This document shows positions 1 through 64,000 of a stretch of DNA of 64,000 bases, piece after piece (the first letter of the stretch is position 1; every line of letters begins with the position of its first letter). Position numbers and translations under genes: made by a program. The notes under the pieces were generated by a model. It ran no database searches and was not told the origin of the DNA. It saw nothing but the letters and a program-made list of their open reading frames with translations. The stretch spans positions 11,741-75,740 of the forward strand of contig CAUJFW010000239.1 in NCBI GenBank assembly GCA_963170075.1, given 5' to 3'. This stretch comes from Gemmatimonadota bacterium. Its GTDB lineage: Bacteria > Gemmatimonadota > Gemmatimonadetes > Gemmatimonadales > Gemmatimonadaceae.

Positions 1-95
1 AACAGACTCCCGTCCCGCACGCGGAGATCGACACCCTTGAGCGCCGGTTCGGCCTGCCCCGGATAGCGAAAGGTGACGCCGCGAAGTTCGATCAC
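1..95 (-). CDS. ABC transporter ATP-binding protein, N-terminus only (runs off window edge)
   Basis: Not in the ORF track. GTG at 95 overlaps the methyltransferase stop (GTGA) and translates VIELRGVTFRYPGQAEPALKGVDLRVRDGSL, a typical ABC ATPase start just before Walker A. Confidence 0.8.
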   Translation of the reverse strand, partial: MIELRGVTFRYPGQAEPALKGVDLRVRDGSL

Positions 96-1168
96 GCCGT
101 TTGGCAGACCAGCAGCGTCTGACACACGCCGATATGATCGGTCTGCTCCACAATGCGCAGGCCCGCACGCTCCACGAGTTTGAGAAGCACGTCGGCGGCA
201 TACATCTGGCTGTTGCCGTTGGCGAGACTGGTGAAATAGAGCGATGTCATCTGCAGCGAAAACGCCGCCACTTCTCGCCGCTGACGGTCCCAGAACGGCT
301 CCATGATGAACACCAGCGTGTCGTCGGTGATCGCGGCGCGCACCTTCTCGAGAATGCCGACGATCTGATCGTCGGAGAAACAGTCGAGGAACTGGCTCAT
401 CCACACCGCGTCGTAACCGGTGGGCAGCGGCTTGTTCGCGTCCAGCAAGTCGGTGGGGTGGAACGACACGCGGTCGGTAAAGCCGTGCTCCTGCATGGTG
501 CCTTCGGCCAGCTTCACCATGTTGGGCAGATCGGCGATGCCCATGCGGATTCCGGGGTCGTACCGCAGACACTGCAGCGAAAAGCGCCCGGTGTTGCCGC
601 CGATATCGAGAATCGACCGCGGACCGTGCCGGGCGATCATCGGCATCACCAGCGGATAGGCGTCGTCAGAATAGAAGTGATCGAACGCATACCAACTGCG
701 TGTGGCCGCGGGCGGCAGGTATGCCAGCCCCTGATAAATGGTGCTCCAGTTGCCGAAGACACCAAGCCCTGCCGGACGCTGCTCCACGATGGACTCTTCC
801 AGCTTGCCCATGCCGTCGTAGCAGACGTCATGCGAGAAGTCCATGTTGGCAATGGTCATCTTGTCCTTGAGGATGAACCATCCCGTTTTGGTGAGCTTGT
901 ACACACCATCGCAGCAGGTGAGCAGGCCGATCCCCAACCCCGCCTCGAGCAGCACGCGCACGCCGTACTCGCTGAGCGCGCGCTCCTGCACGATCGCGTC
1001 CTGGGTCGCCCCGCCGGTCCGGTCGAGCATCGCCAGAATGCCCAGATTGCGCAGCGCGCGTGCCGCCTGAAACACCATCGGCGCAAACGCGATATGCTGC
1101 GCTTTCGTGATCGCGTCGGCGGCCGAGAGCGCATCCGTCTCGAAGTACGGCTGTGTCACAGTGGTCAC
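92..1168 (-). CDS. SAM-dependent O-methyltransferase (APE/flexirubin-cluster type)
   Basis: N-terminal dimerisation helix-turn-helix region, SAM motif LDIGGNTG, VWMSQFLDCFS. Start trimmed from the track (1282) to GTG at 1168; the start is uncertain. Confidence 0.85.
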   Translation of the reverse strand: MTTVTQPYFETDALSAADAITKAQHIAFAPMVFQAARALRNLGILAMLDRTGGATQDAIVQERALSEYGVRVLLEAGLGIGLLTCCDGVYKLTKTGWFILKDKMTIANMDFSHDVCYDGMGKLEESIVEQRPAGLGVFGNWSTIYQGLAYLPPAATRSWYAFDHFYSDDAYPLVMPMIARHGPRSILDIGGNTGRFSLQCLRYDPGIRMGIADLPNMVKLAEGTMQEHGFTDRVSFHPTDLLDANKPLPTGYDAVWMSQFLDCFSDDQIVGILEKVRAAITDDTLVFIMEPFWDRQRREVAAFSLQMTSLYFTSLANGNSQMYAADVLLKLVERAGLRIVEQTDHIGVCQTLLVCQTA

Positions 1169-1210
1169 GGGCAATTCCGGAGAGAGGCGGTGAGGCACGC
1201 GCCGCGCGCG

Positions 1211-1245
1211 ATCACAGGCGTAATCACAGGCGTAATCACAGGCGT
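1211..1245. repeat. 12-bp tandem repeat x3 (ATCACAGGCGTA) containing the upstream gene's stop codon
   Basis: Read directly: atcacaggcgta atcacaggcgta atcacaggcgt. Confidence 0.9.
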
Positions 1246-2462
1246 TTGAACACGAGCGACGTGTTGATGCCGCCGAACGCAAAGTTGTTGCTCACGACGT
1301 AACTGCAATCGAGTGCGCGTCCGGCGCCGACGATGTAGTCGAGCGGCGCACACCGCGGGTCCACCTCGGTGAGATTGATCGTCGGCGAGACCCAGCCGTC
1401 GCGCATCATCTCAATCGTCATCCACGCCTCGAGTGCACCGCAGGCGCCCAGCGTGTGCCCCATGTAACTCTTGAGCGAACTGACCGGCATGCGCTCGCCG
1501 TACACGGCGTTGGTGGCGTGACTCTCCGCCACATCGCCCTGGTCGGTTGCGGTGCCGTGCGCATTCACGTAGCCCACCTCGCTGGCCGGCAACGCTGCAT
1601 CGTCGAGTGCCAGGCGCATCGCCTGACGCATCATGTGTGTGTTGGGCGCGGTGATGTGCGTGCCGTCGGAGTTGGTACCAAAGCCGACGATCTCCGCGTA
1701 CATGCGTGCACCGCGCGCCACCGCGTGTTCGTACTCCTCGAGAATGAGCGTGCCCGCGCCTTCACCCAGCACCAGCCCATCACGCGCCGCATCGAAGGGC
1801 CGTGGTGTGGCCGACGGGTCGTTGTTGCGCACGCTCGTGGCATACAGCGTGTCGAAGATGGCGGCCTGCGTGACATCGAGTTCTTCGGCGCCACCCGCAA
1901 TCATCGCCGTCTGCCGTCCCGACTTCACGGCTTCATACGCGTAGCCGATCCCCTGACTGCCCGACGTGCATGCGCTCGACGTGGTGACCACGCGCCCCGT
2001 GACACCGAGATACACCCCGATGTTCACCGGCGCGGTGTGGCTCATCATCTTGATGTACGTGGTCGCGTTGATGCCTTCGGTGCGTTTCTGCGTGAGCATG
2101 CGCAGAAATTCCGCCAACGCCGACGGCGATCCGGACGACGATCCGTAGGCGACACCCATGTCGCCGCTCTTGACGAACGGATCGCCCAGCAATCCGGCGT
2201 CCTCGAGCGCCCGCTCGGCCGTGAGCGTCGCCATGAGCGCCACGCGCCCCATGCTGCGGGTACTCTTGCGATTGAAGTGGTGCGGCAGATCGAACGGCGC
2301 CGCCGGCGCGCCAAGGTTGGTGTTGAGCCCTTCGTACTGTCGCCAGTCGTCGATGATGCACACGGCATTCTTGCCGCTTTCCAGATGTGCGCGCACCGTG
2401 CGCCAGTCGTGCCCCAGCGGACTGATACAGGCCATCCCGGTCACCACGACCCGCTTGGTCAT
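1236..2462 (-). CDS. Beta-ketoacyl-ACP synthase (FabF-like; APE elongation KS, ApeR-like)
   Basis: Starts MTKRVVVTG. Cys-His-His triad motifs SSACTSG, NAHGTAT, KSYMGHTLG; ends SNNFAFGGINTSLVF. ATG at 2462 overlaps the KR stop. Confidence 0.93.
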   Translation of the reverse strand: MTKRVVVTGMACISPLGHDWRTVRAHLESGKNAVCIIDDWRQYEGLNTNLGAPAAPFDLPHHFNRKSTRSMGRVALMATLTAERALEDAGLLGDPFVKSGDMGVAYGSSSGSPSALAEFLRMLTQKRTEGINATTYIKMMSHTAPVNIGVYLGVTGRVVTTSSACTSGSQGIGYAYEAVKSGRQTAMIAGGAEELDVTQAAIFDTLYATSVRNNDPSATPRPFDAARDGLVLGEGAGTLILEEYEHAVARGARMYAEIVGFGTNSDGTHITAPNTHMMRQAMRLALDDAALPASEVGYVNAHGTATDQGDVAESHATNAVYGERMPVSSLKSYMGHTLGACGALEAWMTIEMMRDGWVSPTINLTEVDPRCAPLDYIVGAGRALDCSYVVSNNFAFGGINTSLVFKRL

Positions 2463-3184
2463 GACAGCCCGCCGTCCACACCGATCACCTGACGCGTGAT
2501 GTACGCGGCGCCTGGCGACATGAGGAAACTCACGACCGCCGCCACTTCCTCGGCGGCGCCAATGCGCTTGAGCGGGATGTGTTCGATGATCCGGTCGACC
2601 GGCATATCCTGCGTCATCTCGGTGGCAATCATACCGGGCGCCACGCAATTGACCGTGATCTGGCGCGACGCGAGTTCGAGTGCGAGTGCCTTGGTGGCGC
2701 CAATGATGCCGGCCTTGGCGGCGCTGTAGTTCACCTGACCGCGATTGCCCAGCACGCCCGACACCGATGAGAGCGTGACGATGCGTCCCGGCGCACGTCG
2801 GCGCACCATCGGCATCGAGAGCGGATGCAGAATGTTGTAAAAGCCGTCGAGATTGGTGCGCAGCACATCGTCCCAGTCGTCGCCCGACATGGCCGGAAAG
2901 ACGTTGTCTCGCGCGATACCCGCGTTGCACACCACGCCGTAGTAGCAGCCGTGTGCTTCGACATCGGCCAGCAGCGTCTCGGCAGCCATCTCGCGGTCAC
3001 GCACATCAAACTGCAAAATGCGGCAGCTCCGCCCCATCGATTCGACGATCTGCTGCACCTCGATGGCTTCGTCGCGGCGCGCGCGGCAATGCAGCACCAC
3101 GTTGAATCCGTCGCGGGCCAACGTAATGGCGATTGCGCGACCGATCCCCCGGCTGGACCCGGTGACCAACACCGTCTCACTCAT
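2459..3184 (-). CDS. 3-oxoacyl-ACP reductase (FabG-like SDR, ApeQ-like)
   Basis: TGSSRGIG Rossmann motif, NAG, YSAAKAG catalytic YxxxK. Confidence 0.95.
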   Translation of the reverse strand: MSETVLVTGSSRGIGRAIAITLARDGFNVVLHCRARRDEAIEVQQIVESMGRSCRILQFDVRDREMAAETLLADVEAHGCYYGVVCNAGIARDNVFPAMSGDDWDDVLRTNLDGFYNILHPLSMPMVRRRAPGRIVTLSSVSGVLGNRGQVNYSAAKAGIIGATKALALELASRQITVNCVAPGMIATEMTQDMPVDRIIEHIPLKRIGAAEEVAAVVSFLMSPGAAYITRQVIGVDGGLS

Positions 3185-3202
3185 CGGACACTCGTGACCG
3201 CA

Positions 3203-3661
3203 TCAGACGCGGCTCGTGTGCAGAAACTGCTGCACGTCATGCGGTTGAAAAACAGCGAGCGTGGCATCGATCGCAATGCCGACCCCTCGCACGGTACCGG
3301 AAAACGAACCCAGTCCACTGTCGTCCTGCAGCTCGCGCACCACGGTCACCTGCATGGTCGCGCCCACGGGCAACTGCGGCACGTTGCAGGTGAAGTGCCG
3401 GCTGCCAATGAGAAATCCCACCTTGGGCGGTTCACCGCGCGTGCGGGCGTCGCATCCCGCGAACGCCGCAATGGCCTGCGCCATGTACTCGAGGGCCACC
3501 CACGTACCCACATGACCTGCACGCACAAACGGACTGTCCGGGCGTATCGTGAGTTCCGCCGTCAGCGACTCGTCGTCGTATTGCACCACGCGATCGAGCA
3601 GCAGCATACGCTCGGTGTGCGGCACCACTTCTGCGACGGGGGGCATGGCGAGCATCGTCAT
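3203..3661 (-). CDS. Hotdog-fold 3-hydroxyacyl-ACP dehydratase (ApeP-like)
   Basis: VPHTERMLLLD, EYMAQAIAA and GFLIGSR motifs of the FabA-like APE dehydratase; translationally coupled to the KS gene. Confidence 0.88.
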   Translation of the reverse strand: MTMLAMPPVAEVVPHTERMLLLDRVVQYDDESLTAELTIRPDSPFVRAGHVGTWVALEYMAQAIAAFAGCDARTRGEPPKVGFLIGSRHFTCNVPQLPVGATMQVTVVRELQDDSGLGSFSGTVRGVGIAIDATLAVFQPHDVQQFLHTSRV

Positions 3662-4845
3662 GATTCACGCCCGAACACGAGGGCGGCGTTGGCACCGCCA
3701 AAGGCAAACGACGTGGAAAGCGTGGTGCGTGGCGGACGCCCCAACCGTTCACCCGGCACCACCTGATGGAGCGCTGGAATGTTGGCATCGGCGGCGCCGT
3801 CCCAGAGATGCGGTGGCAGCAGCCCGTCGCCATTGTCGTCCTGCATCGTGAGCCAGCAGATGGCCGCTTCGATGGCACCCGCCGCACCGAGCGTGTGTCC
3901 CGTAAGCGGCTTGGTGCCACTCACGGCGCAGGCGTCGCCGAAGATCGTGTGCACCACCGCGCCTTCCATCTCGTCATTCGCCTTCGAGCCGGTCGCGTGC
4001 AGGTTCACATATTCCACGTCACCGGCGGTGCGATCGGCGCGCGCGAGCGCCGCCTCGATCGCCAGCGTGGCACCGCGGCCCGAGGGATCGGGCGCGGAAA
4101 AGTGATGGCCGTCCGACGACTCGCCCCAGCCCAACAACCGAACCGTAGCCGGCTCGCGCGTCATGAGAAACAGCGCCGCCGCTTCGCCGATGTTGATCCC
4201 GTCGCGGTTGGCCGAAAACGGATTGCAGCGCGTGGCACTCACGAGATTGAGCGACGAAAATCCGGCCACGGTGAACGCGCACAGTGAATCCACGCCGCCG
4301 GTGATCACCGCATCGGCGAGGCCCATGCCGAGCAGCCGTGCCGCACTGGCCATCGCTTTGGCGCCCGACGCGCAGGCGCTCGAATGCACGTACGCCGGCC
4401 CGCGGGTGCCGAATTCGAGACTCAAGAACGCTGCCACCGACCCCAGCTCCTGCTGGGCGAGCGCGAAGCTCTGCGGCAGGGCTCCGGCCGCCACGTATTC
4501 ACGAATCGCCGTTTCGCTCTCGCCGATGCCCGAGGTGCTGGTGCCGACCACCACGGCCACACGCGACGCGCCATACCGCGCAATCGCGGCCTCGATGACG
4601 GGGCGCAACTGGTTGGCAGCCGCCAGCGCCAGCTGGTTGTTGCGGCTGCGCACGGCAACGGGGTGCGAGGCCAGCGACGGCAGCGAGGTGGTGACCAAGC
4701 CCACGGGCAATTCCCGCCCCGGCGAAAAGACCGCCGAGGGCAATACCCCGCTGTCCGCCGCGAACACGCGCCGCGCGACGTCCGCGCGGGACGCACCGAC
4801 GGCGCACACCACACCAACCTCGTTGAGGTAGGACGCGGCCTTCAC
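3658..4845 (-). CDS. Beta-ketoacyl-ACP synthase (ApeO-like)
   Basis: SSACASG, NLHATG, KPLTGHTLG motifs. GTG at 4845 overlaps the lipoprotein stop (GTGA). Confidence 0.92.
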   Translation of the reverse strand: MKAASYLNEVGVVCAVGASRADVARRVFAADSGVLPSAVFSPGRELPVGLVTTSLPSLASHPVAVRSRNNQLALAAANQLRPVIEAAIARYGASRVAVVVGTSTSGIGESETAIREYVAAGALPQSFALAQQELGSVAAFLSLEFGTRGPAYVHSSACASGAKAMASAARLLGMGLADAVITGGVDSLCAFTVAGFSSLNLVSATRCNPFSANRDGINIGEAAALFLMTREPATVRLLGWGESSDGHHFSAPDPSGRGATLAIEAALARADRTAGDVEYVNLHATGSKANDEMEGAVVHTIFGDACAVSGTKPLTGHTLGAAGAIEAAICWLTMQDDNGDGLLPPHLWDGAADANIPALHQVVPGERLGRPPRTTLSTSFAFGGANAALVFGRES

Positions 4846-5402
4846 TTGTTCTCCGGCACCGTGGTAATCACCAGACGATATCCGAATTGATGATTCTGCA
4901 GCGTGACCTTGCCCTTCCAACGCGGCATCGTGTCGTACGTGATGTTCGTGATTTCGTCCGCACCCTTGAGCAGGGTTCTGGCGTTGGGCGCGTCTCGTAG
5001 CGACCACCCCGATGGCAACGCGGCACGGACTGCGTCGGCGGGCCAGAGCGAGAGTTGCATGTCCGACAGGATATCGCTGCCGCGGACGTCGCGCGGAAGC
5101 ATCGGACTGCGTGCTTCATCAAGCTTTGTGCCGTCGTACCGCAGCGTGAACAGTCGCGTCCCGAACCCAAGCGCCACCAGCGTGACCATATCCGGCGACA
5201 CTTCGAGCACGGCATCGAAATCGACGATGCGACCATCGCGCTCGACGTGCACCCGCTGCTGGACGCTCAGACTGCCGGCAAAGCTGACCGGCGACAACGC
5301 CAACAACGGTCGATCGTCCGGCACGGGCGGCGCCGCGGCGGCGCCGCGGCACGCCGTCACCAGCACGAGCGCCAGCGCCAGCCGACGCCGAAGCTGGGGC
5401 AT
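4842..5402 (-). CDS. DUF3261-like lipoprotein (ApeN-like)
   Basis: Signal peptide MPQLRRRLALALVLVTAC with lipobox Cys; LVALGFGTRLFTLRYDG and DMQLSLWP segments; same position as in APE clusters. Confidence 0.75.
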   Translation of the reverse strand: MPQLRRRLALALVLVTACRGAAAAPPVPDDRPLLALSPVSFAGSLSVQQRVHVERDGRIVDFDAVLEVSPDMVTLVALGFGTRLFTLRYDGTKLDEARSPMLPRDVRGSDILSDMQLSLWPADAVRAALPSGWSLRDAPNARTLLKGADEITNITYDTMPRWKGKVTLQNHQFGYRLVITTVPENK

Positions 5403-5596
5403 CACGCGCCACGGGTGTACCGATCTGACGCCGTCGCGCGGGCGGGCAGGCGCGACAGATCGCGAAAACTGAGCCAAAAACAATACCGCGTGGGTCGTGG
5501 GATGTGTGCTGCGAAGCGGGATGGTCAAAATATCCATCGCGCCCTCTCGGCGCAGCGGGAACAGGCGCGCAATGTCGGGCGCTAGATTCGCCCATC

Positions 5597-6409
5597 ATGG
5601 ATCTGCCGTCCCGACCATCCCGTCTGGGCGAACGCTTGCTGTGGCTCACGCTGGCGATCGCACTCACCGTCGCGCTGCTGGCGGTGAGGGGCGTGCTGTC
5701 CGGGCCCCAGGCCGCGATGGGCGTGTTGCCGCTGGCCGCCGTCATTGCGATGGGCGTCAGCCGTCAGCAATCGGGCGTCTTCGCGCAACCGCTGCTTCGC
5801 GTACACACCGCTCGACCGGAGCTCGCACTCACCTTTGACGACGGGCCTGATCCGCGATGGACGCCCGCATTGCTCGATCTGCTCGAGGCGGGCGGACACC
5901 GGGCCACCTTCTTCGTGATTGGCGCCCGCGCCGCGCAGCATACCGACTTGCTGGCGGAGATCGCGAAACGCGGGCACGAACTCGCCAACCACACCTGGTC
6001 GCACTCGTACCTGACGGTCTTTCAGTCGCCGGACACGCTGGCGCGCGACCTCGATCGCACCAACCAGGTGATCGAAGCCGCAGCCGGACGCGTGCCGCGC
6101 TGGTTTCGCCCGCCGGTTGGTCTTTTGTCGCCCCGGGTGCCGCTGGGGGTTCGTCGGGCGGGACTCGAGCTGGTGGCGTGGACTGCCACCGCCCGCGATG
6201 GCGTGGCGCGCACGTCCACGGCCGAAGCGATGGCCCGGCTGGAACCGGCGATCGTCGCCGGCGCCATTCTGGTCATGCACGATGCACCCGTCGCCGGCGA
6301 CCGCCCGCTGATCGTGCTCGAGCTGACTCGGCAGCTGCTGGGCCGCATGGAGACCGAGAATTTGGTGTCCGTGACGTTGTCAGAACTTTGCGAGCCCGGC
6401 CTGCGTTGA
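5597..6409 (+). CDS. Membrane-anchored polysaccharide deacetylase (NodB/CE4)
   Basis: LTFDDGP, HELANHTWSH, FRPPVG and ILVMHD motifs; two N-terminal hydrophobic segments. Confidence 0.9.
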   Translation: MDLPSRPSRLGERLLWLTLAIALTVALLAVRGVLSGPQAAMGVLPLAAVIAMGVSRQQSGVFAQPLLRVHTARPELALTFDDGPDPRWTPALLDLLEAGGHRATFFVIGARAAQHTDLLAEIAKRGHELANHTWSHSYLTVFQSPDTLARDLDRTNQVIEAAAGRVPRWFRPPVGLLSPRVPLGVRRAGLELVAWTATARDGVARTSTAEAMARLEPAIVAGAILVMHDAPVAGDRPLIVLELTRQLLGRMETENLVSVTLSELCEPGLR

Positions 6410-6630
6410 GCCGATCGGCGCATCGACGCGGCATCGGGCGGGATTGCGAATGCTTCGCTTACGAACGACAAGAAACGCGTAGAATCTCCTATACACCTGA
6501 CCATTGTGGTTCTTGTACGAACTACACGAATACCGCAAAAATCATCGAGAGTCCGGCTTCGCAATCGACCGCGCGGACAGCGGTAGCCGTCCAAGTGGCG
6601 CGCTGAATTTCCCTCCCCTACACTGTCTGC

Positions 6631-7383
6631 ATGACACACCCTGCCCCCTCGCAGCGAATCCAGTTCAGCATCGCACGTCTCGAAGCGTGGGCCCCCGACG
6701 TGGCCACGGCCGACCAGTGGGAGGAGTGGATTCGGGGCGAGCGCGCCATCGGCGAGACAGGTGAGCCGGCGCTGTCGCAGATGCCGGCGATGCTGCGCCG
6801 CCATGCGGGCCGGCTAGGACGCCTGTCCTGCGATGTCGCGTACCGTGTGCTGGGCGACCTGACCAACGTCCCGATGGTGTTCTGCTCGCGCTACGGCGAG
6901 GTACACCGGTCGGTGGACTTGCTCACGCTGCTGGCCAACGCGCAGGATCTCTCGCCCACATCCTTCGGGCTGTCAGTGCACAACGCGATCGTGGGGCTGT
7001 TTTCCATGGCGCGCAAAGACACCGCCAATGCCATCGCCATCGCCGCCGGGGACGAGTCGGCCGAGTTCGGCATCGTCGAGGCGTGCACACTGCTGGCGGA
7101 CGGCGCGTCCGCGGTGCTGCTTGTGGTGGCCGACTGTCCGTTGCCATCCATCTATGATGGCTTCGTCGATCATGATCCTGTCGCCTTGGCGTGGGCCTGC
7201 CTGATGGTGCCAGCCGCGGAGGATGCCGTGACGCTCGAATGGGAAACGCGCGACGACGACGGCCACTCCGCCGAACGACTCCCGTCCGCTCAGGTGGGGG
7301 CGCTGCGGTTTCTGCTCGGCCGCGAACGTGAGTTTGTGCAGGGCGGTGACCATCGGCTGTGGCGGTGGCGGCGCGATGCGTAG
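6631..7383 (+). CDS. Beta-ketoacyl synthase chain-length factor (ApeC-like)
   Basis: Short KS-fold protein with MLRRHAGRLGR, VFCSRYGE and LSPTSFGLSVHNA; no catalytic Cys motif. Confidence 0.85.
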   Translation: MTHPAPSQRIQFSIARLEAWAPDVATADQWEEWIRGERAIGETGEPALSQMPAMLRRHAGRLGRLSCDVAYRVLGDLTNVPMVFCSRYGEVHRSVDLLTLLANAQDLSPTSFGLSVHNAIVGLFSMARKDTANAIAIAAGDESAEFGIVEACTLLADGASAVLLVVADCPLPSIYDGFVDHDPVALAWACLMVPAAEDAVTLEWETRDDDGHSAERLPSAQVGALRFLLGREREFVQGGDHRLWRWRRDA

Positions 7384-8155
7384 GCACCTGGATCACGCGT
7401 GGCGGGTGTTCGCCACCGGATTCAGCTTCTTCGTCTTTGGACTGGCGGGACTGGTTCTGGGGTTGGTGGTCTTTCCAGTCCTCAGCGTCATCGTCCGCCA
7501 CGGTGAGACCCGCACGCGGGTGTGCCGCGAGACCATCTCCTGGACGTTTCGGCGATTTGTGGGCCTGATGCGCGGTCTGGGGCTGCTGCGCTATGACCTG
7601 ATCGAGTTTGAGCGCCTCGATCGCCGAGGGCTTCTGGTACTGGCCAACCACCCCTCGCTGATCGACACCGTCTTCTTGCTCGGGTTCATTCGCAACTGCA
7701 CCTGCGTGGTCGACGAGCATCTGTTCGAAAACCGGTTTACCGCGCGTCCGCTGGTGGCGGCCGGTTTCATTCGAAACAGCGCCGGTACCGATGTCTTCAC
7801 CCAGTGCATTGCGGCGCTCGACGCCGGGCTGAATGTGCTCATTTTTCCGGAAGGCACCCGAACGCGTCTGGATGGGGTCATCCGTCTGCGCCGTGGCGCG
7901 GCTAATATTGCAGTGCGTGCCGAGCGGAACGTCACGCCCGTTATCATTCGGTGCACGCCGCGCACGTTGGTGAAGGGTGAGAAATGGTGGCAGGTTCCTC
8001 CTCGGCCCCCCTCTTTCTCACTCAGAGTCGGCGACGATATCGCGGTGCAGTCCTTCAGCCACGAGGAGGACGCGCCGGCCCTCGCAGTCCGCCGGCTGAC
8101 GGCACATCTGGAACAGTATTTCACCTCGGAGAGCGTTGCGCATGCAGTCCCTTGA
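7376..8155 (+). CDS. PlsC-family acyltransferase (ApeD-like)
   Basis: ANHPSLID (HX4D) and IFPEGTR motifs. Confidence 0.9.
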   Translation: MRRHLDHAWRVFATGFSFFVFGLAGLVLGLVVFPVLSVIVRHGETRTRVCRETISWTFRRFVGLMRGLGLLRYDLIEFERLDRRGLLVLANHPSLIDTVFLLGFIRNCTCVVDEHLFENRFTARPLVAAGFIRNSAGTDVFTQCIAALDAGLNVLIFPEGTRTRLDGVIRLRRGAANIAVRAERNVTPVIIRCTPRTLVKGEKWWQVPPRPPSFSLRVGDDIAVQSFSHEEDAPALAVRRLTAHLEQYFTSESVAHAVP

Positions 8156-8399
8156 GACCGAAGTCAAGCAACTGATCATCGACTCGCTTCAGTTGGAGGA
8201 CATGACGCCCGAGGATATCGACACCGATGCGCCGCTGTTCGTGGAAGGGCTGGGGCTCGATTCCATCGACGCCCTCGAACTGGGCATGGCGATTCGCAAG
8301 AAGTACGACATTCAGCTCTCCGGCGAACCCGAAGAGTCGCGCAAGCACTTTGCCTCGGTGCGTGCATTGACGGCGCTCATTGCCGGCCAGACCACGTGA
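8142..8399 (+). CDS. Acyl carrier protein 1
   Basis: GLGLDSIDALE phosphopantetheine site; GGAGAG RBS upstream of ATG 8142. Confidence 0.93.
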   Translation: MQSLETEVKQLIIDSLQLEDMTPEDIDTDAPLFVEGLGLDSIDALELGMAIRKKYDIQLSGEPEESRKHFASVRALTALIAGQTT

Positions 8400-8677
8400 C
8401 CAGCATGGCCATGACTCAGGAGCAGATTCTCCAGCTGATCACCGAGGGGCTCACGAGCACGTTTCAGCTCGACCCGTCGCGCATCACGCTGGACGCGACG
8501 TTGTACGATGACCTCGACATCGACAGCATCGATGCCGTCGATCTGGCGGCCAAACTGCAACGCGCCACCGGCACACGGCTGTCCCCCGAAGTCTTCAAGT
8601 CGGTGCGCACGGTGGGCGATCTCGTCACCGCGCTCGACGGACTGCTCAATAGCGCACACAGCGCCCCATCGGCCTGA
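8396..8677 (+). CDS. Acyl carrier protein 2
   Basis: DLDIDSIDAVDL motif; tandem ACP pair typical of APE clusters. Start may be 8405. Confidence 0.92.
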   Translation: MTSMAMTQEQILQLITEGLTSTFQLDPSRITLDATLYDDLDIDSIDAVDLAAKLQRATGTRLSPEVFKSVRTVGDLVTALDGLLNSAHSAPSA

Positions 8678-8687
8678 CCGCGACGCC

Positions 8688-10385
8688 GTGCCTGCGCCGC
8701 TGCTGTTCGCACGCATGGCCCACCCCACCCGCGCGAACGCGCCGGTGGCGCGCCGCGGGCCCGACGTCATTGATGATGCGCAGTTCCGCCGGCGCGTGCG
8801 CGGCTGGTGCCAGGCGTGCCTCGCGTTGTCGGGTCCGTCCATCGCGCTCGTTGAACCCGATGGCGTGGAGTTTGCCGCGGCGCTGATCGGTGCGTGGTAC
8901 GCGGGCAAAACGGTGTATGTCCCCGGCGATGTGCAACCGGATACCTGCCGTGCGCTCGCGCAGGTTGGGGTGCACTTCGCCGGCGCCTTTCCCGATCCCT
9001 GGTCCACCATCGGCGCCGTTCACGACGGCGACGCCTCGCTGCCGTTCGACGTGCTGGATGCGAATACGGCCGCGCTGGTGATCTACACATCCGGATCCAC
9101 CGGTGTCCCGCAGGCGCTGCACAAACGCGCTGGGCAACTGCTGGCCGAAGTGGGCACGCTGGAGCAGCAGTTCGGTGCGCGTGTCGAGGGAAGTGAAATC
9201 CTGGCGACGGTGTCACACCAGCACATCTACGGCTTGCTCTTCAAGATTCTCTGGCCGCTGGTCACTGGGCGCACCTTCGAATCGGTGAGTGTGCCGTTTC
9301 CCGAACATGTGGTGGCGCATTTGCGCGAGCGGCGCACCACCGTCATCTCGGGCCCCGCGCACCTCAAGCGGTTGCCGCAGTCACTCGAGTGGGCGGCCGC
9401 GCGCGGCGGATTGGCCGCGCTGTTCTCTTCAGGCGGCCCGATTTCGCTCGATACCGTCACATCGGTGGAATCGCTGCTGCAACAGGCGCCCATCGAGGTC
9501 TATGGCAGCTCGGAAACCGGTGGCATTGCCTGGCGCCAACGCACCGGCGGACACGACGAGCCATGGACGCCGTTCCCGGGTGTGCAGGTTCGTGATGACC
9601 AGGGGCATCTGAGTGTGTGTTCACCCCACCTGGCCGACGCGTCGTGGTTCACGGTGGCGGATACCGTGACCTTCGACGCAGAACATCGCTTCACGCTCTG
9701 CGGACGCGCCGATCGCATCGTGAAGATCGAGGGCAAGCGGGTATCGCTGGTGGCGATCGAGCAGGCATTGCTTCGTTCGGGGCTCGTGGACGACGCGCGC
9801 GTGGTGCTGCTCGATACGGGGCGGGACGAGCTCGGCGCCGCCGTGGTCCCCAGTCACGCGGGCTGGCTGGTGCTGCGCGAGGATGGCATCAACAGTCTGC
9901 GCGCGCGGCTCACCACCGCGGTCTCACAGGGCACCGAGCGCATGGCGCGGCCGCGCCGCTGGCGCGTGCTCGATGCTCTGCCCGTCAATGCCGTGGGCAA
10001 GACCACCATCGCCGACATCGAGCGGCTCTTTGCGCCGTTCACCATGTCCGAACCGGCGCTTCATGCCCGCGAGCTGACCCCGGAGAAGGCGCACTACGAC
10101 GTGTACGTCAGCCCGCACCTGCAGGTGTTCGACGGCCACTTCGACAAACTGCCCGTGCTCCCTGGTGTGGCCCAGGTGGATTGGGCCATCACCTTCGGTC
10201 GACGCTGCTTCGGCATTGGCGGGGCGTTCGAGCGGTTGGAAGCCGTCAAGTTTCACCGGCTCTACCAGCCGGGCGCGCTGCTGTCTCTCGAGATGGAATG
10301 GCGCGCCGAACGGGCCCTGTTGACGTTCAAGTTCACCTCGAGCGCGGGATCGCATTCGAGCGGACGCGTGTTTTTCGCGCGTTGA
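8688..10385 (+). CDS. AMP-dependent acyl-ACP synthetase fused to C-terminal hotdog dehydratase (ApeH-ApeI-like fusion)
   Basis: YTSGSTGVPQ, YGSSETGG and GRADRIVKIEGKR adenylation motifs, then FDGHFDKLPVLPGVAQVDW DH motif. Start 8688 or 8715. Confidence 0.88.
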   Translation: MPAPLLFARMAHPTRANAPVARRGPDVIDDAQFRRRVRGWCQACLALSGPSIALVEPDGVEFAAALIGAWYAGKTVYVPGDVQPDTCRALAQVGVHFAGAFPDPWSTIGAVHDGDASLPFDVLDANTAALVIYTSGSTGVPQALHKRAGQLLAEVGTLEQQFGARVEGSEILATVSHQHIYGLLFKILWPLVTGRTFESVSVPFPEHVVAHLRERRTTVISGPAHLKRLPQSLEWAAARGGLAALFSSGGPISLDTVTSVESLLQQAPIEVYGSSETGGIAWRQRTGGHDEPWTPFPGVQVRDDQGHLSVCSPHLADASWFTVADTVTFDAEHRFTLCGRADRIVKIEGKRVSLVAIEQALLRSGLVDDARVVLLDTGRDELGAAVVPSHAGWLVLREDGINSLRARLTTAVSQGTERMARPRRWRVLDALPVNAVGKTTIADIERLFAPFTMSEPALHARELTPEKAHYDVYVSPHLQVFDGHFDKLPVLPGVAQVDWAITFGRRCFGIGGAFERLEAVKFHRLYQPGALLSLEMEWRAERALLTFKFTSSAGSHSSGRVFFAR

Positions 10386-10420
10386 TACGTCCGCTGACTG
10401 CGTCCGTTGACTGCGTCCAT
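10383..10420. repeat. Imperfect 12-13-bp tandem repeat x3, each unit beginning TGA
   Basis: tgatacgtccgc / tgactgcgtccgt / tgactgcgtccat; the first TGA is the ligase stop. Confidence 0.75.
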
Positions 10421-10429
10421 GGTGCCCTG

Positions 10430-11185
10430 ATGTTTCGCCCGGTGGTGGTCATTCCCGTGTTCAATCATGAGCGCTACGTGCCGGCGCTCGTGGACATTCT
10501 GCGCGGGCTGTCGCTCCCCTGCATTCTGGTGGACGACGGCAGTGAGGCGTCGTGCGCCGCGACACTCGACCGCGTCGCCGCCGCACACCCGGCGGAGGTC
10601 ACGCTGGTGCGTCACCGCGAGAACCAGGGAAAAGGTGGCGCCGTGCTCAGTGGCATCGCCGAGGCCGACCGCGCGGGGTTCACGCACGCGGTGCAGATCG
10701 ACGCCGACGGACAGCACACCGTGGAGGACGTCCCGCGGCTGATCGCACTCGCCGAGCAGTATCCGGATGCGCTCGTCACGGGGCAGCCGATTTTCGACGA
10801 CTCGGTGCCGCGCGCGCGTCTGGTGCTGCGCTACCTCACGCATATCATGGTGAGCGTGAATACCCTCACGCTGTCGCTCCGTGACGCCATGTGCGGGTTT
10901 CGCGTGTACCCGGTCGGTGCCATGATGGCGCTCACGCGACGGGTGCGGATGGGTCGGCGCATGGACTTCGATATCGAGGTGCTCGTGCGTCTCGATTGGG
11001 CGCGGGTGCCGATTGTACTGATGCCCACCCGGGTGCGCTATCCGCTCGACGGCATTTCGCACTTTCGTCTTGTGGCCGACAACGTCCGCATCACCGGCAT
11101 GCACACGCGACTGTTTCTGGGCATGCTGCCGCGCGCGCCGCGGCTGTTGCTCCGCCGCAATCGCACGATCCGCGCGGCGGCCTGA
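10430..11185 (+). CDS. Glycosyltransferase family 2
   Basis: VVIPVFNH, VDDGS, NQGKGGA, QIDADGQH and DAMCGFRVYP motifs. Confidence 0.92.
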   Translation: MFRPVVVIPVFNHERYVPALVDILRGLSLPCILVDDGSEASCAATLDRVAAAHPAEVTLVRHRENQGKGGAVLSGIAEADRAGFTHAVQIDADGQHTVEDVPRLIALAEQYPDALVTGQPIFDDSVPRARLVLRYLTHIMVSVNTLTLSLRDAMCGFRVYPVGAMMALTRRVRMGRRMDFDIEVLVRLDWARVPIVLMPTRVRYPLDGISHFRLVADNVRITGMHTRLFLGMLPRAPRLLLRRNRTIRAAA

Positions 11186-12132
11186 TGGCGCGGCACTGGG
11201 CGCAGATCGGCGAGGTCACCGTCGCCTCGGGGATCAAGCTGCTGTTTGTGATCCATCGGATCTTCGGGCGGTGGCCATTCCGGCTCATCGTCTACCCCAC
11301 CGTCCTGTTCTACCTGATCAGGCACCCGTTCGCCCGCCGCTCGTCGCGGTCGTACCTCACGCGGGTGTACCGCAGCATCGCCCCGACCGCCGGGGACGCG
11401 ACGTTGTGGCAGTCGGTGCGGCACTTCGCGACGTTTGCCGAGAGCATTCTCGACAAGCTGCGCATCTGGTCGGGCGAACTGCGCACCGAAGAAGTCACGT
11501 TTCACAACTACGATGTCATCAGCAGCGAGGTCGCGGCGGGGCGCGGTGGCGTGATCTTCGTGACGCACCTGGGCAACGTCGAGGTGTGTCGTGCGCTGAC
11601 CACCCGGAAGAACGGGGCGCGGCTGACAGTTCTGGTGCACACCAAACACGCACAGTCGTTCAATCGGCTGCTGGCCGAGCTCAATCCGGCGAGCGAACTC
11701 AATGTGTTGCAAGTTACCGAGGTCTCGGCCGATACCGTGATTCGGCTGCGGGAGAAGGTGGATCGCGGTGAGTTCATCGTGATCGCGTGCGATCGCATCC
11801 CGGTCTCAGAGAATCCGCGGGTGGCAGTGGCGGATTTTCTGGGGGCGCCGGCGGGGTTTCCCGTCGGACCGTACGTGCTGGCCAGTTTGCTGCAGTGCCC
11901 CAGTTATCTCCTGTTCTGCATCTCGGAGTCGGGGCGGTATCACATGTATTTTGAGCGCTTCCACGAGCGCATCGTGTTGCCGCGGGTCACTCGGGACGCG
12001 GCCCTCGGGGCGTTGGCGGCGGATTTTTCGGCGCGGCTGGCGTACTTCTGTCAGCGCGCGCCACTTCAGTGGTTCAACTTCTACGACTTCTGGGCCATGC
12101 CCACCATGGGACGTGCCGATGCATCACGTTGA
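11185..12132 (+). CDS. LpxL/LpxP-like lipid acyltransferase
   Basis: THLGNVE motif, ACDRIP, QWFNFYDFW C-terminus; TGATG coupling to the GT2 gene. Confidence 0.88.
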   Translation: MARHWAQIGEVTVASGIKLLFVIHRIFGRWPFRLIVYPTVLFYLIRHPFARRSSRSYLTRVYRSIAPTAGDATLWQSVRHFATFAESILDKLRIWSGELRTEEVTFHNYDVISSEVAAGRGGVIFVTHLGNVEVCRALTTRKNGARLTVLVHTKHAQSFNRLLAELNPASELNVLQVTEVSADTVIRLREKVDRGEFIVIACDRIPVSENPRVAVADFLGAPAGFPVGPYVLASLLQCPSYLLFCISESGRYHMYFERFHERIVLPRVTRDAALGALAADFSARLAYFCQRAPLQWFNFYDFWAMPTMGRADASR

Positions 12133-13669
12133 GAGTTCTGCGGGCCGACGCATCTCGTTCGGCGACCGCGCCTGCACGATTCAGGATGTCGTGGATCTGG
12201 CGCATCGCCGGGCGGTGGCGGAGCTCTCGAGCGATCCGGCGGTGCGCGCGCGCCTCCAACGCGGCGCCGATTTTGTCGATCGTCTGCTCGCGGAGGACGG
12301 CGTCATCTATGGCGTGACCACGGGCTACGGCGATTCGTGCACGGTCGTGGTGCCGCCCGACCTGGTCGACGAACTTCCCGAACGCCTGTTCACCTACCAT
12401 GGCTGCGGGCTGGGCGAGTATCTCACGCCCGAGCAGACGCGCGCCGTGATGGTGACGCGACTCTGCTCACTCGCCAAGGGGTTTTCAGGTGTCAGTCTCC
12501 GGCTGCTCGAGCAGTTGGTGGCGCTGTTGCAGCACGATATCCTGCCACTGATTCCCGCCGAGGGATCGGTGGGCGCGAGCGGCGATCTGACGCCGTTGTC
12601 GTATGTCGCGGCCGCGCTCTGCGGGCAGCGCGATGTGATCTACAACGGGGTGCCCATGTCGGCGGCCGACGCGTTGGCACAGGCCGGTTTGGAACCGCTG
12701 CGCCTGCGGCCCAAGGAAGGGCTGGCGCTCATGAACGGCACGTCGGTCATGACAGCCCTCGCGTGTCTGGCCTACGATCGCGCGCAGTACACGAGCGCAC
12801 TGGCCACGCGCATCACCGCGCTCGCGTCGTTGTCGCTCGACGGCAATCCCAAACATTTCGATCACGCCCTCTTCGCTGTCAAACCGCACGCCGGACAGCA
12901 GCGTGTCGCCGCACGCATCTTTGAAGATCTCGCCGCCACGCCGCCCGAGCGCAACGAACACCGGCTGCAGGATCGGTATTCCATTCGCTGTGCACCGCAT
13001 GTGATCGGCGTGCTGGAAGACGCGTTGCCGTTCCTGTTCACCACGATCGAGAACGAACTCAACAGCGCCAACGACAATCCGATCATCGATCCGGATGCGG
13101 AGCTGGTGCTGCACGGCGGGCATTTCTACGGCGGCCATATCGCGTTCGCGATGGATTCGCTGAAAAACCTCATCGCCAACGTGGCCGATCTGCTCGACCG
13201 GCAATTTGCCCTGCTGGTGGACACGCGCTACAGCAACGGACTCCCCTCCAACCTGTCCGGTGCCACCGGCGCACGTTCGGCCATCAACCACGGACTCAAG
13301 GCGCTGCAGATCGCATCGTCGGCGTGGACGGCCGAGGCGCTCAAGTTGACCATGCCGGCGTCGGTGTTTTCGCGCTCCACCGAGTGCCACAATCAGGACA
13401 AGGTGAGCATGGGGACCATCGCCTCGCGCGATTGCCTGCGCGTGCTCGACCTCACCGATCAGGTGCTGGCGGCGATGCTGATTGCCGTGCGGCAGGGTAT
13501 TACGCTCCGGGACACGCACGGTGCCCTGCACCTCACCACCCCGGTTGGCGATTTCATGGCGATGCTGGACGCACAGATTCCCTTTGTCGGCGAAGACCGC
13601 GCGCTTGATCGCGATCTGCGCGGGTTGGTGTCCGCCATCCGCGCCCGGACCTGGCCGTTGTATGACTGA
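12119..13669 (+). CDS. MIO-dependent aromatic amino acid ammonia-lyase (HAL/PAL/TAL family)
   Basis: YGVTTGYG, GSVGASGDL (ASG MIO), KEGLALMNGT, QDRYSIRC and NQDKVSMG motifs. Confidence 0.95.
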   Translation: MHHVESSAGRRISFGDRACTIQDVVDLAHRRAVAELSSDPAVRARLQRGADFVDRLLAEDGVIYGVTTGYGDSCTVVVPPDLVDELPERLFTYHGCGLGEYLTPEQTRAVMVTRLCSLAKGFSGVSLRLLEQLVALLQHDILPLIPAEGSVGASGDLTPLSYVAAALCGQRDVIYNGVPMSAADALAQAGLEPLRLRPKEGLALMNGTSVMTALACLAYDRAQYTSALATRITALASLSLDGNPKHFDHALFAVKPHAGQQRVAARIFEDLAATPPERNEHRLQDRYSIRCAPHVIGVLEDALPFLFTTIENELNSANDNPIIDPDAELVLHGGHFYGGHIAFAMDSLKNLIANVADLLDRQFALLVDTRYSNGLPSNLSGATGARSAINHGLKALQIASSAWTAEALKLTMPASVFSRSTECHNQDKVSMGTIASRDCLRVLDLTDQVLAAMLIAVRQGITLRDTHGALHLTTPVGDFMAMLDAQIPFVGEDRALDRDLRGLVSAIRARTWPLYD

Positions 13670-14105
13670 TCCGGTGGTGTCGCCCGCGCGCAGCTGGTCG
13701 GCGGAGATTGCGCTCAAGATCCAGTTTTACGATCTCGATCCGATGCAGGTGGTGTGGCACGGCAACTATGCGCGCTATTTCGAACAGGCGCGCTGCGCAT
13801 TGCTCGATTCGATCGGCTACAACTACCCGGAGATGAAGGCCTCGGGGTACGCCTGGCCCGTGATCGACATGCACGTGCGTTATCTCCAGCCAGCCACCTT
13901 CGGGCAAGATGTGATCGTGCGCGCCGAGATTGTCGAGTGGGAACACCGGCTGCGCATGCAGTATCTCATTCGGGATGCCAGCACCTCGCTGCGACTCACC
14001 AAAGGCTCGACGGTGCAGGTGGCGGTCAGTCTCGAGTCGAAACTGATGTGCCTCCAGTCGCCGTCCATTCTCTTCGAGAAGCTCGGCGTACCGGAGCCGC
14101 TGTGA
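13662..14105 (+). CDS. Acyl-CoA/ACP thioesterase (4HBT/YbgC family)
   Basis: FYDLDPMQVVWHGNYARYFE motif. Confidence 0.92.
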   Translation: MTDPVVSPARSWSAEIALKIQFYDLDPMQVVWHGNYARYFEQARCALLDSIGYNYPEMKASGYAWPVIDMHVRYLQPATFGQDVIVRAEIVEWEHRLRMQYLIRDASTSLRLTKGSTVQVAVSLESKLMCLQSPSILFEKLGVPEPL

Positions 14106-14764
14106 CGCGACGCGTGACCGGACTCGGCGTTGCGCTTCTGATGGCACTGTCGGCCACCGGCGGTGGCAACGTGGCGCAGGCACAGCGCACGCCTGCCGTC
14201 GACGACGGCGCGCTGCTGCGGATTCAGAGTCTGGTCGCGCGCCCCGATGCCCTGTGTGGCGAGTTCGACCAGCAGAAATCACTGGTGGGACTCAAGCGCC
14301 CGGTGCAATCGTCCGGGCGGTTCTGCGTGCTCAAGGATCGCGGCGTCTTGTGGTCGACGCAGAAGCCCTTTGCGTCCACGCTGCAGCTCTCCCGCGCGGA
14401 GATTGTCGAGTCTCAGGGCTCGCGTGTGACCTCTCGCCTTACGGCCGGCGATGAACCATCCGTCGCCGTGATCAGCGATCTCCTGTTCTCGGTGCTGGCC
14501 GGAGATTTCGGTCGCCTGCGCAGCAACTTCAGCATTGACGCCAGCATCGACGGCGCTGCGTGGCGCGCGCGGATGACCCCCAGGGACGACGGCATGAAAC
14601 GGGTGATCGGTGCCATCGAGTTGGGCGGTGGTGAGTTTGTCCGGCAGATCATCATCACGGAAGCCTCCGGGGATCGCACCGTCATCGCCTTCACTGGATT
14701 TGCCGCCGGCATGACGGCGTTGCGCGCCGATGAACTCCGCGCCTTCGGTACAACGCGGAAGTGA
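14102..14764 (+). CDS. LolA-like outer-membrane lipoprotein carrier
   Basis: Signal peptide, GEFDQQK...SSGRF...GVLWSTQKPF; GTGA coupling to the thioesterase gene. Confidence 0.82.
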   Translation: MTRRVTGLGVALLMALSATGGGNVAQAQRTPAVDDGALLRIQSLVARPDALCGEFDQQKSLVGLKRPVQSSGRFCVLKDRGVLWSTQKPFASTLQLSRAEIVESQGSRVTSRLTAGDEPSVAVISDLLFSVLAGDFGRLRSNFSIDASIDGAAWRARMTPRDDGMKRVIGAIELGGGEFVRQIIITEASGDRTVIAFTGFAAGMTALRADELRAFGTTRK

Positions 14765-14774
14765 TGACCGTGCT

Positions 14775-17144
14775 GTGACACGCACGTTTCGCGTTTTGGC
14801 CTGGAGCTGGTTGCTGCTCGTGGTGGTCGCGCTCGCCGTCAACGCGAAGTGGTGGCTCGTCGAGCGGCGCGGTCTCGAAACAGATTTCCTCGCGCTGCTC
14901 CCGGCCCGTGAAGGCGACGCGGTAGTCAGTCACGCGTTCGAACATGTCACCGAGGCCGCACAGCAGAATGTGTTGGTGTTGGTGGGGGCGCCCGAGTGGC
15001 CGGTGGCGCGCGCGGCCGCCGAGGCGTACATGGCCGTGCTCTCCACGCATAGCGACAAGATCCGCACGTCGTCACTCACCGCGCTCACGTCGGACAGTGC
15101 GTTGGCGCCCTGGTGGAGAAACCGGCGTGCGCTGCTGACCGACGAGGACCGCGCGCAGCTCCGCGGCACCGACGGCGACGACTGGTCGCAGCGGGCACTG
15201 CAGGATCTGATGAGTCCCATCGGCACGGGACGCATCGGCGCGTGGCAGGATGATCCGTTTGGACTGTTCCGCCGCTGGCTTCGTGCACGGGCCGCCGAGT
15301 CGCCCGTTCGCCCAATGGACGGTGTGTTGCGCGTGGACGACGGCGACGTACGGTACGTGGTATTGCCCATGCGGCTCGCCGACGAAGCGTTTGCACTGTC
15401 GACCCAACGCACGGTCGAACCATTGCTGGCGCAGGCCAAGGCCGCCGCACTCGCGAAAGACCCTACCGTTCGCGTGTTGTCCGCCGGCATGATCTTCCCG
15501 GCCGCCGCCGCCGCCGCGCAAGCGAACCGGGAATTCTCCACGATCGGCTGGGGCTCGATCCTCGGCATCGTACTTCTCACGTGGATCACCTTTCGCTCGC
15601 TGCGCCCCATCGGCCTCGTCTTGCTGTCACTTGGCGTCGGCACGTTGGCCGCGCTCGCAGTGACCGCGTGGCTGTATCCGCAGGTGCACCTGATCACGCT
15701 GGTGTTTGGCGCGAGTCTCATCGGCGTGGCCGAAGATTACGGCATGCACTACCTGTGCATTCACGACCGCCATGCACGAGGCGGGCTAGTGGTGATGCGC
15801 GACTCGCTGCCTGGATTGGCCCTCGCCCTGCTCACCACGATCGTGTCGTTCTTCGGGTTGGGGCTGAGCCCGTTTCCAGGATTGCAGCAGATGGCCGTCT
15901 TTTCGGCTGTGGGGCTGTCAGCCGCGTGGATCACCGTGGTGCTGTGGTTTCCGTTGCTGGACGGCCCGCAGGTGGGATTGGCCCGCGTGGTCACCTGGTT
16001 CAACGCGTTGCGTCTCTGGTGGCAGCGATTGCTGGCCGGACGGGCGCGTTGGCCGTTGGCCGCCGCGGCACTGGTGGCCATGGTCGTCGGGCTGCGACGA
16101 CTGGTGCCCAACGATGATATCCGACTCCTGCAGAGTCTTCCCGCGCACATTCTGCAGGAGCAGGTGGATGTGGGTCAGATTCTGCAGCAACCGTTCGAGG
16201 CACAATTTTTCGTGGTGCGCGCGCCGACCGAGAGCGGCGTGCTGGAACGGGAAGAAGCGTTGCGCGTGCGCCTCGATTCGCTCGTACGCGCGGGCGTGAT
16301 CGCCGGCTACTCCGCCGTTTCGTCTTGGGTGCCGTCGCCGCGCACCCAGCAACGCGACCGAGAGCTGGTGGACCGCCGACTGTTGGGCGAAGGCGGTCCG
16401 CTCGACCGTCTGCGAGTGGCGCTCGGCGAAGCGCCGTCGTGGTCGGCGCGCCTGCGCGCGGACATCAGTGATGTCACGGCGGCCGGAACAGCCAACACGG
16501 CCACCGTGCCGCTGACGATTGCGACATGGTTGGCGAGCCCCGTGTCGGAGCCGATGCGTCCGCTCTGGCTGGGACCGCAGGGTTCGGACCTCGTGAGCGT
16601 GGTGACACTCAAGAACGTCGATGCGTCCCGCACCGAAGCCCTCGTCAACGCCGCACGCGATCTACCGGGCGTGGTGTGGGCCGATCAGGTGGCCAGCATC
16701 TCGCACGTCCTTGGGCGGTATCGCGAGCGTATGTCGTGGGTGCTGCTGGCCAGCTACGGCGTGATCTGGCTGCTCTTTCTGCCTCGGTACGGCCGGTCGG
16801 CGTGGCGCGTGTTGGCGCCGAGTATCACCGCGAGTCTGTCAGCCCTGGCCGTGGTGGGTCTCTTGGGAGAACCGTTGCAGCTCTTTCACATTCTCGCACT
16901 CTATCTCGTCTTTGGAATCGGCGTGGATTTCGCCATCTTCTTGAGCGAACGCACACACTCCAAGGGACAGGACGTGTGGTTTGCCGTCGGGCTGGCGGCC
17001 ACCAGCACCGTGTTGTCCCTTGGTCTTTTGGCACTGAGTGACACGCCGGTGTTGCACGCGTTCGGACTGGTGATGTTGGTCGGTGTTGTGGTCTCGATGG
17101 TGGTCGCACCACTATTCTGCTCGCTCGAGCGCGGTCACCGATAG
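14775..17144 (+). CDS. MMPL/RND-family exporter
   Basis: Two bundles of TM helices separated by large periplasmic loops; FGASLIGVAEDYG and GIGVDFAIF motifs. Start GTG 14775 inferred. Confidence 0.88.
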   Translation: MTRTFRVLAWSWLLLVVVALAVNAKWWLVERRGLETDFLALLPAREGDAVVSHAFEHVTEAAQQNVLVLVGAPEWPVARAAAEAYMAVLSTHSDKIRTSSLTALTSDSALAPWWRNRRALLTDEDRAQLRGTDGDDWSQRALQDLMSPIGTGRIGAWQDDPFGLFRRWLRARAAESPVRPMDGVLRVDDGDVRYVVLPMRLADEAFALSTQRTVEPLLAQAKAAALAKDPTVRVLSAGMIFPAAAAAAQANREFSTIGWGSILGIVLLTWITFRSLRPIGLVLLSLGVGTLAALAVTAWLYPQVHLITLVFGASLIGVAEDYGMHYLCIHDRHARGGLVVMRDSLPGLALALLTTIVSFFGLGLSPFPGLQQMAVFSAVGLSAAWITVVLWFPLLDGPQVGLARVVTWFNALRLWWQRLLAGRARWPLAAAALVAMVVGLRRLVPNDDIRLLQSLPAHILQEQVDVGQILQQPFEAQFFVVRAPTESGVLEREEALRVRLDSLVRAGVIAGYSAVSSWVPSPRTQQRDRELVDRRLLGEGGPLDRLRVALGEAPSWSARLRADISDVTAAGTANTATVPLTIATWLASPVSEPMRPLWLGPQGSDLVSVVTLKNVDASRTEALVNAARDLPGVVWADQVASISHVLGRYRERMSWVLLASYGVIWLLFLPRYGRSAWRVLAPSITASLSALAVVGLLGEPLQLFHILALYLVFGIGVDFAIFLSERTHSKGQDVWFAVGLAATSTVLSLGLLALSDTPVLHAFGLVMLVGVVVSMVVAPLFCSLERGHR

Positions 17145-17188
17145 CCTCGTTTCGCCCCTTCGCCTTCCGCACCTCCAGCATTCTCCCC

Positions 17189-18481
17189 ATGCACACCACT
17201 TCCACAGACGTCGTGATCATCGGCGCGGGTCCGTCCGGCACGGTTGCCGCGTCGATGCTCGTGCGCAAAGGATGGTCGGTTGAAGTGGTGGAGCGCGGGC
17301 ATTTTCCGCGCTTCTCCATCGGCGAAAGTCTGTTGCCGCAGTCGATGGTCTTTCTCGAAGAAGCGGGATTGCTCGCGGACATCGAAGCGATCGGCTTTCA
17401 GTTCAAGGATGGGGCCGCCTTTCACAAGCAAGGCGTGGACACGGCCATCTACTTTCCGGACAAGAGTACACCGGGTCCGGCCACGACGTTTCAGGTGCGT
17501 CGCGACATCTTCGATGACACGCTGGCGAAAGGTGCTGCCGCCCAAGGCGCACACATCGTGTTTGGCGAAGAAGTGATCGCCTTTGAAAGCAGTGACGCCG
17601 GCGCGACCGTTACCGTACGCAACGAGCAGGGCGAGTTGCGGCGCATCGAAGCACGATTCGCGCTCGACGCCAGCGGATTCGGTCGCACGCTCAGTCGGTT
17701 GCTCGACCTCGAGGAGCCGTCGGAGTTTCCGATGCGGCGCTCGGTGTTTTGTCACGTGCGCGATCACATCACCGAACCGACGTTCGATCGCAACAAGATT
17801 CTGATCTCCGTCAACCCCAATAATCCGGAGATCTGGTACTGGCTCATCCCGTTGCACGATGGCCTCTCGTCCGTCGGCGCCGTGGGCGAACAGGCGATGA
17901 TCGAAGCTGCGGGCGACACCGATCACGAGCGGCTCTGGTCGCTCATCGGTGAGGTCGGGTATCTGGCCAAGGTGCTCGAACACGCCGAGATCGTGCGACC
18001 AGTCGGCACGATTGTGGGATATGCGTGCAGTGTGAAGAGTCTGATCGGCCCCAGCTACGCGCTGCTCGGGAATGCGGCCGAGTTTCTCGATCCGGTGTTT
18101 TCATCCGGCGTCACCATTGCGCTCAAGTCGGCCAGTCTCGCCACGGCGCTGATCGATCGACACCTGCGCGGTGACGCCGTCGACTGGACGGCGGAATTTG
18201 TCGAGCCGCTCTATGTCGGCATCGAGACCTTTCGCGCCTGTGTCGAAGCGTGGTATTCGGGGCGTCTGCAGCGCATCATCTTCAATCGCCCTGACACCAT
18301 GACCGATGCGCAGCGCATGGTGACGGCGGTACTGGCCGGTTATGCGTGGGACCCCAACAACGCGATCGTGCGCGAGCCGGCGCGTATGCTGCGCCTGCTC
18401 GACGAACTCACGTCGGCGCGGGGACCGGCTGCACCGCACCGTGACGACGCAGTTCCAATGCCGGCAGCCGCGACGTCATAA
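17189..18481 (+). CDS. FAD-dependent oxidoreductase of the flavin-dependent halogenase family
   Basis: GAGPSG, RFSIGES, FQFKDGAAF (putative catalytic Lys), WYWLIP (WxWxIP), FLDPVFSSG. Confidence 0.85.
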   Translation: MHTTSTDVVIIGAGPSGTVAASMLVRKGWSVEVVERGHFPRFSIGESLLPQSMVFLEEAGLLADIEAIGFQFKDGAAFHKQGVDTAIYFPDKSTPGPATTFQVRRDIFDDTLAKGAAAQGAHIVFGEEVIAFESSDAGATVTVRNEQGELRRIEARFALDASGFGRTLSRLLDLEEPSEFPMRRSVFCHVRDHITEPTFDRNKILISVNPNNPEIWYWLIPLHDGLSSVGAVGEQAMIEAAGDTDHERLWSLIGEVGYLAKVLEHAEIVRPVGTIVGYACSVKSLIGPSYALLGNAAEFLDPVFSSGVTIALKSASLATALIDRHLRGDAVDWTAEFVEPLYVGIETFRACVEAWYSGRLQRIIFNRPDTMTDAQRMVTAVLAGYAWDPNNAIVREPARMLRLLDELTSARGPAAPHRDDAVPMPAAATS

Positions 18482-18890
18482 ACGGTCGTGACCAGCGAGC
18501 CCGACCGTTACGAGGCGATGGCTCTAATCAGCGACGGACCAAGCGCGACGCCTGCAGCCTCTCACCGATCACCGGCGGTTGCCCGGTAACACGCACCACG
18601 CGGCCGCGAGGATGACCAATAATTGTTCGAGCAGCAGGGGGAGATCGAGCACGAATCGGGACGCGAAGACGCTCAGGGACGCAGCTCGTCGGCACGGGCG
18701 CTCGACGAACCGAATATACCAAGTGACACGCGACTCGTCCCGTGCTCTGCCGCACGCGACGACCGGCGCGCGCTGTCGCCCGGCGCGTACCGTGCACGCG
18801 ACTGGACTTGACGAACGTGCCGGCTGAAGATTGCTTCGAACGGAAGCAGCCGCATTTCGCGGTGTACACTCTCACCACGACGGAATGAAC

Positions 18891-19466
18891 ATGAAGAATC
18901 TCGTACGTGCGGTGGCGCTCGCGGCCGCGGTTGCTGCAGCGCCGAGCGTGCTGTTGGCGCAAAAGAATCAGTTTGAAGTGGGGAGCAAGGTGCTGAACCT
19001 GGGCGTCGTCATCGGTGACGAAGTCGGGGGCGGTATCGGACTTGGTGCCGGATTTGAGGTAGGAATCAAGGATATCGCCGGTCAGGTCCGCCTTGGCATC
19101 GGGGGCGCAGTCAGCATTCTGCGCAACGACTACGGCACCGGAGTGCGTACGCCGACTTACACGTATGAGTATACGAATACGGTCATGCCCATCGTCGTTT
19201 TCGTGAACGGTCACTACCAGCTTGAGCAGGTGCCAAAACTCGACCTGTTCGCTGGTCCTGTGGTCGGAATTACTCGTTACAGCACGAAGTCGGAGGTGCG
19301 CACCGGCGGCTCAACGACTGCTTCGACTGCCAGCAGCTCCGATCCGGCTATCGGAATTCAGGCTGGGGGACGCTATGAACTCGCGCCGCGCATAGCGGCG
19401 TCAGCGCAATTGAGCGCGGGAAACAATCTGCCATTCCTCACTGCCGGCATCGCGTTCAAGTTCTAA
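18891..19466 (+). CDS. Outer-membrane beta-barrel protein (OmpA/OmpW-like)
   Basis: Signal peptide, alternating Gly/aromatic strands, C-terminal Phe (GIAFKF). Confidence 0.75.
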   Translation: MKNLVRAVALAAAVAAAPSVLLAQKNQFEVGSKVLNLGVVIGDEVGGGIGLGAGFEVGIKDIAGQVRLGIGGAVSILRNDYGTGVRTPTYTYEYTNTVMPIVVFVNGHYQLEQVPKLDLFAGPVVGITRYSTKSEVRTGGSTTASTASSSDPAIGIQAGGRYELAPRIAASAQLSAGNNLPFLTAGIAFKF

Positions 19467-19486
19467 GTCACTGTACGTCTGCAGAC

Positions 19487-19523
19487 ACAACGGGGGCCGG
19501 CGATTCTCGCCGGCCCCCGTTGT
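19487..19523. terminator. Bidirectional intrinsic terminator-like hairpin
   Basis: Perfect 17-bp inverted repeat acaacgggggccggcga-ttc-tcgccggcccccgttgt between convergent genes. Confidence 0.85.
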
Positions 19524-19539
19524 CATGGTGTCGCACGAC

Positions 19540-20154
19540 TTAGAACGCGTACCCGACCGTCAGCCGCACCGTCGGCAGCACCCGCTCCACCCCGCGGAAT
19601 TTTTCACGCGCGCCGAGGTAGCGCTTGGCCCCTGCGCCAACGGTTACCGCCATCACCTGGCTCGGACCGAGCAGCCACTGATACGCGCCCTCCACAGCGA
19701 AACTGCCCGTGGTGAACGAGCGTGTGATCTTCCCCGTGCACGCACCACCGCCATCGGGAATCACGCAATCTTCGGCGTCGGTGTCCTCGATGCGCGCGAC
19801 ACCGAGTGAACCCGCCATGTTGAAGCCGACGAACGTCTCGCTCGGATAAATGCGCAGCTTTGCGTCGACGTTGGTATACCGCGTGTCATTGGGTTTGATA
19901 TGCGACATCGCGAGCGCGACCGCCGCCGCCGGCGCCACACGCTGTTCGAACTCACCGGCGAAGTAGCCGAAGAGTGGCAGAAACGGATTGATGGAGATCA
20001 TGCGCGACGGGCCATTGCCACCCGAGGCGCTGCGTGTCTGCTGCGCCAGGGTCTGGGCATCGAGCGTGTGCGCGGACAGGGCGGCGCAGGAGAGTGCAAG
20101 CGTCGCACGGCCCACGGTGCGCGCGAGAGACCGCGACAGAAAGGGGAGGATCAT
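19540..20154 (-). CDS. Putative outer-membrane beta-barrel protein
   Basis: Signal peptide, ISINPF first strand, amphipathic strands, ends RLTVGYAF. Confidence 0.65.
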   Translation of the reverse strand: MILPFLSRSLARTVGRATLALSCAALSAHTLDAQTLAQQTRSASGGNGPSRMISINPFLPLFGYFAGEFEQRVAPAAAVALAMSHIKPNDTRYTNVDAKLRIYPSETFVGFNMAGSLGVARIEDTDAEDCVIPDGGGACTGKITRSFTTGSFAVEGAYQWLLGPSQVMAVTVGAGAKRYLGAREKFRGVERVLPTVRLTVGYAF

Positions 20155-20176
20155 GTGTCAGCCGACAGGTTGAGGC

Positions 20177-21490
20177 TTATCGCGCCTGCAGGATGGCCTG
20201 CGCAGCGCTTTGCCCGCCGCGCGCAGCCCCTTCAAGCGAACTGGAATGCAGGAACTCGCTGGCCCGCCAGACACCCGGTACGCCGCAAGCGATCGTCGGA
20301 CGATGCCCACGCCAACCCGGCGGTTGTGCAAACTGCGCATACGGTACCCGCCAAATGGCGAGACGGTTCAGATCGTCGCCGGGAGCCACCGCTGTGCCAG
20401 CCGCTGCGGCCATGGCCGCCAGCTCGGTCCGGGCCCGTGCGTCGAGTTCGTCATCGGGGAGCGCCGCCGTCGGCCCAACCGCCGTGGCGGCGAGCAGCGC
20501 GACACCCGCTGGTGCGTACTCCGGCGCGACATCGGTGAGTGTGACAGCATGACTGACCGCCGCGTTGGGATCGGCGTTCAGCCAGAGTGCCTTGCCGGGC
20601 AGAAGCGGCTGTCGGCTGTGGTAGTAGAGGGTGGTGCACCCGTGGGCGCCCGTTGGAACCTCGAGTGTGATGCCGGCGGTCGCCGCGATCGCGGCAGCCG
20701 ATGACGGATCGGTGGCCAGCACGACATGCGCCGCCTCGAATCGACTGCCGTCGTCCAGCACCACCCCGTGCAGCGCCCCCTCGCGGAGATCGAGCGAACG
20801 CACCCCCACCCCCACGCGCACGGCCCCGGGCGGCAGCTGCGCGGCAAGCTGTGCGCTGATCGCCCCCATGCCGCGGGCCGGGACTGCCGTGGCGCCCTCG
20901 GCCAGCATCTTGAACGTGAACAGCAGGATCGACGCGCTCGTCGACAGTGATCGATCCAGCAGGATACCGCCGTAGAACGGCGCGAAGAACCCATCGATCA
21001 CGTCGGTGCCAAAGCCGCGCGACTCGAGAAACACACGGGTCGATACGCCATCGAAACGTGCGGCGAAACACTCGTCGATGGTGAGCTGCTGCGCAAAACG
21101 GCGGAGCGCGAGCATGCGCAGTTTGTCACCCACGGAGACGGCGCGGGCCAGAATGGTATCGATCAGCAGCGAGGGATCGCGCAACGCGTCGCCGATCAGC
21201 GAGGCCCGTCCATCGCGCACGATATGCGCGGCCGGCTGGAACTCACGCAGCGCCAGCGACGCCCGATCGAGATACGAGCCGAGTGTCGGATAGGCCGTGA
21301 AGAGCACCTGAAATCCGTGGTCGACGACCATCCGTTGCATCATCGTCGACCGGACGCGCCCGCCCACATCGGCGGCGCGCTCGAGGACCACCACCGGCCG
21401 GCCGGCCCGATGCAATTCGATCGCGCACACCAACCCGGCGATCCCGGCGCCGATGACGACGACCGTATTCGAGGCAGGCTCTGATGACAT
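20177..21490 (-). CDS. FAD-dependent oxidoreductase (amine oxidase/protoporphyrinogen oxidase-like)
   Basis: VIGAGIAGL, VGGRVRS, DHGFQVLFTAYP and SLEGAARGG motifs. Confidence 0.85.
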   Translation of the reverse strand: MSSEPASNTVVVIGAGIAGLVCAIELHRAGRPVVVLERAADVGGRVRSTMMQRMVVDHGFQVLFTAYPTLGSYLDRASLALREFQPAAHIVRDGRASLIGDALRDPSLLIDTILARAVSVGDKLRMLALRRFAQQLTIDECFAARFDGVSTRVFLESRGFGTDVIDGFFAPFYGGILLDRSLSTSASILLFTFKMLAEGATAVPARGMGAISAQLAAQLPPGAVRVGVGVRSLDLREGALHGVVLDDGSRFEAAHVVLATDPSSAAAIAATAGITLEVPTGAHGCTTLYYHSRQPLLPGKALWLNADPNAAVSHAVTLTDVAPEYAPAGVALLAATAVGPTAALPDDELDARARTELAAMAAAAGTAVAPGDDLNRLAIWRVPYAQFAQPPGWRGHRPTIACGVPGVWRASEFLHSSSLEGAARGGQSAAQAILQAR

Positions 21491-21640
21491 GCCGAATAGT
21501 GTGCAGAAACACCGGCGGAGAGTAGCGGAGAATTGCCGTGCCTGCGGTGTACTCTGGACGCAACTTCGGGCCGTTCCTATCTTGCCCGCGGGTCAGGACC
21601 CGCACGCCCGACCATTTCCCTACAGACCAGGACCGAATAG

Positions 21641-22303
21641 ATGACGCGCCGCCTTGCCGCACTTGCCGCGACGATGCTGTCGTTGGCCTCGACGACGATC
21701 ATTGCATCGTCTGCCTCAGCGCAGTCTTCGCCCGTACGGCTCGGCGTGTTGGGCGGCATGAACGTGGCAACCCTGCGAACGGATATCGACGGCTTCTTCG
21801 AGCCGGACAACCGCATTGGCGGGGTGCTGGGCGTGCAGTTCATCGCGCCGCTCAGCGGGATGGTCGGACTGGAAATCGACGGCTTGTATTCGATGAAGGG
21901 TGCCAAAGTCGGCGTCTCCGCCTTCGACGCCACCGCCAAGTTCGACTACCTCGAGTTCCCGGTGCTGCTGCGCCTCGATCTCGCCAAGGCCTCGCCGATC
22001 TCGCCGTATATCGTGGCCGGTCCGAGCTTCGCCGTTCGCGTGCGCTGCAAGTTCGGTGTGCAGGTCTTCATTTCGGTGGCGACCGACTGCGACAACGTCG
22101 ACAACGTGTTCGACACGAAACTCACCAAAACGTTTGACGCCGGTGCCGTCATCGGCGGCGGACTCGATTTCGCCGTGGGCGCCAACACGGTGTCGTTCGG
22201 CGCGCGCTACACGTATGGTCTGGTCGATCTGGCGGACATCGGCTCCATCCGCAATCGCGCCATCTCGTTGTTGGGCGGCGTGTCGATGCCTATCGGCCGA
22301 TAG
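21641..22303 (+). CDS. Porin-family outer-membrane beta-barrel protein
   Basis: Signal peptide, LGVLGGMN, YSMKG, DYLEFPVLLR and GARYTYGL motifs. Confidence 0.8.
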   Translation: MTRRLAALAATMLSLASTTIIASSASAQSSPVRLGVLGGMNVATLRTDIDGFFEPDNRIGGVLGVQFIAPLSGMVGLEIDGLYSMKGAKVGVSAFDATAKFDYLEFPVLLRLDLAKASPISPYIVAGPSFAVRVRCKFGVQVFISVATDCDNVDNVFDTKLTKTFDAGAVIGGGLDFAVGANTVSFGARYTYGLVDLADIGSIRNRAISLLGGVSMPIGR

Positions 22304-22319
22304 CCTTCCCACCACACAC

Positions 22320-22356
22320 AAACGCGGGGCGACACCTGGTGTGTCGCCCCGCGTTT
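22320..22356. terminator. Intrinsic terminator hairpin
   Basis: 16-bp stem aaacgcggggcgacac / gtgtcgccccgcgttt followed by a T-run, between convergent genes. Confidence 0.85.
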
Positions 22357-22375
22357 TGTTCGTCAAGCCGGCGTG

Positions 22376-22951
22376 TTAGAAACGCACGCCGAAGGTGATC
22401 GGGACGTAACGGGCGCTGCTGCCGTCGGTGAAGATGTTCACGACCTTGGCTTCCACGAAGGTGGAGAAACCCGACAGGTTGAAGTCAAAGCCGCCGCCCG
22501 CCTGCACGCCGACATTGGTAGTGCTCGCCGACACCGTGCCGCCGCCAATCGGAAAGAGCGTCGTCTGCGAACGGTAGGCACCCACGCCGCCGAGCAGGAA
22601 GGGACGCGCCGCCGACGTCGTCTCACCCAGACGGAAAATGGCATTCCCGGTCAGCGCCGCGACGTTGCGTGATTTTTCCGCCAACGCGACGGCATCTGAC
22701 GCATCCCAGGCATCGTAGCTCAGGTCGCCGCGAAGGTTCAGACGCGGCATCGTGGTCGGGGCGAGATACACATGGCCCGCCACACTGTAGCCCGACTTCG
22801 TGCGATCGCCCAGATCACCGATCGGCTGCGACAAGCCACCACTGACGCCAAAGCCGATGGTCCGGGCGCTCTGGGCCGTCGCGACAGACGTGGCGACCAA
22901 GGGCAAGGCAAATAGGGTCATTAGACCCATGAGTTTCGCTGACCGCTTCAT
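22376..22951 (-). CDS. Outer-membrane beta-barrel protein
   Basis: Signal peptide MKRSAKLMGLMTLFALPLVATSVATAQ; ends YVPITFGVRF. Confidence 0.78.
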   Translation of the reverse strand: MKRSAKLMGLMTLFALPLVATSVATAQSARTIGFGVSGGLSQPIGDLGDRTKSGYSVAGHVYLAPTTMPRLNLRGDLSYDAWDASDAVALAEKSRNVAALTGNAIFRLGETTSAARPFLLGGVGAYRSQTTLFPIGGGTVSASTTNVGVQAGGGFDFNLSGFSTFVEAKVVNIFTDGSSARYVPITFGVRF

Positions 22952-23113
22952 GAAGTTGCTCCTTCGAGGTGTGAGCGCAGTGCTACCCCTCGACGCTGCA
23001 GAGGTCCGCACATCACCAAAAATTCCGTGATGCCGAACACCGCAGCGCACTCATGCATGCCTCGACGGGCGTCGGGGTTTGATCCACACGCAGAACATTT
23101 TGGAGAGAATCTG

Positions 23114-23755
23114 ATGTTTCCCAATTCATCGCTCGCTCGCGTCGCCGCGATCGCGGTGTTTGCGGCCGCCGCGCCAACGCTGGAGGCGCAGGCCGCGCGC
23201 TCGAATACCCGTGGCGTCATGTTCGGCGCGCACCTGAACGGCTCCGCGTTGACCTATGAAAAGCAGGACGCCGAATCCGGTGGTGGCGCCGGCATCGCGC
23301 TCGGCTGGGGCTTCACGCCCAAGCTGCAGGTCTTCCTCAACGTCGATGCGGCCAAGGTCGATATCAAGGTGGACCCGGGCGACGGCCAGGATCTCGATAT
23401 CGACGTCGGTGAGTCGTACGCGCTCGTGCACGGCGACATCGGGCTGCGGTACTCGTTTGCCAATCCGAATCGGGCGTTCGTCCCGTACATCAGTGCGGCG
23501 TTCTCCACGCGCGCGGCCACGGCTGAGGTGCTCGGTGAAGACGTCAGCATCAGCGGTCCGGCGTTTACCGTGGGCGGTGGCATTCAGTATTTCTTCACCG
23601 AAAAGCTCGCGCTCGATGCTGGGCTGCTGTTCTCCACCGGCAAGTTCGACACCGTGAAGGTTGGCAATGTCACGATCGACGGCATCGATTCTGAACTGTC
23701 CAACTCGACGCGTTTCAACATCGGCGTCAAGTTCTATCCGCAGATTCGCAAGTAA
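23114..23755 (+). CDS. Outer-membrane beta-barrel protein
   Basis: GGAGAG RBS, signal peptide, GGGIQYF strand, ends FNIGVKFYPQIRK. Confidence 0.78.
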   Translation: MFPNSSLARVAAIAVFAAAAPTLEAQAARSNTRGVMFGAHLNGSALTYEKQDAESGGGAGIALGWGFTPKLQVFLNVDAAKVDIKVDPGDGQDLDIDVGESYALVHGDIGLRYSFANPNRAFVPYISAAFSTRAATAEVLGEDVSISGPAFTVGGGIQYFFTEKLALDAGLLFSTGKFDTVKVGNVTIDGIDSELSNSTRFNIGVKFYPQIRK

Positions 23756-23796
23756 GACAACGGCCGATGCCGACCGCCAAGGCGGACCCCGCCGCG

Positions 23797-23826
23797 CAAT
23801 CCGTTCGCTGATCCGCGAACGGATTG
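23797..23826. terminator. Hairpin between convergent genes
   Basis: 12-bp inverted repeat caatccgttcgc-tgatcc-gcgaacggattg. Confidence 0.65.
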
Positions 23827-23847
23827 TTGCCGCGGTGTCGCTGCAAA

Positions 23848-24327
23848 TCAGCCGGGAATGGTGTCGACCTTGGTGACGAAATATTCGGATTCACCAAAGC
23901 AGGACGTGGGCACATTGATGTGCTGCTCGTAGTGCATCGTCACGCGTTTGCCACTGAGCGTCTCGATCACGTGCGCGAGTGAATCGCTGCGCACGGTGAA
24001 GTTGAAACTGTCGGAGCGAAAGCCCTTGGCAATGTCCGTGTACAGCGTGCCTTCCCACGTCTTGCACACGAATCCCTTGCGGGAAATCTTCTGCACGTAT
24101 CCCGCGCGTTGACCGCTCGAGTACGACCAGCTGAGCGTGATGAACGCCCACAGGGCAAACCCCGCCATGGGCAGGCCCAGAAGCGAGGTCACGGTCAGTT
24201 TGCCCCAGTGCCGGCGCGCGAACGACCGTTTGGGGACGGCGGCCAGCGGCGCGGCCGCACCATCGAGCGGCCGGTCCGACGGCATCTCGTCGGCAGGGTC
24301 AGTCGGGCGATTCGGAGAGTCAGCCAT
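23848..24327 (-). CDS. Conserved hypothetical single-pass membrane protein
   Basis: One TM helix, then [25 protein letters not shown] and CFGESEYFV; two Cys may form a disulfide. Confidence 0.7.
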
Positions 24328-24396
24328 GGCCGGAACTTGGGCTGGAGGACCCGCTCGCGCTACCTTTCCTCCCGTCCATCAGCCAAGGGTCTTTTC

Positions 24397-25623
24397 GTGT
24401 CGTTTTCCGCTCGTCGTCAAACCGTGACCACGCGGGTCCGTGGGGTCGCGGTAGGGTCCGGACATCCCGTGGTGGTCCAGTCCATGACCAACACCGATAC
24501 GGCCGATGCTGCCGGCACCGCCGATCAGGTGGCGGCGCTGTTTGAAGCCGGGTCGCAGAAAGTCCGCATCACCGTCAACAACGACGAAGCCGCGCAGGCG
24601 GTCCCGGAAATTCGGCAGCGGCTGATGGATCGTGGGTTGGATGTGCCGCTGATCGGCGATTTCCACTACAACGGACATCTGCTGCTCACCAAGTACCCGG
24701 CCTGTGCCGCGGCGCTCGACAAGTATCGCATCAATCCCGGCAATGTCGGGTCCAAACATCGTGATGCGAACTTCACCACCATCGTGCAGGCGGCCATCGA
24801 TCATGACAAGCCCGTGCGCATCGGCGTCAACTGGGGCTCGCTCGATCAGGATCTGCTCACGCAGATGATGGATGCCAACGCGTCATCCGCCACCCCGCGT
24901 GACGCGAAAGACGTGTACATGGACGCCATGCTCGAAAGTGCGTTGCGTTCGGCAGCGCTGGCCGAAGAAGTTGGACTGGGCCACGACAAGATCATCGTGA
25001 GCGCCAAGATTTCCGTGGTCCCCGATCTCGTCGAGTGTTATCGCCGTCTCGCGTCGCGCTGCGACTATCCGCTGCATCTGGGGCTCACCGAAGCCGGGAT
25101 GGGCACCAAGGGCGTCGTGGCGTCGAGCGCAGCACTGGCCATCCTGCTGTCCGAAGGCATCGGCGACACCATTCGCGTGTCACTCACGCCCAAGCCCAAC
25201 GGCGATCGGCGCGAAGAGGTGTTCGTGGCCCAGCAGATTCTCCAGTCGCTTGGCCTGCGCTCGTTCGCACCGCAGGTGACCGCCTGCCCCGGCTGCGGCC
25301 GCACTACCAGCACGTTCTTCCAGCACATGGCGGAAGACATCCAGGGCTATCTGCGCGAGCAGATGCCGATCTGGCGCGAATCGCGCCCCGGTGTGGTGGA
25401 GATGAAGGTGGCCGTCATGGGCTGCGTGGTGAACGGGCCCGGTGAGTCGAAGCACGCCAACATCGGCATCTCGCTCCCCGGCACGTTCGAAGAGCCCAAA
25501 GCCCCCGTCTATGTCGACGGCAAACTCTTCACCACGCTCAAGGGCGATCGGATCGTCGAGGAATTCCTCGTCATCCTTGGCGACTATGTCGAGAAGAACT
25601 ACGGGGCGCTACAGCCGGCGTAG
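24397..25623 (+). CDS. ispG: (E)-4-hydroxy-3-methylbut-2-enyl-diphosphate synthase
   Basis: [39 protein letters not shown] and GCVVNGPGE Fe-S ligand motifs. Confidence 0.96.
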
Positions 25624-25636
25624 ACGCCCCCGCACG

Positions 25637-26248
25637 TCAGCGCTCTGCCAACTCCGTCGCGGCGGCCGAAAGTTCGTCGACAATAGGCCCTGAAAAACCG
25701 ATCTCACGCAACCGGTCGGCGACGCGCTGATACCAGCGCACCGTGCCCTCGCGCCCGACGGAGAACCGACCCCATACCGTTTCGGGAAACGAGGTGCGGC
25801 GCAGATCGGAGAGAATCGAGTTGGCGTTGTGCACTTTGTCAGCCGCGCAAACCCAGAGCGCGGTTTCACTCGCCAGTGAGAGCCGCTCGAGATAGTCCGT
25901 CTTCCGGTCTTCCGACGACATCTCGACCCCGTCGTCATCGACTCGGCGGTGCGTCACGGCCAGCACCGTTTCCAGCACACTCGCGCCGAACTTGCGGCCG
26001 ATGCGCTCTTCGAGCATCTCGCGCGTCCATCCATCGCGCACGCAGTCCTCGATGACGTCGTGCAAAATGCCCGCGACCACGGTGTCATCGTCGCACCCAT
26101 ATCGCGTCAGGATGATCGCGACATTGGCGGGATGCGTCAGGTATGGCAGCCGGGTGCCTTTGCGCACCTGCTGATCATGATGTTTCGCCGCGAAGGCGAA
26201 CGCATGGTTGATGCGGTCGGAATAACCGGTCATGACCGGAGTCGGCAT
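25637..26248 (-). CDS. Stand-alone HD-domain hydrolase (RelA/SpoT hydrolase-like, Mesh1/SAH)
   Basis: HHDQQVRKGTRLPYLTHPANV, LHDVIED and ADKVHN motifs; no synthetase domain. Confidence 0.85.
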   Translation of the reverse strand: MPTPVMTGYSDRINHAFAFAAKHHDQQVRKGTRLPYLTHPANVAIILTRYGCDDDTVVAGILHDVIEDCVRDGWTREMLEERIGRKFGASVLETVLAVTHRRVDDDGVEMSSEDRKTDYLERLSLASETALWVCAADKVHNANSILSDLRRTSFPETVWGRFSVGREGTVRWYQRVADRLREIGFSGPIVDELSAAATELAER

Positions 26249-26257
26249 CAGAGTGAG

Positions 26258-26767
26258 TCAGGCGGGAACCGCAACATACGTCGTCCGGGTGAACCAAGCC
26301 ACCAGAGATTCCAGTCCGGTGCGGTCCACCTCGGAAAATGCGTCGGGGACCGACGAGTCGATATCGAGCACGGCCATCAGTTCGCCGTGTCCGTCAAACA
26401 CCGGCACGACGATTTCGCTCCGCGAGCGCGGATCGCAGGTGATGTGCCCGGGGAACTGATGCACATCGGCGACCACCACCGTACGCCGTTCCGCCGCCGC
26501 CGTGCCGCACACCCCGCGGCCGAACGTGATATCAAGGCAGCCGAGTGATCCCTGATACGGACCCACACGCAACAGGCGCCCTGGTTCCACGACTCGGTAA
26601 AACCCCGTCCACAAATGCCCGAACGCGTGATGCAGGAGCGCGCTGGTCGTCGCCATCGCCGCGATCGGATCTGTGGACCCGTCAAGCAGCAGCTGTTGCA
26701 GTTCAATGACCTGCGCATAGGCCGCCTCACGCGGGATCGCACGCAGATCGGGGATAGCCGGTTCCAT
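26258..26767 (-). CDS. GAF-domain protein, free methionine-R-sulfoxide reductase-like (MsrC/YebR)
   Basis: WTGFY, GPYQGSLGC, GRGVCG and GHITCDPRSRSEIVVP with the three conserved Cys; GGAG RBS. Confidence 0.85.
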   Translation of the reverse strand: MEPAIPDLRAIPREAAYAQVIELQQLLLDGSTDPIAAMATTSALLHHAFGHLWTGFYRVVEPGRLLRVGPYQGSLGCLDITFGRGVCGTAAAERRTVVVADVHQFPGHITCDPRSRSEIVVPVFDGHGELMAVLDIDSSVPDAFSEVDRTGLESLVAWFTRTTYVAVPA

Positions 26768-26813
26768 CAGAACTCCAGGCAAAAGACAGGCGACTGGCTC
26801 ACCACTTGAGCGC

Positions 26814-27248
26814 TCAGCGAATTGGCCCGATGACGAGAATCAGGCGAATGTCGAGGAGCAAGAGCGCCAACCCCTGCACGATAATGGCCGTGCCAGCACC
26901 GATGCCGCCGGGCCGCGGACCGAGCTTCCAGCAGGTGAGTGCGAGGGTTGCCCCCACCATCACGTAGCCAACATCGAGACCGGTGTTGAGCCAGAGAAAG
27001 CTGACCAGCGATTGCGCGCCCGCAAAATCGCGCAGATGCAATCCACGCTGGGCCCACGCGCACAGCGCCAGGTCGACCGCGCCCCACGCCAGCGTCTGCA
27101 TCGCAAAGTGCCGGAGCAGCGGCGCGTGTGTGCGACGCCACACCAGGAAGGTCAGCAACGCCGTGCCCAGCACGACGCTGGCACCGCCCCAGAGCGCCAG
27201 ACGAATGAGGTGCCCTCGCTCCAGTGACAACAGGGTATCGGCCCACAT
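26814..27248 (-). CDS. Hypothetical integral membrane protein
   Basis: Four hydrophobic helices; FLWLNTGLDVGY and QGLALLLLD segments. Confidence 0.7.
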   Translation of the reverse strand: MWADTLLSLERGHLIRLALWGGASVVLGTALLTFLVWRRTHAPLLRHFAMQTLAWGAVDLALCAWAQRGLHLRDFAGAQSLVSFLWLNTGLDVGYVMVGATLALTCWKLGPRPGGIGAGTAIIVQGLALLLLDIRLILVIGPIR

Positions 27249-27290
27249 GGCGCGGAGACTAGCAGCGTGCCCGTGCGGATGCGAGGGTCA

Positions 27291-29099
27291 CTACGTCCGA
27301 AGCGATACGTCCCGCCCCCACACCAGCACCGCACGCACACGCTGCTGCCGGAGTCCGGCCTGGCGTATCACGCGGGCAAGCCAGCGCAGCGAGGTCGCAC
27401 CTTGCCGCACGCAGACAATCAGGTCGGACGGTGCGTCGGCGGACGACATGCGTGCGTCAACCAGATCCAATCGCAGGTCGTACTGTTCCCCCCACTCCCG
27501 CACAGCCGTCCATGTTGCCGCATCCACGCGAGCCACGGCGGCACGATCCGCCGTCGACTCGTCGTCAGACGCATCGAGGGCTGCGGCGTGGTCCGTCGGC
27601 GCGAGCAACACATCGATGTGCGCATCGCGATCGAGTGGCACCACGTGCACCGCTTCTTCGGCCCGCGCCCGACCAGCGCGGACGTCACCCAGCGTGAACC
27701 GGGGCGTCGCGCCCAAGAGTGCAGACAGTGGCGGTGTCGTGACGGCACGCTCCACCACGAGGGCAGCCCGCGATTCGTGCGCCGCCACCGCTGCCACGCT
27801 CAGCGCCACGGCGGCCGACACCGCGACGTCATCGGAGATGACATCCGCGCGCGTCACGATATCGCCGACACCGGTCAGCGACTGATGCAGCAGCACGAAC
27901 GTATCACTGGTCCGATCGATGATCGCAGAGACGCCGGGTCGCTCGCGACGGCGTCGGTCGACGTGAGCCGGACTGGAGGCGTGCGAGGGTCTCGACGACG
28001 CGCCATGCAGCAGCACCGACGCGGTGGTGATCGCCTCCACTTCGGCCAGATCACCAACCGTCGGGCGGCGCATCTCACGGACCAACACGGCGCCATAGCC
28101 CGCCGCCAACCCGATCACCAACGCGGCCAGCAGCATCGCAAACGGCGGAAGCGTCGCGCTCAAACGCGAGACAAGTGCCGACCGCTCGGCGGCCAGCAGC
28201 ACAATCGTCCCTCGCGTCGCAGTGAGCACAGAATCGGTAAGGGTCACACGCTGCGACAGCGAATCGATGCGTCGAGCGCGGGCCGCCGAGATCTCGGCGG
28301 ACTCCACGGCGACTGACGCAATGAGCGGACGTCCCAAGGAATCGACGCGCAGTACGCTGTCGGCGCGTGCCGAGTCCATCACGCCCGGCGTCACAAGGCG
28401 GCTCGTGGACGGCTTCGGCGCCGTGATCGTTTGCAGCACGTAGCGGGCCACGCGCTGCTCCGCGAGGCGCACCAACCGCTGGCCCAGCGCCGTCAGTTTC
28501 GCCGTCAGTGCGGCGTAGCGCGCGCCCGGTCCGCCCAGCGCCGCATGCGCTTCGCGCTCCCGATCCACGAGGTCGATACTGTCCACGAGCGCGGCGACCC
28601 GACGATCGCCGCGCAGCAGCGGTGAGTCGCCGAGTGCGCGATAGCTGTCGGCCAACGGCGCGTTCCGCGCGCGCGTGACACGCGCCATCAACTCGATGGC
28701 GGCACTGTCCGCGAGTGGTGACGGCGGGGCGCCGGGCGTGCCGGCCGCAGTGGTGCCAAGCGCAACCGCGACACGTCCGGCGCTGTCGGTTACGTCGTCG
28801 GGGCTGAGCGCCAGCGCTGTGGTGAGGCGCGCACCGGCAGGCTCGACCACCGTGTCGCGCTGTACCGCACGCAGTGCCAGACGCAACGAATCGAGCGCGC
28901 GAACGAGCGGCGCCGAGTCTGGCGCGACCGGTAGCGCGTCGATGCGGCGCTGTACCTGCCGGTCGAGTTCACGCGGGATGAGCACCAGGGCGAGCAACGT
29001 GACCATCACGCCGATGCTTCCCATGGCCGCAATGCGGACACCCTGCCGCGAGGCATTTCTGGCGCGGGCGGCAATCCACGCACTGCGCTGACGAGCCAT
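27291..29099 (-). CDS. Hypothetical Wzc/chain-length-regulator-like membrane protein with degenerate C-terminal domain
   Basis: Two TM segments flanking a long helical region, then a cytoplasmic domain with no recognisable Walker A. The assignment is architectural only. Confidence 0.45.
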   Translation of the reverse strand: MARQRSAWIAARARNASRQGVRIAAMGSIGVMVTLLALVLIPRELDRQVQRRIDALPVAPDSAPLVRALDSLRLALRAVQRDTVVEPAGARLTTALALSPDDVTDSAGRVAVALGTTAAGTPGAPPSPLADSAAIELMARVTRARNAPLADSYRALGDSPLLRGDRRVAALVDSIDLVDREREAHAALGGPGARYAALTAKLTALGQRLVRLAEQRVARYVLQTITAPKPSTSRLVTPGVMDSARADSVLRVDSLGRPLIASVAVESAEISAARARRIDSLSQRVTLTDSVLTATRGTIVLLAAERSALVSRLSATLPPFAMLLAALVIGLAAGYGAVLVREMRRPTVGDLAEVEAITTASVLLHGASSRPSHASSPAHVDRRRRERPGVSAIIDRTSDTFVLLHQSLTGVGDIVTRADVISDDVAVSAAVALSVAAVAAHESRAALVVERAVTTPPLSALLGATPRFTLGDVRAGRARAEEAVHVVPLDRDAHIDVLLAPTDHAAALDASDDESTADRAAVARVDAATWTAVREWGEQYDLRLDLVDARMSSADAPSDLIVCVRQGATSLRWLARVIRQAGLRQQRVRAVLVWGRDVSLRT

Positions 29100-29111
29100 G
29101 GCTAAATGAAA

Positions 29112-29144
29112 CGCGGGGGCCGGCGCATGTCGCCAGCCCCCGCG
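29112..29144 (-). terminator. Intrinsic terminator of the blue-copper gene
   Basis: GC-rich hairpin cgcgggggc...gcccccgcg followed on the minus strand by tttcattt. Confidence 0.7.
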
Positions 29145-29166
29145 GGTCAATCAATCGTGATGCAGC

Positions 29167-29676
29167 TTACTGAACCGTGACCTTGCCCTTCATGTTCATC
29201 GCAAGGTGCGGCGTGCAGTTGAAGTCGTACGTGCCCGGGGCGATGCCGCCGAACGAAATCGTGTACGTCTCGCCAGCGGTGAGCAGCATCTTGCCCGACA
29301 GCTCGCCCATCTGCTCCGGCATGTTCGCCATCAGCTGCGTCTTCACGTCAGCCGGCAGCGTTGCGGGATCAAACGCCACGTTGTGCGGGCCGCCGCTGAC
29401 CATCACGAACTTGATACCGTCGCCGGCCTTGACCGTGATTTCGGCCGGCTCAAAGCGATAGCCCTGACCGTCGCCGACCATCTTCACTTCGTGCGTCGTG
29501 CCCGTGATCGGGGCCATTGCACCAGCCGCTGCCGGAGCCGCCGGCGCTTCCATCGCCGGAGCCGCTGCCGCCGAAGCGCCAGCCGCCGCCGTATCCGTCG
29601 CCGCCTTGTCACCACCGCCGCACGCGCCGAGCACGATCGCCGCGCTGGCCATCACCGCAATACCGAGAAACCGCAT
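29167..29676 (-). CDS. Type 1 blue-copper lipoprotein (plastocyanin/azurin/auracyanin-like)
   Basis: GGAGG RBS, lipobox VLGAC, Ala-rich tether, GPHNV and CTPHLAMNM ligands (His, Cys, His, Met). Confidence 0.92.
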   Translation of the reverse strand: MRFLGIAVMASAAIVLGACGGGDKAATDTAAAGASAAAAPAMEAPAAPAAAGAMAPITGTTHEVKMVGDGQGYRFEPAEITVKAGDGIKFVMVSGGPHNVAFDPATLPADVKTQLMANMPEQMGELSGKMLLTAGETYTISFGGIAPGTYDFNCTPHLAMNMKGKVTVQ

Positions 29677-29800
29677 GTCGAGAGGCCTCCGAAGCCTTTT
29701 CGCGAATTGTGTCACGTATCCACAGAGAATCCTGTGTCCGCAGGGCCCTGCGGATACTTGTGAAGTTATTCACAAGCCTGTCCGATAGCAATTGGCAGGG

Positions 29801-29829
29801 TTGACGGCAACCTCGGGCGGGACTAGCGT
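29801..29829 (+). promoter_or_regulatory. Sigma-70 promoter of the his operon
   Basis: TTGACG (29801-29806), 17-bp spacer, TAGCGT (29824-29829); the predicted +1 falls at or next to the leader ATG. Confidence 0.65.
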
Positions 29830-29836
29830 CAACCCC

Positions 29837-29929
29837 ATGCGCTCTGTTGCCAACCGCCACCATCATGCCCATCACGGCCACGACCTCACGGGTCGGGGAA
29901 CGTTGGGCGTGGCACAGCGCAGACCGTAA
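29837..29929 (+). CDS. hisL: His operon leader peptide (30 aa, 6 His)
   Basis: MRSVANRHHHAHHGHDLTGRGTLGVAQRRP*, directly upstream of hisG; below the ORF-track size cut-off. Confidence 0.88.
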   Translation: MRSVANRHHHAHHGHDLTGRGTLGVAQRRP

Positions 29930-29988
29930 CGCGCAGCACCACTCTCGCTACGACTCCCAGGCCCGTCCCGATTGGACGGGCCTTTTTT
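29889..29988 (+). promoter_or_regulatory. His attenuator: antiterminator (29889-29899 pairing with 29955-29965) overlapping terminator (29959-29988)
   Basis: Terminator stem aggcccgtcc/ggacgggcct plus T-run. cgggtcgggga can pair with tcccaggcccg (10 of 11 pairs including one G-U); the two structures are mutually exclusive. Confidence 0.82.
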
Positions 29989-30045
29989 ATTGCCCGTCGT
30001 CGGCACCTTCGTTCGGCCCTCCTCGCTCTCTGAACACCTAAACAA

Positions 30046-30924
30046 ATGCTACGTATAGCGTTACCAAACAAAGGCCGTCTCAGCGAAGACACCCGCGAGC
30101 TGTTCAACGACGCAGGACTCGAGGTCCGCTCCTCCGGTGAACGGGCGCTCACCGCGTCACTCGGTGGCGAATTCGAGGCCATCTTTGTCCGCGCCCAGGA
30201 CATACCCGAGTTTGTCGCCGATGGGGCCGCCGATGCAGGAGTCACCGGTTGGGACCTGGTCTCCGAGTCGGAGCGACCGCTCGTGTCGCACCTGGATCTT
30301 GGATTCGGGAAGTGCCGGCTGGTCGTCGCGGCACGCGACGATGCGGGCGTGACATCCGTCAACGACATCGGGTCGGCCAGCAAACCCGCCCGCGTGGCCA
30401 CCGTCTTTCCGCGCATCACCGCACGCTATTTCGCCGAAGCCGGTCGGCCGGTGGAAATTGTGCCGGTTTCCGGCGCCGCCGAAATTGCGCCGCACCTTGG
30501 AATCGCCGATGTCGTCGTCGACCTCACCTCGACAGGATCCACGCTGCGGGTGAACGGTCTGCGCGAGATCGCCACGGTCATGCTCTCGAGCGCGCACCTC
30601 ATTACCGCCACGAACGGTCCGCGAAACGGTGATCCGGAGCGCGGACGTGAGTTCGCTGAACTGGTGACCGCCCTGGGCTCCGTCATTCGTGCGCGTGGTC
30701 AGCGCTACCTCATGGCCAATGTGCCGCGTACGGCGCTTGATCAGGTGCGTACCGTGCTGCCGGGTCTCAACGGCCCCACGGTCATTGAGATTGCCGACCA
30801 TGGTCAGTTTGTCGCGGTACACGCCGTCGTCCGCGCCGATACGATCTACCGTACGATCGCGCAGCTGCGCGCGCTTGGCGCGGAAGGCATTCTCGTCACA
30901 CGCATCGAGCGGCTCGTGCCATGA
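30046..30924 (+). CDS. hisG: ATP phosphoribosyltransferase, long form
   Basis: MLRIALPNKGRL, VRAQDIP, ADVVVDLTSTGSTL, plus the C-terminal regulatory domain. Confidence 0.96.
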   Translation: MLRIALPNKGRLSEDTRELFNDAGLEVRSSGERALTASLGGEFEAIFVRAQDIPEFVADGAADAGVTGWDLVSESERPLVSHLDLGFGKCRLVVAARDDAGVTSVNDIGSASKPARVATVFPRITARYFAEAGRPVEIVPVSGAAEIAPHLGIADVVVDLTSTGSTLRVNGLREIATVMLSSAHLITATNGPRNGDPERGREFAELVTALGSVIRARGQRYLMANVPRTALDQVRTVLPGLNGPTVIEIADHGQFVAVHAVVRADTIYRTIAQLRALGAEGILVTRIERLVP

Positions 30925-32291
30925 CGGAACCCATGCTGACAGGGGCCACTGCGCTGACGCTGCGGGCGCGCGGCGACTTTGCCTCCCTCGACGCCGCGAC
31001 ACGCCGCGCCATCACCGATCGCACATCGTCACTCGACGCGACCATTGGCGCGCGCACCGCGGCCATCATCGACGATGTACGCCTCAACGGCGACGAGGCC
31101 CTGCGTCGATACGCGCGCGATTTTGACGGTGCCACGCTGACGCGGCTCGAGGTGCCGCGTGAACGCTGGATCGCCGCGCTCGACGCACTCGATCCCGCAC
31201 TGCGCCGGTCGCTCGAACGCGCGGTGCGCAACATCGCCGCCGTGCACACCGCGTTCCTGCCGCGCGAAACGACCGTGTCACCGGAGCCTGGCATCACGAT
31301 TGGCCGGCGCCCGGATGCGCTGCAGCGCGTGGGGGTCTACGCGCCCGGTGGGCGCGCCGCATATCCGAGTTCGCTGTTCATGGGGGCGATTCCGGCGCGC
31401 GTCGCGGGTGTGCAGGAAGTGATTGTCTGTTCGCCGCCGGGCGCCAACGGCGAGCCCTCGGCCGTGGTGCTTGCGGCCGCGGCACTGGCCAATGCGGATC
31501 GCGTGTTTGCCGTGGGCGGTGCTGGCGCGATTGCAGCACTGGCGCTGGGTACGGACACGATCCCGCGCGTCGATCGGATTGTGGGCCCGGGCAATGCCTA
31601 TGTGGCCGAGGCCAAGTTGCAGCTCGTCTCGCAGGTGACGATCGACGCGCCGGCCGGACCAAGCGAGATCCTCGTGCTGGCGGACGACAGTGCCAACCCG
31701 CTCGCGGTAGCGCGCGAACTGCTGGCCCAGGCGGAGCACGATCCCGATGCGGCGGTGATCGCGGTGCTGTGCGGCGCGTCTGCGCCTGCGTTAGCCGAGC
31801 GCACCGAGCGTGCACTCGCCGAACTGGTAAACGGAACGCCGCGCGCCGCGATTGTGCGTGCGTCGCTCGCCGCGCGCGGCGCCATCGTGACGGTGGACTC
31901 ACTCGCGAACGCCATCGAAATCGCCAACGCCTGGGCCGCTGAACATCTGTTGCTCGTGGTACGCGATGAGGTGCGGGCAAGCGCACTCGCGGCGCTGCGC
32001 AGCGCGGGGACGGTGTTTGTGGGCGAAAGCAGCTCGGTGGCGTTCGGCGACTACATGACCGGCGCGAATCATGTGCTGCCAACCGCAGGCGCGGCGCGTT
32101 GTTATTCGGGGCTGTCGACCCTCGACTTTGTGCGCTGGACGACGTGGCAGGAGGTCACGCCGGTGGCGGCCGCCGCTTTGTCCGACGACGTGGCCCGCTT
32201 TGCCGACGCGGAGGCCCTGCCGGCGCATGCCGCCGCGGCGCGCGCATGGGCACGCGCCGATACAGACGTCGCGGCGGAGGTGGAACGATGA
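30921..32291 (+). CDS. hisD: Histidinol dehydrogenase
   Basis: VGVYAPGG, GPGNAYV, AGPSE, AQAEHD, EHL and DYMTGANHVLPT motifs. Confidence 0.96.
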   Translation: MTEPMLTGATALTLRARGDFASLDAATRRAITDRTSSLDATIGARTAAIIDDVRLNGDEALRRYARDFDGATLTRLEVPRERWIAALDALDPALRRSLERAVRNIAAVHTAFLPRETTVSPEPGITIGRRPDALQRVGVYAPGGRAAYPSSLFMGAIPARVAGVQEVIVCSPPGANGEPSAVVLAAAALANADRVFAVGGAGAIAALALGTDTIPRVDRIVGPGNAYVAEAKLQLVSQVTIDAPAGPSEILVLADDSANPLAVARELLAQAEHDPDAAVIAVLCGASAPALAERTERALAELVNGTPRAAIVRASLAARGAIVTVDSLANAIEIANAWAAEHLLLVVRDEVRASALAALRSAGTVFVGESSSVAFGDYMTGANHVLPTAGAARCYSGLSTLDFVRWTTWQEVTPVAAAALSDDVARFADAEALPAHAAAARAWARADTDVAAEVER

Positions 32292-33358
32292 GTGAACGGC
32301 TGGCAGTCGCGCGTGCGATCTATGACGGTCTGTCGCTGTACGATCCCAAACGTGCGCCCATCGATCTTGATCTGACCGACAATACGAATCTGTGGGGCAT
32401 GCCGCCGGCGGCCGAGCGCACGTTGCGTGAGGTGCCGGTATCGGCGGTCACCCGCTATCCCACGTTGTATTCCGCAGATCTCAAGACGGCGCTGGCTGAC
32501 TATGTCGGTGTGTCACCGGACATGATCGTGACCGGCTGCGGGTCGGATGACATTCTTGATTCCGCCATGCGGGCGTTCGGAGAGCCCGGCGATCTGGTGG
32601 TCAGCTCTGATCCTTCGTTTGCGATGATTCCGATTTTCGCGCAGATGAATGGACTGCGCTGGCAGGGCGTCACGGAATGCGCAGGGACGCCGATACCACA
32701 ACCGGACGTCGAGGCGCTGCTCGCCACGCGTGCCCGCATCATCTATCTCTGCACCCCCAACAATCCTACGGGCGCCTTGATGGAACGAGCGCTCATCGAA
32801 CGCGTCGTACGCGAGGCGGCGGGCGTGGTGTTCATCGACGAGGCGTATGCCGAGTTTGCCGGCGTGTCCTCCGTGGACCTGTTGGCGCACTCCGATCGGG
32901 TGCTGATCATTCGCACCTTGTCCAAGGCATTTGGCCTGGCCGGACTGCGCATCGGATACGCCATCGGCAATCCGTCGCTCGTGATGGAGGTGGAGAAGTC
33001 CCGCGGGCCGTACAAGCTGAACGCACTGGCCGAGCGCGTAGCGCTCACCGCGCTGCGCGAAGACCGCGTGTGGGTTGACGAACATGTCCAGCTGGCCATC
33101 GCGCTTCGTGAGCGTCTTGCCGCTGCGCTTCGGAAGATGGGGCTCGCGCCGATGCCGTCGGCGGCGAACTTCGTGTGCGTCCCGATGCGCAACGTCGTAG
33201 CGGTTGGTCAGGCACTGCGTGCGCGCGGAGTCGCCGCGCGGCCGTTTCCCGGCCTGCCACATGTGGGCGACGCGTTGCGCATCAGCGTGGGACCGTGGCC
33301 ACTGCTCGAACGACTGCTGGGCGCGCTGGGTCCGGCGATGATCGAGGCGAGCGCATGA
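32288..33358 (+). CDS. hisC: Histidinol-phosphate aminotransferase
   Basis: PNNPTG, IDEAY and RTLSKAFGLAGLRIGY (PLP Lys) motifs. Confidence 0.95.
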   Translation: MSERLAVARAIYDGLSLYDPKRAPIDLDLTDNTNLWGMPPAAERTLREVPVSAVTRYPTLYSADLKTALADYVGVSPDMIVTGCGSDDILDSAMRAFGEPGDLVVSSDPSFAMIPIFAQMNGLRWQGVTECAGTPIPQPDVEALLATRARIIYLCTPNNPTGALMERALIERVVREAAGVVFIDEAYAEFAGVSSVDLLAHSDRVLIIRTLSKAFGLAGLRIGYAIGNPSLVMEVEKSRGPYKLNALAERVALTALREDRVWVDEHVQLAIALRERLAAALRKMGLAPMPSAANFVCVPMRNVVAVGQALRARGVAARPFPGLPHVGDALRISVGPWPLLERLLGALGPAMIEASA

Positions 33359-34050
33359 GCGAGCGAATAAGCATCCACCCGCCCACCTCATCGCTGCGCG
33401 TCACTGTGTTTGACTACGGCGCGGGCAATTTGCACTCACTGATCAAATCACTCGAAACGGAACAGACGACGGTTCGAGTCGAGACGGACTCGGCCCTCGC
33501 GGTGGCCGAAACCGACGCACTGATTCTGCCGGGAGTCGGCGCGTTTGCGCCGGCGGCCGAGCGACTGGCAGCCGGTCGCGTCGTCATGAAACAGGCGTTG
33601 GAGCGAGGGCTGCCGTGCCTCGGCATCTGTCTCGGGATGCAGTTGCTGTTTGACGGGAGCGACGAAGGCCCCGGTGACGGCCTTGGCATCATTCCCGGTC
33701 GCGTCACGCGGTTGTCTGCCGAGCGGGTTCCACAAATCGGATGGAATCGGCTGGAGGATGTGCACGAGCCACTCGCGTTGGAGGCGGCGCTGGACGTAGC
33801 CTACTACGCCAACAGCTTTGTCTGTCGGCCCGTGTCGACCGCGCTGCCCTTGGTGATGGCGTGGAGCGAACACGAGTCGGATCGTTTTCCGGCTATCGTG
33901 CGTCGCGGCGCGGTGGTTGGGGTGCAATTTCATCCGGAGAAGTCGTCGACGCCGGGCGTGCGGTTTGTGCACGCCTTTCTTGACGCGGCACGACGGCAGG
34001 CCGACGGACGGCCGGGCGCAACGCTGGGTTCCTCGCTGGAGGGTGGATGA
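33355..34050 (+). CDS. hisH: Imidazole glycerol phosphate synthase, glutaminase subunit
   Basis: DYGAGNL, LPGVGAF, GICLGMQ and QFHPEKS triad motifs. Confidence 0.95.
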   Translation: MSERISIHPPTSSLRVTVFDYGAGNLHSLIKSLETEQTTVRVETDSALAVAETDALILPGVGAFAPAAERLAAGRVVMKQALERGLPCLGICLGMQLLFDGSDEGPGDGLGIIPGRVTRLSAERVPQIGWNRLEDVHEPLALEAALDVAYYANSFVCRPVSTALPLVMAWSEHESDRFPAIVRRGAVVGVQFHPEKSSTPGVRFVHAFLDAARRQADGRPGATLGSSLEGG

Positions 34051-34760
34051 TTGTGATTCCCGCAGTCGATCTGCGCGGCGGCTACTGCGTGCAGTTGGTG
34101 GGTGGCGAGTACAACGACGAACGCGTGCGGCTGGACGATCCCGCTGCGGTGGCGCGGGAGTGGGCGCGCATCGGTTTTTCGCGCGTGCACGTCGTGGATC
34201 TGGACGCGGCGACGGGTCGCGGGAGCAATGCCGACACCATCCGGGAGATTCTGCGCGATGCGTACGTTCCCGTGCAGGTTGGCGGTGGCATTCGGCACGA
34301 GTCGCAGATTGAGCGCGCACTCGACGATGGCGCGTCGTGGGTGGTGGTGGGAACGCGCGCCATCGAAGACGACGACTGGCGTGGTGAAATGGCGGCGCGG
34401 TTTCCCGGCCGCCTCATCATTGCCGCCGACGTACGCGAACGTCTCGTGGTGACCCGCGGCTGGGCCGAAACCTCCCGACTGGACGTGATCGACTTTGTGG
34501 AGTCGCTGGCCGGCTTGCCGCTGGGCGGTGTGCTGGTGACAGCGGTTCACAAAGAGGGCCAGATGAGCGGCACCGACTTGCCGTTGATGGAAGATGTGGC
34601 GGAGGCGAGTGCGTGGCCGGTGTTTGCTTCGGGTGGCGTCTCGTCGGCCGAGGATCTGCGCGCACTCGAACACCGTGGTCTCGCCGGTGCGGTACTGGGG
34701 ATGGCCCTATACACGGGCGCGCTCGATGCGCGCCGTATTGCTGAGGAATTTGGAGCATGA
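34047..34760 (+). CDS. hisA: ProFAR isomerase
   Basis: IPAVDL, HVVDLDAA, QVGGGIR and ASGGV motifs. Confidence 0.95.
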   Translation: MIVIPAVDLRGGYCVQLVGGEYNDERVRLDDPAAVAREWARIGFSRVHVVDLDAATGRGSNADTIREILRDAYVPVQVGGGIRHESQIERALDDGASWVVVGTRAIEDDDWRGEMAARFPGRLIIAADVRERLVVTRGWAETSRLDVIDFVESLAGLPLGGVLVTAVHKEGQMSGTDLPLMEDVAEASAWPVFASGGVSSAEDLRALEHRGLAGAVLGMALYTGALDARRIAEEFGA

Positions 34761-35299
34761 CGGTTGTCACGCGCGTCTCGAAGGAAACCCAGATCACGCT
34801 CGCCCTGCGCGCCGGTACCGGTGTGTCACAGGTGCGCACGGGCGATGATTTCCTGGATCACATGCTGGTGGTGTTCGCCCGGTATGCGGGAGTGGATCTC
34901 GACGTGGAGGCCACCGGCGACCTGCGTCATCATCTGATTGAAGACGTGGCCATCACGCTCGGTCAGGCGGTTGCCGCCTTTGCGCCGGCCGGCTGCGCAC
35001 GGTTTGGCGAACGCACGATGGCGATGGACGACGCGCTGGTGCAGGTGGTGCTCGATATCGGCGGACGGCCGTACTACCGCGGCCCACTGCCCGCGCCACT
35101 GTACGATCATTTTCTGCGTTCGTTTGCCGACAACGCGCGGACCACGCTGCACGTGCGCGTGCTGCGCGGTCGTGACCGGCACCACATCGTCGAGGCGGCC
35201 ATCAAGGCGCTGGGTCTCTCGCTGCGTGATGCGCTCGCCGACACCGGCATGGTCTTCAGCACGAAAGGCAGTGTGCGTCTCGACATCACCGAGGAGTGA
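34757..35299 (+). CDS. hisB: Imidazoleglycerol-phosphate dehydratase (monofunctional)
   Basis: RVSKET, FLDHML, DLRHHLIED, MDDAL and DRHHIVEAAIK metal-binding motifs. Confidence 0.93.
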   Translation: MTVVTRVSKETQITLALRAGTGVSQVRTGDDFLDHMLVVFARYAGVDLDVEATGDLRHHLIEDVAITLGQAVAAFAPAGCARFGERTMAMDDALVQVVLDIGGRPYYRGPLPAPLYDHFLRSFADNARTTLHVRVLRGRDRHHIVEAAIKALGLSLRDALADTGMVFSTKGSVRLDITEE

Positions 35300-35302
35300 C
35301 CG

Positions 35303-36088
35303 GTGCTGACGCGACGTGTGATCGTGTGTCTCGATGTGAAAGGCGCCCGCGTGGTGAAGGGTGTGCAGTTTGAAGGCTTGCGGGATGTCGGGGATCCCGT
35401 GTCGCTCTCCGAGCGGTACGAACGTGAAGGCGCGGATGAGATCACCTTTCTCGATATTTCCGCCAGCGCGGACGAACGGGCGACGCTGCTGGACGTGGCG
35501 CGCCGCACGGCCGAGCGGCTGTTCATTCCGCTCACGATCGGTGGCGGCGTGCGGACGGCCGACGATGTCGCACGTGCGTTGCGGGCCGGCGCCGACAAGG
35601 TGTCGCTCAATTCGGCAGCCGTGGCCAATCCCGAGGTGCTCACCGCCGCCGCCGATCGGTTTGGGGCGCAGTGCGTGGTGGCCAGCATCGACGCCAAGCG
35701 CGGCGCCGATGGGGTTTGGCGCGTGTGGATCAAGGGCGGGCGGGAGGAAACGCCACTCGAGGCGGTGGCGTGGGCGCAGGAGTGCGTCGCACGCGGTGCG
35801 GGGGAAATTCTGCTGACGTCGATCAATCAGGATGGCGCACGCACCGGCTACGATATTCCGCTCACCCGCGCCGTGGCCGACGCGGTGCACGTGCCTGTGA
35901 TTGCCAGCGGGGGTGCGGGCCAGGCGAGTCATCTGGTGGAGGCCGTGCGTGAGGGCGGCGCCGATGCCGTGTTGGTGGCCGGCATCCTGCATGATGGCGT
36001 GACGACGGTGTCGGCGCTCAAGGACGCGATGCACCGCGCGGGCGTGCCCGTGCGTATCGTAACAACCCCCAGCCAGGTGGCCGCATGA
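35303..36088 (+). CDS. hisF: Imidazole glycerol phosphate synthase, cyclase subunit
   Basis: RVIVCLDV, VVKGVQF, FLDISAS, GADKVSLNS and IASGGAG motifs. Confidence 0.96.
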   Translation: MLTRRVIVCLDVKGARVVKGVQFEGLRDVGDPVSLSERYEREGADEITFLDISASADERATLLDVARRTAERLFIPLTIGGGVRTADDVARALRAGADKVSLNSAAVANPEVLTAAADRFGAQCVVASIDAKRGADGVWRVWIKGGREETPLEAVAWAQECVARGAGEILLTSINQDGARTGYDIPLTRAVADAVHVPVIASGGAGQASHLVEAVREGGADAVLVAGILHDGVTTVSALKDAMHRAGVPVRIVTTPSQVAA

Positions 36089-36912
36089 CCGCCGTGACCT
36101 CGCAGTCACTCTTGTTGCAGGCAACGGCGGAGGTGGCGCAACTGGCCGCGCGCACCGCGATGCGGTGGTATCGCCGCGATGTGCGCGTGGAGATCAAGGG
36201 CGATGGGTCGCCGGTCACGATTGCCGATCGTGAGGCTGAACGCGTGGCCCGCGAATGGCTCACCGCACGTTTCCCCAAGGATGGACTGCATGGCGAAGAG
36301 TTCGGCATCGAACGTGCCGAAGGCACACGCCGATGGATTCTCGATCCCATCGACGGCACGAAGGCGTTCGTCCGCGGCGTGCCGCTGTGGGGAACGCTGG
36401 TTGCGTGCTGCGAAGGTGATACCGTGTTGTCGGGTGCGGCGTGTTTCCCGGCCGTCGACGAGCTGATCGTCGCGGCTGCTGGTGAAGGCTGCTGGTGGAA
36501 TGGCGCGCGTGCGCAGGTCTCGAGCGTGGACACGCTCGAACAATCGACCCTGCTCATTACCGACGACGTGTTCGCCGATCGGCCATGGCGTTCGGGACCG
36601 TGGCGCGAACTCGCCTCACGAGCGGGCGTCACACGCACGTGGGGGGACTGCTACGGGTATCTGCTCGTGGCGACCGGGCGTGCGGAAATCATGGTGGACG
36701 ATATCGTGAACCCGTGGGATACCGCGGCGATCTATCCGCTGATCACCGAAGCCGGCGGACAGTTCACGTCGTGGAAGGGCATCGACACCGCATTTGGCGG
36801 CGACGCCATTGCCACCAATGCGGCCGTTGGCGATGCGGCGCGCGCATTGCTGCTGGAACCTGAACTGGAACCCGAAACCGTGGTTCGTCGCGATGCGGGA
36901 CAGTGCCTGTGA
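36085..36912 (+). CDS. hisN: Histidinol-phosphate phosphatase (inositol monophosphatase family)
   Basis: GEEFG, WILDPIDGTKAF and WGDCYGY motifs; lies inside the his operon. Confidence 0.9.
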   Translation: MTAVTSQSLLLQATAEVAQLAARTAMRWYRRDVRVEIKGDGSPVTIADREAERVAREWLTARFPKDGLHGEEFGIERAEGTRRWILDPIDGTKAFVRGVPLWGTLVACCEGDTVLSGAACFPAVDELIVAAAGEGCWWNGARAQVSSVDTLEQSTLLITDDVFADRPWRSGPWRELASRAGVTRTWGDCYGYLLVATGRAEIMVDDIVNPWDTAAIYPLITEAGGQFTSWKGIDTAFGGDAIATNAAVGDAARALLLEPELEPETVVRRDAGQCL

Positions 36913-37532
36913 CCACGATGCGGTTCGATCCTGACACCCTCGATTTCAGCAAGAGCAACGGCCTCGTGACGGTCGTCGCGCAGGACGCCGACAGTGGCGT
37001 GGTCCTGATGGTGGCACACGCCGATCGCGACGCGATCGCGCGCACGATCAGCACGGGCGAAATGCATTACACGTCGCGAACCCGCGGGCTCTGGCACAAG
37101 GGCGGCACGAGCGGGAATGTGCAGCGAGTGGTCTCGCTGTCGGCCGACTGTGATCGAGACGCGGTGCTGGCCCGCGTACGACCCGCCGGTCCGGCGTGCC
37201 ACGAGGGCACCACGTCGTGCTTTCGCGATGACGCACTCGGGGCGGACGCACTGGGGGTGCTCGATCGCACCATCGCCGCGCGCGCCGCGACCGCAAGCGA
37301 CGGCACGAGCTACACGCACAAGCTGCTCGGTGACCGCAACCTGCGACTCAAGAAGCTCGGAGAAGAGGCCGTGGAGCTGGCCGTGGCCTGCGTCGATCTC
37401 GATCTTGAGCGGGCCGCCGAGGAGGGCGCTGACCTTGTGTACCATGCGCTGGTCGCGCTGCGCGCCGCTGGTGTTTCGCTCGACGACGTTCGGCGGGTAC
37501 TCGCGCAGCGCGCCGGCGCGCCGGCGCGTTAA
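36909..37532 (+). CDS. hisIE: Bifunctional phosphoribosyl-AMP cyclohydrolase / phosphoribosyl-ATP pyrophosphatase
   Basis: SRTRGLWHKGGTSG, DCDRD, PACHEG, KKLGEEAVE and DLVYH motifs. Confidence 0.95.
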   Translation: MTTMRFDPDTLDFSKSNGLVTVVAQDADSGVVLMVAHADRDAIARTISTGEMHYTSRTRGLWHKGGTSGNVQRVVSLSADCDRDAVLARVRPAGPACHEGTTSCFRDDALGADALGVLDRTIAARAATASDGTSYTHKLLGDRNLRLKKLGEEAVELAVACVDLDLERAAEEGADLVYHALVALRAAGVSLDDVRRVLAQRAGAPAR

Positions 37533-37583
37533 CCTCAGAAACCTCCCCGGCGCCCGCGTTGGCGCACTCCCACCGGAGCATTC

Positions 37584-39218
37584 ATGCCTCACGATTCCAC
37601 GACCCGTCCGACTTCGTCGCGTCCCGGCACCCGGCCGCGTTCCCGCCGCTGGTTCGCCACGGCACTCTGCGGGGTGTCACTCCTGGGCGCACCGCTGTCG
37701 GCCACCGCGCTGTACGCACAGGACGAGCCGGTTGATGCGGCCGCGGTCAATCAGATTCGCGACGAAGCGTTCAATCGCTCGCAGGTGATGACGCTGATGT
37801 CGTACCTCACCGACGTGCACGGGCCTCGCCTCACGGGTTCGCCGATTTCGAGGCGAGCGGCCGAGTATACGATGGGGCAGCTCAAGAGCTGGGGTCTCGC
37901 CAATATCCATCTCGAGTCGTTCCCGTTCGGTCGCGGATGGACCAATGACAAGTTTTACGCGCAGGTGACGGCGCCGGTCCCCTTTGCCGTGATCGGTTAT
38001 CCCCAGGCGTGGACGCCCGGCACCAGCGGATTGATCAAGAGCGACATCGTGTACGTGCGCATCGACAGCGAGGCGGACTTCGCGCGCTTCAAAGGGAAGT
38101 TGGCGGGCAAGATCGTGATGCTGGCGCCGATGCGGGCGGTGGACCCGCGCTTTGCGCCGCTGGCCTCGCGGCGCAGTGACGACGATCTCGCACGGATGGC
38201 GGCGGCGCCGATGCCGACGCCCGCGGCGACCGGTCCGCGGCAATCGGGACCGCGGACGGCGGCCGACAGTCTCGCACAGCGCCAGCTGCAGGCGCAGCAG
38301 GCGATCGCGGTCCGCCGACGGGCGTTCATCGAAGACGAAAAGGTCGGCGCCATTCTCGAACCCGGGCGCGGCGACGGCGGAACGGTGTTTACTCCGAACG
38401 GCGCGTCGCGCGATCCCAAAACGCCGGCCACCACGCCAGTGGTGACGATCGCCATCGAGCACTACGGGCGGATCCTGCGCACGCTGGAAAAGAACATTCC
38501 GGTGTCGATCGAACTTGATATCCGGAACACGTTTTACGACGCCGATCTGACGTCGTTCAACATCATCGCGGAGATTCCCGGCACCGACCCCGTGCTCAAG
38601 GATCAGGTGGTGATGTTGGGCGCACACTTTGACTCGTGGCATGCCGGCACGGGCGCGACCGACAATGCGGCCGGATCTGCCGCGATGCTCGAGGCCGTGC
38701 GCATTCTCAAAGCGACGGGCCTCAAGCCCAAGCGAACGATCCGCATCGCGCTCTGGACCGGCGAAGAGCAGGGTCTGATCGGCTCTCGGGCGTGGGTGCG
38801 CCAGCATTTCGGCACGCGCGATTCACTGTCTGCCGACGCCGCCAAGTTCTCCGCGTATTTCAACCTCGACAACGGCACCGGCGCCATCCGCGGAGTCTTC
38901 GAACAGGGCAACGCCGCCGCCGCGCCGATCTTCAACGCCTGGATGAAACCGTTCGCGGACAAGGGTGTGAAGACCGTCACGTTGGCGAATACCGGCGGCA
39001 CGGACCATCTGTCCTTCGATGGCATTGGCCTGCCCGGCTTTCAGTTCATTCAGGATGAGGTCGAGTACGGGACGCGCACGCACCACTCCAACATGGATAC
39101 GTACGAACGCGTGCAGGATGCAGACATGAAGCTGAACGCGGCCGTGATCGCCTCATTCGTGTATCACGCAGCCAATCGCCCCGCGCTGTTTCCGCGAAAG
39201 ATTCCCGTGACACCGTAA
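37584..39218 (+). CDS. Secreted M28-family metallopeptidase with PA-domain insert
   Basis: Signal peptide, GPRLTGS, GAHFDSW, ATDNAAG, WTGEEQGL, NLD and HHSNMD motifs. Confidence 0.9.
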   Translation: MPHDSTTRPTSSRPGTRPRSRRWFATALCGVSLLGAPLSATALYAQDEPVDAAAVNQIRDEAFNRSQVMTLMSYLTDVHGPRLTGSPISRRAAEYTMGQLKSWGLANIHLESFPFGRGWTNDKFYAQVTAPVPFAVIGYPQAWTPGTSGLIKSDIVYVRIDSEADFARFKGKLAGKIVMLAPMRAVDPRFAPLASRRSDDDLARMAAAPMPTPAATGPRQSGPRTAADSLAQRQLQAQQAIAVRRRAFIEDEKVGAILEPGRGDGGTVFTPNGASRDPKTPATTPVVTIAIEHYGRILRTLEKNIPVSIELDIRNTFYDADLTSFNIIAEIPGTDPVLKDQVVMLGAHFDSWHAGTGATDNAAGSAAMLEAVRILKATGLKPKRTIRIALWTGEEQGLIGSRAWVRQHFGTRDSLSADAAKFSAYFNLDNGTGAIRGVFEQGNAAAAPIFNAWMKPFADKGVKTVTLANTGGTDHLSFDGIGLPGFQFIQDEVEYGTRTHHSNMDTYERVQDADMKLNAAVIASFVYHAANRPALFPRKIPVTP

Positions 39219-39241
39219 CCGGTCGGGCGATGACCTGTCCG

Positions 39242-40066
39242 CTACCCGGCCGTCATGCGCTGGGTAGCGGACCACACATCACCTGGGGCCAGTCGCACCG
39301 GCACGGCAATACGCGCCGCTTCCACGCACAGCATGCGCTGCTCATCGCCGTCGGCGAAGTCCGTGCGTGATCGCACGCCATCGACGCCCGGATTCCAGAC
39401 GACGGCCTCGGGGAATCCAGTTTTCTCGATGATGAGTTGTCGCTCGCCATCGTGAATGACCAGCCGGTCTGGTGCCTCGAAGTAGATGCGATCGAGTGGT
39501 CCGGTGATCGCCAGGACGGGCGCGTCTTCGTCTGCCACTGCCCCGTCACGGAGGGCGTCGCGATAACTGCCCCCCGCGAGACCAGCGACTGTCGCTGCGT
39601 AGGCGTGGCGCATGGCAAAGTACGGATGAAAAGCGGCCGTGAAGTCCGCGTACTCCATGTCGACGTTGCGCACCGTCATGGTGAGCGCCAGCGACCGGGC
39701 TTCGATGTGCACATCGATTTCAAGGTCGAACTGAAACGGCCACAACGCCCGGGTCGCGTCGGTGTCGCGCAACCTGAGCCGCATGCGTGATGGATCGTGC
39801 GCGATCGGTTCTGCGGTGAATCGGCTGACGCGCGCGAACCCGTGCTGCGGCAGGTCGCCAAAGGGGCCGAACTGGGGAAAGATCACCGGAATGCCACCGC
39901 GGATGGCTTTGCCGGGGCCATAGGTACTGCGCTCGCTCACAAACAGGCGTTCGTCGGTCTCCCCGGCCGGTGTCCATGAGAGCACATGGCCGCCATCGAG
40001 CGCCATGATCGCGCGGGCACCGTCGAGGCTTTCGACGGTCACCACATCAAGGTCAATTGGAATCAT
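39242..40066 (-). CDS. D-hexose-6-phosphate mutarotase (aldose 1-epimerase family)
   Basis: [30 protein letters not shown] and MLCVE motifs. Confidence 0.92.
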
Positions 40067-40131
40067 GCGTCGTGTTCACTCCAGAGATATGCAGCTCGCC
40101 GACCAGTAGCCCCGCCGGTGACAGATGGGCG

Positions 40132-40423
40132 ATGACCACGCCTACCGAAGTGTCGGATATTCATGCGCGTCTCGCCAGTCGGTATCAGATCAGCCGTCTG
40201 CTGGGCCGGGGTGGCATGGGCGCGGTGCATCTGGCGCGGGATGTCCAGCTTGATCGGCTCGTGGCGATCAAGGAGCTCCCGCCGGAGCTTGCCAGCAACC
40301 CTACGCTCCGTGCCCCACGAGACGCGTGTGAACGCTGCGCTCCCGGTGCTCGATGCCACGTCAACCGAATTCCGACGGTCATCCATCGAAGCACGACTGG
40401 CTCGGCTTGAGCGGAATTCGTAA
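40132..40423 (+). pseudogene. Ser/Thr protein kinase remnant (subdomains I-II only, internal deletion)
   Basis: [31 protein letters not shown] is clear; similarity stops at about 40311 and no further kinase subdomains follow. Confidence 0.82.
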
Positions 40424-40430
40424 CCGCTTT

Positions 40431-40508
40431 TTCACCACAGAGGGCACAGAGGCACAGAGGGTGATGGCCGGAGCGCTTCCTCTGTGCCTCTGTGTTCTTT
40501 GTGGTAAA
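40431..40508. repeat. REP-like hairpin of short CACAGAGG repeats
   Basis: 30-bp arms ttcaccacagagggcacagaggcacagagg / cctctgtgcctctgtgttctttgtggtaaa with 4 mismatches. Confidence 0.85.
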
Positions 40509-40534
40509 ATGCCGTTGCCGTTGTGTCGAAAGCG

Positions 40535-42067
40535 CTAGGGCACGGCCGCCCCGCCGCCCGCGCTCGTCACGCGCTGCAGCGTGCGATACAAGAACTCCGT
40601 CGCCCACCCCAACGCCGGCACGGGCACGCGTTCGTTGTCGCCGTGCATGCGCAGTTCGTCCACCATCGGCAGTGGCATGGGGAGAATGCCGTAGGTCGGA
40701 ATGCCTTTCGCGCGCAGTGCGGCGCCATCGGTGGCGCCGGTGGACATGAATGGGATGACCGTGGTGCCCGGCACCATCGCCATCGCCGACTCGTCCATGG
40801 CGCGATAGAGGGCCGTCGACACCGGTGACACCGGCGGTGACACTCTGGGCTCGCCGGTCAGCGCGAACGTCACCTGCTTCTCGGCACCCACGCGGTTGAA
40901 CGCCGCGACGATCGCGTTCACATCGTCGTTGGGCAACACCCGCGTGTTGAACGTCGCCGATGCTTCAGACGGGATGACGTTGTTGCGAATGCCACCATTC
41001 ATGAGCGTCAGCGAGTGCCCCGTGCGCAACACCGCGTTGTGCAGTGGCTCTTTCGACAGCACGGCCGCAGCGGCGTTGATCTGCGCCGCAGACGCGCCGG
41101 GGCGGGATATAGCGACCATGGCCGTCTTGAACGCCGCATTCGGTTCGATGCGACTGAGCCGCTCAAAGTAGAGTCGCGTGGTTTCGTTCAGCTTGACCGG
41201 TGCCTTCCACGCGTCCACGCGCGACACCGCACGCGCCAGCGCGGCCAGCACGTTGTCCGGCAGCGGCACCGAGGCATGGCCGCTGGTGCCCTTGGCCGTT
41301 GCGACGACATTGTACGACACCTTCTCGGTGGTTTGGATATTCACCGTCTTCACACGTCCGTCGGCGACACGCACGCGGCCGCCCTCGTTGAGCGCGAATT
41401 CCGCGTCCTTGATCAGATCGAAGTGTTTTTCGATCATCAGGTCGATGCCGACCTCCGGGCCGCCTTCTTCCGCCGCGGTGGCGAGAAAGATGACGTCACG
41501 ATCCAGTCGGTCGCGCTGCAACGCCAACTGCTGAATCGCGGCCGTCGCCGTGGCGAGCATGCCTTTGTCATCGATGGCGCCGCGGCCGTAGAGATACTGC
41601 AGACCATCTTCATCACGCAGCGTGGGCGTGAAGGCGGGCGTGATCCATTTCGCGCTGTCGACGTTCACCACATCCATGTGCCCCATGATGAGCACGGGAC
41701 GTTTGGTGGCGCGCGGCGCACGCAGGCGCGCCACAAAGTTGGCGCGGCCATTCCCCGATTCCAGCACGTGACGTTCCACGCCGGGGATGGTGGCAAACAC
41801 CGAATCGAAATACTGGGCCGTTTTGAGTTCGTTGCCCGGTGGATTCTGTGTGTTGATGGCGATCAGGCGCCGGAGATGTTCGAGCGCGACTTTCTGTGCG
41901 AGCGCACGATCAAAACCGGCGGGCGCAGCGCTCGTAACGGCATATGCTGCGGTCCCTGCGCCGCTTCCCGCCTGCGCAGTGGCCTGCGCATCGGCCTGCC
42001 CGGACACCACCGCGCCGCTGAGCGCGGCCATGATGGCCAGCGCCAGCGGACGTCGGCGTACGATCAC
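40535..42067 (-). CDS. Secreted M20/M25/M40-family metallohydrolase
   Basis: GHMDVV, GRGAIDDKG, AAEEG and HGDNERV motifs; signal peptide; GTG 42067 overlaps the upstream stop. The track start (42865) is over-extended. Confidence 0.9.
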   Translation of the reverse strand: MIVRRRPLALAIMAALSGAVVSGQADAQATAQAGSGAGTAAYAVTSAAPAGFDRALAQKVALEHLRRLIAINTQNPPGNELKTAQYFDSVFATIPGVERHVLESGNGRANFVARLRAPRATKRPVLIMGHMDVVNVDSAKWITPAFTPTLRDEDGLQYLYGRGAIDDKGMLATATAAIQQLALQRDRLDRDVIFLATAAEEGGPEVGIDLMIEKHFDLIKDAEFALNEGGRVRVADGRVKTVNIQTTEKVSYNVVATAKGTSGHASVPLPDNVLAALARAVSRVDAWKAPVKLNETTRLYFERLSRIEPNAAFKTAMVAISRPGASAAQINAAAAVLSKEPLHNAVLRTGHSLTLMNGGIRNNVIPSEASATFNTRVLPNDDVNAIVAAFNRVGAEKQVTFALTGEPRVSPPVSPVSTALYRAMDESAMAMVPGTTVIPFMSTGATDGAALRAKGIPTYGILPMPLPMVDELRMHGDNERVPVPALGWATEFLYRTLQRVTSAGGGAAVP

Positions 42068-43581
42068 AGTTCCCAACCCTTCCGATAGACGCGCGTGAGA
42101 TACTGATTCGCGTCGGGCGCGTTGGTGATCTGCATGTTGGCGCCGTCGTACAGAATCTTGCGACCTTGGCCGGCACGAAGCGCGGCGATGCCCAGCAGCA
42201 TCGTCTCGGTGAGCGGCGCCGCCTGCGAGAACGGCGAGCTCGCCTTGTTCTCGCCCTTCGCGGCACCCACCCAGTTCATCTCGTGCGATGTGGTCACGCG
42301 CGGCAACGTGACTGGCAGCGCTTCCGCCTTCTTGGCCACCGCTTCGGGATAGATGCGCGGTTTGTTGCCGTACGTTTCGTAGAACATGATCCCCTTCTCG
42401 CCCACGAAGACGCCGCCGCCGCCATCGCTGCCGGGGTTGGTCATCGGCGCATCGTCGGGGAGCATCGCCGGACGCGGCGGCATCAGGCCACCGTCGTACC
42501 AGAACAGTTTGACCGGACCGCGCTTGCCCACCGCGGGATACTCGTACTGCACCATCGTCGCCATCGGATACGTCGCCGGATTCTGCGCGCCACCACCCCA
42601 CGGACTCGACGAGGCCGAGATGCTGGTGGGATAGGTGAGACCAAGCGACGTGTACGGCTGATCGATCAGGTGCGCGCCCATGTCGCCGATTGCACCAACG
42701 CCAAAGTCGATCCAGCCGCGCCACGCAAACGGATGATACGCGGGATGGTATGCCACCTCGGGTGCCGCACCGAGAAACAGATCCCAGTTCATCCCCGGTG
42801 GTGGCGACATATCCTGACTGGACATCATTGCGCGCACCGCGTTGTCCACTGTTCCCATGTTCCACTGCGGACGTGTATTCGGCGGCGCGGTAGGCGCCGC
42901 CGCGTTGGCCGCACGCGGACGCGGAATCCCCTGCGCCCAGTAGCGCACCGGACGATCGGTCCAGACATGCACTTCCTGGATCTTACCAAGCAGACCGGCG
43001 TTGATCACCTCGCTGATACGATGCGAGCCTTCCATCGAGTGACCCTGATTGCCCATCTGCGTCGCCAGATTCGGCTTGGAGGCGGCCATCTTGGACAGCA
43101 GACGCGTTTCGTGCACCGAATAGGCGAGCGGCTTCTGCACGTACACGTGTTTGCCCATCTGCATCGCGGCCAACGCAATGGTGGCGTGCATGTGATCCGG
43201 CGTGGCGATCATGACGGCATCGATGTCCTTCTGCTGTTCGAGCATCTTGCGGAAGTCATCGTACTTCGCCGCCTTCGTGTACGTCTCACCGAGCAGCACA
43301 TCATTCGGCTTGGGCTCACCCTGACGCGGCTTGAGTCGCCCCTGCAGTGAGCGCTCCACATACGCCATGTCCACGTCGCACACCGCGACGATATTTTCGC
43401 TCAGCACCTGGGACATGTTGCTCATTCCCATGCCGCCGATGCCGACCATGGCGATGTTCAACTTGGCGCTCGGCGGGATATAGCCGGGACCGCCAAGAAC
43501 CGAGCGGGGCACGATCATCGCGCCAAAGGCGAGCGTACCGGAGGTGGCGACGAAGTCGCGGCGCGTAACGGGAGTGGACAT
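42064..43581 (-). CDS. Gfo/Idh/MocA-family oxidoreductase with Tat signal
   Basis: TRRDFV twin-arginine motif, GIGGMG, ATPDHMH, YVQKPL and GDMGAHL motifs. Confidence 0.92.
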   Translation of the reverse strand: MSTPVTRRDFVATSGTLAFGAMIVPRSVLGGPGYIPPSAKLNIAMVGIGGMGMSNMSQVLSENIVAVCDVDMAYVERSLQGRLKPRQGEPKPNDVLLGETYTKAAKYDDFRKMLEQQKDIDAVMIATPDHMHATIALAAMQMGKHVYVQKPLAYSVHETRLLSKMAASKPNLATQMGNQGHSMEGSHRISEVINAGLLGKIQEVHVWTDRPVRYWAQGIPRPRAANAAAPTAPPNTRPQWNMGTVDNAVRAMMSSQDMSPPPGMNWDLFLGAAPEVAYHPAYHPFAWRGWIDFGVGAIGDMGAHLIDQPYTSLGLTYPTSISASSSPWGGGAQNPATYPMATMVQYEYPAVGKRGPVKLFWYDGGLMPPRPAMLPDDAPMTNPGSDGGGGVFVGEKGIMFYETYGNKPRIYPEAVAKKAEALPVTLPRVTTSHEMNWVGAAKGENKASSPFSQAAPLTETMLLGIAALRAGQGRKILYDGANMQITNAPDANQYLTRVYRKGWEL

Positions 43582-43639
43582 GTGGTCGCGGAGGGAGGAG
43601 GGTGAGATCCTGTCTACTCTACGCGCCGGGATCGCCGCG

Positions 43640-44404
43640 TCAATCGCCCGGACGCGGATTGCCGTCGAAATCGGGCACAATGATGAAGCCCTCGTACCAA
43701 TGTGATTCCGACCGGAATGCCGGCGCTCCCCTGAGCGCGACGCGCGATGCCAATCCGGCCATCCACCACGCTGGCGCAATACCGCCAACGACCGCTTGGA
43801 GCTGGTCGTGTGTAACGACGCCGACCGTGTGCAGTGGCAGGCGCTGCGACAGCCGCTCCAGCCACAGCGGCACCGTCCCCACGTCGCGACGCGCTTTGGC
43901 TTTCCCGGGCAGCGGCGCCAAGCGGAGGCCCCGCCACGCGGCCGTGGGAAAGGTCTCGACCAGAAGGCGCGGCGGCACGGCGCCGAGTTCGTGCGGAAAC
44001 GTCCACCCACGGCCCGCGAGCATCGCGAAGAGGTCGACGGACAATTGGGTGAAGCCCAGATACGTGCTCGGCTTCACCCCGTCGGGTGGCAGACCAGTCT
44101 TCCCCGGCGTGTGCAGGACCGCTTCCGCCGCACGCGCGTGTTGCGACGTAGACGTGGATCGGCCACCAGGCGCACGCCATGCCGACGGACCATCGATGGC
44201 GATGCCGGCGATGGATTCGATCTGGCACCGCGATTCAATCCACTCCACGAATGCGGCGACGCTCGGCCGGCCCTCGAGTGGCACATCGACGACTCGGGCG
44301 TGAATCGTTCCGTCAGCGGCGCTGCGAACGACGGCCACGCCCACATCGCGGTACGATGTCAGGGCCAGATCGATCGAGAGGACAGTGTGCGAAATGCCGG
44401 GCAT
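43640..44404 (-). CDS. DUF429-like protein (predicted RNase H-fold nuclease)
   Basis: SIDLA, AIDGP and VETFPTAAW acidic motifs; start 44404 supported by upstream TATCTT. Confidence 0.65.
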   Translation of the reverse strand: MPGISHTVLSIDLALTSYRDVGVAVVRSAADGTIHARVVDVPLEGRPSVAAFVEWIESRCQIESIAGIAIDGPSAWRAPGGRSTSTSQHARAAEAVLHTPGKTGLPPDGVKPSTYLGFTQLSVDLFAMLAGRGWTFPHELGAVPPRLLVETFPTAAWRGLRLAPLPGKAKARRDVGTVPLWLERLSQRLPLHTVGVVTHDQLQAVVGGIAPAWWMAGLASRVALRGAPAFRSESHWYEGFIIVPDFDGNPRPGD

Positions 44405-44465
44405 CGGTCCACAAGATACACGGACGGGGTTGTGAACACGTGGGCCGACCGTATCATTGGCACTC

Positions 44466-45890
44466 ATGCTCAGGTCCATTGTGATTGCCATGCTCCTTGC
44501 CTCTGTCGCCGCAAGGGCGTCCCAACCAGCCGCGCCGGCGTCGCGTGCGTATGGCACCATTCGCGGCACCGTCTACGACAGTCTGAGCCACGCGGTGATC
44601 GCTGGCGCGGTCGTTGAACTCGAATCCCCGGCCCGCGTGGTGCAGACGGATCGACGTGGTGCCTTCACGATCGACCGTGTCCCCATCGGCGCACATCGAC
44701 TGACATTCTCAGCGCCCGCACTGGATTCGATCGGCCTGTTTGGTTTTGCGCGCAACCTGGACGTCCGCGAAGGCGATCAACGCGTCGCACTCGCCACCCC
44801 GTCGTTCCAGACGTTGTACCGCTCCGTGTGCGCACCAGCAGAGGTCGCGACCAAAGACAGCGCCATCGTCTTCGGCACCGTCTACGATGCGCGCACACGA
44901 CGTCCGGCGCCGGGCGTGAGCGTGCAGTTCAGCTGGTATGCCATGGATGCCTCATCCGGCCCGCAACTGCTGCGTGTGATGCGTCAGGCCACCACCGACA
45001 GTGTAGGCAACTACGGCCGCTGCGGGCTGCCAGACGATCTGGCGCTGCAGTCGCAGGCTGCCTCCGCAACGTCTGCAAGCGGTTCGATCGCCACGGTGAT
45101 CGGCGAAGCGCGGGTGCTCCGGCGCGATCTCTACGTCAGCGATGAGTTTCTCGTGGATTCGGCCACCGGCGCGACTCGCAGCAACGGCAGCGGCATGATC
45201 CGCGGGACCGTGCGCGATGAAAAGGGCGCCCCGCTGGTCAATGCACTCGTGGTGCTGCTGGCCAGTGATCGCACCGCGCGAACCGACTCGCTGGGCGTCT
45301 ATCGATTCACCGGAGTGCCGCTGGGCACACAGGAGTTGAGCGTGCGTCAGGTCGGCCGCGGTGCCCTGTATCGGATGATCGACGTCACCGGCGAGGCACC
45401 GCTCGAGGAGTCATTCACGTTACCGCAGTCGACGGTGCTCGCGACCGTGAATGTGCGTGGGGTACGCCGACTCGGCAGCGATCAAGCCGAATATCTCGCG
45501 CGGCAGCGGCACGGGTTCGGCCGGTATGTAAATCAGGCCGAGATCGCCAAACGACCCGATATGGCAGCCGCGCTGCAGCAGATTGCCGGACTCAATGTGA
45601 GACGGGGTAGTGGCGGTCTGGTCGTCGACAATCGTCGGTATGGCTGTCAGCCGCTGATTGTCCTCGACGGCTTCCCCGAATCGGGCGGCGGCGGCAGTTC
45701 AACCATTCCTCGCGCCGGCGCGGCCACGATGCCATCGGGACCGAGTCTCACACTCGACGCGCTCAACCCACGTGACGTGTTGGCCATCGAGTACTACGCG
45801 GGCGTCGCCGGCATGCCGCTCAAGTATTCGTTCGGTGATGCACCACGCTGCGGCATGCTGCTGGTCTGGACGGTCTTCTCGCGCTGGTAG
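44466..45890 (+). CDS. Secreted protein with repeated carboxypeptidase-regulatory-like domains and a C-terminal TonB-plug-like domain
   Basis: Repeated I.GTV.D...(TD..G.F/Y) beta-sandwich units; C-terminal CQPLIVLDG...AIEYY...RCGMLLVWT; no barrel follows. Confidence 0.7.
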   Translation: MLRSIVIAMLLASVAARASQPAAPASRAYGTIRGTVYDSLSHAVIAGAVVELESPARVVQTDRRGAFTIDRVPIGAHRLTFSAPALDSIGLFGFARNLDVREGDQRVALATPSFQTLYRSVCAPAEVATKDSAIVFGTVYDARTRRPAPGVSVQFSWYAMDASSGPQLLRVMRQATTDSVGNYGRCGLPDDLALQSQAASATSASGSIATVIGEARVLRRDLYVSDEFLVDSATGATRSNGSGMIRGTVRDEKGAPLVNALVVLLASDRTARTDSLGVYRFTGVPLGTQELSVRQVGRGALYRMIDVTGEAPLEESFTLPQSTVLATVNVRGVRRLGSDQAEYLARQRHGFGRYVNQAEIAKRPDMAAALQQIAGLNVRRGSGGLVVDNRRYGCQPLIVLDGFPESGGGGSSTIPRAGAATMPSGPSLTLDALNPRDVLAIEYYAGVAGMPLKYSFGDAPRCGMLLVWTVFSRW

Positions 45891-45896
45891 CGGCGC

Positions 45897-45916
45897 GCAT
45901 CGCCAGACGGCGATGC
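45897..45916. terminator. Short hairpin between convergent genes
   Basis: gcatcgcc-agac-ggcgatgc. Confidence 0.5.
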
Positions 45917-45938
45917 GGCCGCGTTCACATTGGCGCGA

Positions 45939-47357
45939 TCAGAAACGCAACAGCCGCGCGGGCGTCACACGCGCCGGATCACCCACGTACGCCCATCGCA
46001 CATTGGTCATGTACTTCCGTGCCGCCATCCGGATGTCTGACGGCGTGACCGCGCGCAGTTCATCAACAAACGCACCGGCACGACGGAAGTCGCCCTGAAA
46101 CAGCTCGGCGCGCGCCAGCATGTTCGCTTGGTCGGCGTTTGTTTCGTTGTCGAGGAAGTACGTCACGATGAATTGCTGCACCAACCGCTCGAGACCGTCC
46201 GTGGTGATCTCGCCTTCCTTGAGCTGGCGGATTTGGTCGAGCATGATGCTGAGCACCTCGTCGGGCGAGGTGGTGGTGACATAGAGTCCACCCATCGACA
46301 GCGCCCGCTCCACAAACGGCGCGTTCACCGAGTAGGTGAGATTCCGCTTGCTGCGGACTTCGTTGAACAGACGGCCAGACAACACCGCACACGCCAGTCG
46401 CAACGCCGCATAATCCGGTGAACTGGCGGACGGACCGTGGAAATAGCCCTGCAAATAGTTCGTCGGCAGCGCCTTGCGTTCAGTGATATACGCGCCCTTC
46501 TGCTCGGCAGGCGCGGTGGGCAGCGACCACGTGTACGCGCCGCGCGGCAGGCGCCCAATGCTTTCGCGCACCAGCTTCTCCACCTTCGTGCGTGACACGT
46601 TGCCAACCACCACCAGCAGCATGCGCGACGTCACCAGTTGCTCGGCGCGATACGCCTTGAGATCGGCGACAGTGAACTTGCTGAGTGTCGCTTCGGTGCC
46701 GATCACATCGAGCGCATACGGATGCCCCGCAAACGCGATACTGTCCGAGAGGTAGTTGAGCAGGGCATCCGGGCTGTCCTTGCGTTGGCGTACGCCCGTC
46801 ACAAACTGCTCGCGCACCAGCTCCACTTCGGCCGGATTGAGTGTCGGCGCGATCAGTCGGTCCGCGAGAATCGCCCAGGTCGAATCGAAGTTGGCGACAG
46901 TGGACCGGAGACCGATCACGGTCCAGTCGACGCCAGGGCTGATGCCAATCGCGCTGCCGAGCAGCGCCATCTTGTTGCGCAACACATCGCGCGGATACTT
47001 GGCCGTGCCACGTTCCGTGGCTTCGAGCAGAAAATTCTCGATGCCCTGTGTTGCCGTCGTGAGCTGCCGGGCACCGCCCAACAGATACAGATTCGCCGCG
47101 ACGACGTTGTTGGCACCGACCCGTCGCAGAATCACGGGAATACCGGCCACCTCGAACTTGGTGGTGAGCGAGTCCGCCGACTCGGCCGGTGCCGGCTCCG
47201 CTGCCGGCGGGCGCGCCGCTGGACGTGTCGCCGGAGGACGCGTGACCGGCGGGCGCGTAGTCGTCGCCTGCGCGTCGAGTGCGTGCGGCGCCAGCGGCAG
47301 CAATCCGCTCGTGCACAGCAGCGCCAACGCCGTGATGTTTCGCGTACAACGGGTCAT
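45939..47357 (-). CDS. M16 (pitrilysin/insulinase) family protein, non-catalytic subunit
   Basis: M16 fold motifs (RLFNEVRSKRNLTYSV); HXXEH replaced by NFLLE; signal peptide. Confidence 0.85.
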   Translation of the reverse strand: MTRCTRNITALALLCTSGLLPLAPHALDAQATTTRPPVTRPPATRPAARPPAAEPAPAESADSLTTKFEVAGIPVILRRVGANNVVAANLYLLGGARQLTTATQGIENFLLEATERGTAKYPRDVLRNKMALLGSAIGISPGVDWTVIGLRSTVANFDSTWAILADRLIAPTLNPAEVELVREQFVTGVRQRKDSPDALLNYLSDSIAFAGHPYALDVIGTEATLSKFTVADLKAYRAEQLVTSRMLLVVVGNVSRTKVEKLVRESIGRLPRGAYTWSLPTAPAEQKGAYITERKALPTNYLQGYFHGPSASSPDYAALRLACAVLSGRLFNEVRSKRNLTYSVNAPFVERALSMGGLYVTTTSPDEVLSIMLDQIRQLKEGEITTDGLERLVQQFIVTYFLDNETNADQANMLARAELFQGDFRRAGAFVDELRAVTPSDIRMAARKYMTNVRWAYVGDPARVTPARLLRF

Positions 47358-48793
47358 CACGGGCGCACCACTGGACGTGTGACCGGCGTCAGCAGCTCCT
47401 GCTCGGTCAACTTGATTGCCCGACGCGATTCCGGCGACAACAGCACACTCGTCACGCGTGGTTTGTCCTTGATGTACGTGGTGGTGTAGCGCATGAGATC
47501 CGTGATTCGCTGCTGGGCCATCTGGTCGGTGTAACCCATGAAGTAGTTGAGACTCGCGACGCTCCACCAAAAACCGATGGTGTGCGCGATTTCGGAGGCC
47601 TTCTCGATACCAAAGGCACTCGACGTGGTGCGCTGCGCCTTGACCGCTTCCAGTTCGCGCGGCGTCACGTACGTGGGGTCGGTAAACCGGGCGATTTCGC
47701 GTTCGAGCGCTGCCATGGCCGGACGGAATTTCTCGGGCGTTGTTTGTCCGCTGATCGAGATCGGCCCCACCTGATTGAGCGTGTAGTAGTTGACGCCGAT
47801 GCCCTGCCACAACCCCGTGTCCACGAGGTTCTTCTGAAAGGTCGATCCTGGCGTGTTCAACGCGTCGCTGAACACATCCGCGGCAAACGTCGCAGCGGGA
47901 TCCTTGCCCACGCTCGGCCCCTGCCACTGAATCAGCACCGCGACCGCATTGATCGGCTGTTCGACGATCAGCGACTTGTTTCCGTCGAGCGCCGGGATGG
48001 GCGGGATCGGATCGGCCACAAACGGATCCGCACCACGCGGCCAATCGCCGTAGTACTTCTCGGCGAGCGCAAACACCTTCTCCGGATCGACATCACCAGT
48101 CACGATGAGCGTGCTGTTGTTTGGCACGTAGTACTTCTTCTGGATATAGCGCATCTGCTCGGGCGTGACCTTCGCAATCACGTCGCGATCGCCAATGGTG
48201 TTCTTGCGACTGCCTTGGCCCGGATAGAGCAATGCCGTCGACTTCTGGATGAACTCAAAGCCTGGCTCGGCTTCGTTGCGGTCATACTCGCCGAGCACAA
48301 CTTCCTTTTCCCGCTTGAGTTCATCCTCACGGAAGAGCGGATTGCGCAGGGCGCTCGCCAGGAAGCGCAAACCACCGTCGAGCGAATCGGCGGGCAGCGT
48401 GAGATAGTAGTTCACCACCTCTTCGCGCGTACTGCCGTTGAAGACCGCGCCCAGTTCGGCGGCGCGATCGGTGAACATGTCCGGCTCAGGCAGGTCTTTG
48501 TTGGCCTTGAAGAACATGTGTTCGTACATGTGCGCCAGTCCCGCATACTCGGGCGACTGCGTAAACGCCCCGTTGCGGACATCGATCTCGAGCGTGGCAA
48601 TCGGGACACCGTGGTTTTCCACGACGATGATTTCCAACCCGTTGGCCAGCACCTTGCGGCGCAGCACCTTCTCCAGTTCGGCGCGCGATTGGGCGACGAC
48701 GGGCGCCGGAAGCACTGCCGGCGAAGCCGTCGCCAGCAGGGCCATCAGCCAGAGCTGTCGAGCGGTGAGACCGATGCGAGGAAAGACGGGCAT
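47357..48793 (-). CDS. M16 family zinc peptidase, catalytic subunit
   Basis: GLAHMYEHMFF (HXXEH), FNGST and EKEVVLGE motifs. Start uncertain. Confidence 0.9.
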   Translation of the reverse strand: MPVFPRIGLTARQLWLMALLATASPAVLPAPVVAQSRAELEKVLRRKVLANGLEIIVVENHGVPIATLEIDVRNGAFTQSPEYAGLAHMYEHMFFKANKDLPEPDMFTDRAAELGAVFNGSTREEVVNYYLTLPADSLDGGLRFLASALRNPLFREDELKREKEVVLGEYDRNEAEPGFEFIQKSTALLYPGQGSRKNTIGDRDVIAKVTPEQMRYIQKKYYVPNNSTLIVTGDVDPEKVFALAEKYYGDWPRGADPFVADPIPPIPALDGNKSLIVEQPINAVAVLIQWQGPSVGKDPAATFAADVFSDALNTPGSTFQKNLVDTGLWQGIGVNYYTLNQVGPISISGQTTPEKFRPAMAALEREIARFTDPTYVTPRELEAVKAQRTTSSAFGIEKASEIAHTIGFWWSVASLNYFMGYTDQMAQQRITDLMRYTTTYIKDKPRVTSVLLSPESRRAIKLTEQELLTPVTRPVVRP

Positions 48794-49041
48794 TCGAGGA
48801 CGTGTAGAGGAAAGAGCGGACGGCGTCTGGCACTGGGATGAACTCATCCCTACCCCAGCGGCAAACGCGGGGGTCCGGAACTGAGTTCGCGTGGTCGACG
48901 TAGTGATCACGTCGTTCCGAACGATGCCATGTCAGCACGCCTTCCCGCCAGCGTGGTCGCGGCACCACGAGACGCCGAAACCGGTGCTATCCTGTCTCGA
49001 AGCACATCGTGTTGCCAATTCCCCCGATCCCAACCGCCGCC

Positions 49042-49977
49042 ATGTCGCGCCTGCTCAAGATCCTCGCCCTCGCTCTCGGTTTTCTCCTCGTATCCGCCTA
49101 CGGGTACGGGCGAGTCAAGAACCCCGAGAAGCGCGAGCTGACACTTGCCGCGCGCGAACAGGCGCCGGGCGAGTTCATCTCCCTGACCGATGGCGCCACG
49201 TACTACGAGGTTGCCGGGCCGGATACCGGGCGTGTCGCCGTGCTGGTGCACGGGTTTTCCGTGCCGTCGTACATCTGGGACTCCACGTTCAACGCGCTGG
49301 CGGCGTCCGGGCATCGGGTGTACCGCTACGATCTGTTTGGCCGAGGGTGGTCCGACCGCCCCGACGCGAAGTACGACAGTGCCATGTACGTGAATCAGCT
49401 CAATGAGCTGATGGACTCGCTGCACATCGCGACCAAGGTCGATCTCGTCGGTCTGTCGTTTGGCGGTTTTGTCACCGGTCGCTTTGCAGCCGCGCGACCG
49501 GAACGGGTGCGCACGTTGACGCTCGTTGATCCGGTGGCGCAGGCGCGCGCGATGCCCGGATTTCTCAAGACGCCTGTCATTGGCGAATGGGTCTGGCAAG
49601 TGACGCAGGTGCCCGGCATGGCCGAGGGCCAGAGCTCCGACTTTCTCCACCCGGAACGCTACCCGACGTGGGCCGACCAGTATCGCACACAAATGCAGTT
49701 TGCCGGCTTTGGTCGTTCCCTGCTCCGCTCGGCGATCAATTCGATGACGGTTGATTTCGGGGCGCTGTACAAAGCAGTCGGCGCCACTGGCATCCCCGTC
49801 TTGCTGATCTGGGGCAAGCAGGACCAGACCGTGCCCATCGCGCTGGCCGATGTTGTGCGCGGCGGGATTCCGGCGGTGGAGTTTTTCCCCGTGGACTCCG
49901 CCGGCCATCTGCCGCACATCGAACAATCCGCGACCGTGCACGCACGGATGCGGTCCTTCTTCGCGGCCCATCCATAG
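49042..49977 (+). CDS. Alpha/beta hydrolase
   Basis: LVHGFS, DLFGRGWS, GLSFGG nucleophile elbow, IWGKQD and AGHLPH motifs; N-terminal anchor. Confidence 0.92.
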   Translation: MSRLLKILALALGFLLVSAYGYGRVKNPEKRELTLAAREQAPGEFISLTDGATYYEVAGPDTGRVAVLVHGFSVPSYIWDSTFNALAASGHRVYRYDLFGRGWSDRPDAKYDSAMYVNQLNELMDSLHIATKVDLVGLSFGGFVTGRFAAARPERVRTLTLVDPVAQARAMPGFLKTPVIGEWVWQVTQVPGMAEGQSSDFLHPERYPTWADQYRTQMQFAGFGRSLLRSAINSMTVDFGALYKAVGATGIPVLLIWGKQDQTVPIALADVVRGGIPAVEFFPVDSAGHLPHIEQSATVHARMRSFFAAHP

Positions 49978-50034
49978 CGGGGAAGCGAGCGGGGGCAGTG
50001 GTGATTTTGTCCGGATGAGCGGATCTTTCCACGC

Positions 50035-50973
50035 ATGACGCCTGACGAAATCGCCGAAGCCCTGAGCCGCGTGCTCGAACCCGAACGTCTCCACCTGCGC
50101 GCGCCGCTTGCCCCGTACACCACGTTCCGCATCGGCGGTCCGGCCGATGTGTTGTTCGAAGCCACATCGGCTGACGAACTCGCAGCAGCCGTCACGCTGG
50201 CGCGCACGCTCGACATCCCGTGGTTCGTGCTGGGCCTCGGCGCCAACATTCTCGTCAGCGACCACGGCGTGCGCGGTCTCGTGATCCGCAATCGTGCGAC
50301 TGCACACACGCTCGGCGACGACGGCATCCTGTGGACCGAGAGCGGCGCCGTGGTCCAAGACCTGGTGCTGGAGACCGTGCGACGCGGCTGGTCGGGGCTC
50401 GAGCACTACATCGGCATTCCCAGCACCGTCGGCGGCGCGCTGTGGCAGAACCTGCACTTTCTCTCGCCCGCACCCGAGCGCGAACGCACGATGTTCATCG
50501 CCGAGCCGTTTCGGTCGTGCGAGATTCTGAGTGAGGACGAGGAGCGCCTCGAGGTCGGACCCGAGTACGTCAAGTTCGGCTACGACGACTCGGTGTTTCA
50601 TCACCGCCGCGATGTCGTGCTGTCCGCTCGCTTTCAGCTGGAGAAGCGTGATCCGGCCGACCTGCACCGCATTCTGCAGGAGAATCTCTCCTGGCGCGGG
50701 TCGCGACATCCCTGGCTCGCCGTGCATCCGAGCGCGGGATCGATCTTCAAGAAGATCGAAGGCATCGGCGCCGGGCGCCTGATCGATCAGTGCGGTCTCA
50801 AGGGCTTCCGCATCGGCGACGCGCAGATCTCACACATTCACGCCAATATTCTCGTCAATCTGGGTCACGCCACCGCTGCTGACGTGCGCGCGGTGATTGC
50901 GCACGCGCAGCAGACGGTGTTCGAGCGATTCGGTCACCGCCTGGAAACCGAGATCGGATTCATCGGCGAGTAA
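50035..50973 (+). CDS. murB: UDP-N-acetylmuramate dehydrogenase (atypical motifs)
   Basis: TTFRIGGPAD, GLGANILV, GIPSTVGGA, PSAGSIFK, HANILVN and LETE motifs. Confidence 0.85.
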   Translation: MTPDEIAEALSRVLEPERLHLRAPLAPYTTFRIGGPADVLFEATSADELAAAVTLARTLDIPWFVLGLGANILVSDHGVRGLVIRNRATAHTLGDDGILWTESGAVVQDLVLETVRRGWSGLEHYIGIPSTVGGALWQNLHFLSPAPERERTMFIAEPFRSCEILSEDEERLEVGPEYVKFGYDDSVFHHRRDVVLSARFQLEKRDPADLHRILQENLSWRGSRHPWLAVHPSAGSIFKKIEGIGAGRLIDQCGLKGFRIGDAQISHIHANILVNLGHATAADVRAVIAHAQQTVFERFGHRLETEIGFIGE

Positions 50974-50991
50974 CCGGCCACCGCGTCGGCG

Positions 50992-52287
50992 TTATCGGAT
51001 ACTGGCGCGCTCCAGCAGCGACGACTTGCCATCGGTGTTGAGGAGATACACCACGCCACCGGGACCAAAACCGGCAAGCACGCGGCCCTTCGGGAACGAC
51101 ACCCGTTCGATGATTTCTCCCTTGCGATTCACCACATCGTACAGCAAGCCCGTGGTGCCAGCGCCGACGGCCGTGCGCGGTACGATCCACAGATTGTTGT
51201 CGAGGTCCGCCCGCACCGAACCCGGTGAGATAGGTGGCTCGTAGTCCGGGATCTTGTTGAGCGGCACGAAGTCGAATTCGATGGAAATGCGGCGCGGACC
51301 GTTCGGCGTGGGAATGGTGGGCAGCGACGCGCCCTGCGCCTTGAGTTGCTTCTCCATCTCGGGGCGCAGTGAGTCGATCTTGAACTGTTTCTGTTCGTCG
51401 CTGAGACGCTTCCAGTCAAACGGCATCTTTGGCGTAGATCGTTTGGTGCCGTCGGGATCGAGCCAGTCGAGGTGATAGTCGTGCGCGCGCACCACCGCGA
51501 TTGTGCCGTCGGTGAGGATCGCCCATTCGTCGCCCGTATCGAGCGGGTTGATCGTCACCTTGAGCGCGAAGTTCCCGTCCTTGCCCGTTGACATCGACAT
51601 GTTGCCGGGCTTGAGCGCCTTCATCGTCATCAGTGTGTCCACGTTGCGCGTGTCAAAATCGGCACGCACAATTGGCGCGGAATCCGGTTGCTCGGGAAGC
51701 CGGAATGCGCCGAACGGTGTTTGCGGCGCATTCGGATCGGGCGGCTTTGGCGGGTTGATGATCACGCCGCGATACACCAGGCGACCCTTGTTGTCGGCCA
51801 TGGGCACCCCGTACACCGACCCCATCGCGAGGAAGATCGCATCGCGTGGCCTGGGGAGTGCCATGACATGCCCCACCTTGCCATTCGGATCGAGTACCAG
51901 CAGCGACATCGACGAGACATCGACATACAGCGATGAATCGGCGAGATACGGAATCAACTGCGCCGATTGGATGGCCATCGGCATCGCCGCATTGGCGCCG
52001 CTGCTGCCAGAGTCCATCACGACGGTAGCGCTCTTGAGCGATGCGTCAAACAGCAGCACGCGCTGACGCGCCACGTCGTTCACCAGCACTTTGCCCGACG
52101 ACAACGGACGAACTGCGACGCGTGCGCCGAGTGAATCGGTGGAGACCGCGGTCACCGCACCGAGCGAGCGGGTGGGAATCTTGGCTTGGGCGACGCTTGG
52201 CGTGGTACCCGTCGACTGCGCCGACGCTTGCACCGTAGCGCTCGCCAATCCAAGCGCGAGCACGGTGAATATCCTTCGACCCTGCAT
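50992..52287 (-). CDS. Secreted hypothetical protein, probable beta-propeller (paralog of 52580-53965)
   Basis: Signal peptide; shares VNDxxRxR, YLxDSSLxVD, PDSAPIxRADFDTR and GELxYDVVN-like blocks with its neighbour. Confidence 0.7.
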   Translation of the reverse strand: MQGRRIFTVLALGLASATVQASAQSTGTTPSVAQAKIPTRSLGAVTAVSTDSLGARVAVRPLSSGKVLVNDVARQRVLLFDASLKSATVVMDSGSSGANAAMPMAIQSAQLIPYLADSSLYVDVSSMSLLVLDPNGKVGHVMALPRPRDAIFLAMGSVYGVPMADNKGRLVYRGVIINPPKPPDPNAPQTPFGAFRLPEQPDSAPIVRADFDTRNVDTLMTMKALKPGNMSMSTGKDGNFALKVTINPLDTGDEWAILTDGTIAVVRAHDYHLDWLDPDGTKRSTPKMPFDWKRLSDEQKQFKIDSLRPEMEKQLKAQGASLPTIPTPNGPRRISIEFDFVPLNKIPDYEPPISPGSVRADLDNNLWIVPRTAVGAGTTGLLYDVVNRKGEIIERVSFPKGRVLAGFGPGGVVYLLNTDGKSSLLERASIR

Positions 52288-52387
52288 GATGAACGGCTCC
52301 GGTACGCGTGAGAAGCGCGCACTCGGTGAGGCAGCGCGCTGCTGCAATATACGGGAGCGAGGGGGGCGGGGGTTCAGGACGGCACGA

Positions 52388-52553
52388 CAGCTGTCAGTGG
52401 TCAGTCATCGGACAATTGCTGAGTCCTGGGTCTTCAGTCCGAGTCACCAGTCGCCAGTTGGTTCTGAGTACTCAGTTGTGCAACCGACAACTGACAACTC
52501 CGACTGAAAACCGACAGCTTAGCCGTTGTCCGATCACTGACCACCGACAACTG
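52388..52553. repeat. About 166-bp imperfect palindrome built of heptamer-like repeats
   Basis: 28-bp outer arms (3 mismatches), central perfect CTGAGTACTCAG at 52464-52475, inner arms also complementary. Confidence 0.85.
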
Positions 52554-52579
52554 CGCAGTTGAAGACTCGTTGCCCTCGT

Positions 52580-53965
52580 CTATTGCGTCGCCCGCCCGCC
52601 GCCGAGCACACTCGAACGCTCAAGCACAAACCCCTTGGTGCGGTCGCCACTCATCAGGTATACGACTCCGCCTTTGCCAAAACCGGCGATCGACCGTCCA
52701 CTCGGTATGCGCACCCGCTGGAACAGCTCGCCGGATTTGTTCACCACGTCGTACACCAACTCGCCACCCTGCGACTGTGCCGACGTCGTTGGCAAGATCC
52801 AGAGATTCCCATCGAGATCGGGACGCGCAGCGCCCGGTCGGATGGCCGGGTAGTAGTCGGCGATTTCTTTGAGCGGCACAAAGTCGATTTTGGGAGCGCC
52901 GATGTTCATAGGTTGGCCCATTGGTGGGCCACCGCCTGCGTCGCCACCCACCGTCGCAGCGCCACCGCCCAGGGAGCCACCGGCCATCACCATCACGCGC
53001 ACTTCTGTGGCGCCACCGGCCGCGCCACCGCCGGGAGGACCTCCAAAGCTGACGGTGCCCGGCGCGCTGCCGTTCGCCGCTGCTGCTTTCTGCGCGTTCT
53101 CGTTGGCGGTGCGCGCCGAGTCGACCAGCGCCTGCTTGTCCTCATCCGTCAGTCGCTTCCAGTCGAACGGCAGCTTTGCGCCCTTGGTGGCCTCACCTTT
53201 GGGATTCACGACATCGACGTGGTAGTCTTGACCGCGCACCATCGCCAACGTGCCGTCCGTCAGTACCGACCAATCGTCGACGGTCACCAGCGGGTTGATC
53301 GTCATCTTGAGCGACATCTTCCCGTCCGCACCCTGCTCCATGGTCGCCCGCGTTCCACTGGCGATCTTCACGCGACCAACCGTGTCGACCATGCGCGTAT
53401 CAAAATCCGCACGGAGAATTGGAGCCGAGTCAGGCGGCTGAACCGGCGCGGGTCGCTCGCCCGGATTGAGCGAACGAGTCTGTGTGACCATCTGAATACC
53501 GCGATACAGCAACCGTCCCTTGTCATCCACATACGCGGGGCTGTTGCCCAGAAAGCGCAGATCACCCGGTTTGGGCGCAGACATGACACGCGAGACCGCG
53601 CCCTTCGGGTCGATCACCAGCAACGACGATGACGCCGCATCGACAAAGAGCGACGAGTCGCCGAGATACGCGATCAGCGGCGCAGGGCGCGGTCCATAGC
53701 TGTTGGCGGCGCCCGCCGTCGAGTCGATCACCACCGAGGCCTTCTGCATCGTGGGGTCGAGCATCACCAGGCGACGACGACCGGCATCGTTGACCAGCAG
53801 TGATCCGTTCGGCAACTGCCGAACGCCCAGAATGGCGCCGAAGGTATCGAGACTAGTGGCCGCCGACGGGGCGAGCGCCATGACGGGGACTTTCGGCTGC
53901 GCAAGCGCGGTCGTGGCGCTCAGCGCCAGCACGGCACCCGACAGGATGGGGACAGTTTGCCGCAT
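52580..53965 (-). CDS. Secreted hypothetical protein, probable beta-propeller with Gly/Ala-rich insert
   Basis: AGGA RBS before ATG 53965, signal peptide, extensive similarity to 50992-52287. Confidence 0.7.
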   Translation of the reverse strand: MRQTVPILSGAVLALSATTALAQPKVPVMALAPSAATSLDTFGAILGVRQLPNGSLLVNDAGRRRLVMLDPTMQKASVVIDSTAGAANSYGPRPAPLIAYLGDSSLFVDAASSSLLVIDPKGAVSRVMSAPKPGDLRFLGNSPAYVDDKGRLLYRGIQMVTQTRSLNPGERPAPVQPPDSAPILRADFDTRMVDTVGRVKIASGTRATMEQGADGKMSLKMTINPLVTVDDWSVLTDGTLAMVRGQDYHVDVVNPKGEATKGAKLPFDWKRLTDEDKQALVDSARTANENAQKAAAANGSAPGTVSFGGPPGGGAAGGATEVRVMVMAGGSLGGGAATVGGDAGGGPPMGQPMNIGAPKIDFVPLKEIADYYPAIRPGAARPDLDGNLWILPTTSAQSQGGELVYDVVNKSGELFQRVRIPSGRSIAGFGKGGVVYLMSGDRTKGFVLERSSVLGGGRATQ

Positions 53966-54077
53966 CGGAATCCTCGGTAACGTCAACATGAATGGGAACC
54001 AGACTGCATGGAGAGCACCACGCCCCGTAGGTCACGGGGGGTGATGGAAGGGTTGCCTGCCGCCCTGCCGGCCGTGG

Positions 54078-57000
54078 CTACCGGAACATGAACGGGCTGA
54101 TGTCACCGGCGCTCGACGACTTGAGGAACTTGAGGACGCGCGTGTCGAGGAAGTTGGTGATCTGCGACGGCAGTTTCCGGCGCTGGGAAGCCGTCAGCAG
54201 CTTCTTCACATCGGGTACGATGCGGATCAGGTACTCCACCGTGACTTCACGCGCGTGCACGTAGCGGTCGTAGGCCTCGTCCCGGCTGTAGTGATCCGGC
54301 ACGGTCTCGAGATACTTGGACACCGGCGTCCACACCGAGTCGGCATACTGCGTGAACTTGCGGCTCAACGACGCCAGGCTGTCGGCCTGCTTGCGATTGA
54401 GTTTGAGCGAGTCCTGCTGCGTGAGGATCAACGCCATCGGATTGGGAATCGAGCTCGAGCCCAAGGCCTTGAGATTTGGCGCCGTTTGTTTGGTGCCGGG
54501 GCGACCGCGGCCCATGTCCAGGCGTTGCGTAAGGACCTGCCGCTCGCGCGGAGCACCGACATCGAGGCTGAAGGACAAACTCGCGTAGGCCGGTGTCCGG
54601 CTCACCGACTGCTGCGGGCGTGTCGAGCCAAATCGCTGATTCACTTCGTACTTGTAGCGTGAGGTGCTGGCGTCGAATCCACGCACGAACAACAGGCTCT
54701 GATCGGGAGCAATTTCCTGCCCCCATCCCTTGGCGTTCTTGGTGCCGTTCACCAACAGGTCGGCGATGCCCAATGGGTTGGTGAACGCCAGGTTGATCGT
54801 CAGCCGCTTGGGAAGTCCCAGCTTCTGTGGATTGAAGTTGACGTTGAGATTCGTCGTCGAGACCCACGGCGCCTGACAGCTGCCGCGCCCGGCCAGCGCA
54901 TTGAGCTGCGCCGCCAGACACTTCCGCGCCGCCGGCGCGCCGTTGTCGAGCAGTTCCTGCATGCTGGCACGGACGGTCGGATCGGTGAGCGTCGCGGGGT
55001 CGAACACAAACGCACGATCATTGAGAAACGCGCCGTCACCGTTGATGTCGCCGGCCACGAGCGGCGTGAAGCGCTGACCCGACTTCACGCCCACGGCCAC
55101 GTTGAAGTACATGAGATCCCAGAGCGGCAAGCTGCTCCAGATGAGCTGGAACTGATGGCGGCCACTCGCCAGGTGCGGTCCCCACTCCTTGGCAAACGGA
55201 TCGCCCACCGTGCTGCTGAAGCCGTTGAACTGATCCCGAACATCCAGCAGTGAATACGTCAGCTGCCACTTGAGATACTTGTTGGCCGTCACCGGCACGA
55301 GCTTGAACACGAAGTTCGTGGAGGTCGAACGGAGGTCGGACGTTTGCAGCGACAATCGCTGATACTTGTCGCTGCGGCGTGTCGCCACCGACGCCACGTT
55401 GCCAGTTGTCGGGACAATCGCCGTGGCCGGCGCGTACACGGGTCGACCGCCCTCGTTGTCGATCGTGAAACGTGTGGTCGGATCAAAGTTCAGATCAACC
55501 GATCCCGTCTGGTTGAGATTGAGCGAGTAGACACCCTGCGCGCCAAGGACAAAACGATTGTCCAGAATCGGACTCGACCAGTCCACGGCGCTGCGCACCG
55601 ACTTGGGCTGCCGATAGTTGCGATCGAACGCCACCACACTCGGCGCGCCCGTCGAGAACACCGTGCCCGACGTACCGTCGGCGCACGTGGTCGGCAACGT
55701 CCCAAGGTCGCGGTTATAGCTGTCCCAGTCGGGAATCGGCGCGCCACTGCCCACGCACGCGAGTGAACGTGTTGAATTGGGGAGACCAGTGTTGACCACC
55801 GAACTGTTGATCAGCGTCGCGGGCCCGACGTTCTGGAAAATCCCGATGCCGGCATGAATCACCGCGAGCGGCGGACGCGCTGCACCGGGCGCGAAGGCTA
55901 CCTGCGGCGAGTTGCCATACGTCCACTGCATGCCGACGCGCGGACTGAAGTACACGGCGTTCGGCACGTAGTCGTTGTCGACGCCGAACAGCGAGCGGAT
56001 CTCCGGATTGTTCTGCGGCCGATAGAGAAAGCGATTCGCATCGGCCCGCACGCCGTATTGCACTTGCAACCGTGCCGTCGGACGCCATGCGTCACCCAGT
56101 GAGATGCCGCCGGAGAGCTGATCCGTGGCGCCAGTGATACCATTGAGCGTTCGCGTATAACTCGCCGGACGTCCGGCTTCGAGATCGGCCAGTGAGTTGA
56201 ACGAATACGAGCCCAGCAGATTCGAGTTCGCCTCGTTCGTATTGTGCTCGCGTGACAGATTCGACGTCAGCTTGATGGCGTGTTTGTTGTTGCCGCTGTA
56301 CCAGGAAAGCGTATTGCTCAACTGCAGCGCTTGCGTGAGTTGTGAAAACGGCGTCTGGCTGCCACCAAAGGACAACGAGCGGATCGACGAGCTGCCGTCC
56401 TCCAGGGTGGAGTTCACCCGCACGGTGCCCGACGGATACTGCAGAAACGGCGTGCTCTCCACGCGCTGCGCCGAGACGCCGAGATTGGTCTGCGAGAGAA
56501 TGCCGAACCAGAAGTAGTTCGAATGCCGGAGCGATGCGCTGCCCAGCATGATCTCGTTGTTGTTCGTACGCGATGGCACTGTGGTGAGCAGACTGCCGCT
56601 GCCAAAGCCGCCCAGCGTCGGGCGCGTCTTGCTGTAGAAGCCGTTGGTGCCGAGCGTGAACGAATGACCCGCGCCCGACGAACTCGGAGTCAGGTCGATG
56701 TTCGTTTGCAGGCTGAGCTGGTCCGTGGCATTGAGCGAGGGTGTCTTCGCGACTGACACCGGGACTTTCTGCTGGCCCAGGATGTCGAGCAGACGTGTCA
56801 CCGAATCGCTGGCCACGCCGGCTGCCGCCAGACCGACCGGGCTGGCATTGAGCAGCGTCAGGGCGTCGGCAAACCGACGCTGGTACGAATACGCCGCGTT
56901 GTAGAACGCCTTGTCCATGGCGATCGGACCGCGCGCCCCGCCGCCGTAGCGCAGCGTCGTCGATTTCTGTCCGGACGAATCGGCTTCGGCGTCGGTCCAC

Positions 57001-57788
57001 TGCAACTCGGGCGCGGTGCCGTACGCACTTTGGTTGCGGAAGGAAAAATTCGAACCGGGAATGGACTGGATCGACACCTGCGCACCGCTGAAGCCACCGC
57101 GCGACACATCCCACGGAAACTGATTGAACGAAAGCCGCACCTGCGCATCGGGCGGCAGCGTGTTCAAACCGGAGCCCAGTCCGTTGAAGTTCGTGTTGTT
57201 CTGGTCGCCGGAGAGACCGAGTGCCGAGAACATGTCCGACGCACCATCCATACCTGGAATGAGCTGAATGCCCGGAATGCTCGCGGCCATCGCGGAAAGA
57301 TTGCCAGCCTGATCGGGCGGCACGGCGGCTCCAGTGGTCAATGCGCGCTCGCCACCACCGACGTCCGTGTTGCCGGCGTTTCGATTGGGCAGGGCACGCG
57401 CGCCGTTGGCCGTGACATTGACCTGATCGAGCGTGGCGATGGACGACGCCATGCGCGTGTCGGCCAGCATCACTTCTTCTTCGCCAACCTTCTTGATCTC
57501 GAAGCGCTTGGGGACATAGCCCAGCGCCGCAAACTCCAGCCAGTAGTCACCTTCGCCGTTGACGAAGATGATGGTGAAGCGACCGTTGCGATCCGTGCGC
57601 GCCGACTTGGTGACACTTCCACTGTACGAAGTCGCCTTCACCTGGACGTTCTGGATCGGCTGACTGTCAGGGCCGGTCACCCGACCGCGAATGATGTCCG
57701 AGCCAGACTGGGCGAGGGTCGGACTCGACCAGCAGACCAGCGCGATGAGAAAGGTCCACCACAACGGCAGAATACGACGAGGCGTCAC
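54078..57788 (-). CDS. Oar-like TonB-dependent receptor with N-terminal carboxypeptidase-regulatory domain and C-terminal extension
   Basis: Signal peptide, IRGRVTG...TDRNGRF domain, plug-like segment (DVSRGGFSG), FSPRVG and YRQPK barrel motifs, GDINGDG motif. Confidence 0.82.
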   Translation of the reverse strand: MTPRRILPLWWTFLIALVCWSSPTLAQSGSDIIRGRVTGPDSQPIQNVQVKATSYSGSVTKSARTDRNGRFTIIFVNGEGDYWLEFAALGYVPKRFEIKKVGEEEVMLADTRMASSIATLDQVNVTANGARALPNRNAGNTDVGGGERALTTGAAVPPDQAGNLSAMAASIPGIQLIPGMDGASDMFSALGLSGDQNNTNFNGLGSGLNTLPPDAQVRLSFNQFPWDVSRGGFSGAQVSIQSIPGSNFSFRNQSAYGTAPELQWTDAEADSSGQKSTTLRYGGGARGPIAMDKAFYNAAYSYQRRFADALTLLNASPVGLAAAGVASDSVTRLLDILGQQKVPVSVAKTPSLNATDQLSLQTNIDLTPSSSGAGHSFTLGTNGFYSKTRPTLGGFGSGSLLTTVPSRTNNNEIMLGSASLRHSNYFWFGILSQTNLGVSAQRVESTPFLQYPSGTVRVNSTLEDGSSSIRSLSFGGSQTPFSQLTQALQLSNTLSWYSGNNKHAIKLTSNLSREHNTNEANSNLLGSYSFNSLADLEAGRPASYTRTLNGITGATDQLSGGISLGDAWRPTARLQVQYGVRADANRFLYRPQNNPEIRSLFGVDNDYVPNAVYFSPRVGMQWTYGNSPQVAFAPGAARPPLAVIHAGIGIFQNVGPATLINSSVVNTGLPNSTRSLACVGSGAPIPDWDSYNRDLGTLPTTCADGTSGTVFSTGAPSVVAFDRNYRQPKSVRSAVDWSSPILDNRFVLGAQGVYSLNLNQTGSVDLNFDPTTRFTIDNEGGRPVYAPATAIVPTTGNVASVATRRSDKYQRLSLQTSDLRSTSTNFVFKLVPVTANKYLKWQLTYSLLDVRDQFNGFSSTVGDPFAKEWGPHLASGRHQFQLIWSSLPLWDLMYFNVAVGVKSGQRFTPLVAGDINGDGAFLNDRAFVFDPATLTDPTVRASMQELLDNGAPAARKCLAAQLNALAGRGSCQAPWVSTTNLNVNFNPQKLGLPKRLTINLAFTNPLGIADLLVNGTKNAKGWGQEIAPDQSLLFVRGFDASTSRYKYEVNQRFGSTRPQQSVSRTPAYASLSFSLDVGAPRERQVLTQRLDMGRGRPGTKQTAPNLKALGSSSIPNPMALILTQQDSLKLNRKQADSLASLSRKFTQYADSVWTPVSKYLETVPDHYSRDEAYDRYVHAREVTVEYLIRIVPDVKKLLTASQRRKLPSQITNFLDTRVLKFLKSSSAGDISPFMFR

Positions 57789-57989
57789 AACGGCTCCAAG
57801 AGGCGATGGGTCATGCTGGCTGCGTGGAGGTTAGTACGTGACGGGGGCCACAATGGTTGCTTTCTGCCTCACACGTGGCGAATTGACTCGTGCCACCCTT
57901 GTGGAGACGCCGCCCGGGTGGAGAAGATCACGGGCATCACCGTCCCGCTTTTCCACGTCCCGCCCCTTTCCACTCCCACTCCCCCCGCC

Positions 57990-58580
57990 GTGACCGACCT
58001 CTGGATGGAGCCCTCGCCCGACCTCTGGCAGCAGGCGCTTGCTCGCTACGAGCGGGTCATCGAGCGCCAGGATGTGGCCAAACTTCCCGCGCTCGATCGC
58101 TGGTATCGCGATGAGCTTCCGGGCGCGATCGCGTCGCGCGCGACGCCACACGTCACTCACGACGAATTGGTCCGGTTGACCGAGTGGAAGATGGCGCGTG
58201 GTGTGTGGCGGGCGCCCAATTTGGTTCTGGTGCGCGGCAACGCGCCCGAGTTGGTGCGCGAGGTGAGTGCGTCGGCACTTGCGCTGATTCCCCATCCCAC
58301 CAAACCCGTCGCCACGCTGGCGACGCTGGCCGGTATTGGTCCCGCCACCGCGTCAGCCGTGACGGCTGCGCACAAACCCGGCCTGTATCCGTTCTTCGAC
58401 GAACTGGTGGCCGCGCAAATCCCGACACTCGGCAAGGTGGCGTGGACGCTGGGTTACTATGGCAAATACGCGGCGGCGCTACGCGAGCGTGCCGCTGAAC
58501 TGGGTGCGGAATGGACCCCGGTCATGCTGGAGCGCGCGCTGTGGGCGCATGTCGGCGGGAAGACCGGCGCGGTGGACTGA
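57990..58580 (+). CDS. HhH-motif protein resembling the Amun-like putative DNA glycosylase family
   Basis: LDRWYRDELP, ELVRLTEWKMARG, LAGIGPATASAV (HhH) and ERALW. Start 57990 or 58005. Confidence 0.7.
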   Translation: MTDLWMEPSPDLWQQALARYERVIERQDVAKLPALDRWYRDELPGAIASRATPHVTHDELVRLTEWKMARGVWRAPNLVLVRGNAPELVREVSASALALIPHPTKPVATLATLAGIGPATASAVTAAHKPGLYPFFDELVAAQIPTLGKVAWTLGYYGKYAAALRERAAELGAEWTPVMLERALWAHVGGKTGAVD

Positions 58581-58610
58581 GTCCACCGCCCCGTAATGGC
58601 CAGGTTCACA

Positions 58611-59003
58611 TCACACCGATTGCTCACCCCGCGGCGGACCGCCCTCCAGCAGCATGGCCTGGTACTCGTCGTCGCTGAAAAGACGGGAGCGCGTGAGAAA
58701 ACGCATGCCCTCGGGTGTTTCGAGTGAGAATCCGCCGCCGCGGCCCGGCACGACGTCGATCGTGAGATGCGTGTGCTGCCAGTATTCGAATTGCTGCGCG
58801 CCGATGTAGAACGGCACATCGGCGATCGTACCCAGATACACATCCCGCGCACCGATGCGGAATTCGGCGCGCGGGTAACACATCGGGGAGCTGCCATCGC
58901 AGCAGCCCCCCGACTGATGAAATACCAACGCGCCATGCCGCGCCTGCAGCGTGCGCAGCAGTGCCGCCGCGTCGGGCGTGACGTCCACGCGTGCAATCGG
59001 CAT
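58611..59003 (-). CDS. DUF779 domain protein
   Basis: FHQSGGCCDGSSPMCYP and GRGGGFSLE motifs; usual neighbour of ethanol/acetaldehyde ALDH. Confidence 0.93.
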   Translation of the reverse strand: MPIARVDVTPDAAALLRTLQARHGALVFHQSGGCCDGSSPMCYPRAEFRIGARDVYLGTIADVPFYIGAQQFEYWQHTHLTIDVVPGRGGGFSLETPEGMRFLTRSRLFSDDEYQAMLLEGGPPRGEQSV

Positions 59004-59046
59004 TGTTACCGCCGTCCCGAAGTGGTGCTCGACATGCGGCTCGTGC

Positions 59047-60603
59047 TCAGAAGAAGCCGAGCGCGTTCGGGCTGTAGCTGACCAGCAGATTCTTGGTCTG
59101 CTGATAGTGACTCAGCATCATCTTGTGATTTTCACGACCGATGCCACTCTGCTTGTAGCCACCAAACGCCGCGTGCGCCGGATAGAGGTGATAGCAGTTG
59201 GTCCAGACGCGGCCGGCCTGAATACCACGCCCCATGCGATAGCAGGTGTTGGCGTCGCGTGACCAGACACCGGCGCCAAGCCCGTAGAGCGTATCGTTGG
59301 CGAGTTGCAACGCATGATCGGCGTCTTTGAACTTCGTCACCGACACCACCGGCCCGAAGATCTCTTCCTGGAAGATGCGCATCTTGTTGTGCCCCTCGAA
59401 GATCGTCGGCTGGACATAGTATCCGCCGGCCAACTCCCCTTCATGCACGGCACGTCCGCCGCCGGTACGCACGGTGGCGCCTTCCTGACGACCGATATCG
59501 AGATAGCTCAGGATCTTCTCCAACTGATCGTTCGACGCCTGGGCGCCCATCATCGTCGAAGGATCGAGCGGATGACCAAGCTTGATCTTCTTCACCCGCT
59601 CGGTCGCCCGTTCCATGAACGCATCGTAGATCGATTCCTGCACCAGCGCGCGCGAAGGACACGTGCACACCTCGCCTTGGTTGAGCGCGAACAGCGTGAA
59701 CCCTTCGAGCGCCTTGTCGAAAAACGCGTCGTCAGCCTCCATGACATCGGCGAAAAACACGTTCGGCGATTTGCCGCCCAGCTCGAGCGTCACGGGCAGC
59801 AGATTCTCCGACGCGTACTGCATGATGAGGCGGCCCGTGGTGGTCTCACCCGTAAACGCCACCTTTGCGACACGCGGGCTCGAGGCAAGCGGTTTGCCGG
59901 CTTCGACACCAAACCCCTGCACCACATTCACGACACCCGGCGGCAGCAGATCGGCGATGAGTTCCATGAACGCCATGATCGAGACCGGCGTCTGTTCGGC
60001 GGGCTTGAGCACCACACAATTTCCAGCAGCAAGCGCGGGCGCGAGCTTCCACACCGCCATCAGCAGCGGGAAGTTCCAGGGAATGATCTGGGCGACCACG
60101 CCGAGCGGTTCGTAGAAGTGATAGGCCACCGTATCGGCATCGAGCTCACCGGCTGATCCTTCCTGCGCGCGCAACACGCCGGCGAAGTAGCGAAAGTGAT
60201 CGATGGCCAGCGGCAGATCCGCGTTGATCGTTTCGCGAATCGCCTTGCCATTGTCGATCGTTTCGATCACGGCGATCGATTCGAGATTCTCTTCCAGCCG
60301 GTCGGCAATCTTGTTCAGCATGATGGCGCGCGCGGTCGCCGTCGTTTTGCCCCACGCCGGCGCCGCGGCATGCGCGGCATCGAGCGCCAACTCCACATCT
60401 TCGTGCGTCGACCGTGCGACATCGCACAGATGCTGTCCCGTGACCGGCGTGGGATTGGAGAAGTACTGGCCACGGACGGGAGCGCGGAATTGCCCGCCGA
60501 TGAAGTTCTCGTAGCGGGACTTGATCGGAATGCCGATGGCGTACGAGCGGGCGGCTTCGGGAAGTGTGGCGCGGGCGGGAGTCGGCTCGATGGTCGCGGA
60601 CAT
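59047..60603 (-). CDS. NAD-dependent aldehyde dehydrogenase (AldB/ExaC type)
   Basis: [33 protein letters not shown] and EEIFGP motifs; GGAGG RBS. Confidence 0.96.
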
Positions 60604-60687
60604 GCGCGGTCCTCCTGAGGAGGTGAGAGGTGGGAGAGGACGCGTGTCGGAGATCACCATCGCCGTCACGCCGTCGCTGCGTGAGGA

Positions 60688-60703
60688 AGCAAGGTCCGGG
60701 CCT
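60688..60703 (-). promoter_or_regulatory. Sigma-54 (-24/-12) promoter of the ALDH-DUF779 operon
   Basis: Minus strand AGGCCCGGACCTTGCT, i.e. GG-N10-GC with a perfect TTGCT, about 85 bp upstream of the ALDH ATG. Confidence 0.7.
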
Positions 60704-60799
60704 TTTCGCACGCGCTCGTCCACCGGGTGCTAAGCCGCGACCACACAATCAGTTGCCGTGCGCCGAGGGTCGCCTATCGGTGGCTGCGGCCCAGGGTAC

Positions 60800-60849
60800 G
60801 CGACAGTCTGTCGCGCGACGATCTGTCGCATCGGGCGACACTCTGTCGC
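60800..60849. promoter_or_regulatory. Cluster of TGTCGC/GCGACA palindromes, candidate activator-binding sites
   Basis: GCGACAG-T-CTGTCGC (60800-60814), TGTCGC-N5-GCGACA (60824-60840), GCGACA-N3-TGTCGC (60835-60849). Confidence 0.65.
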
Positions 60850-61011
60850 GTCTGTCAGAAAAAGCACGCTTGCGTGCGCTACCGCGATGCGTCATGCTCT
60901 GAGTCCCACCCGCGTCGCCGCGCGCGACCATTTGCCACTCGACCGCCGTTTGACGTGTGCCGCGTTCCCCGCGCGAGACGCACTCCGCTTGCAGGCGCCA
61001 CGCCTCGAGGC

Positions 61012-63123
61012 ATGACACCGGACATGGAATCGATTCCGTACGATCGGTCGGCGCAGCGCACGGTGACGCGTGCATGGGATGCGCTGGTGGAAGGACGCAT
61101 GGCGCTCGCGCAATCGCGGCCACTGGTGCGCGACTCGTGGCAACGGTCGCTGCAGGCTGCGGTTCCTGCGGATCTTCCCAAGGCACCGCTGGTGCTGAGC
61201 GATGCCTCGCTGCGCATCGCGCAGGAGCGCGCCGATTGGGTGCCACTCGCGTTGCGCGCCGCGCAGAACCTGAGCGAGGCGTTCACCTGCGGCCACATCC
61301 TCAGTCTCTTCGATGCCGAAGGTCGCATGCTCTCATGCGATGGCGATCCCGCCGTGCTCGAGGGACTCGCCGCCATCAACTTCCGGCCGGGCGGACTTTG
61401 GTCCGAAGCGGCCGTGGGGACCAATGGACCCGGGACCGCACTGGCCACTGGCCGGCCAGTGCACATCGTTGGCGCCGAACACTACTGCGAAGCCTGGCAT
61501 GGATGGCACTGCGCGGCGGTGCCGGTCATCGACACGGTCACCAGCGCCGCACTCGGCGTGATTGATATCTCGGGCTTCAGTCGCAACGCACATCCGCACA
61601 CGTTGCAACTCGCGGTCGCCCTCGCCTCATCGGTGCGTGAGATGCTCACGGCGCGCGACATGGCGCATCGTGTGGCCGTGCTGACCCGGTTCGCACAGCT
61701 CAGCAGTCGCTACGCGCAGGACGCGCTCGTCGCGGTCGACCGCCACGGCCACGTCCTGCATGCCACCGACGCGGCGCCCGCCGGGTTGCGGCCCGGCACG
61801 GAGATGCCGCGGGCGCTGCGGAATGCGATCGCCGAGCATATCGAGTCGCTGCGCATTCACGGGCATGTCGGGGAGTCCACCGAGGTGTTCCTGGCTCTCG
61901 ATCACGATATCGGCGTCTCGGCCATGAGTTTCCCGGTCTTCGATCCGGACCACGTGGTCGGGACCTGTCTGTTGCTCCGCAGCGGTGCCGCCCTGCGCGA
62001 CGCATCGTCGTCGGCACGCATCGGATCCATGCGCCAGCAGTCGCCCGCGGACAGCGCACGTAGTACCCCACGCGATACACGAGCCAATCGCTACACCGAT
62101 GAACGCGGCGATGCGCGCAACGAGGTACGTAACGATGCACGTACCGATGATCGTGGTGATCGCCGCTACGCACTCCGCGACATCGTGGGCTCGTCGTCTC
62201 GCATGACCGAGGCAGTGCGACTCGCCAGCGCGGCGGCGGGCAATGCGTTGCCGGTGTTCATCTCCGGCGAATCGGGGACGGGCAAAGAAGTGTTTGCGCA
62301 GGCCATTCATGCCGCAAGCGCGCGCCGCAGCCGGCCATTTATTGCCGTCAACTGCGCGGCGCTCCCACGCGAGTTGATCGAGGCGGAACTGTTCGGGTAC
62401 GTCGGTGGCGCGTTCACGGGCGCGCGACGCGAAGGCAGCCCGGGCAAATTTCGCGCGGCCGACGGGGGCACGATCTTTCTCGACGAGATCAGCGAGATGC
62501 CGTACAGTGCGCAGGCCGCGTTGCTGCGCGTGCTGCAGGAACAGGAGATCTCGGCCGTGGGCAGCAGCGAGGTGCGTCCCATCAACGTGCGCGTCATCGC
62601 CGCGACGAATCGCGATGCGGTCGAAGCCGTTCGCACCGGGCAGTTGCGCCCCGATCTCTACTATCGGCTCAATGTGCTGACCATCGAGCTCCCCTCGCTC
62701 CGCGAACGGCGTACGGACATTCCGGCGCTCGCGGCTCATCTGCTGACACAGGCGGCCCGGGAACTCGGTCGCCCGTCGTTGTACTTTGCCGAGGGAGTGA
62801 CCGAGCAACTCGCGCAGTGGGACTGGCCAGGCAACGTGCGCGAACTCAAGAACTACGTGCGCCGCATCGCATCGTTGACAGCGGGGGACCTGGTGACACT
62901 GGAGACGGACGCGCCGCGGCCAGCGATGCACGACGCGTGGACGTCGGATGCGATCGACGCGCGCCCCGCCGACGACACCGAACGCACGCGCACGGTGGCC
63001 GCCATGCAGTCCGCCCGTTCGATGCAGGACGCCGCACACAAACTCGGGATCAATCGGAGTACGCTGTATCGACGTCTCGAGCGCTACGGACTCAAGGCCG
63101 AGCGCCTGCTGCGCACGCAGTAG
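61012..63123 (+). CDS. Sigma-54-dependent Fis-family activator with GAF domain (AcoR-like)
   Basis: [15 protein letters not shown] motif, [27 protein letters not shown] and the C-terminal [13 protein letters not shown]. Confidence 0.94.
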
Positions 63124-63139
63124 CGCGCGAGGGCGTAGC

Positions 63140-64000
63140 CTAGGGCACGCGCACCGATACCAGATTCCACACGCGACTTTCTCCGAAGTGCATCGCAGCC
63201 ACACGCCCTTTCGCGTCTCGTGTGAACCAGACGTTCGCGGACGGTGACTCGAAGGCATCGCGATAGGTGGGGGTGAGAACAGAGACAATGCCGGCGCGTG
63301 GACTGACGGTGAGCGACCCATTCGCCACGGCCACGGTATACGTCACACCGATCTCGTCGCTCCGGTAGCGTCCGGCCAGCGCCGCCAACTCCGTCGCGGT
63401 GGGAATCCAGGTCGACTCCGCGACGCGCACGAACAGCACCGTGTCACCATCCGCCGTGGATCGGCGCATGGAGGTTTCCCTGCCGCTGGCAGTCACGTCA
63501 AATCGAATGCGTGTCGCGCCGAGTGCAAACAGGCCGCTGCGCAACGGAATCAGCGCGGCGCCGCCCCACGTCAGTCGGCCCTGTGCGGTATCCAGCATCA
63601 CCGTCGTATTCGTGCGTGTATCGCGGTAGATCCCGCGCCAGCGCGCGAGCGAGCTGGCGTCGACCGTCGCCGAGTCCAGCGGGGTTGCGCGCGGCAGTCC
63701 AGGCACGAGTGCGTCCACCAGCGCGCGCGTGTACGCCGTCGCGTTGGCACCGGCCGCATTGCACATCACCGCGATCGACAGGTTGTCCTGCTCCGGATAC
63801 CGCGCGAGGAACGTGCTGTACCCGGCCGTCGACCCCGAATGCGAGATCTCGCGAAGACCGCGGTACCGCGTCACGGTCACGCCCATGGCGTACTGGATCT
63901 CGAGTCCGCTGGTGAGTTTCATCTGCCGCGTGATCGAGTCACCCATGGCCGCGCCGAGCGACTTCTTCGTGAGTGCGTCGTTCCAGATCAACCAGTCGCC
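63140..64000 (-). CDS. Serine hydrolase (beta-lactamase family), C-terminal part
   Basis: YAMG...ISHSGSTAGYSTFLARYP and IAVMCN, followed by two small C-terminal domains; the N-terminus lies outside the window. Confidence 0.82.
   Translation of the reverse strand, partial: GDWLIWNDALTKKSLGAAMGDSITRQMKLTSGLEIQYAMGVTVTRYRGLREISHSGSTAGYSTFLARYPEQDNLSIAVMCNAAGANATAYTRALVDALVPGLPRATPLDSATVDASSLARWRGIYRDTRTNTTVMLDTAQGRLTWGGAALIPLRSGLFALGATRIRFDVTASGRETSMRRSTADGDTVLFVRVAESTWIPTATELAALAGRYRSDEIGVTYTVAVANGSLTVSPRAGIVSVLTPTYRDAFESPSANVWFTRDAKGRVAAMHFGESRVWNLVSVRVP

What the first reader, a model, noticed from the sequence alone, without database searches (positions are those of the whole stretch)
1..18481. 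Aryl polyene-type type II PKS cluster in a Gemmatimonas-like genome
Seen: 19 linked genes (2 KS + CLF, 2 ACP, KR, DH, ligase-DH, MIO lyase, GT2, two acyltransferases, TE, LolA, MMPL, lipoprotein, methyltransferase, halogenase-like flavoprotein, deacetylase), many with overlapping stop/start codons. Established: this gene set defines aryl polyene clusters (APE, xanthomonadin, flexirubin families), characterised mainly in Proteobacteria and Bacteroidota. Inference: the host looks like Gemmatimonadota, whose described pigments are, to my knowledge, carotenoids and bacteriochlorophyll, so this could encode an uncharacterised, possibly methylated and halogenated, aryl polyene lipid.
Basis: partly seen in the sequence, partly recalled or inferred. 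Interest (0 to 1): 0.72.

Follow-up and report, generated by a model that had tools for sequence, protein, structure and literature searches.

The report
Aryl polyene lipid cluster in Gemmatimonadaceae
A wastewater bacterium of the family Gemmatimonadaceae carries an intact gene cluster, probably acquired horizontally, of the very common "aryl polyene" outer-membrane pigment type, so this is a new host and accessory-gene variant of a known system rather than a new kind of system.

Summary
All 19 genes are present with the stated domains, many have overlapping stop/start codons, and all are under purifying selection (dN/dS 0.03-0.21). The cluster is an ape-type aryl polyene (APE) lipid cluster. 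It has an ortholog of every E. coli apeB-apeR gene except apeG (25-58% identity), in the same order apart from one inverted block. KS2 and the CLF match the solved pair 6QSP (which I recall is ApeO:ApeC). The additions are a TAL-like MIO lyase, a flavin halogenase-like enzyme with all halogenase motifs, and a NodB-type deacetylase. The host is Gemmatimonadaceae, shown by IspG neighbours and by matching MAG contigs.

Two corrections apply. First, the cluster runs off the left edge of the window. In near-identical contigs it continues with an ABC exporter, a third ACP and a second KS/half-KS pair. Second, the same 17-gene core, including the lyase and often the halogenase, is common in Burkholderiales, Xanthomonadales and others. 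The Gemmatimonadaceae copies form one clade nested among these, which points to horizontal acquisition.

No paper describing APE clusters in this phylum was found. Product chemistry is inferred, not shown. Interest is modest, about 0.33.

The parts
1..95 (-). N-terminus of an ABC transporter ATPase (DrrA-like), cut by the window edge. It is the first gene of the part of the cluster that lies outside the window.
   Evidence: Translation of 1-83. The full 308-aa gene on L001 has PF00005 and TIGR01188 drrA at 230 bits. Its start overlaps the methyltransferase stop by 4 nt.
92..1198 (-). SAM methyltransferase, ApeB / FlxJ family. Predicted to methylate the aryl head group.
   Evidence: PF00891 and PF21212. 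NF053543 at 472.9 bits, compared with 474.9 bits for E. coli ApeB. 49% identical to E. coli ApeB.
1236..2462 (-). Ketosynthase KS1 (ApeR type)
   Evidence: NF006587 at 684 bits, above the cut-off of 470. Cys-His-His-Lys intact. 58% identical to E. coli ApeR.
2459..3184 (-). Ketoreductase (ApeQ / FabG2)
   Evidence: TIGR01831 at 363.5 bits, above the cut-off of 338.85. 58% identical to E. coli ApeQ.
3203..3661 (-). Hot-dog dehydratase (ApeP)
   Evidence: PF22817 ApeP-like, E 5e-18. 34% identical to E. coli ApeP.
3658..4845 (-). Ketosynthase KS2 (ApeO type), the elongating KS partner of the CLF
   Evidence: NF006618 at 455 bits, above the cut-off of 407. Matches 6qsp_A at E 5e-88, compared with about 1e-42 for FabF structures. 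Catalytic residues intact.
4842..5537 (-). DUF3261 protein (ApeN, LolB-like)
   Evidence: PF11659, E 9e-39. 30% identical to E. coli ApeN.
5597..6409 (+). NodB-type polysaccharide deacetylase with an N-terminal transmembrane segment. It is absent from the E. coli ape cluster and essentially absent from the proteobacterial loci examined (weak hits of 28-30% in 2 loci).
   Evidence: PF01522, E 2e-34. Motifs TFDD, HTWSH, RPP and LVMHD are present. It holds the same position in 4 other Gemmatimonadaceae genomes (L007/L167, L008, L010, L231) and gives no match to the E. coli locus.
6631..7383 (+). Half-size chain-length factor (ApeC)
   Evidence: PF13723, E 9e-60. Matches 6qsp_B at E 6e-24. Asp replaces the active-site Cys.
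7376..8155 (+). Lysophospholipid acyltransferase (ApeD)
   Evidence: PF01553. 39% identical to E. coli ApeD.
8142..8399 (+). Acyl carrier protein 1 (ApeE)
   Evidence: NF006617 at 97 bits, above the cut-off of 70. Has the GLDSID serine. 58% identical to E. coli ApeE.
8411..8677 (+). Acyl carrier protein 2 (ApeF)
   Evidence: NF003757 at 107 bits, above the cut-off of 65. Has the DIDSID serine.
8715..10385 (+). Aryl-acid adenylating enzyme fused to an ApeI dehydratase (ApeH-ApeI fusion)
   Evidence: PF00501 plus PF22818. 32% identical to E. coli ApeH. The same fusion is present in proteobacterial relatives.
10430..11185 (+). GT2 glycosyltransferase (N-terminal half of ApeJ)
   Evidence: PF00535. 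55% identical to the first half of E. coli ApeJ.
11185..12132 (+). LpxL-like acyltransferase (C-terminal half of ApeJ)
   Evidence: PF03279. 37% identical to the second half of E. coli ApeJ.
12119..13669 (+). MIO-dependent aromatic amino-acid ammonia-lyase, most likely a tyrosine ammonia-lyase that supplies the starter acid
   Evidence: PF00221, E 6e-158. ASG motif present. His aligns with HAL His83. HNQD as in PAL/PAM, with the C-terminal half PAL/TAL-like at 1e-25 versus 4e-12 for HAL. ASG in 129 of 130 and NQD in 130 of 130 cluster homologs.
13662..14105 (+). 4HBT-fold thioesterase (ApeK)
   Evidence: PF13279 and PF03061. 51% identical to E. coli ApeK.
14102..14764 (+). LolA-like periplasmic carrier (ApeL)
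   Evidence: PF19574 and PF03548. 25% identical to E. coli ApeL.
14730..17144 (+). MMPL/RND-type transporter (ApeM)
   Evidence: PF03176. 30% identical to E. coli ApeM.
17189..18481 (+). Flavin-dependent halogenase-like enzyme
   Evidence: PF04820. Best solved relative is 3nix at E 2e-94, followed by halogenases ChlB4, PltA, CmlS and CndH. GAGPSG, K74, WYWLIP and FLDPVFSSG are present, and 90 of 90 homologs keep the last three motifs.

Best explanation
This is a functional ape-type aryl polyene lipid (APEL) biosynthesis and export cluster in a Gemmatimonadaceae chromosome.

Proposed mechanism (inferred unless marked otherwise):
1. The MIO lyase deaminates tyrosine to 4-coumarate.
2. The adenylating half of the ligase-dehydratase fusion loads that aryl acid onto an ACP.
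3. KS1 (ApeR) and the KS2:CLF heterodimer (ApeO:ApeC), together with the ketoreductase and the two hot-dog dehydratases, extend it with malonyl units into a conjugated polyene.
4. The ApeB-family methyltransferase and the flavin halogenase-like enzyme decorate the phenol ring.
5. The LPLAT, the GT2 and the LpxL-like acyltransferase attach the chromophore to an amino-sugar-phosphoglycerol lipid. This follows the structure shown for Xenorhabdus APELs.
6. The extra NodB-type deacetylase may remove the N-acetyl group of that sugar.
7. The MMPL transporter, the LolA-like carrier and the DUF3261 protein move the lipid to the outer membrane. There it would act as a yellow antioxidant and photoprotective pigment, as shown for proteobacterial APEs.

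The cluster was most probably acquired once by an ancestor of a Gemmatimonadaceae subclade from a proteobacterial-type donor. It was then rearranged: one block was inverted, apeG was lost, and a deacetylase, an ABC exporter, a third ACP and a second KS/half-KS pair were added.

Sub-claim probabilities: APE-type identity 0.95. Cluster functional 0.85. Tyrosine/coumarate starter 0.65. Ring methylation 0.75. Halogenation 0.5. Horizontal origin 0.7. Sugar de-N-acetylation 0.35.
For: Shown by tools:
- All 19 domains are present.
- There is an ortholog of every E. coli apeB-apeR gene except apeG, in the same order apart from one inverted block, at 25-58% identity.
- KS2 matches 6qsp_A at 5e-88 and the CLF matches 6qsp_B at 6e-24.
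- Catalytic residues are intact in the KSs, ACPs, lyase, halogenase and deacetylase.
- dN/dS is 0.025-0.21 for all genes.
- The cluster is conserved in at least 6 other Gemmatimonadaceae species-level MAGs. It also appears in independent assemblies of the same species from NCBI, ENA, JGI and Logan.
- Four biofilm metatranscriptome runs cover the whole cluster.

Host:
- IspG neighbours are Gemmatimonadaceae and Gemmatimonadales.
- GC content is uniform across the cluster and its flanks.
- The window matches a 708-kb contig.

Horizontal origin:
- Outside the family, the nearest relatives of the cluster genes are Burkholderiales, Xanthomonadales and other Pseudomonadota. They carry the same collinear 17-gene core, including the lyase and often the halogenase.
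- In a KS1 tree the Gemmatimonadaceae clade is monophyletic in 100% of bootstraps and nested among these sequences in 89% of 300.

From the literature:
- Roles of ApeB-R and the APEL structure (GalNAc-phosphate-glycerol anchor): bioRxiv 10.1101/2020.12.19.423268 and PMC8253772.
Against: - No chemistry has been done. The product, its chain length and its decorations are all inferred.
- The lyase passes no NCBIfam equivalog cut-off: TAL BagA 404 against 1000, FlxA 309 against 700, HAL 401 against 524. Its N-terminal part is more HAL-like than PAL-like, so substrate choice rests on two positions.
- The ligase's sub-threshold match to 4-coumarate-CoA ligase (TIGR02372) does not discriminate. E. 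coli ApeH, which uses 4-hydroxybenzoate, has the same best hit.
- The closest solved relative of the halogenase-like protein (3nix) has no assigned activity.
- The metatranscriptome signal is low and even, and could be DNA carry-over.
- The horizontal-transfer inference rests on neighbour-joining with a long-branch paralog root. The donor is unresolved. GC content and codon usage look native. 70% identity across phyla is not unusual in itself, since IspG shows the same.
Confidence: 0.8

Rival explanations
1. It is a flexirubin-type cluster. The aryl polyene acid would be esterified to a dialkylresorcinol, as in Bacteroidota, rather than to an amino-sugar phospholipid.
For: A tyrosine ammonia-lyase-like starter enzyme and a halogenase-like enzyme are typical of flexirubin pathways. 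The best solved relative of the halogenase-like protein comes from Cytophaga (3nix). NCBIfam flexirubin models FlxJ, FlxB, FlxA and LolA2 all give hits.
Against: - All four Flx hits fall below their cut-offs.
- E. coli Ape proteins score the same against these models: FlxJ 474.9 against 472.9, FlxB 265 against 272, LolA2 55 against 48. The hits are therefore generic to APE clusters.
- No DarA or DarB was found. DarB models score only about 20 bits, and only on KS1. Nothing of the kind appears in the scanned genes of the remaining 45 kb of window or in the 7.5 kb beyond the left edge.
- The LPLAT, GT2 and LpxL-like anchoring genes are present and in the E. coli ape order.
Confidence: 0.07
2. 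It is a xanthomonadin-type cluster that starts from 3- or 4-hydroxybenzoate made from chorismate.
For: The halogenase-like gene and outer-membrane export genes resemble xanthomonadin clusters. Xanthomonadales (Arenimonas, Lysobacter) are among the nearest relatives. E. coli ApeH uses 4-hydroxybenzoate.
Against: - No XanB2-type enzyme is among the cluster genes. An MIO lyase is present where no starter-supply gene exists in E. coli.
- There are two ACPs, whereas xanthomonadin clusters have one.
- The described Lysobacter cluster has a different gene set.
Confidence: 0.04
3. The cluster is ancestral to Gemmatimonadota (or was exported from them) rather than imported from Pseudomonadota.
For: GC content and codon usage are indistinguishable from the flanks. 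The Gemmatimonadaceae copies are diverse, with up to 23% KS1 divergence, and share lineage-specific features. In 11% of bootstraps they are basal. Conserved enzymes such as IspG also show about 70% identity across phyla.
Against: - Only seven species-level lineages surfaced, all in one family and forming one clade.
- Divergence between Gemmatimonadaceae and the other sequences (mean 0.305) lies within the spread among the other sequences themselves (maximum 0.363).
- The nearest outsiders are Pseudomonadota for cluster genes, but Acidobacteriota and Chloroflexota for IspG.
- The single collinear operon form occurs across many proteobacterial orders, as well as in Binatia and Syntrophobacteraceae.
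Confidence: 0.25
4. The starter is not tyrosine-derived. The lyase would act on histidine (urocanate starter) or phenylalanine (cinnamate starter), giving a non-phenolic head group.
For: The N-terminal 114 residues match HAL best, at 1e-20 against 1e-14 for PAL. The residue before the selectivity His is Tyr, a combination that I do not recall from characterised TALs. All specific NCBIfam models fall below cut-off.
Against: - The position of the HAL catalytic Glu (recalled from memory, not tool-checked) carries Gln within HNQD, as in PAL, PAM and TAL. NQD is present in 130 of 130 homologs.
- His, not the Phe of PALs, occupies the selectivity position.
- Known APE, flexirubin and xanthomonadin head groups are hydroxyphenyl.
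- A ring methyltransferase of the ApeB family and a phenol-type halogenase fit a phenolic ring.
Confidence: 0.12

Closest known systems
E. coli CFT073 / Xenorhabdus doucetiae ape cluster (apeA-R), which makes aryl polyene lipids (APELs)
   Same: There is an ortholog of every apeB-apeR gene except apeG, in the same order apart from one inverted block. The features in common are the KS:half-CLF heterodimer (6QSP), two ACPs, two hot-dog dehydratases, FabG2, an ApeB-family methyltransferase, LPLAT plus GT2/acyltransferase anchoring genes, and LolA/MMPL/DUF3261 export.
   Different: - Identity is only 25-58%.
- apeG (COG4648) and apeA are absent.
- apeH and apeI are fused, and apeJ is split in two.
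- The DUF3261..KS1 block is inverted to form a divergent operon pair.
- Added genes: MIO lyase, halogenase-like flavoprotein and NodB deacetylase, plus an ABC exporter, ACP3 and KS3/KS4 outside the window.
- The starter is probably 4-coumarate from tyrosine rather than 4-hydroxybenzoate from chorismate.
Uncharacterised lyase/halogenase-bearing ape-type clusters of Burkholderiales (Collimonas, Pseudoduganella, Janthinobacterium, Iodobacter, Rubrivivax), Xanthomonadales (Arenimonas, Lysobacter niastensis), Binatia and Syntrophobacteraceae
   Same: These share the same 17-gene core, including the MIO lyase (66-74% identical), the fused ligase-dehydratase and the split GT2/acyltransferase, often with the halogenase-like gene (47-53%). 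KS1 is 67-73% identical and KR 62-72%.
   Different: They are one collinear operon and carry the apeG-like membrane protein (68 loci). They lack the deacetylase, the ABC exporter, ACP3 and KS3/KS4. In the stretches seen, most have either the halogenase or the methyltransferase next to the MMPL gene, and rarely both (limited by the 10-kb flanks). I know of no product characterised from this subfamily, and found none in my searches.
Flexirubin clusters of Bacteroidota (Chitinophaga, Flavobacterium)
   Same: A tyrosine ammonia-lyase supplies the starter. The head group is a methylated, sometimes chlorinated, hydroxyphenyl polyene. The halogenase-like protein is about 50% identical to a Cytophaga flavoprotein (3nix).
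   Different: No dialkylresorcinol genes are present. All flexirubin-specific NCBIfam models fall below cut-off, at scores equal to those of E. coli Ape proteins. Phospholipid and sugar anchoring genes are present.
Xanthomonadin and Lysobacter xanthomonadin-like pigment clusters
   Same: A type II PKS with a KS plus half-size CLF makes an aryl polyene. Xanthomonas clusters include a halogenase. The pigment sits in the outer membrane and has a photo- and oxidative-protective role.
   Different: Their starter comes from XanB2-type chorismate chemistry, which has no counterpart here. They have a single ACP and a different gene order and content.

Membership tests
ape-type aryl polyene BGC (core-gene definition of Grammbitter et al. 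2020: apeO/R, apeE/F, apeC, apeI/P, apeQ, apeM) | Two ketosynthases of ApeO and ApeR type with intact Cys-His-His | tested here: met
   NF006618 at 455 bits and NF006587 at 684 bits, both above cut-off. 6qsp_A at 5e-88. Residues checked. 47% and 58% identical to the E. coli proteins.
ape-type aryl polyene BGC | Half-size chain-length factor (ApeC, PF13723) lacking the active-site Cys | tested here: met
   PF13723 at 9e-60. 6qsp_B at 6e-24. Asp at the Cys position.
ape-type aryl polyene BGC | Tandem ACPs (ApeE, ApeF) | tested here: met
   NF006617 and NF003757, both above cut-off. Serine motifs present.
ape-type aryl polyene BGC | Two hot-dog dehydratases (ApeI, ApeP) and the FabG2 ketoreductase (ApeQ) | tested here: met
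   PF22818 and PF22817. TIGR01831 at 363.5 bits, above 338.85.
ape-type aryl polyene BGC | MMPL/RND transporter ApeM with LolA-like ApeL and DUF3261 ApeN | tested here: met
   PF03176, PF19574 and PF11659. Orthologous positions in the E. coli cluster.
ape-type aryl polyene BGC | COG4648 membrane protein ApeG. It is reported as conserved across APE clusters but is not on the core-gene list. | tested here: not met
   tblastn with two proteobacterial ApeG-like proteins finds nothing credible in the 64-kb window or in 11 Gemmatimonadaceae loci. It does find a match in 68 proteobacterial loci.
ape-type aryl polyene BGC | The product is an aryl polyene carboxylic acid bound to a membrane lipid | not testable with these tools
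   Needs extraction, UV/MS and NMR.
Flexirubin biosynthesis cluster | Proteins reach the NCBIfam equivalog cut-offs for FlxA, FlxB, FlxJ and LolA2 | tested here: not met
   Scores against cut-offs: FlxA 309 against 700, FlxB 272 against 340, FlxJ 473 against 560, LolA2 48 against 125. E. coli Ape proteins give the same FlxB, FlxJ and LolA2 scores.
Flexirubin biosynthesis cluster | Dialkylresorcinol genes darA/darB in or beside the cluster | tested here: not met
   DarB models score about 20 bits, and only on KS1. No such gene is among the scanned genes of the window or the left extension. The rest of the genome was not searched.
Xanthomonadin cluster | XanB2-type hydroxybenzoate synthase and a single ACP | tested here: not met
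   No such domain appears among the cluster genes. Two ACPs are present.
MIO-dependent aromatic amino-acid ammonia-lyases / tyrosine ammonia-lyase | Ala-Ser-Gly MIO precursor and a full-length PF00221 domain | tested here: met
   GSVGASGDL motif present. PF00221 at 5.6e-158.
MIO-dependent aromatic amino-acid ammonia-lyases / tyrosine ammonia-lyase | TAL-specific signature: His at the selectivity position, Gln rather than the HAL Glu, and a TAL equivalog score | tested here: inconclusive
   His aligns with HAL His83. HNQD as in PAL and PAM. But BagA TAL scores 404 against 1000, FlxA TAL 309 against 700 and HAL 401 against 524, all below cut-off. The equivalence to RsTAL His89 and HAL Glu414 rests on my memory of the literature.
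Flavin-dependent halogenases (carrier-protein/phenol type) | GxGxxG, catalytic Lys, WxWxIP and FxDPxFSxG motifs | tested here: met
   GAGPSG, K74 in GFQFKDGA, WYWLIP and FLDPVFSSG. Conserved in 90 of 90 homologs. Halogenases ChlB4, PltA, CmlS and CndH match at 1e-39 to 1e-30.
Flavin-dependent halogenases (carrier-protein/phenol type) | Demonstrated halogenating activity | not testable with these tools
   The closest solved relative, 3nix, is annotated only as a flavoprotein/dehydrogenase.

The most novel reading that the evidence does not exclude
The Gemmatimonadaceae version makes a structurally new aryl polyene lipid. The head group would be a coumarate-primed, methylated and halogenated hydroxyphenyl polyene. 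The anchor would be a de-N-acetylated (free-amine) amino-sugar-phosphoglycerol. A second polyketide chain would be built by the clade-specific ACP3/KS3/half-KS4 set. Export across the inner membrane would be driven by an ABC-2 exporter that replaces the missing ApeG. This would give a non-carotenoid, non-bacteriochlorophyll pigment class to a phylum known, as far as I am aware, only for carotenoids and bacteriochlorophyll.
Probability: 0.25. Interest if true: 0.5.

Novelty: new variant of a known kind. Interest (0 to 1): 0.33.

Why it matters
[quoted passage not shown] Full products are known only from Xenorhabdus and E. coli-type clusters, and the described hosts are mainly Proteobacteria and Bacteroidota.

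This locus extends the family to Gemmatimonadota, a poorly cultured phylum that is abundant in soil and wastewater. It suggests these bacteria have a further outer-membrane antioxidant pigment besides carotenoids.

It also documents cross-phylum movement of a 20-kb lipid-pigment pathway. The move was followed by remodelling: loss of apeG, and gain of a deacetylase, an ABC exporter and a second KS set. These changes offer natural experiments on which ape genes are dispensable and how the lipid anchor varies.

The lyase-bearing subfamily to which it belongs is large and, as far as I could find, chemically uncharacterised, so one expressed member would annotate hundreds of genomes. None of this changes current understanding of how APE systems work.

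Tried and rejected
- Gene calling by GC3 threshold alone missed or mis-framed many genes. I replaced it with a frame plot, Pfam scans, and gene calls from near-identical contigs.
- An exact-protein lookup of the 619-aa ORF at 27291-29150 found nothing, probably because I used the wrong start.
- Promoter and terminator scans of the divergent region (5300-6800) and downstream of the halogenase gene (18300-19600) gave nothing above shuffles.
- No tRNA genes or Rfam families are in the window.
- Literature searches for aryl polyene or arylpolyene together with Gemmatimonad* returned only surveys that do not link the two. The Cimermancic 2014 paper is not held.
- The search for relatives of KS3 returned only the sister MAG and a primary fatty-acid synthase locus, L247. 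The origin of the extra KS set stays unknown.
- KS4 shows no BLASTP similarity to the ApeC-type CLF.
- I initially read the flexirubin-specific NCBIfam hits and the 4-coumarate-CoA ligase hit as signs of flexirubin affinity and coumarate use. The E. coli control shows they are generic to ape clusters, so I dropped them as evidence.
- The first tree attempt, with Biopython neighbour-joining and bootstraps, timed out. I redid it with my own NJ code on 82 sequences.
- Metatranscriptome coverage is reported only as weak evidence, because it is low and even and may include DNA.

Full report
**Observation**

The window is GC-rich (62-68%), so raw ORF lists are crowded. A frame plot of positional GC shows six genes on the minus strand (92-5537) and thirteen on the plus strand (5597-18481).

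- An ApeB/FlxJ-family methyltransferase
- Two full ketosynthases
- A FabG2 ketoreductase
- An ApeP dehydratase
- A DUF3261 protein
- A NodB-type deacetylase
- A half-size PF13723 chain-length factor
- An LPLAT acyltransferase
- Two ACPs
- An AMP-ligase fused to an ApeI dehydratase
- A GT2
- An LpxL-like acyltransferase
- An MIO lyase
- A 4HBT thioesterase
- A LolA-like protein
- An MMPL transporter
- A halogenase-like flavoprotein

Independent gene calls on contigs 99.5-99.8% identical to the window give the same boundaries. Ten junctions overlap by 1-14 nt.

KS1 and KS2 keep Cys-His-His-Lys. The CLF has Asp in place of the Cys and lacks the C-terminal half. Both ACPs keep the phosphopantetheine serine. 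Against the nearest related MAG, all 19 genes have dN/dS of 0.025-0.21 (dS is near saturation, so the values are approximate).

**Boundaries**

The left limit of the finding is the window edge, not the cluster edge. Bases 1-95 encode the start of an ABC ATPase whose start overlaps the methyltransferase stop.

In a 708-kb contig of GCA_963852425.1, and in ENA, JGI and Logan contigs of the same species, the operon continues with these genes:
- A DrrA-like ATPase
- An ABC-2 permease
- A 96-aa protein that is a third ACP (NF006617, LDSLD motif)
- A 372-aa KS with intact catalytic residues (31% identical to KS2)
- A 244-aa KS-N-only protein without the Cys

A PIN-domain gene follows.

On the right, the genes after the halogenase are small outer-membrane beta-barrel proteins and an HpnE-like amine oxidase. 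After those come ispG, a histidine operon and other housekeeping genes. I found no evidence that these belong to the pathway.

**What it is**

A DNA search of E. coli genomes finds the ape cluster in 821 of 5426 genomes, at 65.5% nucleotide identity over KS1-KR. Its RefSeq annotation gives the order: methyltransferase, CLF, LPLAT, ACP, ACP, COG4648, adenylating enzyme, ApeI, GT2, thioesterase, LolA, MMPL, DUF3261, KS, hot-dog, FabG2, KS.

That is the window's gene order, except that the block DUF3261..KS1 (plus the methyltransferase) is inverted and placed divergently upstream. Identities to E. coli run from 25% (LolA) to 58% (KS1, KR, ACP1). The window's GT2 and LpxL-like genes match the two halves of ApeJ.

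KS2 and the CLF match chains A and B of PDB 6QSP at 5e-88 and 6e-24, far above FabF structures. To my recollection, 6QSP is the Xenorhabdus ApeO:ApeC complex.

The published roles of ApeB-R and the Xenorhabdus APEL structure supply the mechanistic frame. In that structure an aryl polyene is esterified to GalNAc-phosphate-glycerol, which carries a conjugated fatty acyl chain and a saturated acyl chain.

**Accessory enzymes**

*The lyase.* It has the Ala-Ser-Gly MIO motif and a full PF00221 domain. Its His in TYHGCGLG aligns without gaps to His83 of P. putida HAL. From memory, this is the position of the TAL selectivity His and of the PAL Phe.

Its C-terminal active-site segment reads HNQD, as in PAL, PAM and TAL. 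That segment matches those enzymes at about 1e-25, against 4e-12 for HAL. NQD is present in all 130 cluster-linked homologs and ASG in 129.

This combination favours a tyrosine ammonia-lyase. However, every specific NCBIfam model is below its cut-off, so I rate the tyrosine/coumarate starter at about 0.65.

The ligase's best NCBIfam hit, the PYP-type 4-coumarate-CoA ligase, is not informative. E. coli ApeH, a 4-hydroxybenzoate enzyme, gives the same best hit.

*The flavoprotein.* It has GxGxxG, the catalytic Lys, WxWxIP and FxDPxFSxG. It matches carrier-protein-dependent halogenases at 1e-39 to 1e-30. Its closest solved relative, 3nix from Cytophaga at 2e-94, has no assigned activity.

*The deacetylase.* It has the NodB metal and catalytic motifs and an N-terminal membrane segment. 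It sits between the two divergent operons in 4 other Gemmatimonadaceae genomes (L007/L167, L008, L010, L231). It is essentially absent from the proteobacterial loci, with only weak hits of 28-30% in 2 of them.

Because the known APEL anchor contains GalNAc, removal of the N-acetyl group from the sugar is a reasonable hypothesis. It is untested.

**Host**

IspG, encoded at 24109-25623 of the same window, has Gemmatimonadaceae and Gemmatimonadales MAGs as its nearest relatives (91-71%). Acidobacteriota and Chloroflexota follow, and no Pseudomonadota appear in the top 80.

The closest copies of the cluster are on contigs labelled Gemmatimonadaceae or Gemmatimonas. GC content is uniform across the cluster and its flanks, and the region lies in a 708-kb contig. 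Family-level placement is secure. The genus was not determined.

The sequence is common in wastewater, activated-sludge and biofilm metagenomes. Four biofilm metatranscriptome runs hold contigs that cover the entire cluster at low, even depth. This is compatible with transcription but does not exclude DNA carry-over.

**Distribution and origin**

Searches of one genome per species with KS1 and with the MMPL protein found the cluster in six other Gemmatimonadaceae MAGs. All six share the split architecture and the deacetylase where the contig reaches that far. The ABC/ACP3/KS3/KS4 extension is present in two of them and absent in one.

All other hits were Pseudomonadota (many Burkholderiales, Xanthomonadales, Nitrosospira and Methylobacillus), plus a few Binatia and Syntrophobacteraceae. 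These carry one collinear operon: CLF-LPLAT-ACP-ACP-(ApeG-like)-ligase/DH-GT2-AT-lyase-TE-LolA-MMPL-(halogenase or methyltransferase)-DUF3261-KS2-DH-KR-KS1. The lyase is 66-74% identical and KS1 67-73% identical.

The ApeG-like gene is found in 68 of those loci and in none of the Gemmatimonadaceae sequences.

The Gemmatimonadaceae clade is monophyletic in 100% of replicates. The remaining sequences are monophyletic in only 11% of 300 replicates. Divergence between Gemmatimonadaceae and the others (mean 0.305) lies within the spread among the others (maximum 0.363).

Together with the discordant nearest neighbours of IspG, this supports a single horizontal acquisition followed by amelioration and remodelling. 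I rate it at about 0.7, because the method is simple, the root branch is long and the donor is unresolved.

**Comparison with known families**

The locus meets every core-gene criterion used to define ape clusters and fails only on ApeG.

It is not a flexirubin cluster by the tests available. FlxA, FlxB, FlxJ and LolA2 models are below cut-off. For the three tested (FlxB, FlxJ, LolA2), E. coli Ape proteins give equal scores. No darAB is present in the 64-kb window or the 7.5 kb beyond it.

It is not xanthomonadin-type either, having no XanB2-like enzyme and two ACPs.

Relative to characterised systems it is a variant: a lyase-primed, halogenase- and deacetylase-bearing ape cluster. Relative to sequenced genomes it belongs to a large proteobacterial subfamily whose product I could not find described.

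Four literature searches found no paper that links aryl polyenes to Gemmatimonadota. The library does not cover subscription journals, and antiSMASH-based surveys may have counted such clusters without comment.

**Verdict**

It describes a member of the most widespread known BGC family, acquired from outside the phylum, with clade-specific accessory genes.

It is worth a note and would make a reasonable heterologous-expression target. A specialist would not be surprised by it. Interest is 0.33, rated as a new variant of a known kind.

Noticed in passing
L001:13102-17469 (beyond window position 1; CAWKSW010000007.1): The operon continues past the window edge with a DrrA-like ABC ATPase, an ABC-2 permease and a third ACP (96 aa). 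It then has a KS with intact Cys-His-His (372 aa; best solved match 6qsp_A) and a 244-aa KS-N-only partner without the Cys. This second minimal KS/CLF/ACP set is present in two other Gemmatimonadaceae MAGs and absent in one. No close relatives were found outside the family.
   Followed up: partly
L001:17717-18375: A PIN-domain gene with a small upstream ORF (VapBC-like toxin-antitoxin arrangement) sits directly after the last KS gene. It marks the likely left end of the cluster.
   Followed up: no
window 18831-23755: Five small predicted outer-membrane beta-barrel proteins lie here (18831-19466, 19540-20154, 21641-22303, 22376-23050, 23027-23755). Several have signal peptides and a C-terminal Phe. 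They are interrupted by an HpnE-like amine-oxidase flavoprotein (20177-21490). The 19540 ORF and the oxidase also lie next to the cluster in other Gemmatimonadaceae MAGs, in two of them on the opposite flank. A functional link is not established.
   Followed up: partly
proteobacterial loci L011-L244: In the proteobacterial relatives, the slot between the MMPL and DUF3261 genes holds either the halogenase-like gene (74 loci) or the methyltransferase (21 loci), and rarely both within the stretch seen (2 loci). The Gemmatimonadaceae version has both, in different places. The 10-kb flanks limit this count.
   Followed up: partly
window 1-20000, runs X25-X28: Four biofilm metatranscriptome runs contain contigs covering the whole cluster at low, even depth. 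The highest bin spans 6004-6670, which covers the end of the deacetylase gene and the 221-bp gap before the CLF. Strand information is not available, so DNA carry-over cannot be excluded.
   Followed up: partly
window 30046-37532: A histidine biosynthesis operon (hisG, hisD, a HisA/HisF-family gene, hisIE) contains an inositol-monophosphatase-family gene at 36085-36912, possibly a HisN-type histidinol-phosphatase. My frame calls between 32.3 and 36.1 kb are unreliable.
   Followed up: no
window 27291-29150: A 619-aa ORF with coding-like GC3 but no Pfam match lies next to a cupredoxin gene (29167-29715) and a DUF6992 gene (26814-27248).
   Followed up: no
L005 (JGI 3300056827, Ga0558118_12865): This contig, 98.8% identical to the window with 7 small gaps, has disrupted gene calls for the CLF, LPLAT and KS2. 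The cause is either assembly indels or a decaying copy of the cluster in one population.
   Followed up: no

Follow-up and report, generated by a model that had tools for sequence, protein, structure and literature searches.

The window (the whole stretch of 64,000 nucleotides that was analysed) holds a nine-gene his operon, in which hisG starts at 30046 and encodes a protein with the Pfam HisG and HisG_C domains, and in which the remaining genes are packed without gaps. Its sequence matches activated-sludge Gemmatimonadaceae MAGs. Directly ahead of hisG lie a promoter-like sequence, a short ORF rich in His codons and several segments able to form RNA helices (Table 1). A first, sequence-only reading of this DNA had proposed a His leader-peptide attenuator here, and the promoter, the ATG, the peptide, the antiterminator pair and the terminator with its T-run were each found exactly where that reading had placed them.

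Table 1. Features of the his leader and of the operon that it precedes (positions in the window)
Feature	Positions	Strand	Basis or detail
-35 hexamer TTGACG, leader promoter	29801-29806	+	read from sequence
-10 hexamer TAGCGT (family consensus TAsssT)	29824-29829	+	17-nt spacer from -35 hexamer
Leader-peptide ATG and putative transcription start	29837-29839	+	leaderless or 5' UTR of at most ~4 nt; TSS inferred
Leader peptide ORF, 30 codons + TAA, MRSVANRHHHAHHGHDLTGRGTLGVAQRRP	29837-29929	+	stop TAA at 29927-29929
Regulatory His-codon run, 6 His in 8 codons (CAC CAT CAT gcc CAT CAC ggc CAC)	29858-29881	+	sequence
Region 1, predicted 5' arm of anti-antiterminator	29865-29885	+	outer helix 29865-29869, inner helix 29878-29885
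Region 2, predicted 3' arm of anti-antiterminator (29891-29898, 29906-29910) and 5' arm of antiterminator (core 29889-29898/99)	29889-29910	+	
Region 3, predicted 3' arm of antiterminator (29955-29965), overlapping the terminator 5' arm (29960-29968)	29955-29968	+	
Region 4, predicted 3' arm of intrinsic terminator (GGACGGGCC)	29974-29982	+	
Terminator U-tract TTTTTT	29983-29988	+	sequence and consensus terminator scan
Regulated his operon: hisG (long form), hisD, hisC, hisH, hisA, hisB (IGPD), hisF, IMPase-family gene (probable hisN), hisIE	30046-37532	+	Pfam and ORF coordinates

The leader ORF has His at codons 8, 9, 10, 12, 13 and 15, which gives the run HHHAHHGH. Just as had been expected of standard gene callers, it goes unannotated in public assemblies, and an exact-sequence look-up of the peptide returned no record. 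Between the -10 box and the ATG at 29837 there are only seven pyrimidine-rich nucleotides (29830-29836, caacccc), with no purine-rich Shine-Dalgarno (SD) sequence among them and no room for one. The pattern TTGACN-N17-TANNNT occurs once on the two strands of the 64-kb window, at the leader promoter, against a chance expectation of ~0.3. Downstream of the His run, 29889-29899 (CGGGTCGGGGA) and 29955-29965 (TCCCAGGCCCG) can pair at 10 of 11 positions, one of them a G.U, with a G.A mismatch at 29895/29959. The terminator has a GC-rich stem of 9 bp (29960-29968/29974-29982), a CGATT loop and a T6 tract, with a predicted energy of -18.7 kcal/mol. Further upstream, a CRP-like palindrome at 29758-29777 was considered as a second his regulator and set aside: it is present only alongside a divergent cupredoxin gene, and its spacing is constant relative to that gene, not to the leader.

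In hisG loci taken from species-representative genomes, a His-rich mini-ORF was found upstream of hisG in ~76 of 80 relatives, with runs of 4-7 His per 8 codons kept in nearly all of them; conservation of the His run, on which the sequence-only reading had staked its proposal, is thus borne out. Counted at species level, more than 110 further genomes carry the whole module ahead of hisG or, in one case, of hisD; they belong to Myxococcota and, within Gemmatimonadota, to Gemmatimonadales and Longimicrobiales. When a genome collection was scanned with a DNA pattern limited to the terminator stem and a portion of the His run, at least 120 matches were obtained, at least 78 of them with a His-rich ORF and with hisG no more than 1.3 kb downstream. 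Among the matches listed, all 78 of these were from Gemmatimonadota or Myxococcota (including Longimicrobiales, M. xanthus and an Archangiaceae MAG), if a few records entered as Eisenbacteria or merely as 'bacterium' are counted with Gemmatimonadota, and the remainder, with neither a His run nor hisG downstream and mostly from other phyla, were chance matches. In one further match, from a Longimicrobiales MAG, the leader lies directly before hisD.

The family extends beyond Gemmatimonadota, the only phylum that the sequence-only reading had named: homologous leaders are present in Myxococcus, Corallococcus, Pyxidicoccus, Hyalangium and an Archangiaceae genome; those of Corallococcus, Pyxidicoccus and Hyalangium have an identical layout and terminator sequence. 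A covariance model built from Gemmatimonadaceae/Gemmatimonadales leaders only, which finds one copy in the window, matched Myxococcota leaders with 47-85 bits (E 3e-9 to 3e-18) and Longimicrobiales leaders with 48-65 bits, in both cases over its full length, and hence the leaders of the two phyla form one homologous RNA family. The long-form HisG proteins of Gemmatimonadota and Myxococcota are ~68-70% identical in amino acids. We lean, if only slightly, towards the fuller proposition that a single His-attenuator RNA family with a leaderless peptide start is common to Gemmatimonadota and Myxococcota together with long-form hisG. If true, a biosynthetic operon would have moved between phyla with its cis-regulator and a start codon abutting the promoter.

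The terminator (GGCCCGTCC-loop-GGACGGGCC followed by a T-rich tract) was present in all 66 leaders analysed, with a stem that is almost invariant and a loop that varies freely, and 99% of the cells in its alignment columns are paired. On 65 leaders RNAalifold predicted this terminator and a two-part hairpin, the putative anti-antiterminator, in which an outer helix joins 29865-29869, within the His run (cAUGCC), to 29906-29910, and an inner helix joins 29878-29885, the codons directly past the run, to 29891-29898. In the alignment, 96.1% of the cells of anti-antiterminator and terminator together are paired, compared to 19-53% in slid controls; seven pairs have changed on both sides, 33 cells are compensated as against 9.9 +/- 5.4 in shuffles, and the observed covariation score was reached by none of 500 shuffles. 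All five pairs of the outer helix covary, with changes on both sides. At column pair 36:84, for instance, the third position of a His codon (C/U) tracks its partner (G/A), with CG in 27 leaders, UG in 21 and UA in 11. The columns of the antiterminator (29889-29898 with 29956-29965) are 90.9% paired, a share that drops to 36-63% on sliding by 1-3 columns. Because it is nearly invariant, the core shows no more column-wise covariation than shuffles do.

We therefore also compared, by RNAduplex and free of any alignment, each genome's region with its own (cognate) partner or with the partners of other genomes in 3000 permutations. Cognate region 2 and region 3 paired with a mean of -32.8 kcal/mol compared to -30.1 +/- 0.38 when permuted (0/3000 as low), an advantage of 2.7 kcal/mol or 7 SD, and region 1 with region 2 at -29.95 compared to -27.46 +/- 0.34 kcal/mol (0/3000 as low). 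In the composition control, region 2 with reversed region 3, the difference was only 0.55 kcal/mol (-23.02 vs -22.47 +/- 0.31; 120/3000 as low), and regions 1 and 3, which are not expected to pair, gave no effect (-11.19 vs -11.14 +/- 0.19; 1203/3000 as low). In these leaders, then, the predicted helix 1:2 covaries and pairings 1:2 and 2:3 co-evolve, and that regions 2 and 3 hardly vary is to be expected where each segment must pair with two partners. Comparative evidence thus supports three mutually exclusive helices. The covariation that the sequence-only reading had proposed to test in its two helices was found in part: cognate antiterminator duplexes are 7 SD more stable, while the antiterminator core columns do not rise above shuffles and the terminator is almost invariant. 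Both of its helices, antiterminator and terminator, are upheld; its model had omitted the anti-antiterminator formed by region 1, the one with the best covariation support.

The consensus leader peptide is M-x(3-6)-HHHAHHGHGPTGRG-x(4-10), and a motif that looks so conserved in amino acids might suggest that the small ORF encodes a functional His-rich (e.g. metal-binding) peptide, with the hairpin as its own terminator, hisG separately promoted and the pairings incidental. Eight public metatranscriptomes from wastewater or biofilm yielded thin contigs only; in four runs the leader had no coverage. Two tiny contigs, 151 and 206 nt long, start at 30002 and 29993, just past the terminator, and lend this reading some colour. 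Nevertheless, we regard such a peptide as very improbable. The apparent amino-acid conservation (GPTGRG) is in reality conservation of nucleotides, synonymous sites included, and changes at His third positions are compensated in the partner strand. The C-terminal tail varies in sequence and length across the family (17-31 aa in all), and one member, L037, keeps the RNA with only three His codons. Among the leaders found, the module always stands directly upstream of a his operon (hisG, once hisD), no promoter is conserved between terminator and hisG, and the cognate 1:2 and 2:3 pairings co-evolve. His codons are CAT in 48% of cases in the leaders versus 25% in hisG of the same loci, an enrichment in keeping with the A-U and G-U pairs in the outer helix.

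Taken together, these features make it very probable that the leader attenuates transcription of the nine-gene his operon in response to histidine, with the ribosome as mediator. Transcription from TTGACG-17-TAGCGT would begin at, or a few bases from, the A of the ATG at 29837. With His-tRNA plentiful, the ribosome would translate through the His codons as far as the stop at 29927, and in its wake region 1 (29865-29885) would pair with region 2 (29891-29910), and region 3, left free, would form the terminator with region 4 (29960-29968 with 29974-29982, followed by U6), so that RNA polymerase would stop before hisG. With charged tRNA-His scarce, the ribosome would stall at codons 8-15 (29858-29881) with its footprint over region 1, and the core of region 2 (29889-29899) would be free as region 3 (29955-29965) emerges; the resulting antiterminator would occupy the 5' arm of the terminator long enough for the polymerase to read into hisG. 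Stalling at the His codons would matter because region 1, the 5' arm of the anti-antiterminator, overlaps them. In this scheme we infer where the transcription start site (TSS) lies, that ribosomes stall, that the helices compete kinetically and that the switch responds to histidine.

We modelled the ribosome with an assumed footprint of ~30 nt, from the first base of the P site minus 14 to the first base of the A site plus 12, based on published bacterial footprint sizes. The modelled ribosome covers region 1 when its A site lies at His codons 10-14. Folding of the transcript with the ribosome masked, and cut before region 4, gave an extended antiterminator that engages 10-11 bases of 29955-29969, whereas without a ribosome the minimum-energy fold is helix 1:2 plus terminator. 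In full-length RNA at equilibrium the terminator always beats the antiterminator by ~9 kcal/mol, ribosome mask or not, and only the truncated, co-transcriptional fold switches. The alternative structures envisaged by the sequence-only reading were thus recovered for the truncated transcript with a masked ribosome, but not for the full-length RNA, which always folds into the terminator. Since the terminator wins at equilibrium, the switch would have to be kinetic. The E. coli trp leader is likewise kinetic, with 3:4 more stable than 2:3.

One element of the earlier scheme gave way. A ribosome at the stop codon (29927) had been supposed to cover 29889-29899, but its modelled footprint would be ~29910-29939, and the segment would instead be sequestered by pairing with 29878-29885. 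Half of the members have their stop codon 8 nt downstream of where helix 1:2 ends, and in the window's clade the distance is 17 nt. In the commonest arrangement the terminating ribosome would occupy distal region 2 and the distal part of the extended antiterminator, and the local inner hairpin can form behind it.

Support for a leaderless start of the leader mRNA is indirect but strong. TTGAC[G/T/C] is conserved in the leaders of 64 of 66 relatives, with a spacer to the -10 box of 17 nt in 52 of these 64 loci, 18 nt in 11 and 16 nt in one. The gap from -10 box to ATG in the 66-leader set is 5-10 nt with a mode of 7 (6 nt in 8 leaders, 7 in 19, 8 in 12, 9 in 15 and 10 in 8). The same arrangement was found in 39 of 49 further leaders, retrieved with a pattern that does not contain the promoter, with the first in-frame start 6-10 nt past the -10 box. 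By eye, two of the misses among the 49 also fit, M. xanthus (TACTCA) and a Longimicrobiales MAG (TACCAG). Some members have GTG in place of ATG at the identical position, and the Myxococcota share the geometry of promoter and start. Because this geometry is conserved in ~100 independent leaders, the start looks leaderless, as the sequence-only reading had supposed, and the leader mRNA is probably either leaderless or provided with a 5' UTR of 0 to ~4 nt, the TSS being placed by promoter geometry. In about one-third of members 9-10 nt separate the -10 box from the start codon; some of these would have a 5' UTR of 1-4 nt and would not be strictly leaderless.

Alternatively, the attenuator could be real and its mRNA not leaderless, with transcription starting upstream and the ORF translated by SD-independent internal initiation. 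SD use in Gemmatimonadetes has been tabulated at only ~22 (PMC10783764) and SD-independent initiation appears common; hisG itself has no SD, and the neighbouring cupredoxin mRNA has an SD-less 5' UTR of 11 nt. With SD use this low and hisG SD-less, absence of an SD is but weakly diagnostic of leaderlessness. In the metatranscriptomes, moreover, three low-depth contigs (29679-29850, 29750-30016 and 29500-29988) cross the proposed TSS. They are covered to the same depth as the genes on either side and so may be carried-over DNA; if they are RNA, they would speak for transcription from further upstream. M. xanthus 'RNA' runs, including one raw-read set, showed flat coverage of both strands across the promoter, indistinguishable from DNA. 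Against an upstream start, near-consensus -35 and -10 boxes with a 17-18 nt spacer stand 5-10 nt before the start codon in ~100 leaders of two phyla while their surroundings drift, and the sequence further upstream holds no second conserved element resembling a promoter (the palindrome at 29758-29777 goes with the cupredoxin gene). We consequently hold an upstream start to be unlikely, if well short of negligible, and keep to transcription from the promoter that abuts the ORF. As an anecdotal observation, one metatranscriptome contig ends at 29988, the end of the U-tract.

Sensing need not involve translation at all, and the his operons of Firmicutes and Actinobacteria are often under T-box control (PMC9413887), so that a T-box recognising uncharged tRNA-His, a regulatory protein or a small-molecule riboswitch was also considered. 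An Rfam cmscan of 29000-31000 with a maximum E of 10 gave 14 weak terminator-like sRNA matches, with T-box, His_leader (RF00514) and any other meaningful family absent. The in-frame His run and the conserved start codon directly behind the promoter are a hallmark of sensing by the ribosome, and the leader, of only ~150 nt, lacks a specifier-loop architecture. Translation-independent sensing is for these reasons hardly credible, and ribosome-mediated attenuation is the reading that we retain. The same scan establishes that the leader is not a member of Rfam His_leader RF00514.

A full-text literature search found no description of a his leader-peptide attenuator in Gemmatimonadota, in agreement with the sequence-only reading; a 2010 survey possibly covering delta-proteobacteria lay outside the comparison. 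Such attenuators have been described in gamma-proteobacteria and several Firmicutes lineages (PMC9413887) and, for Actinobacteria, in a conference paper cited by PMC4833913. The leaders analysed here would add a fourth independent lineage to gamma-proteobacteria, several Firmicutes groups and Actinobacteria, as an apparently undescribed sequence family with a known, hisL/trpL-type mechanism. If true, this would be the first His-sensing leaderless attenuator, as far as the searched literature shows, and would extend leaderless leader peptides beyond Actinobacteria, with a bearing on transcription-translation coupling when the ribosome loads on a 5'-terminal AUG. Gemmatimonadota, with almost no characterised gene regulation, would gain a testable cis-element and a putative housekeeping-type promoter consensus, TTGACN-17-TAsssT. 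The predicted element is also present in the genetically tractable Myxococcus xanthus, which could then serve as a host for studying the timing of 70S-type leaderless initiation with RNA polymerase in attenuation. The ORF is missed by annotation pipelines and Rfam holds no model for the family, which the present alignment and covariance model could seed.

In the E. coli his leader an SD lies in the 5' UTR and seven His codons follow one another; in the leader studied here, by contrast, the ORF abuts the promoter and the His run is interrupted (HHHAHHGH). What the leader shares with enterobacterial hisL is a short ORF with a His run before hisG, alternative hairpins with a U-tract terminator and, as predicted here, ribosome stalling as the sensor (PMC9413887), whereas the taxa differ and sequence or structure homology is undetectable (RF00514 unmatched at E <= 10). 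Candidate his attenuators of Firmicutes (B. cereus group, Peptostreptococcaceae and Erysipelotrichales; Ashniev et al. 2022, PMC9413887, excerpted text) are similarly lineage-specific, independent of RF00514 and found by comparative genomics, but they belong to other phyla with no sequence relationship expected, and the excerpted text does not mention leaderless starts.

A leaderless start is also less unusual than the sequence-only reading had held, being documented for leader peptides in S. lividans, C. glutamicum and mycobacteria (PMC8079986, PMC11857589, bioRxiv 10.1101/834739). In S. lividans, trpL1, trpL2, leuL1, leuL2, ilvL, thrL and metL are transcribed leaderless, several with Rho-independent terminators (PMC8079986), and C. 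glutamicum ilvL is treated as leaderless (PMC11857589); among the leaderless attenuators of these two sources no His example is given. Like the leader studied here, these actinobacterial systems combine a leaderless leader peptide with hairpins and a U-rich intrinsic terminator before amino-acid genes, but they concern other amino acids, another phylum and unrelated sequences, and their TSSs have been mapped experimentally, whereas ours follows from promoter geometry. The mycobacterial poly-Cys leaderless sORFs, which attenuate translation (Canestrari et al., bioRxiv 10.1101/834739), follow a similar logic: they have a leaderless start, they repeat the codons of the regulated amino acid in a run, and in them a stalled ribosome remodels a downstream RNA duplex, as is predicted here. 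Unlike them, the leader studied here has a canonical intrinsic terminator, and hence most likely acts on transcription.

Between the his promoter and the divergent cupredoxin gene lies the perfect palindrome CTTGTGAAgttaTTCACAAG, which resembles a CRP-family site, and a second, small inverted repeat is found nearer the cupredoxin gene in the same intergenic region (see table). Among 71 related loci, the core GTGA-N6-TCAC occurs in 51, and is confined to those with a cupredoxin gene as upstream neighbour. Its distance to the cupredoxin start is mostly about 75-95 nt, whereas anything between 44 and 824 nt separates it from the his ATG. Because the palindrome is thus tied to the presence and distance of the cupredoxin gene and varies in its distance to the his ATG, we assign it, as a putative factor site, to the cupredoxin control region.

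The cupredoxin gene was the feature with the highest coverage in four wastewater metatranscriptomes. Moreover, in two metatranscriptome runs a contig ended at 29687 fused directly to Illumina adapter sequence, which suggests an RNA 5' end at this position and hence an 11-nt, SD-less 5' UTR (GGCCTCTCGAC-ATG). No standard -35/-10 pair was found upstream of 29687. The only promoter-abutting start of the his-leader type elsewhere in the window opens a 341-aa ORF (MDSGSSGANAAMPMAIQ...), which may be another leaderless gene.

Features in the window outside the his leader
Feature	Position	Strand	Remarks
Cupredoxin or plastocyanin-family gene	29167-29687	-	Pfam Copper-bind; 169 aa; ATG at 29676
Small inverted repeat	29721-29736		CACAG-agaatc-CTGTG
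Perfect palindrome	29758-29777		TGTGA-N6-TCACA
IMPase-family gene	36085-36912		within his operon, between hisF and hisIE
Promoter-abutting start	52017-52049	-	TTGACG-16-TACCGT, ATG 4 nt on

Within the his operon, the IMPase-family gene probably encodes a histidinol-phosphate phosphatase of the hisN type; if so, it would supply the step absent from the operon's monofunctional, IGPD-only hisB. In the leader itself, contigs of two biofilm metatranscriptomes have G for A at 29899, a synonymous change (GGA to GGG) that converts the terminal antiterminator pair 29899:29955 from A-U to G.U.

In a Longimicrobiales MAG (L189), the same leader (peptide MNVLRALQHRHHAHRHGPDGSGWRACVRR) is at about 5591-5750 on the minus strand, directly 5' of hisD rather than hisG. 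The leader at 1326-1480 of locus L037 has just three His codons in its peptide (MSALGYHHARHGRGPSGRG...) and nonetheless scores 94 bits with the covariance model built from Gemmatimonadaceae/Gemmatimonadales leaders; this attenuator may be decaying or less sensitive. MAG OF_bin.40 has two distinct hisG loci (L044 and L048), each with its own leader, one starting with GTG and the other with ATG; either the locus is truly duplicated or the bin is mixed.

Comparison of the window with L055, L063, L067, L069, L074, L076, L077, L108, L162 and L188 revealed that the long-form HisG proteins of Myxococcaceae and Archangiaceae are 60-70% identical to those of Gemmatimonadaceae. The myxobacterial hisG is also preceded by a homologous leader, whose terminator stem is identical to that in Gemmatimonadaceae. 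Taken together, these sequence similarities suggest inter-phylum transfer of hisG, or of the whole operon, along with its regulator.

What the first reader, a model, noticed from the sequence alone, without database searches (positions are those of the whole stretch)
57990..58580. Bacterial member of the mostly eukaryotic Amun-like HhH protein family
Seen: LWQQALARY...LDRWYRDELP...THDELVRLTEWKMARGVWR...LATLAGIGPATASAV...PFFDE...WTLGYY...AAELG..W....ERALW, about 190 aa, with an HhH GIGP motif but no Fe-S cluster motif. From memory (needs verification), this matches end to end the plant, fungal and animal family containing Drosophila Amun (LDxWY/FYxxxLP, ELxxLMxWKLxRG, LxGVGPATASA, ERALW), annotated as a putative DNA glycosylase with no demonstrated substrate. 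A compact bacterial homolog would be a tractable model and informs the origin of the family (bacterial ancestor versus eukaryote-to-bacterium transfer).
Basis: partly seen in the sequence, partly recalled or inferred. Interest (0 to 1): 0.75.

Follow-up and report, generated by a model that had tools for sequence, protein, structure and literature searches.

The report
Bacterial Amun-family HhH protein, probable glycosylase
This is a real 196-residue gene of a sewage-sludge Gemmatimonadota bacterium whose product is a full-length relative of the uncharacterised animal, plant and fungal "Amun" proteins, but the family has a large bacterial branch of its own, so the gene is an ordinary conserved bacterial gene of unknown substrate, not a rare import from eukaryotes.

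Summary
Observation confirmed. Window 57990..58580 (+) is a real gene of 196 aa starting at GTG 57990, and it carries every quoted motif and no cysteine.

Tick "protein amun" matches at E 1e-22 in a 1.8-billion-protein library. A eukaryotic profile aligns to residues 3-185 of 191 with hhalign probability 100 and E 1.3e-40.

Three parts of the interpretation fail:
- The family is not a eukaryotic family with a stray bacterial member. The gene was found in 144 GTDB species genomes; the 80 listed are nearly all labelled Gemmatimonadota. A further branch includes Chloroflexota MAGs and brushes Pfam DUF6308.
- In an NJ tree, bacteria and eukaryotes separate at 99-100% bootstrap and Gemmatimonadota form a 95% clan. 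This excludes transfer from within a sampled eukaryotic lineage.
- The ALDH neighbour belongs to a convergent DUF779-ALDH unit, and no neighbour is conserved across 80 loci.

Two AlphaFold models (pLDDT 95 and 92) find almost only HhH-GPD DNA glycosylases in the PDB, Ogg-type best. The matches are weak (E 0.1-1.7, TM below 0.5), and Pfam HhH-GPD is not matched.

Most likely function: a stand-alone monofunctional DNA glycosylase of unknown substrate. This is inferred, not shown. Verdict: a new member of a known but uncharacterised kind, of moderate interest.

The parts
57990..58580 (+). Gene for the Amun-family HhH protein: 196 aa from GTG 57990, stop codon at 58578-58580. The ATG at 58005 gives the 191-aa form used in the tool calls.
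   Evidence: ORF and translation. N-terminal alignment supports the GTG start. Homologues. Identical metatranscriptome contig 57994-58851.
57789..57989 (.). 201-bp divergent intergenic region between the start of the 1236-aa outer-membrane protein gene (- strand, start at 57788) and this gene. It presumably holds both promoters. No sigma-70-like site and no Shine-Dalgarno sequence were recognisable.
58092..58106 (+). LDRWY motif. D31 is invariant in 53 of 53 family members and W33 in 49 of 53 (191-aa numbering).
   Evidence: Alignment A4 and the column census.
58185..58211 (+). WKMARGVWR motif. W61, K62, R65, G66 and R69 are invariant in bacteria and eukaryotes. It is the family's signature, at the end of helix 4 and in the following loop. 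I infer a DNA-contact or pocket element.
   Evidence: secondary structure.
58302..58373 (+). Helix-hairpin-helix: helix 100-105, hairpin with G110-I-G112, helix 113-123. GPATASA is nearly invariant. A114 sits where bifunctional glycosylases have their Lys (EndoIII K120).
   Evidence: Pfam HHH below cutoff, E 0.007. hhalign to EndoIII (2abk) aligns G112 with G118 and A114 with K120. DSSP. Census.
58398..58403 (+). D132-E133, the candidate catalytic acidic pair at the N-cap of the helix after the HhH. D132 lies 20 residues after G112, as D138 does after G118 in EndoIII. D132 is present in 33 of 33 bacterial members but is A or S in 20 of 20 eukaryotic ones. Position 133 is acidic in all 53.
58542..58544 (+). 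W180 of the ALW motif, invariant in 53 of 53 members.

Best explanation
Shown: 57990..58580 (+) is a stand-alone gene of a Gemmatimonadota bacterium found in activated sludge and biofilm. It is probably transcribed. It encodes a 196-aa, all-alpha, cysteine-free protein that is a full-length homologue of eukaryotic Amun / zgc:112496. It belongs to the bacterial branch of that family. In that branch the gene was found in 144 GTDB species genomes, nearly all of the 80 listed labelled Gemmatimonadota. The branch also includes Chloroflexota and other uncultured bacteria, and it sits just below the Pfam threshold for DUF6308. Inferred: the protein is a divergent member of the HhH-GPD DNA-glycosylase fold and works as a monofunctional base-excision enzyme. 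The helix-hairpin-helix (G110-I-G112) would grip the phosphate backbone of the damaged strand. The target base would be flipped into a pocket between the two helical lobes, lined by the invariant aromatic and charged residues (W33, W61, K62, R65, R69, W180, D31). The acidic pair D132/E133 at the N-cap of the next helix would activate water or stabilise the oxocarbenium ion. There is no Lys at the Schiff-base position (A114 is invariant), so no AP-lyase step is expected. There is no Fe-S cluster. The substrate is unknown. Because the gene has no conserved partners, I expect a housekeeping lesion (alkylated, oxidised or deaminated base), not a system-specific modified base.
For: Family membership: (E 1e-22, 4e-28 and 1.3e-40; coverage 3-185 of 191). 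All family motifs are invariant in 53 diverse members. Bacterial branch: 144 GTDB species genomes, the 80 listed nearly all Gemmatimonadota; a branch with Chloroflexota and DUF6308-flagged members; a 99-100% bootstrap split between eukaryotes and bacteria and a 95% Gemmatimonadota clan. Fold: the AF2 model has pLDDT 95.3 and pTM 0.91. All top 50 Foldseek PDB hits are HhH-GPD glycosylases: mOGG1, SsOgg 3fhg (probability 0.94, TM 0.47/0.44), MjOgg, CacOgg, MutY, AlkA, EndoIII and AGOG. An independent model of the fish orthologue (pLDDT 92.2) gives almost the same list. Weak Pfam hits go to 'OGG-like' PF21790 and DUF6308. Catalytic geometry: the HhH register against EndoIII puts D132 on D138 and A114 on K120. 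The weak MutY match (E 0.7) gives the same register. D132 is in 33 of 33 bacterial members and position 133 is acidic in 53 of 53. Stand-alone status: no conserved neighbour. Transcription.
Against: The fold matches are weak: E 0.1-1.7, TM below 0.5, rmsd 9-10 A. Pfam HhH-GPD PF00730 is never matched. Profile searches of PDB sequences find only HhH-motif-level hits such as ribosomal protein S13. The canonical Asp position is A or S in all 20 eukaryotic members, with the acidic pair shifted by one residue, so its catalytic role is not secured. The best-conserved residues (K, R, W) would equally suit a non-catalytic DNA binder. The only functional data in the family are Drosophila genetics that describe a nuclear regulator of bristle development (as cited; the primary paper is not held). 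I could not inspect model coordinates, so the pocket is not verified.
Confidence: 0.5

Rival explanations
1. It is a non-catalytic HhH DNA-binding protein, architectural or regulatory, that has kept the glycosylase-like scaffold but not the chemistry.
For: Global fold similarity to glycosylases is weak. PF00730 is not matched. The invariant residues are mostly Lys, Arg and Trp. The canonical Asp column differs between bacteria and eukaryotes. Drosophila Amun is described as a nuclear transcriptional regulator.
Against: An acidic residue at position 133 and D31 are invariant from bacteria to vertebrates. That is hard to explain for pure backbone binding. D132 is fixed in all 33 bacterial members at exactly the EndoIII/MutY spacing. 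The protein is one compact domain with no effector or oligomerisation module, and it has no conserved regulated neighbour.
Confidence: 0.25
2. It is an enzyme with the HhH-GPD-like scaffold that acts on something other than a damaged DNA base. Candidates are an enzymatically modified base, an RNA or nucleotide substrate, or a DNA-protein or DNA-adduct linkage.
For: No known glycosylase family is matched at sequence level. The invariant signature WK[ML]xRGx[WF]R has no counterpart that I could align to known HhH-GPD enzymes. The family is conserved in organisms that already possess the standard glycosylases (general knowledge).
Against: There are no conserved partner genes such as modification enzymes or defence genes. 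PADLOC gives no hit, and only a weak PHROG match of unknown function appears, in two other bacterial relatives. There is no significant viral structural neighbour.
Confidence: 0.15
3. The gene was acquired by this bacterium, or by Gemmatimonadota, from a eukaryote by horizontal transfer.
For: The family is very diverse in eukaryotes, and 33-45% identity to animal proteins is unusual for a bacterial hypothetical protein.
Against: Eukaryotes and bacteria separate at 99-100% bootstrap, and Gemmatimonadota form a 95% clan among other bacterial lineages that are 42-57% identical to it. The gene is conserved at 63-80% identity across two classes of the phylum. Its GC content and codon-position GC pattern match its surroundings. 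An ancient transfer at the root of the bacterial clan cannot be excluded, because the tree is unrooted.
Confidence: 0.03
4. It is an ordinary Ogg, AlkA, Nth or MutY-type glycosylase that merely looks like Amun in the HhH motif.
For: The nearest PDB folds are Ogg-type enzymes.
Against: No Pfam, NCBIfam or PDB-sequence match to those families appears even at E 10. The similarity to Amun-family proteins covers the whole length, not just the HhH.
Confidence: 0.02

Closest known systems
Amun (Drosophila CG2446) / zebrafish zgc:112496 family of eukaryotic nuclear HhH proteins. From memory, not checked here, this is PANTHER PTHR21521.
   Same: Full-length collinear homology: 33-45% identity and hhalign probability 100 over residues 3-185. 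All signature motifs are shared: LDxWY, WK[LM]xRGx[FW]R, G[VI]GPATASA, the F..D/E acidic pair and ALW. The helix order is the same in both AF2 models.
   Different: The bacterial proteins are the bare domain (about 195 aa), without the Lys/Arg-rich or long disordered C-terminal tails of the eukaryotic ones. Bacteria have F-F-D-E-L where eukaryotes have F-M-[AS]-D-E. Bacteria have WKM and V67 where eukaryotes have WKL, K67 and P70. The two groups are separate clans at 99-100% bootstrap.
Pfam DUF6308 (PF19827), a bacterial family of unknown function
   Same: It is the only Pfam family with repeated hits. 27 of 53 family members match at E<=0.01 (best 3.9e-8). Part of the Chloroflexota-containing branch is pre-annotated PF19827, and NCBI names one member 'DUF6308 family protein'.
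   Different: The window protein scores 16.9 bits against a cutoff of 27.3, and only residues 104-160 (the HhH plus the acidic-pair segment) align. This is a superfamily-level relative, not a member.
HhH-GPD DNA glycosylase superfamily, closest to the Ogg-type enzymes: archaeal Ogg2 (SsOgg 3fhg, MjOgg 3knt), CacOgg and OGG1
   Same: An all-alpha fold with an HhH followed by an acidic residue 20-21 residues after the hairpin Gly, at a helix N-cap. The size is like Ogg2 (207 aa). These are the only consistent structural neighbours for two independent models.
   Different: TM is below 0.5 and E is at best 0.1. There is no sequence-profile match to PF00730. There is no Lys nucleophile in the HhH, whereas Ogg1, Ogg2 and Nth have one. 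There is no Fe-S cluster, whereas Nth and MutY have one. The N-terminal lobe carries a signature (WKxxRGxWR, LDxWY) that I could not match to these enzymes.
Pfam PF21790 'putative 8-oxoguanine DNA glycosylase OGG-like protein'
   Same: Weak matches over the C-terminal half: the window protein at E 0.028 and the Creolimax homologue at E 1.5e-4.
   Different: All scores are below the cutoff of 27 bits, and only 2 of 53 members match at E<=0.01.

Membership tests
Amun / zgc:112496 family | Significant sequence similarity over the whole conserved domain to proteins that sources name Amun | tested here: met
   phmmer E 9.8e-23 to the tick 'protein amun' cluster, query residues 4-183. BLASTP 4e-28. 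hhalign of the eukaryotic profile against the window protein: probability 100, E 1.3e-40, 183 columns. Drosophila melanogaster Amun itself was not retrieved. The name rests on NCBI's naming of arthropod orthologues.
Amun / zgc:112496 family | Signature motifs LDxWY, WK[LM]xRGx[FW]R, GxGPATASA, the acidic pair after F130, and ALW | tested here: met
   D31, W61, K62, R65, G66, R69, G112, A114, T115, A116 and W180 are invariant in 53 sequences (33 bacterial, 20 eukaryotic), and position 133 is acidic in all.
Amun / zgc:112496 family | Nuclear localisation and C-terminal basic or disordered extension, with a role in Notch-related development | tested here: not met
   The bacterial protein ends 11 residues after ALW and has no basic tail. 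The developmental role does not apply to a bacterium. These are features of the eukaryotic branch, not of the domain.
HhH-GPD DNA glycosylase superfamily | Match to the HhH-GPD sequence profile (Pfam PF00730) | tested here: not met
   No PF00730 hit at E<=10 for the window protein, nor among the listed hits (E<=0.01 to 1) for 53 family members.
HhH-GPD DNA glycosylase superfamily | HhH motif followed about 20 residues later by a catalytic Asp at a helix N-terminus | tested here: met
   G110-I-G112 hairpin. D132 lies 20 residues after G112, and helix 133-136 starts right after it. The hhalign register to EndoIII 2abk puts G112 on G118, hence D132 on D138. Only the position was tested, not the catalytic role.
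HhH-GPD DNA glycosylase superfamily | Two-lobed all-alpha fold superposable on solved members | tested here: inconclusive
   All top 50 Foldseek PDB hits for the window model, and 46 of the top 50 for the fish model, are HhH-GPD glycosylases. However E is 0.1-1.7, probability at most 0.94, TM at most 0.47 and rmsd 9-10 A.
HhH-GPD DNA glycosylase superfamily | N-glycosidic bond cleavage on DNA | not testable with these tools
   This needs biochemistry. The only literature I found on any family member mentions a glycosylase domain without an assay, and searches for DUF6308 and zgc 112496 found no paper.
Bifunctional glycosylase/AP lyases (Nth, Ogg1, Ogg2) | Lys nucleophile two residues after the second hairpin Gly | tested here: not met
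   A114 is invariant at that position in 53 of 53 members.
Fe-S HhH glycosylases (Nth, MutY) | C-terminal 4-Cys cluster loop | tested here: not met
   The protein has zero cysteines.
Pfam DUF6308 (PF19827) | Score at or above the gathering cutoff of 27.3 bits | tested here: not met
   16.9 bits, E 0.006, residues 104-160 only. Some relatives in the Chloroflexota-containing branch carry a PF19827 hit in the precomputed annotation.

The most novel reading that the evidence does not exclude
The Amun family, with bacterial and eukaryotic branches, is a previously unrecognised family of HhH-GPD-like enzymes with its own N-terminal signature (LDxWY, WKxxRGxWR) and a substrate not handled by the known families. 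It would be conserved from Gemmatimonadota and Chloroflexota to vertebrates and plants. The Drosophila developmental phenotype would then come from base excision, for example on a modified or epigenetic base, and not from classical transcription-factor activity. The 196-aa bacterial protein would be the minimal enzyme for working this out.
Probability: 0.3. Interest if true: 0.75.

Novelty: new member of a known kind. Interest (0 to 1): 0.45.

Why it matters
Amun has been called a 'putative DNA glycosylase' since 2009, yet I found no assay, no structure and no Pfam model for it. This work shows three things:
- The domain is ancient and widespread in bacteria.
- It exists there as a bare, cysteine-free 196-aa protein that AlphaFold models with very high confidence.
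- At least one cultured isolate carries it (Roseisolibacter sp. H3M3-2).

That makes the biochemical question directly testable in a simple system. It also supplies a specific mutational target list: D31, K62, R65, R69, D132, E133 and W180. For genome annotation, it ties many 'hypothetical proteins' in Gemmatimonadota, and relatives in Chloroflexota, to a named eukaryotic family and to DUF6308.

It does not reveal a new kind of system. The evolutionary point, eukaryote versus bacterial origin, is only narrowed. Recent transfer from eukaryotes is excluded, but the root is unknown.

Tried and rejected
- **Start at ATG 58005.** Rejected in favour of GTG 57990, because homologue N-termini align to the five extra residues. 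The 254-aa database call P0001 is an over-extension into the divergent promoter region.
- **Link to ALDH or aldehyde stress.** Rejected. ALDH is on the opposite strand with DUF779, next to a sigma-54/GAF activator. Across 80 related loci no neighbour cluster recurs next to the gene more than 5 times, and the ALDH cluster recurs only once. My first two neighbourhood scripts failed because the high-GC ORF calling was too crude, and I replaced them.
- **Sequence searches for a solved relative.** phmmer and a family profile against PDB sequences gave nothing, or only HhH-motif hits such as ribosomal protein S13 and ComEA, plus MutY at E 0.7.
- **NCBIfam, PADLOC, PHROGs.** No meaningful hit.
- **Viral structure library.** Nothing significant, so I found no evidence for a viral vector between the domains of life.
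- **First NJ tree.** The tree of 93 representatives gave only 34% support for the eukaryote/bacteria split, because it contained fragmentary or chimeric representatives. Repeating it with 53 clean full-length sequences gave 99-100%.
- **Literature.** The Amun primary paper (PMC2728848) is not held. No paper mentions DUF6308 or zgc 112496. Papers citing Amun add no biochemistry.
- **Other window features.** No tRNA or Rfam family anywhere in the window. No promoter-like site upstream of the gene, and no convincing terminator.

Full report
**1. What is at the coordinates**

Two starts are possible. GTG 57990 gives MTDLWMEPSPDLWQQAL. This aligns without gaps to the N-termini of homologues, whose consensus is LW-x7-W-xx-AL. 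ATG 58005 would remove the conserved LW.

All tool calls used the 191-aa ATG form. Residue numbers below follow that form, so add 5 for the GTG form.

The protein has no cysteine, and GC at the three codon positions is 0.72, 0.52 and 0.78. The sequence occurs in activated-sludge, wastewater and biofilm metagenomes. An identical 858-nt contig (57994-58851, depth about 5) is present in one biofilm metatranscriptome. This is weak evidence for transcription, because DNA carry-over cannot be excluded.

**2. Context**

- Upstream, divergent: a 1236-aa CarboxypepD_reg plus outer-membrane beta-barrel protein (54078-57788, - strand).
- Downstream, convergent: DUF779 (58611-59003, -) and an aldehyde dehydrogenase (59047-60723, -), followed by a divergent sigma-54 activator with a GAF domain (60727-63123, +).

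The ALDH thus belongs to a different transcription unit on the other strand. I fetched 80 related loci from GTDB species genomes, called genes by codon-position GC and clustered them. No neighbour family recurs next to the gene more than 5 times, and the ALDH cluster recurs once.

Three more distant bacterial homologues also sit among unrelated genes. The gene is stand-alone, and the aldehyde link is not supported.

**3. Relatives**

- No Pfam or NCBIfam model reaches its cutoff. The weak Pfam hits are DUF6308 PF19827 (16.9 bits, cutoff 27.3), the HHH motif and 'OGG-like' PF21790.
- No PDB chain is found by sequence.
- The 5.8-billion-protein search gives 2467 hits. The best 120 are all 69-99% identical, about 195 aa long and 'hypothetical'; those that carry an organism name are Gemmatimonadota, such as Gemmatirosa and Roseisolibacter sp. 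H3M3-2.
- The GTDB scan found the gene in 144 species genomes. The 80 listed are 63-80% identical and almost all Gemmatimonadaceae, Longimicrobiaceae or other Gemmatimonadota. A few contigs carry other labels (Kuenenia, Burkholderiales, Steroidobacteraceae, Chthonomonadales). At this identity they are probably mis-binned.
- The exhaustive HMMER search of 1.84 billion representatives gives 1107 clusters at E<=1e-3 and 400 at E<=1e-10.

P0182 (E 9.8e-23, query residues 4-183) is the tick protein that NCBI names 'protein amun' or 'uncharacterized protein Amun'. Others come from Amoebidium, Creolimax, a characiform fish, an ostracod, reindeer and the plant Rhodiola.

A search with a profile of ten sequences from the eukaryote side returned mainly fish 'zgc:112496'. 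It also returned tuatara, Bombina, Polypterus and the fungus Dissophora, and one UniRef entry is named 'HhH-GPD domain-containing protein'. BLASTP of the window protein against tick Amun gives 4e-28. hhalign of the eukaryotic profile against the window protein gives probability 100, E 1.3e-40, over 183 columns covering residues 3-185 of 191. The homology is real and end-to-end.

**4. The bacterial side is large**

A profile of six intermediate metagenomic homologues (42-48% identical in the core alignment) returned 1054 proteins. Among them are MAGs labelled Chloroflexia, Anaerolineae and Chloroflexota. Many carry a precomputed PF19827 hit, and one is named 'DUF6308 family protein'. Of 53 diverse family members, 27 hit DUF6308 at E<=0.01 (best 3.9e-8) and none hits PF00730. 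Of ten eukaryote-side members, two hit DUF6308.

**5. Phylogeny**

A first NJ tree of 93 representatives placed every named eukaryote in one clade and the bacterial sequences outside it. Strict support was only 34%, because the set held fragmentary representatives.

With 53 clean full-length sequences (179 core columns, Kimura distances, 300 bootstraps):

| Grouping | Bootstrap |
|---|---|
| Eukaryotes versus bacteria | 99-100% |
| Gemmatimonadota clan | 95% |

. The window protein is 42-57% identical to other bacterial lineages and 36% on average (45% at most) to eukaryotic ones.

This excludes transfer from within a sampled eukaryotic lineage. The tree is unrooted, so the ultimate direction of transfer remains open. 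In the 93-sequence set, 73 fall on the eukaryote side, so eukaryotes may hold more of the sequence diversity. Most of those labels are inferred from tree position and basic C-terminal tails.

**6. Structure**

AlphaFold2 with a 31-sequence alignment gives mean pLDDT 95.3 and pTM 0.91. The model has eleven helices and no strands.

Foldseek against the PDB returns no hit at E<=0.001. However, all 50 top hits are HhH-GPD DNA glycosylases: mouse and human OGG1, Sulfolobus Ogg (3fhg, probability 0.94, TM 0.47/0.44), Methanocaldococcus Ogg, Clostridium Ogg, MutY, AlkA, EndoIII and AGOG.

An independent model of the fish orthologue (pLDDT 92.2) gives almost the same list, at E 0.13-1.7. The viral structure library gives nothing significant. 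The nearest known fold is therefore the Ogg-type HhH-GPD glycosylase, but the relationship is distant (TM below 0.5, rmsd 9-10 A).

**7. Active-site reading**

The HhH is helix 100-105, hairpin G110-I-G112, helix 113-123. I confirmed that my recalled E. coli EndoIII sequence equals PDB 2abk. hhalign against it aligns only the HhH, with G112 on G118 and A114 on K120. Extending that register puts D132 on the catalytic D138. The weak MutY match (E 0.7) gives the same register. D132 is followed directly by helix 133-136, so it sits at the N-cap as in known enzymes.

Column census over 33 bacterial and 20 eukaryotic sequences:

| Position (191-aa numbering) | Bacteria | Eukaryotes |
|---|---|---|
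| D31, W61, K62, R65, G66, R69, G112, A114, T115, A116, W180 | invariant | invariant |
| 132 | D in 33/33 | A or S in 20/20 |
| 133 | E or D in 33/33 | D or E in 20/20 |
| 134 | mostly L | E in 20/20 |

The acidic pair is thus shifted by one residue between the branches (FFDEL versus FM[AS]DE). By the spacings I recall for known enzymes, about 20 residues in EndoIII and MutY and 21-22 in hOGG1 and AlkA (only the EndoIII sequence was verified here), either position fits.

There is no Lys at the Schiff-base position and there are no Cys ligands. If this is a glycosylase, it is monofunctional and free of Fe-S. I could not inspect coordinates, so the proposed pocket (W33, W61, W180, D31, D132/E133) is inference.

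**8. Mechanism and rivals**

| Explanation | Confidence |
|---|---|
| Stand-alone monofunctional base-excision enzyme of unknown substrate | about 0.5 |
| Non-catalytic HhH DNA binder | 0.25 |
| Enzyme on a non-classical substrate | 0.15 |
| Eukaryote-to-bacterium transfer | 0.03 |
| Ordinary Ogg, AlkA or Nth | 0.02 |

The last one is already refuted.

**9. What is known, and novelty**

The held literature offers only the statement that Drosophila Amun is a nuclear regulator with a glycosylase domain, acting in Notch-related bristle development (citing Shalaby et al. 2009). The primary paper is not held. No paper mentions DUF6308 or zgc 112496.

The window gene is thus a new bacterial member, already deposited as 'hypothetical protein', of a known but biochemically uncharacterised family. 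It is not a new kind of system. Its value is practical: a minimal, confidently modelled orthologue, also present in at least one cultured isolate, with a defined list of residues to mutate.

Noticed in passing
window 58611-63123: DUF779 (58611-59003, -) and an aldehyde dehydrogenase (59047-60723, -) lie next to a divergent sigma-54 activator with a GAF domain (60727-63123, +). This looks like an acetaldehyde or alcohol oxidation module under an AcoR-like regulator. Metatranscriptome contig depth is locally much higher over the ALDH (up to 157) than over the HhH gene (about 5), though short conserved pieces may cross-map.
   Followed up: partly
window 50995-57788 (- strand): A 1236-aa CarboxypepD_reg plus outer-membrane beta-barrel protein (54078-57788) is followed on the same strand by two paralogous ORFs of about 470-480 aa (52583-54031 and 50995-52404). 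These have no Pfam hit at E<=1e-4. The trio recurs next to the HhH gene only in a few close relatives (L004, L006, L019, L025). It may be an uncharacterised outer-membrane uptake unit.
   Followed up: partly
L006, L027, L077, L079: Contigs from MAGs labelled Candidatus Kuenenia stuttgartiensis, Burkholderiales, Steroidobacteraceae and Chthonomonadales carry orthologues 64-75% identical to the Gemmatimonadota protein. This is most likely mis-binning of Gemmatimonadota contigs and not lateral transfer.
   Followed up: no
protein P0155 (Rangifer tarandus, 43-Mb chromosome record): A reindeer 'unnamed protein product' is the eukaryotic member most similar to the bacterial query (45-48% identity). 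It has FMSEE in place of the usual FM[AS]DE. So mammals, at least ruminants, carry the family, and this copy is unusually bacterial-like. I did not check whether it is a genuine mammalian gene with introns or contamination.
   Followed up: no
protein P0211 (ostracod Notodromas monacha, 515 aa): It contains a partial internal duplication of the Amun domain: the segment ELPRIMKKRKPDMFFTHDELVQAIKWKLARGKFRPKLKELVQMNTPR occurs twice. This could be a tandem exon duplication or an assembly or annotation artefact.
   Followed up: no
L081 980-2278 and L083 1291-2589: In the low-GC, DUF6308-flagged bacterial clade (relatives of P0143), a 432-aa MerR plus B12-binding protein (CarH-like, a possible light-responsive regulator) and an NAD-dependent epimerase lie 2-3 genes from the HhH gene in two different contigs. 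This could hint at light- or UV-related regulation, or it could simply be local synteny between close relatives.
   Followed up: no
window 57813-58580; protein P0001: The database copy of this gene (99% identical, 254 aa) was called from an upstream start near 57813. That adds about 58 non-conserved residues which run across the divergent promoter region. This is an annotation over-extension.
   Followed up: yes
window 1-64000: No tRNA gene and no Rfam family reaches threshold anywhere in the 64-kb window.
   Followed up: yes
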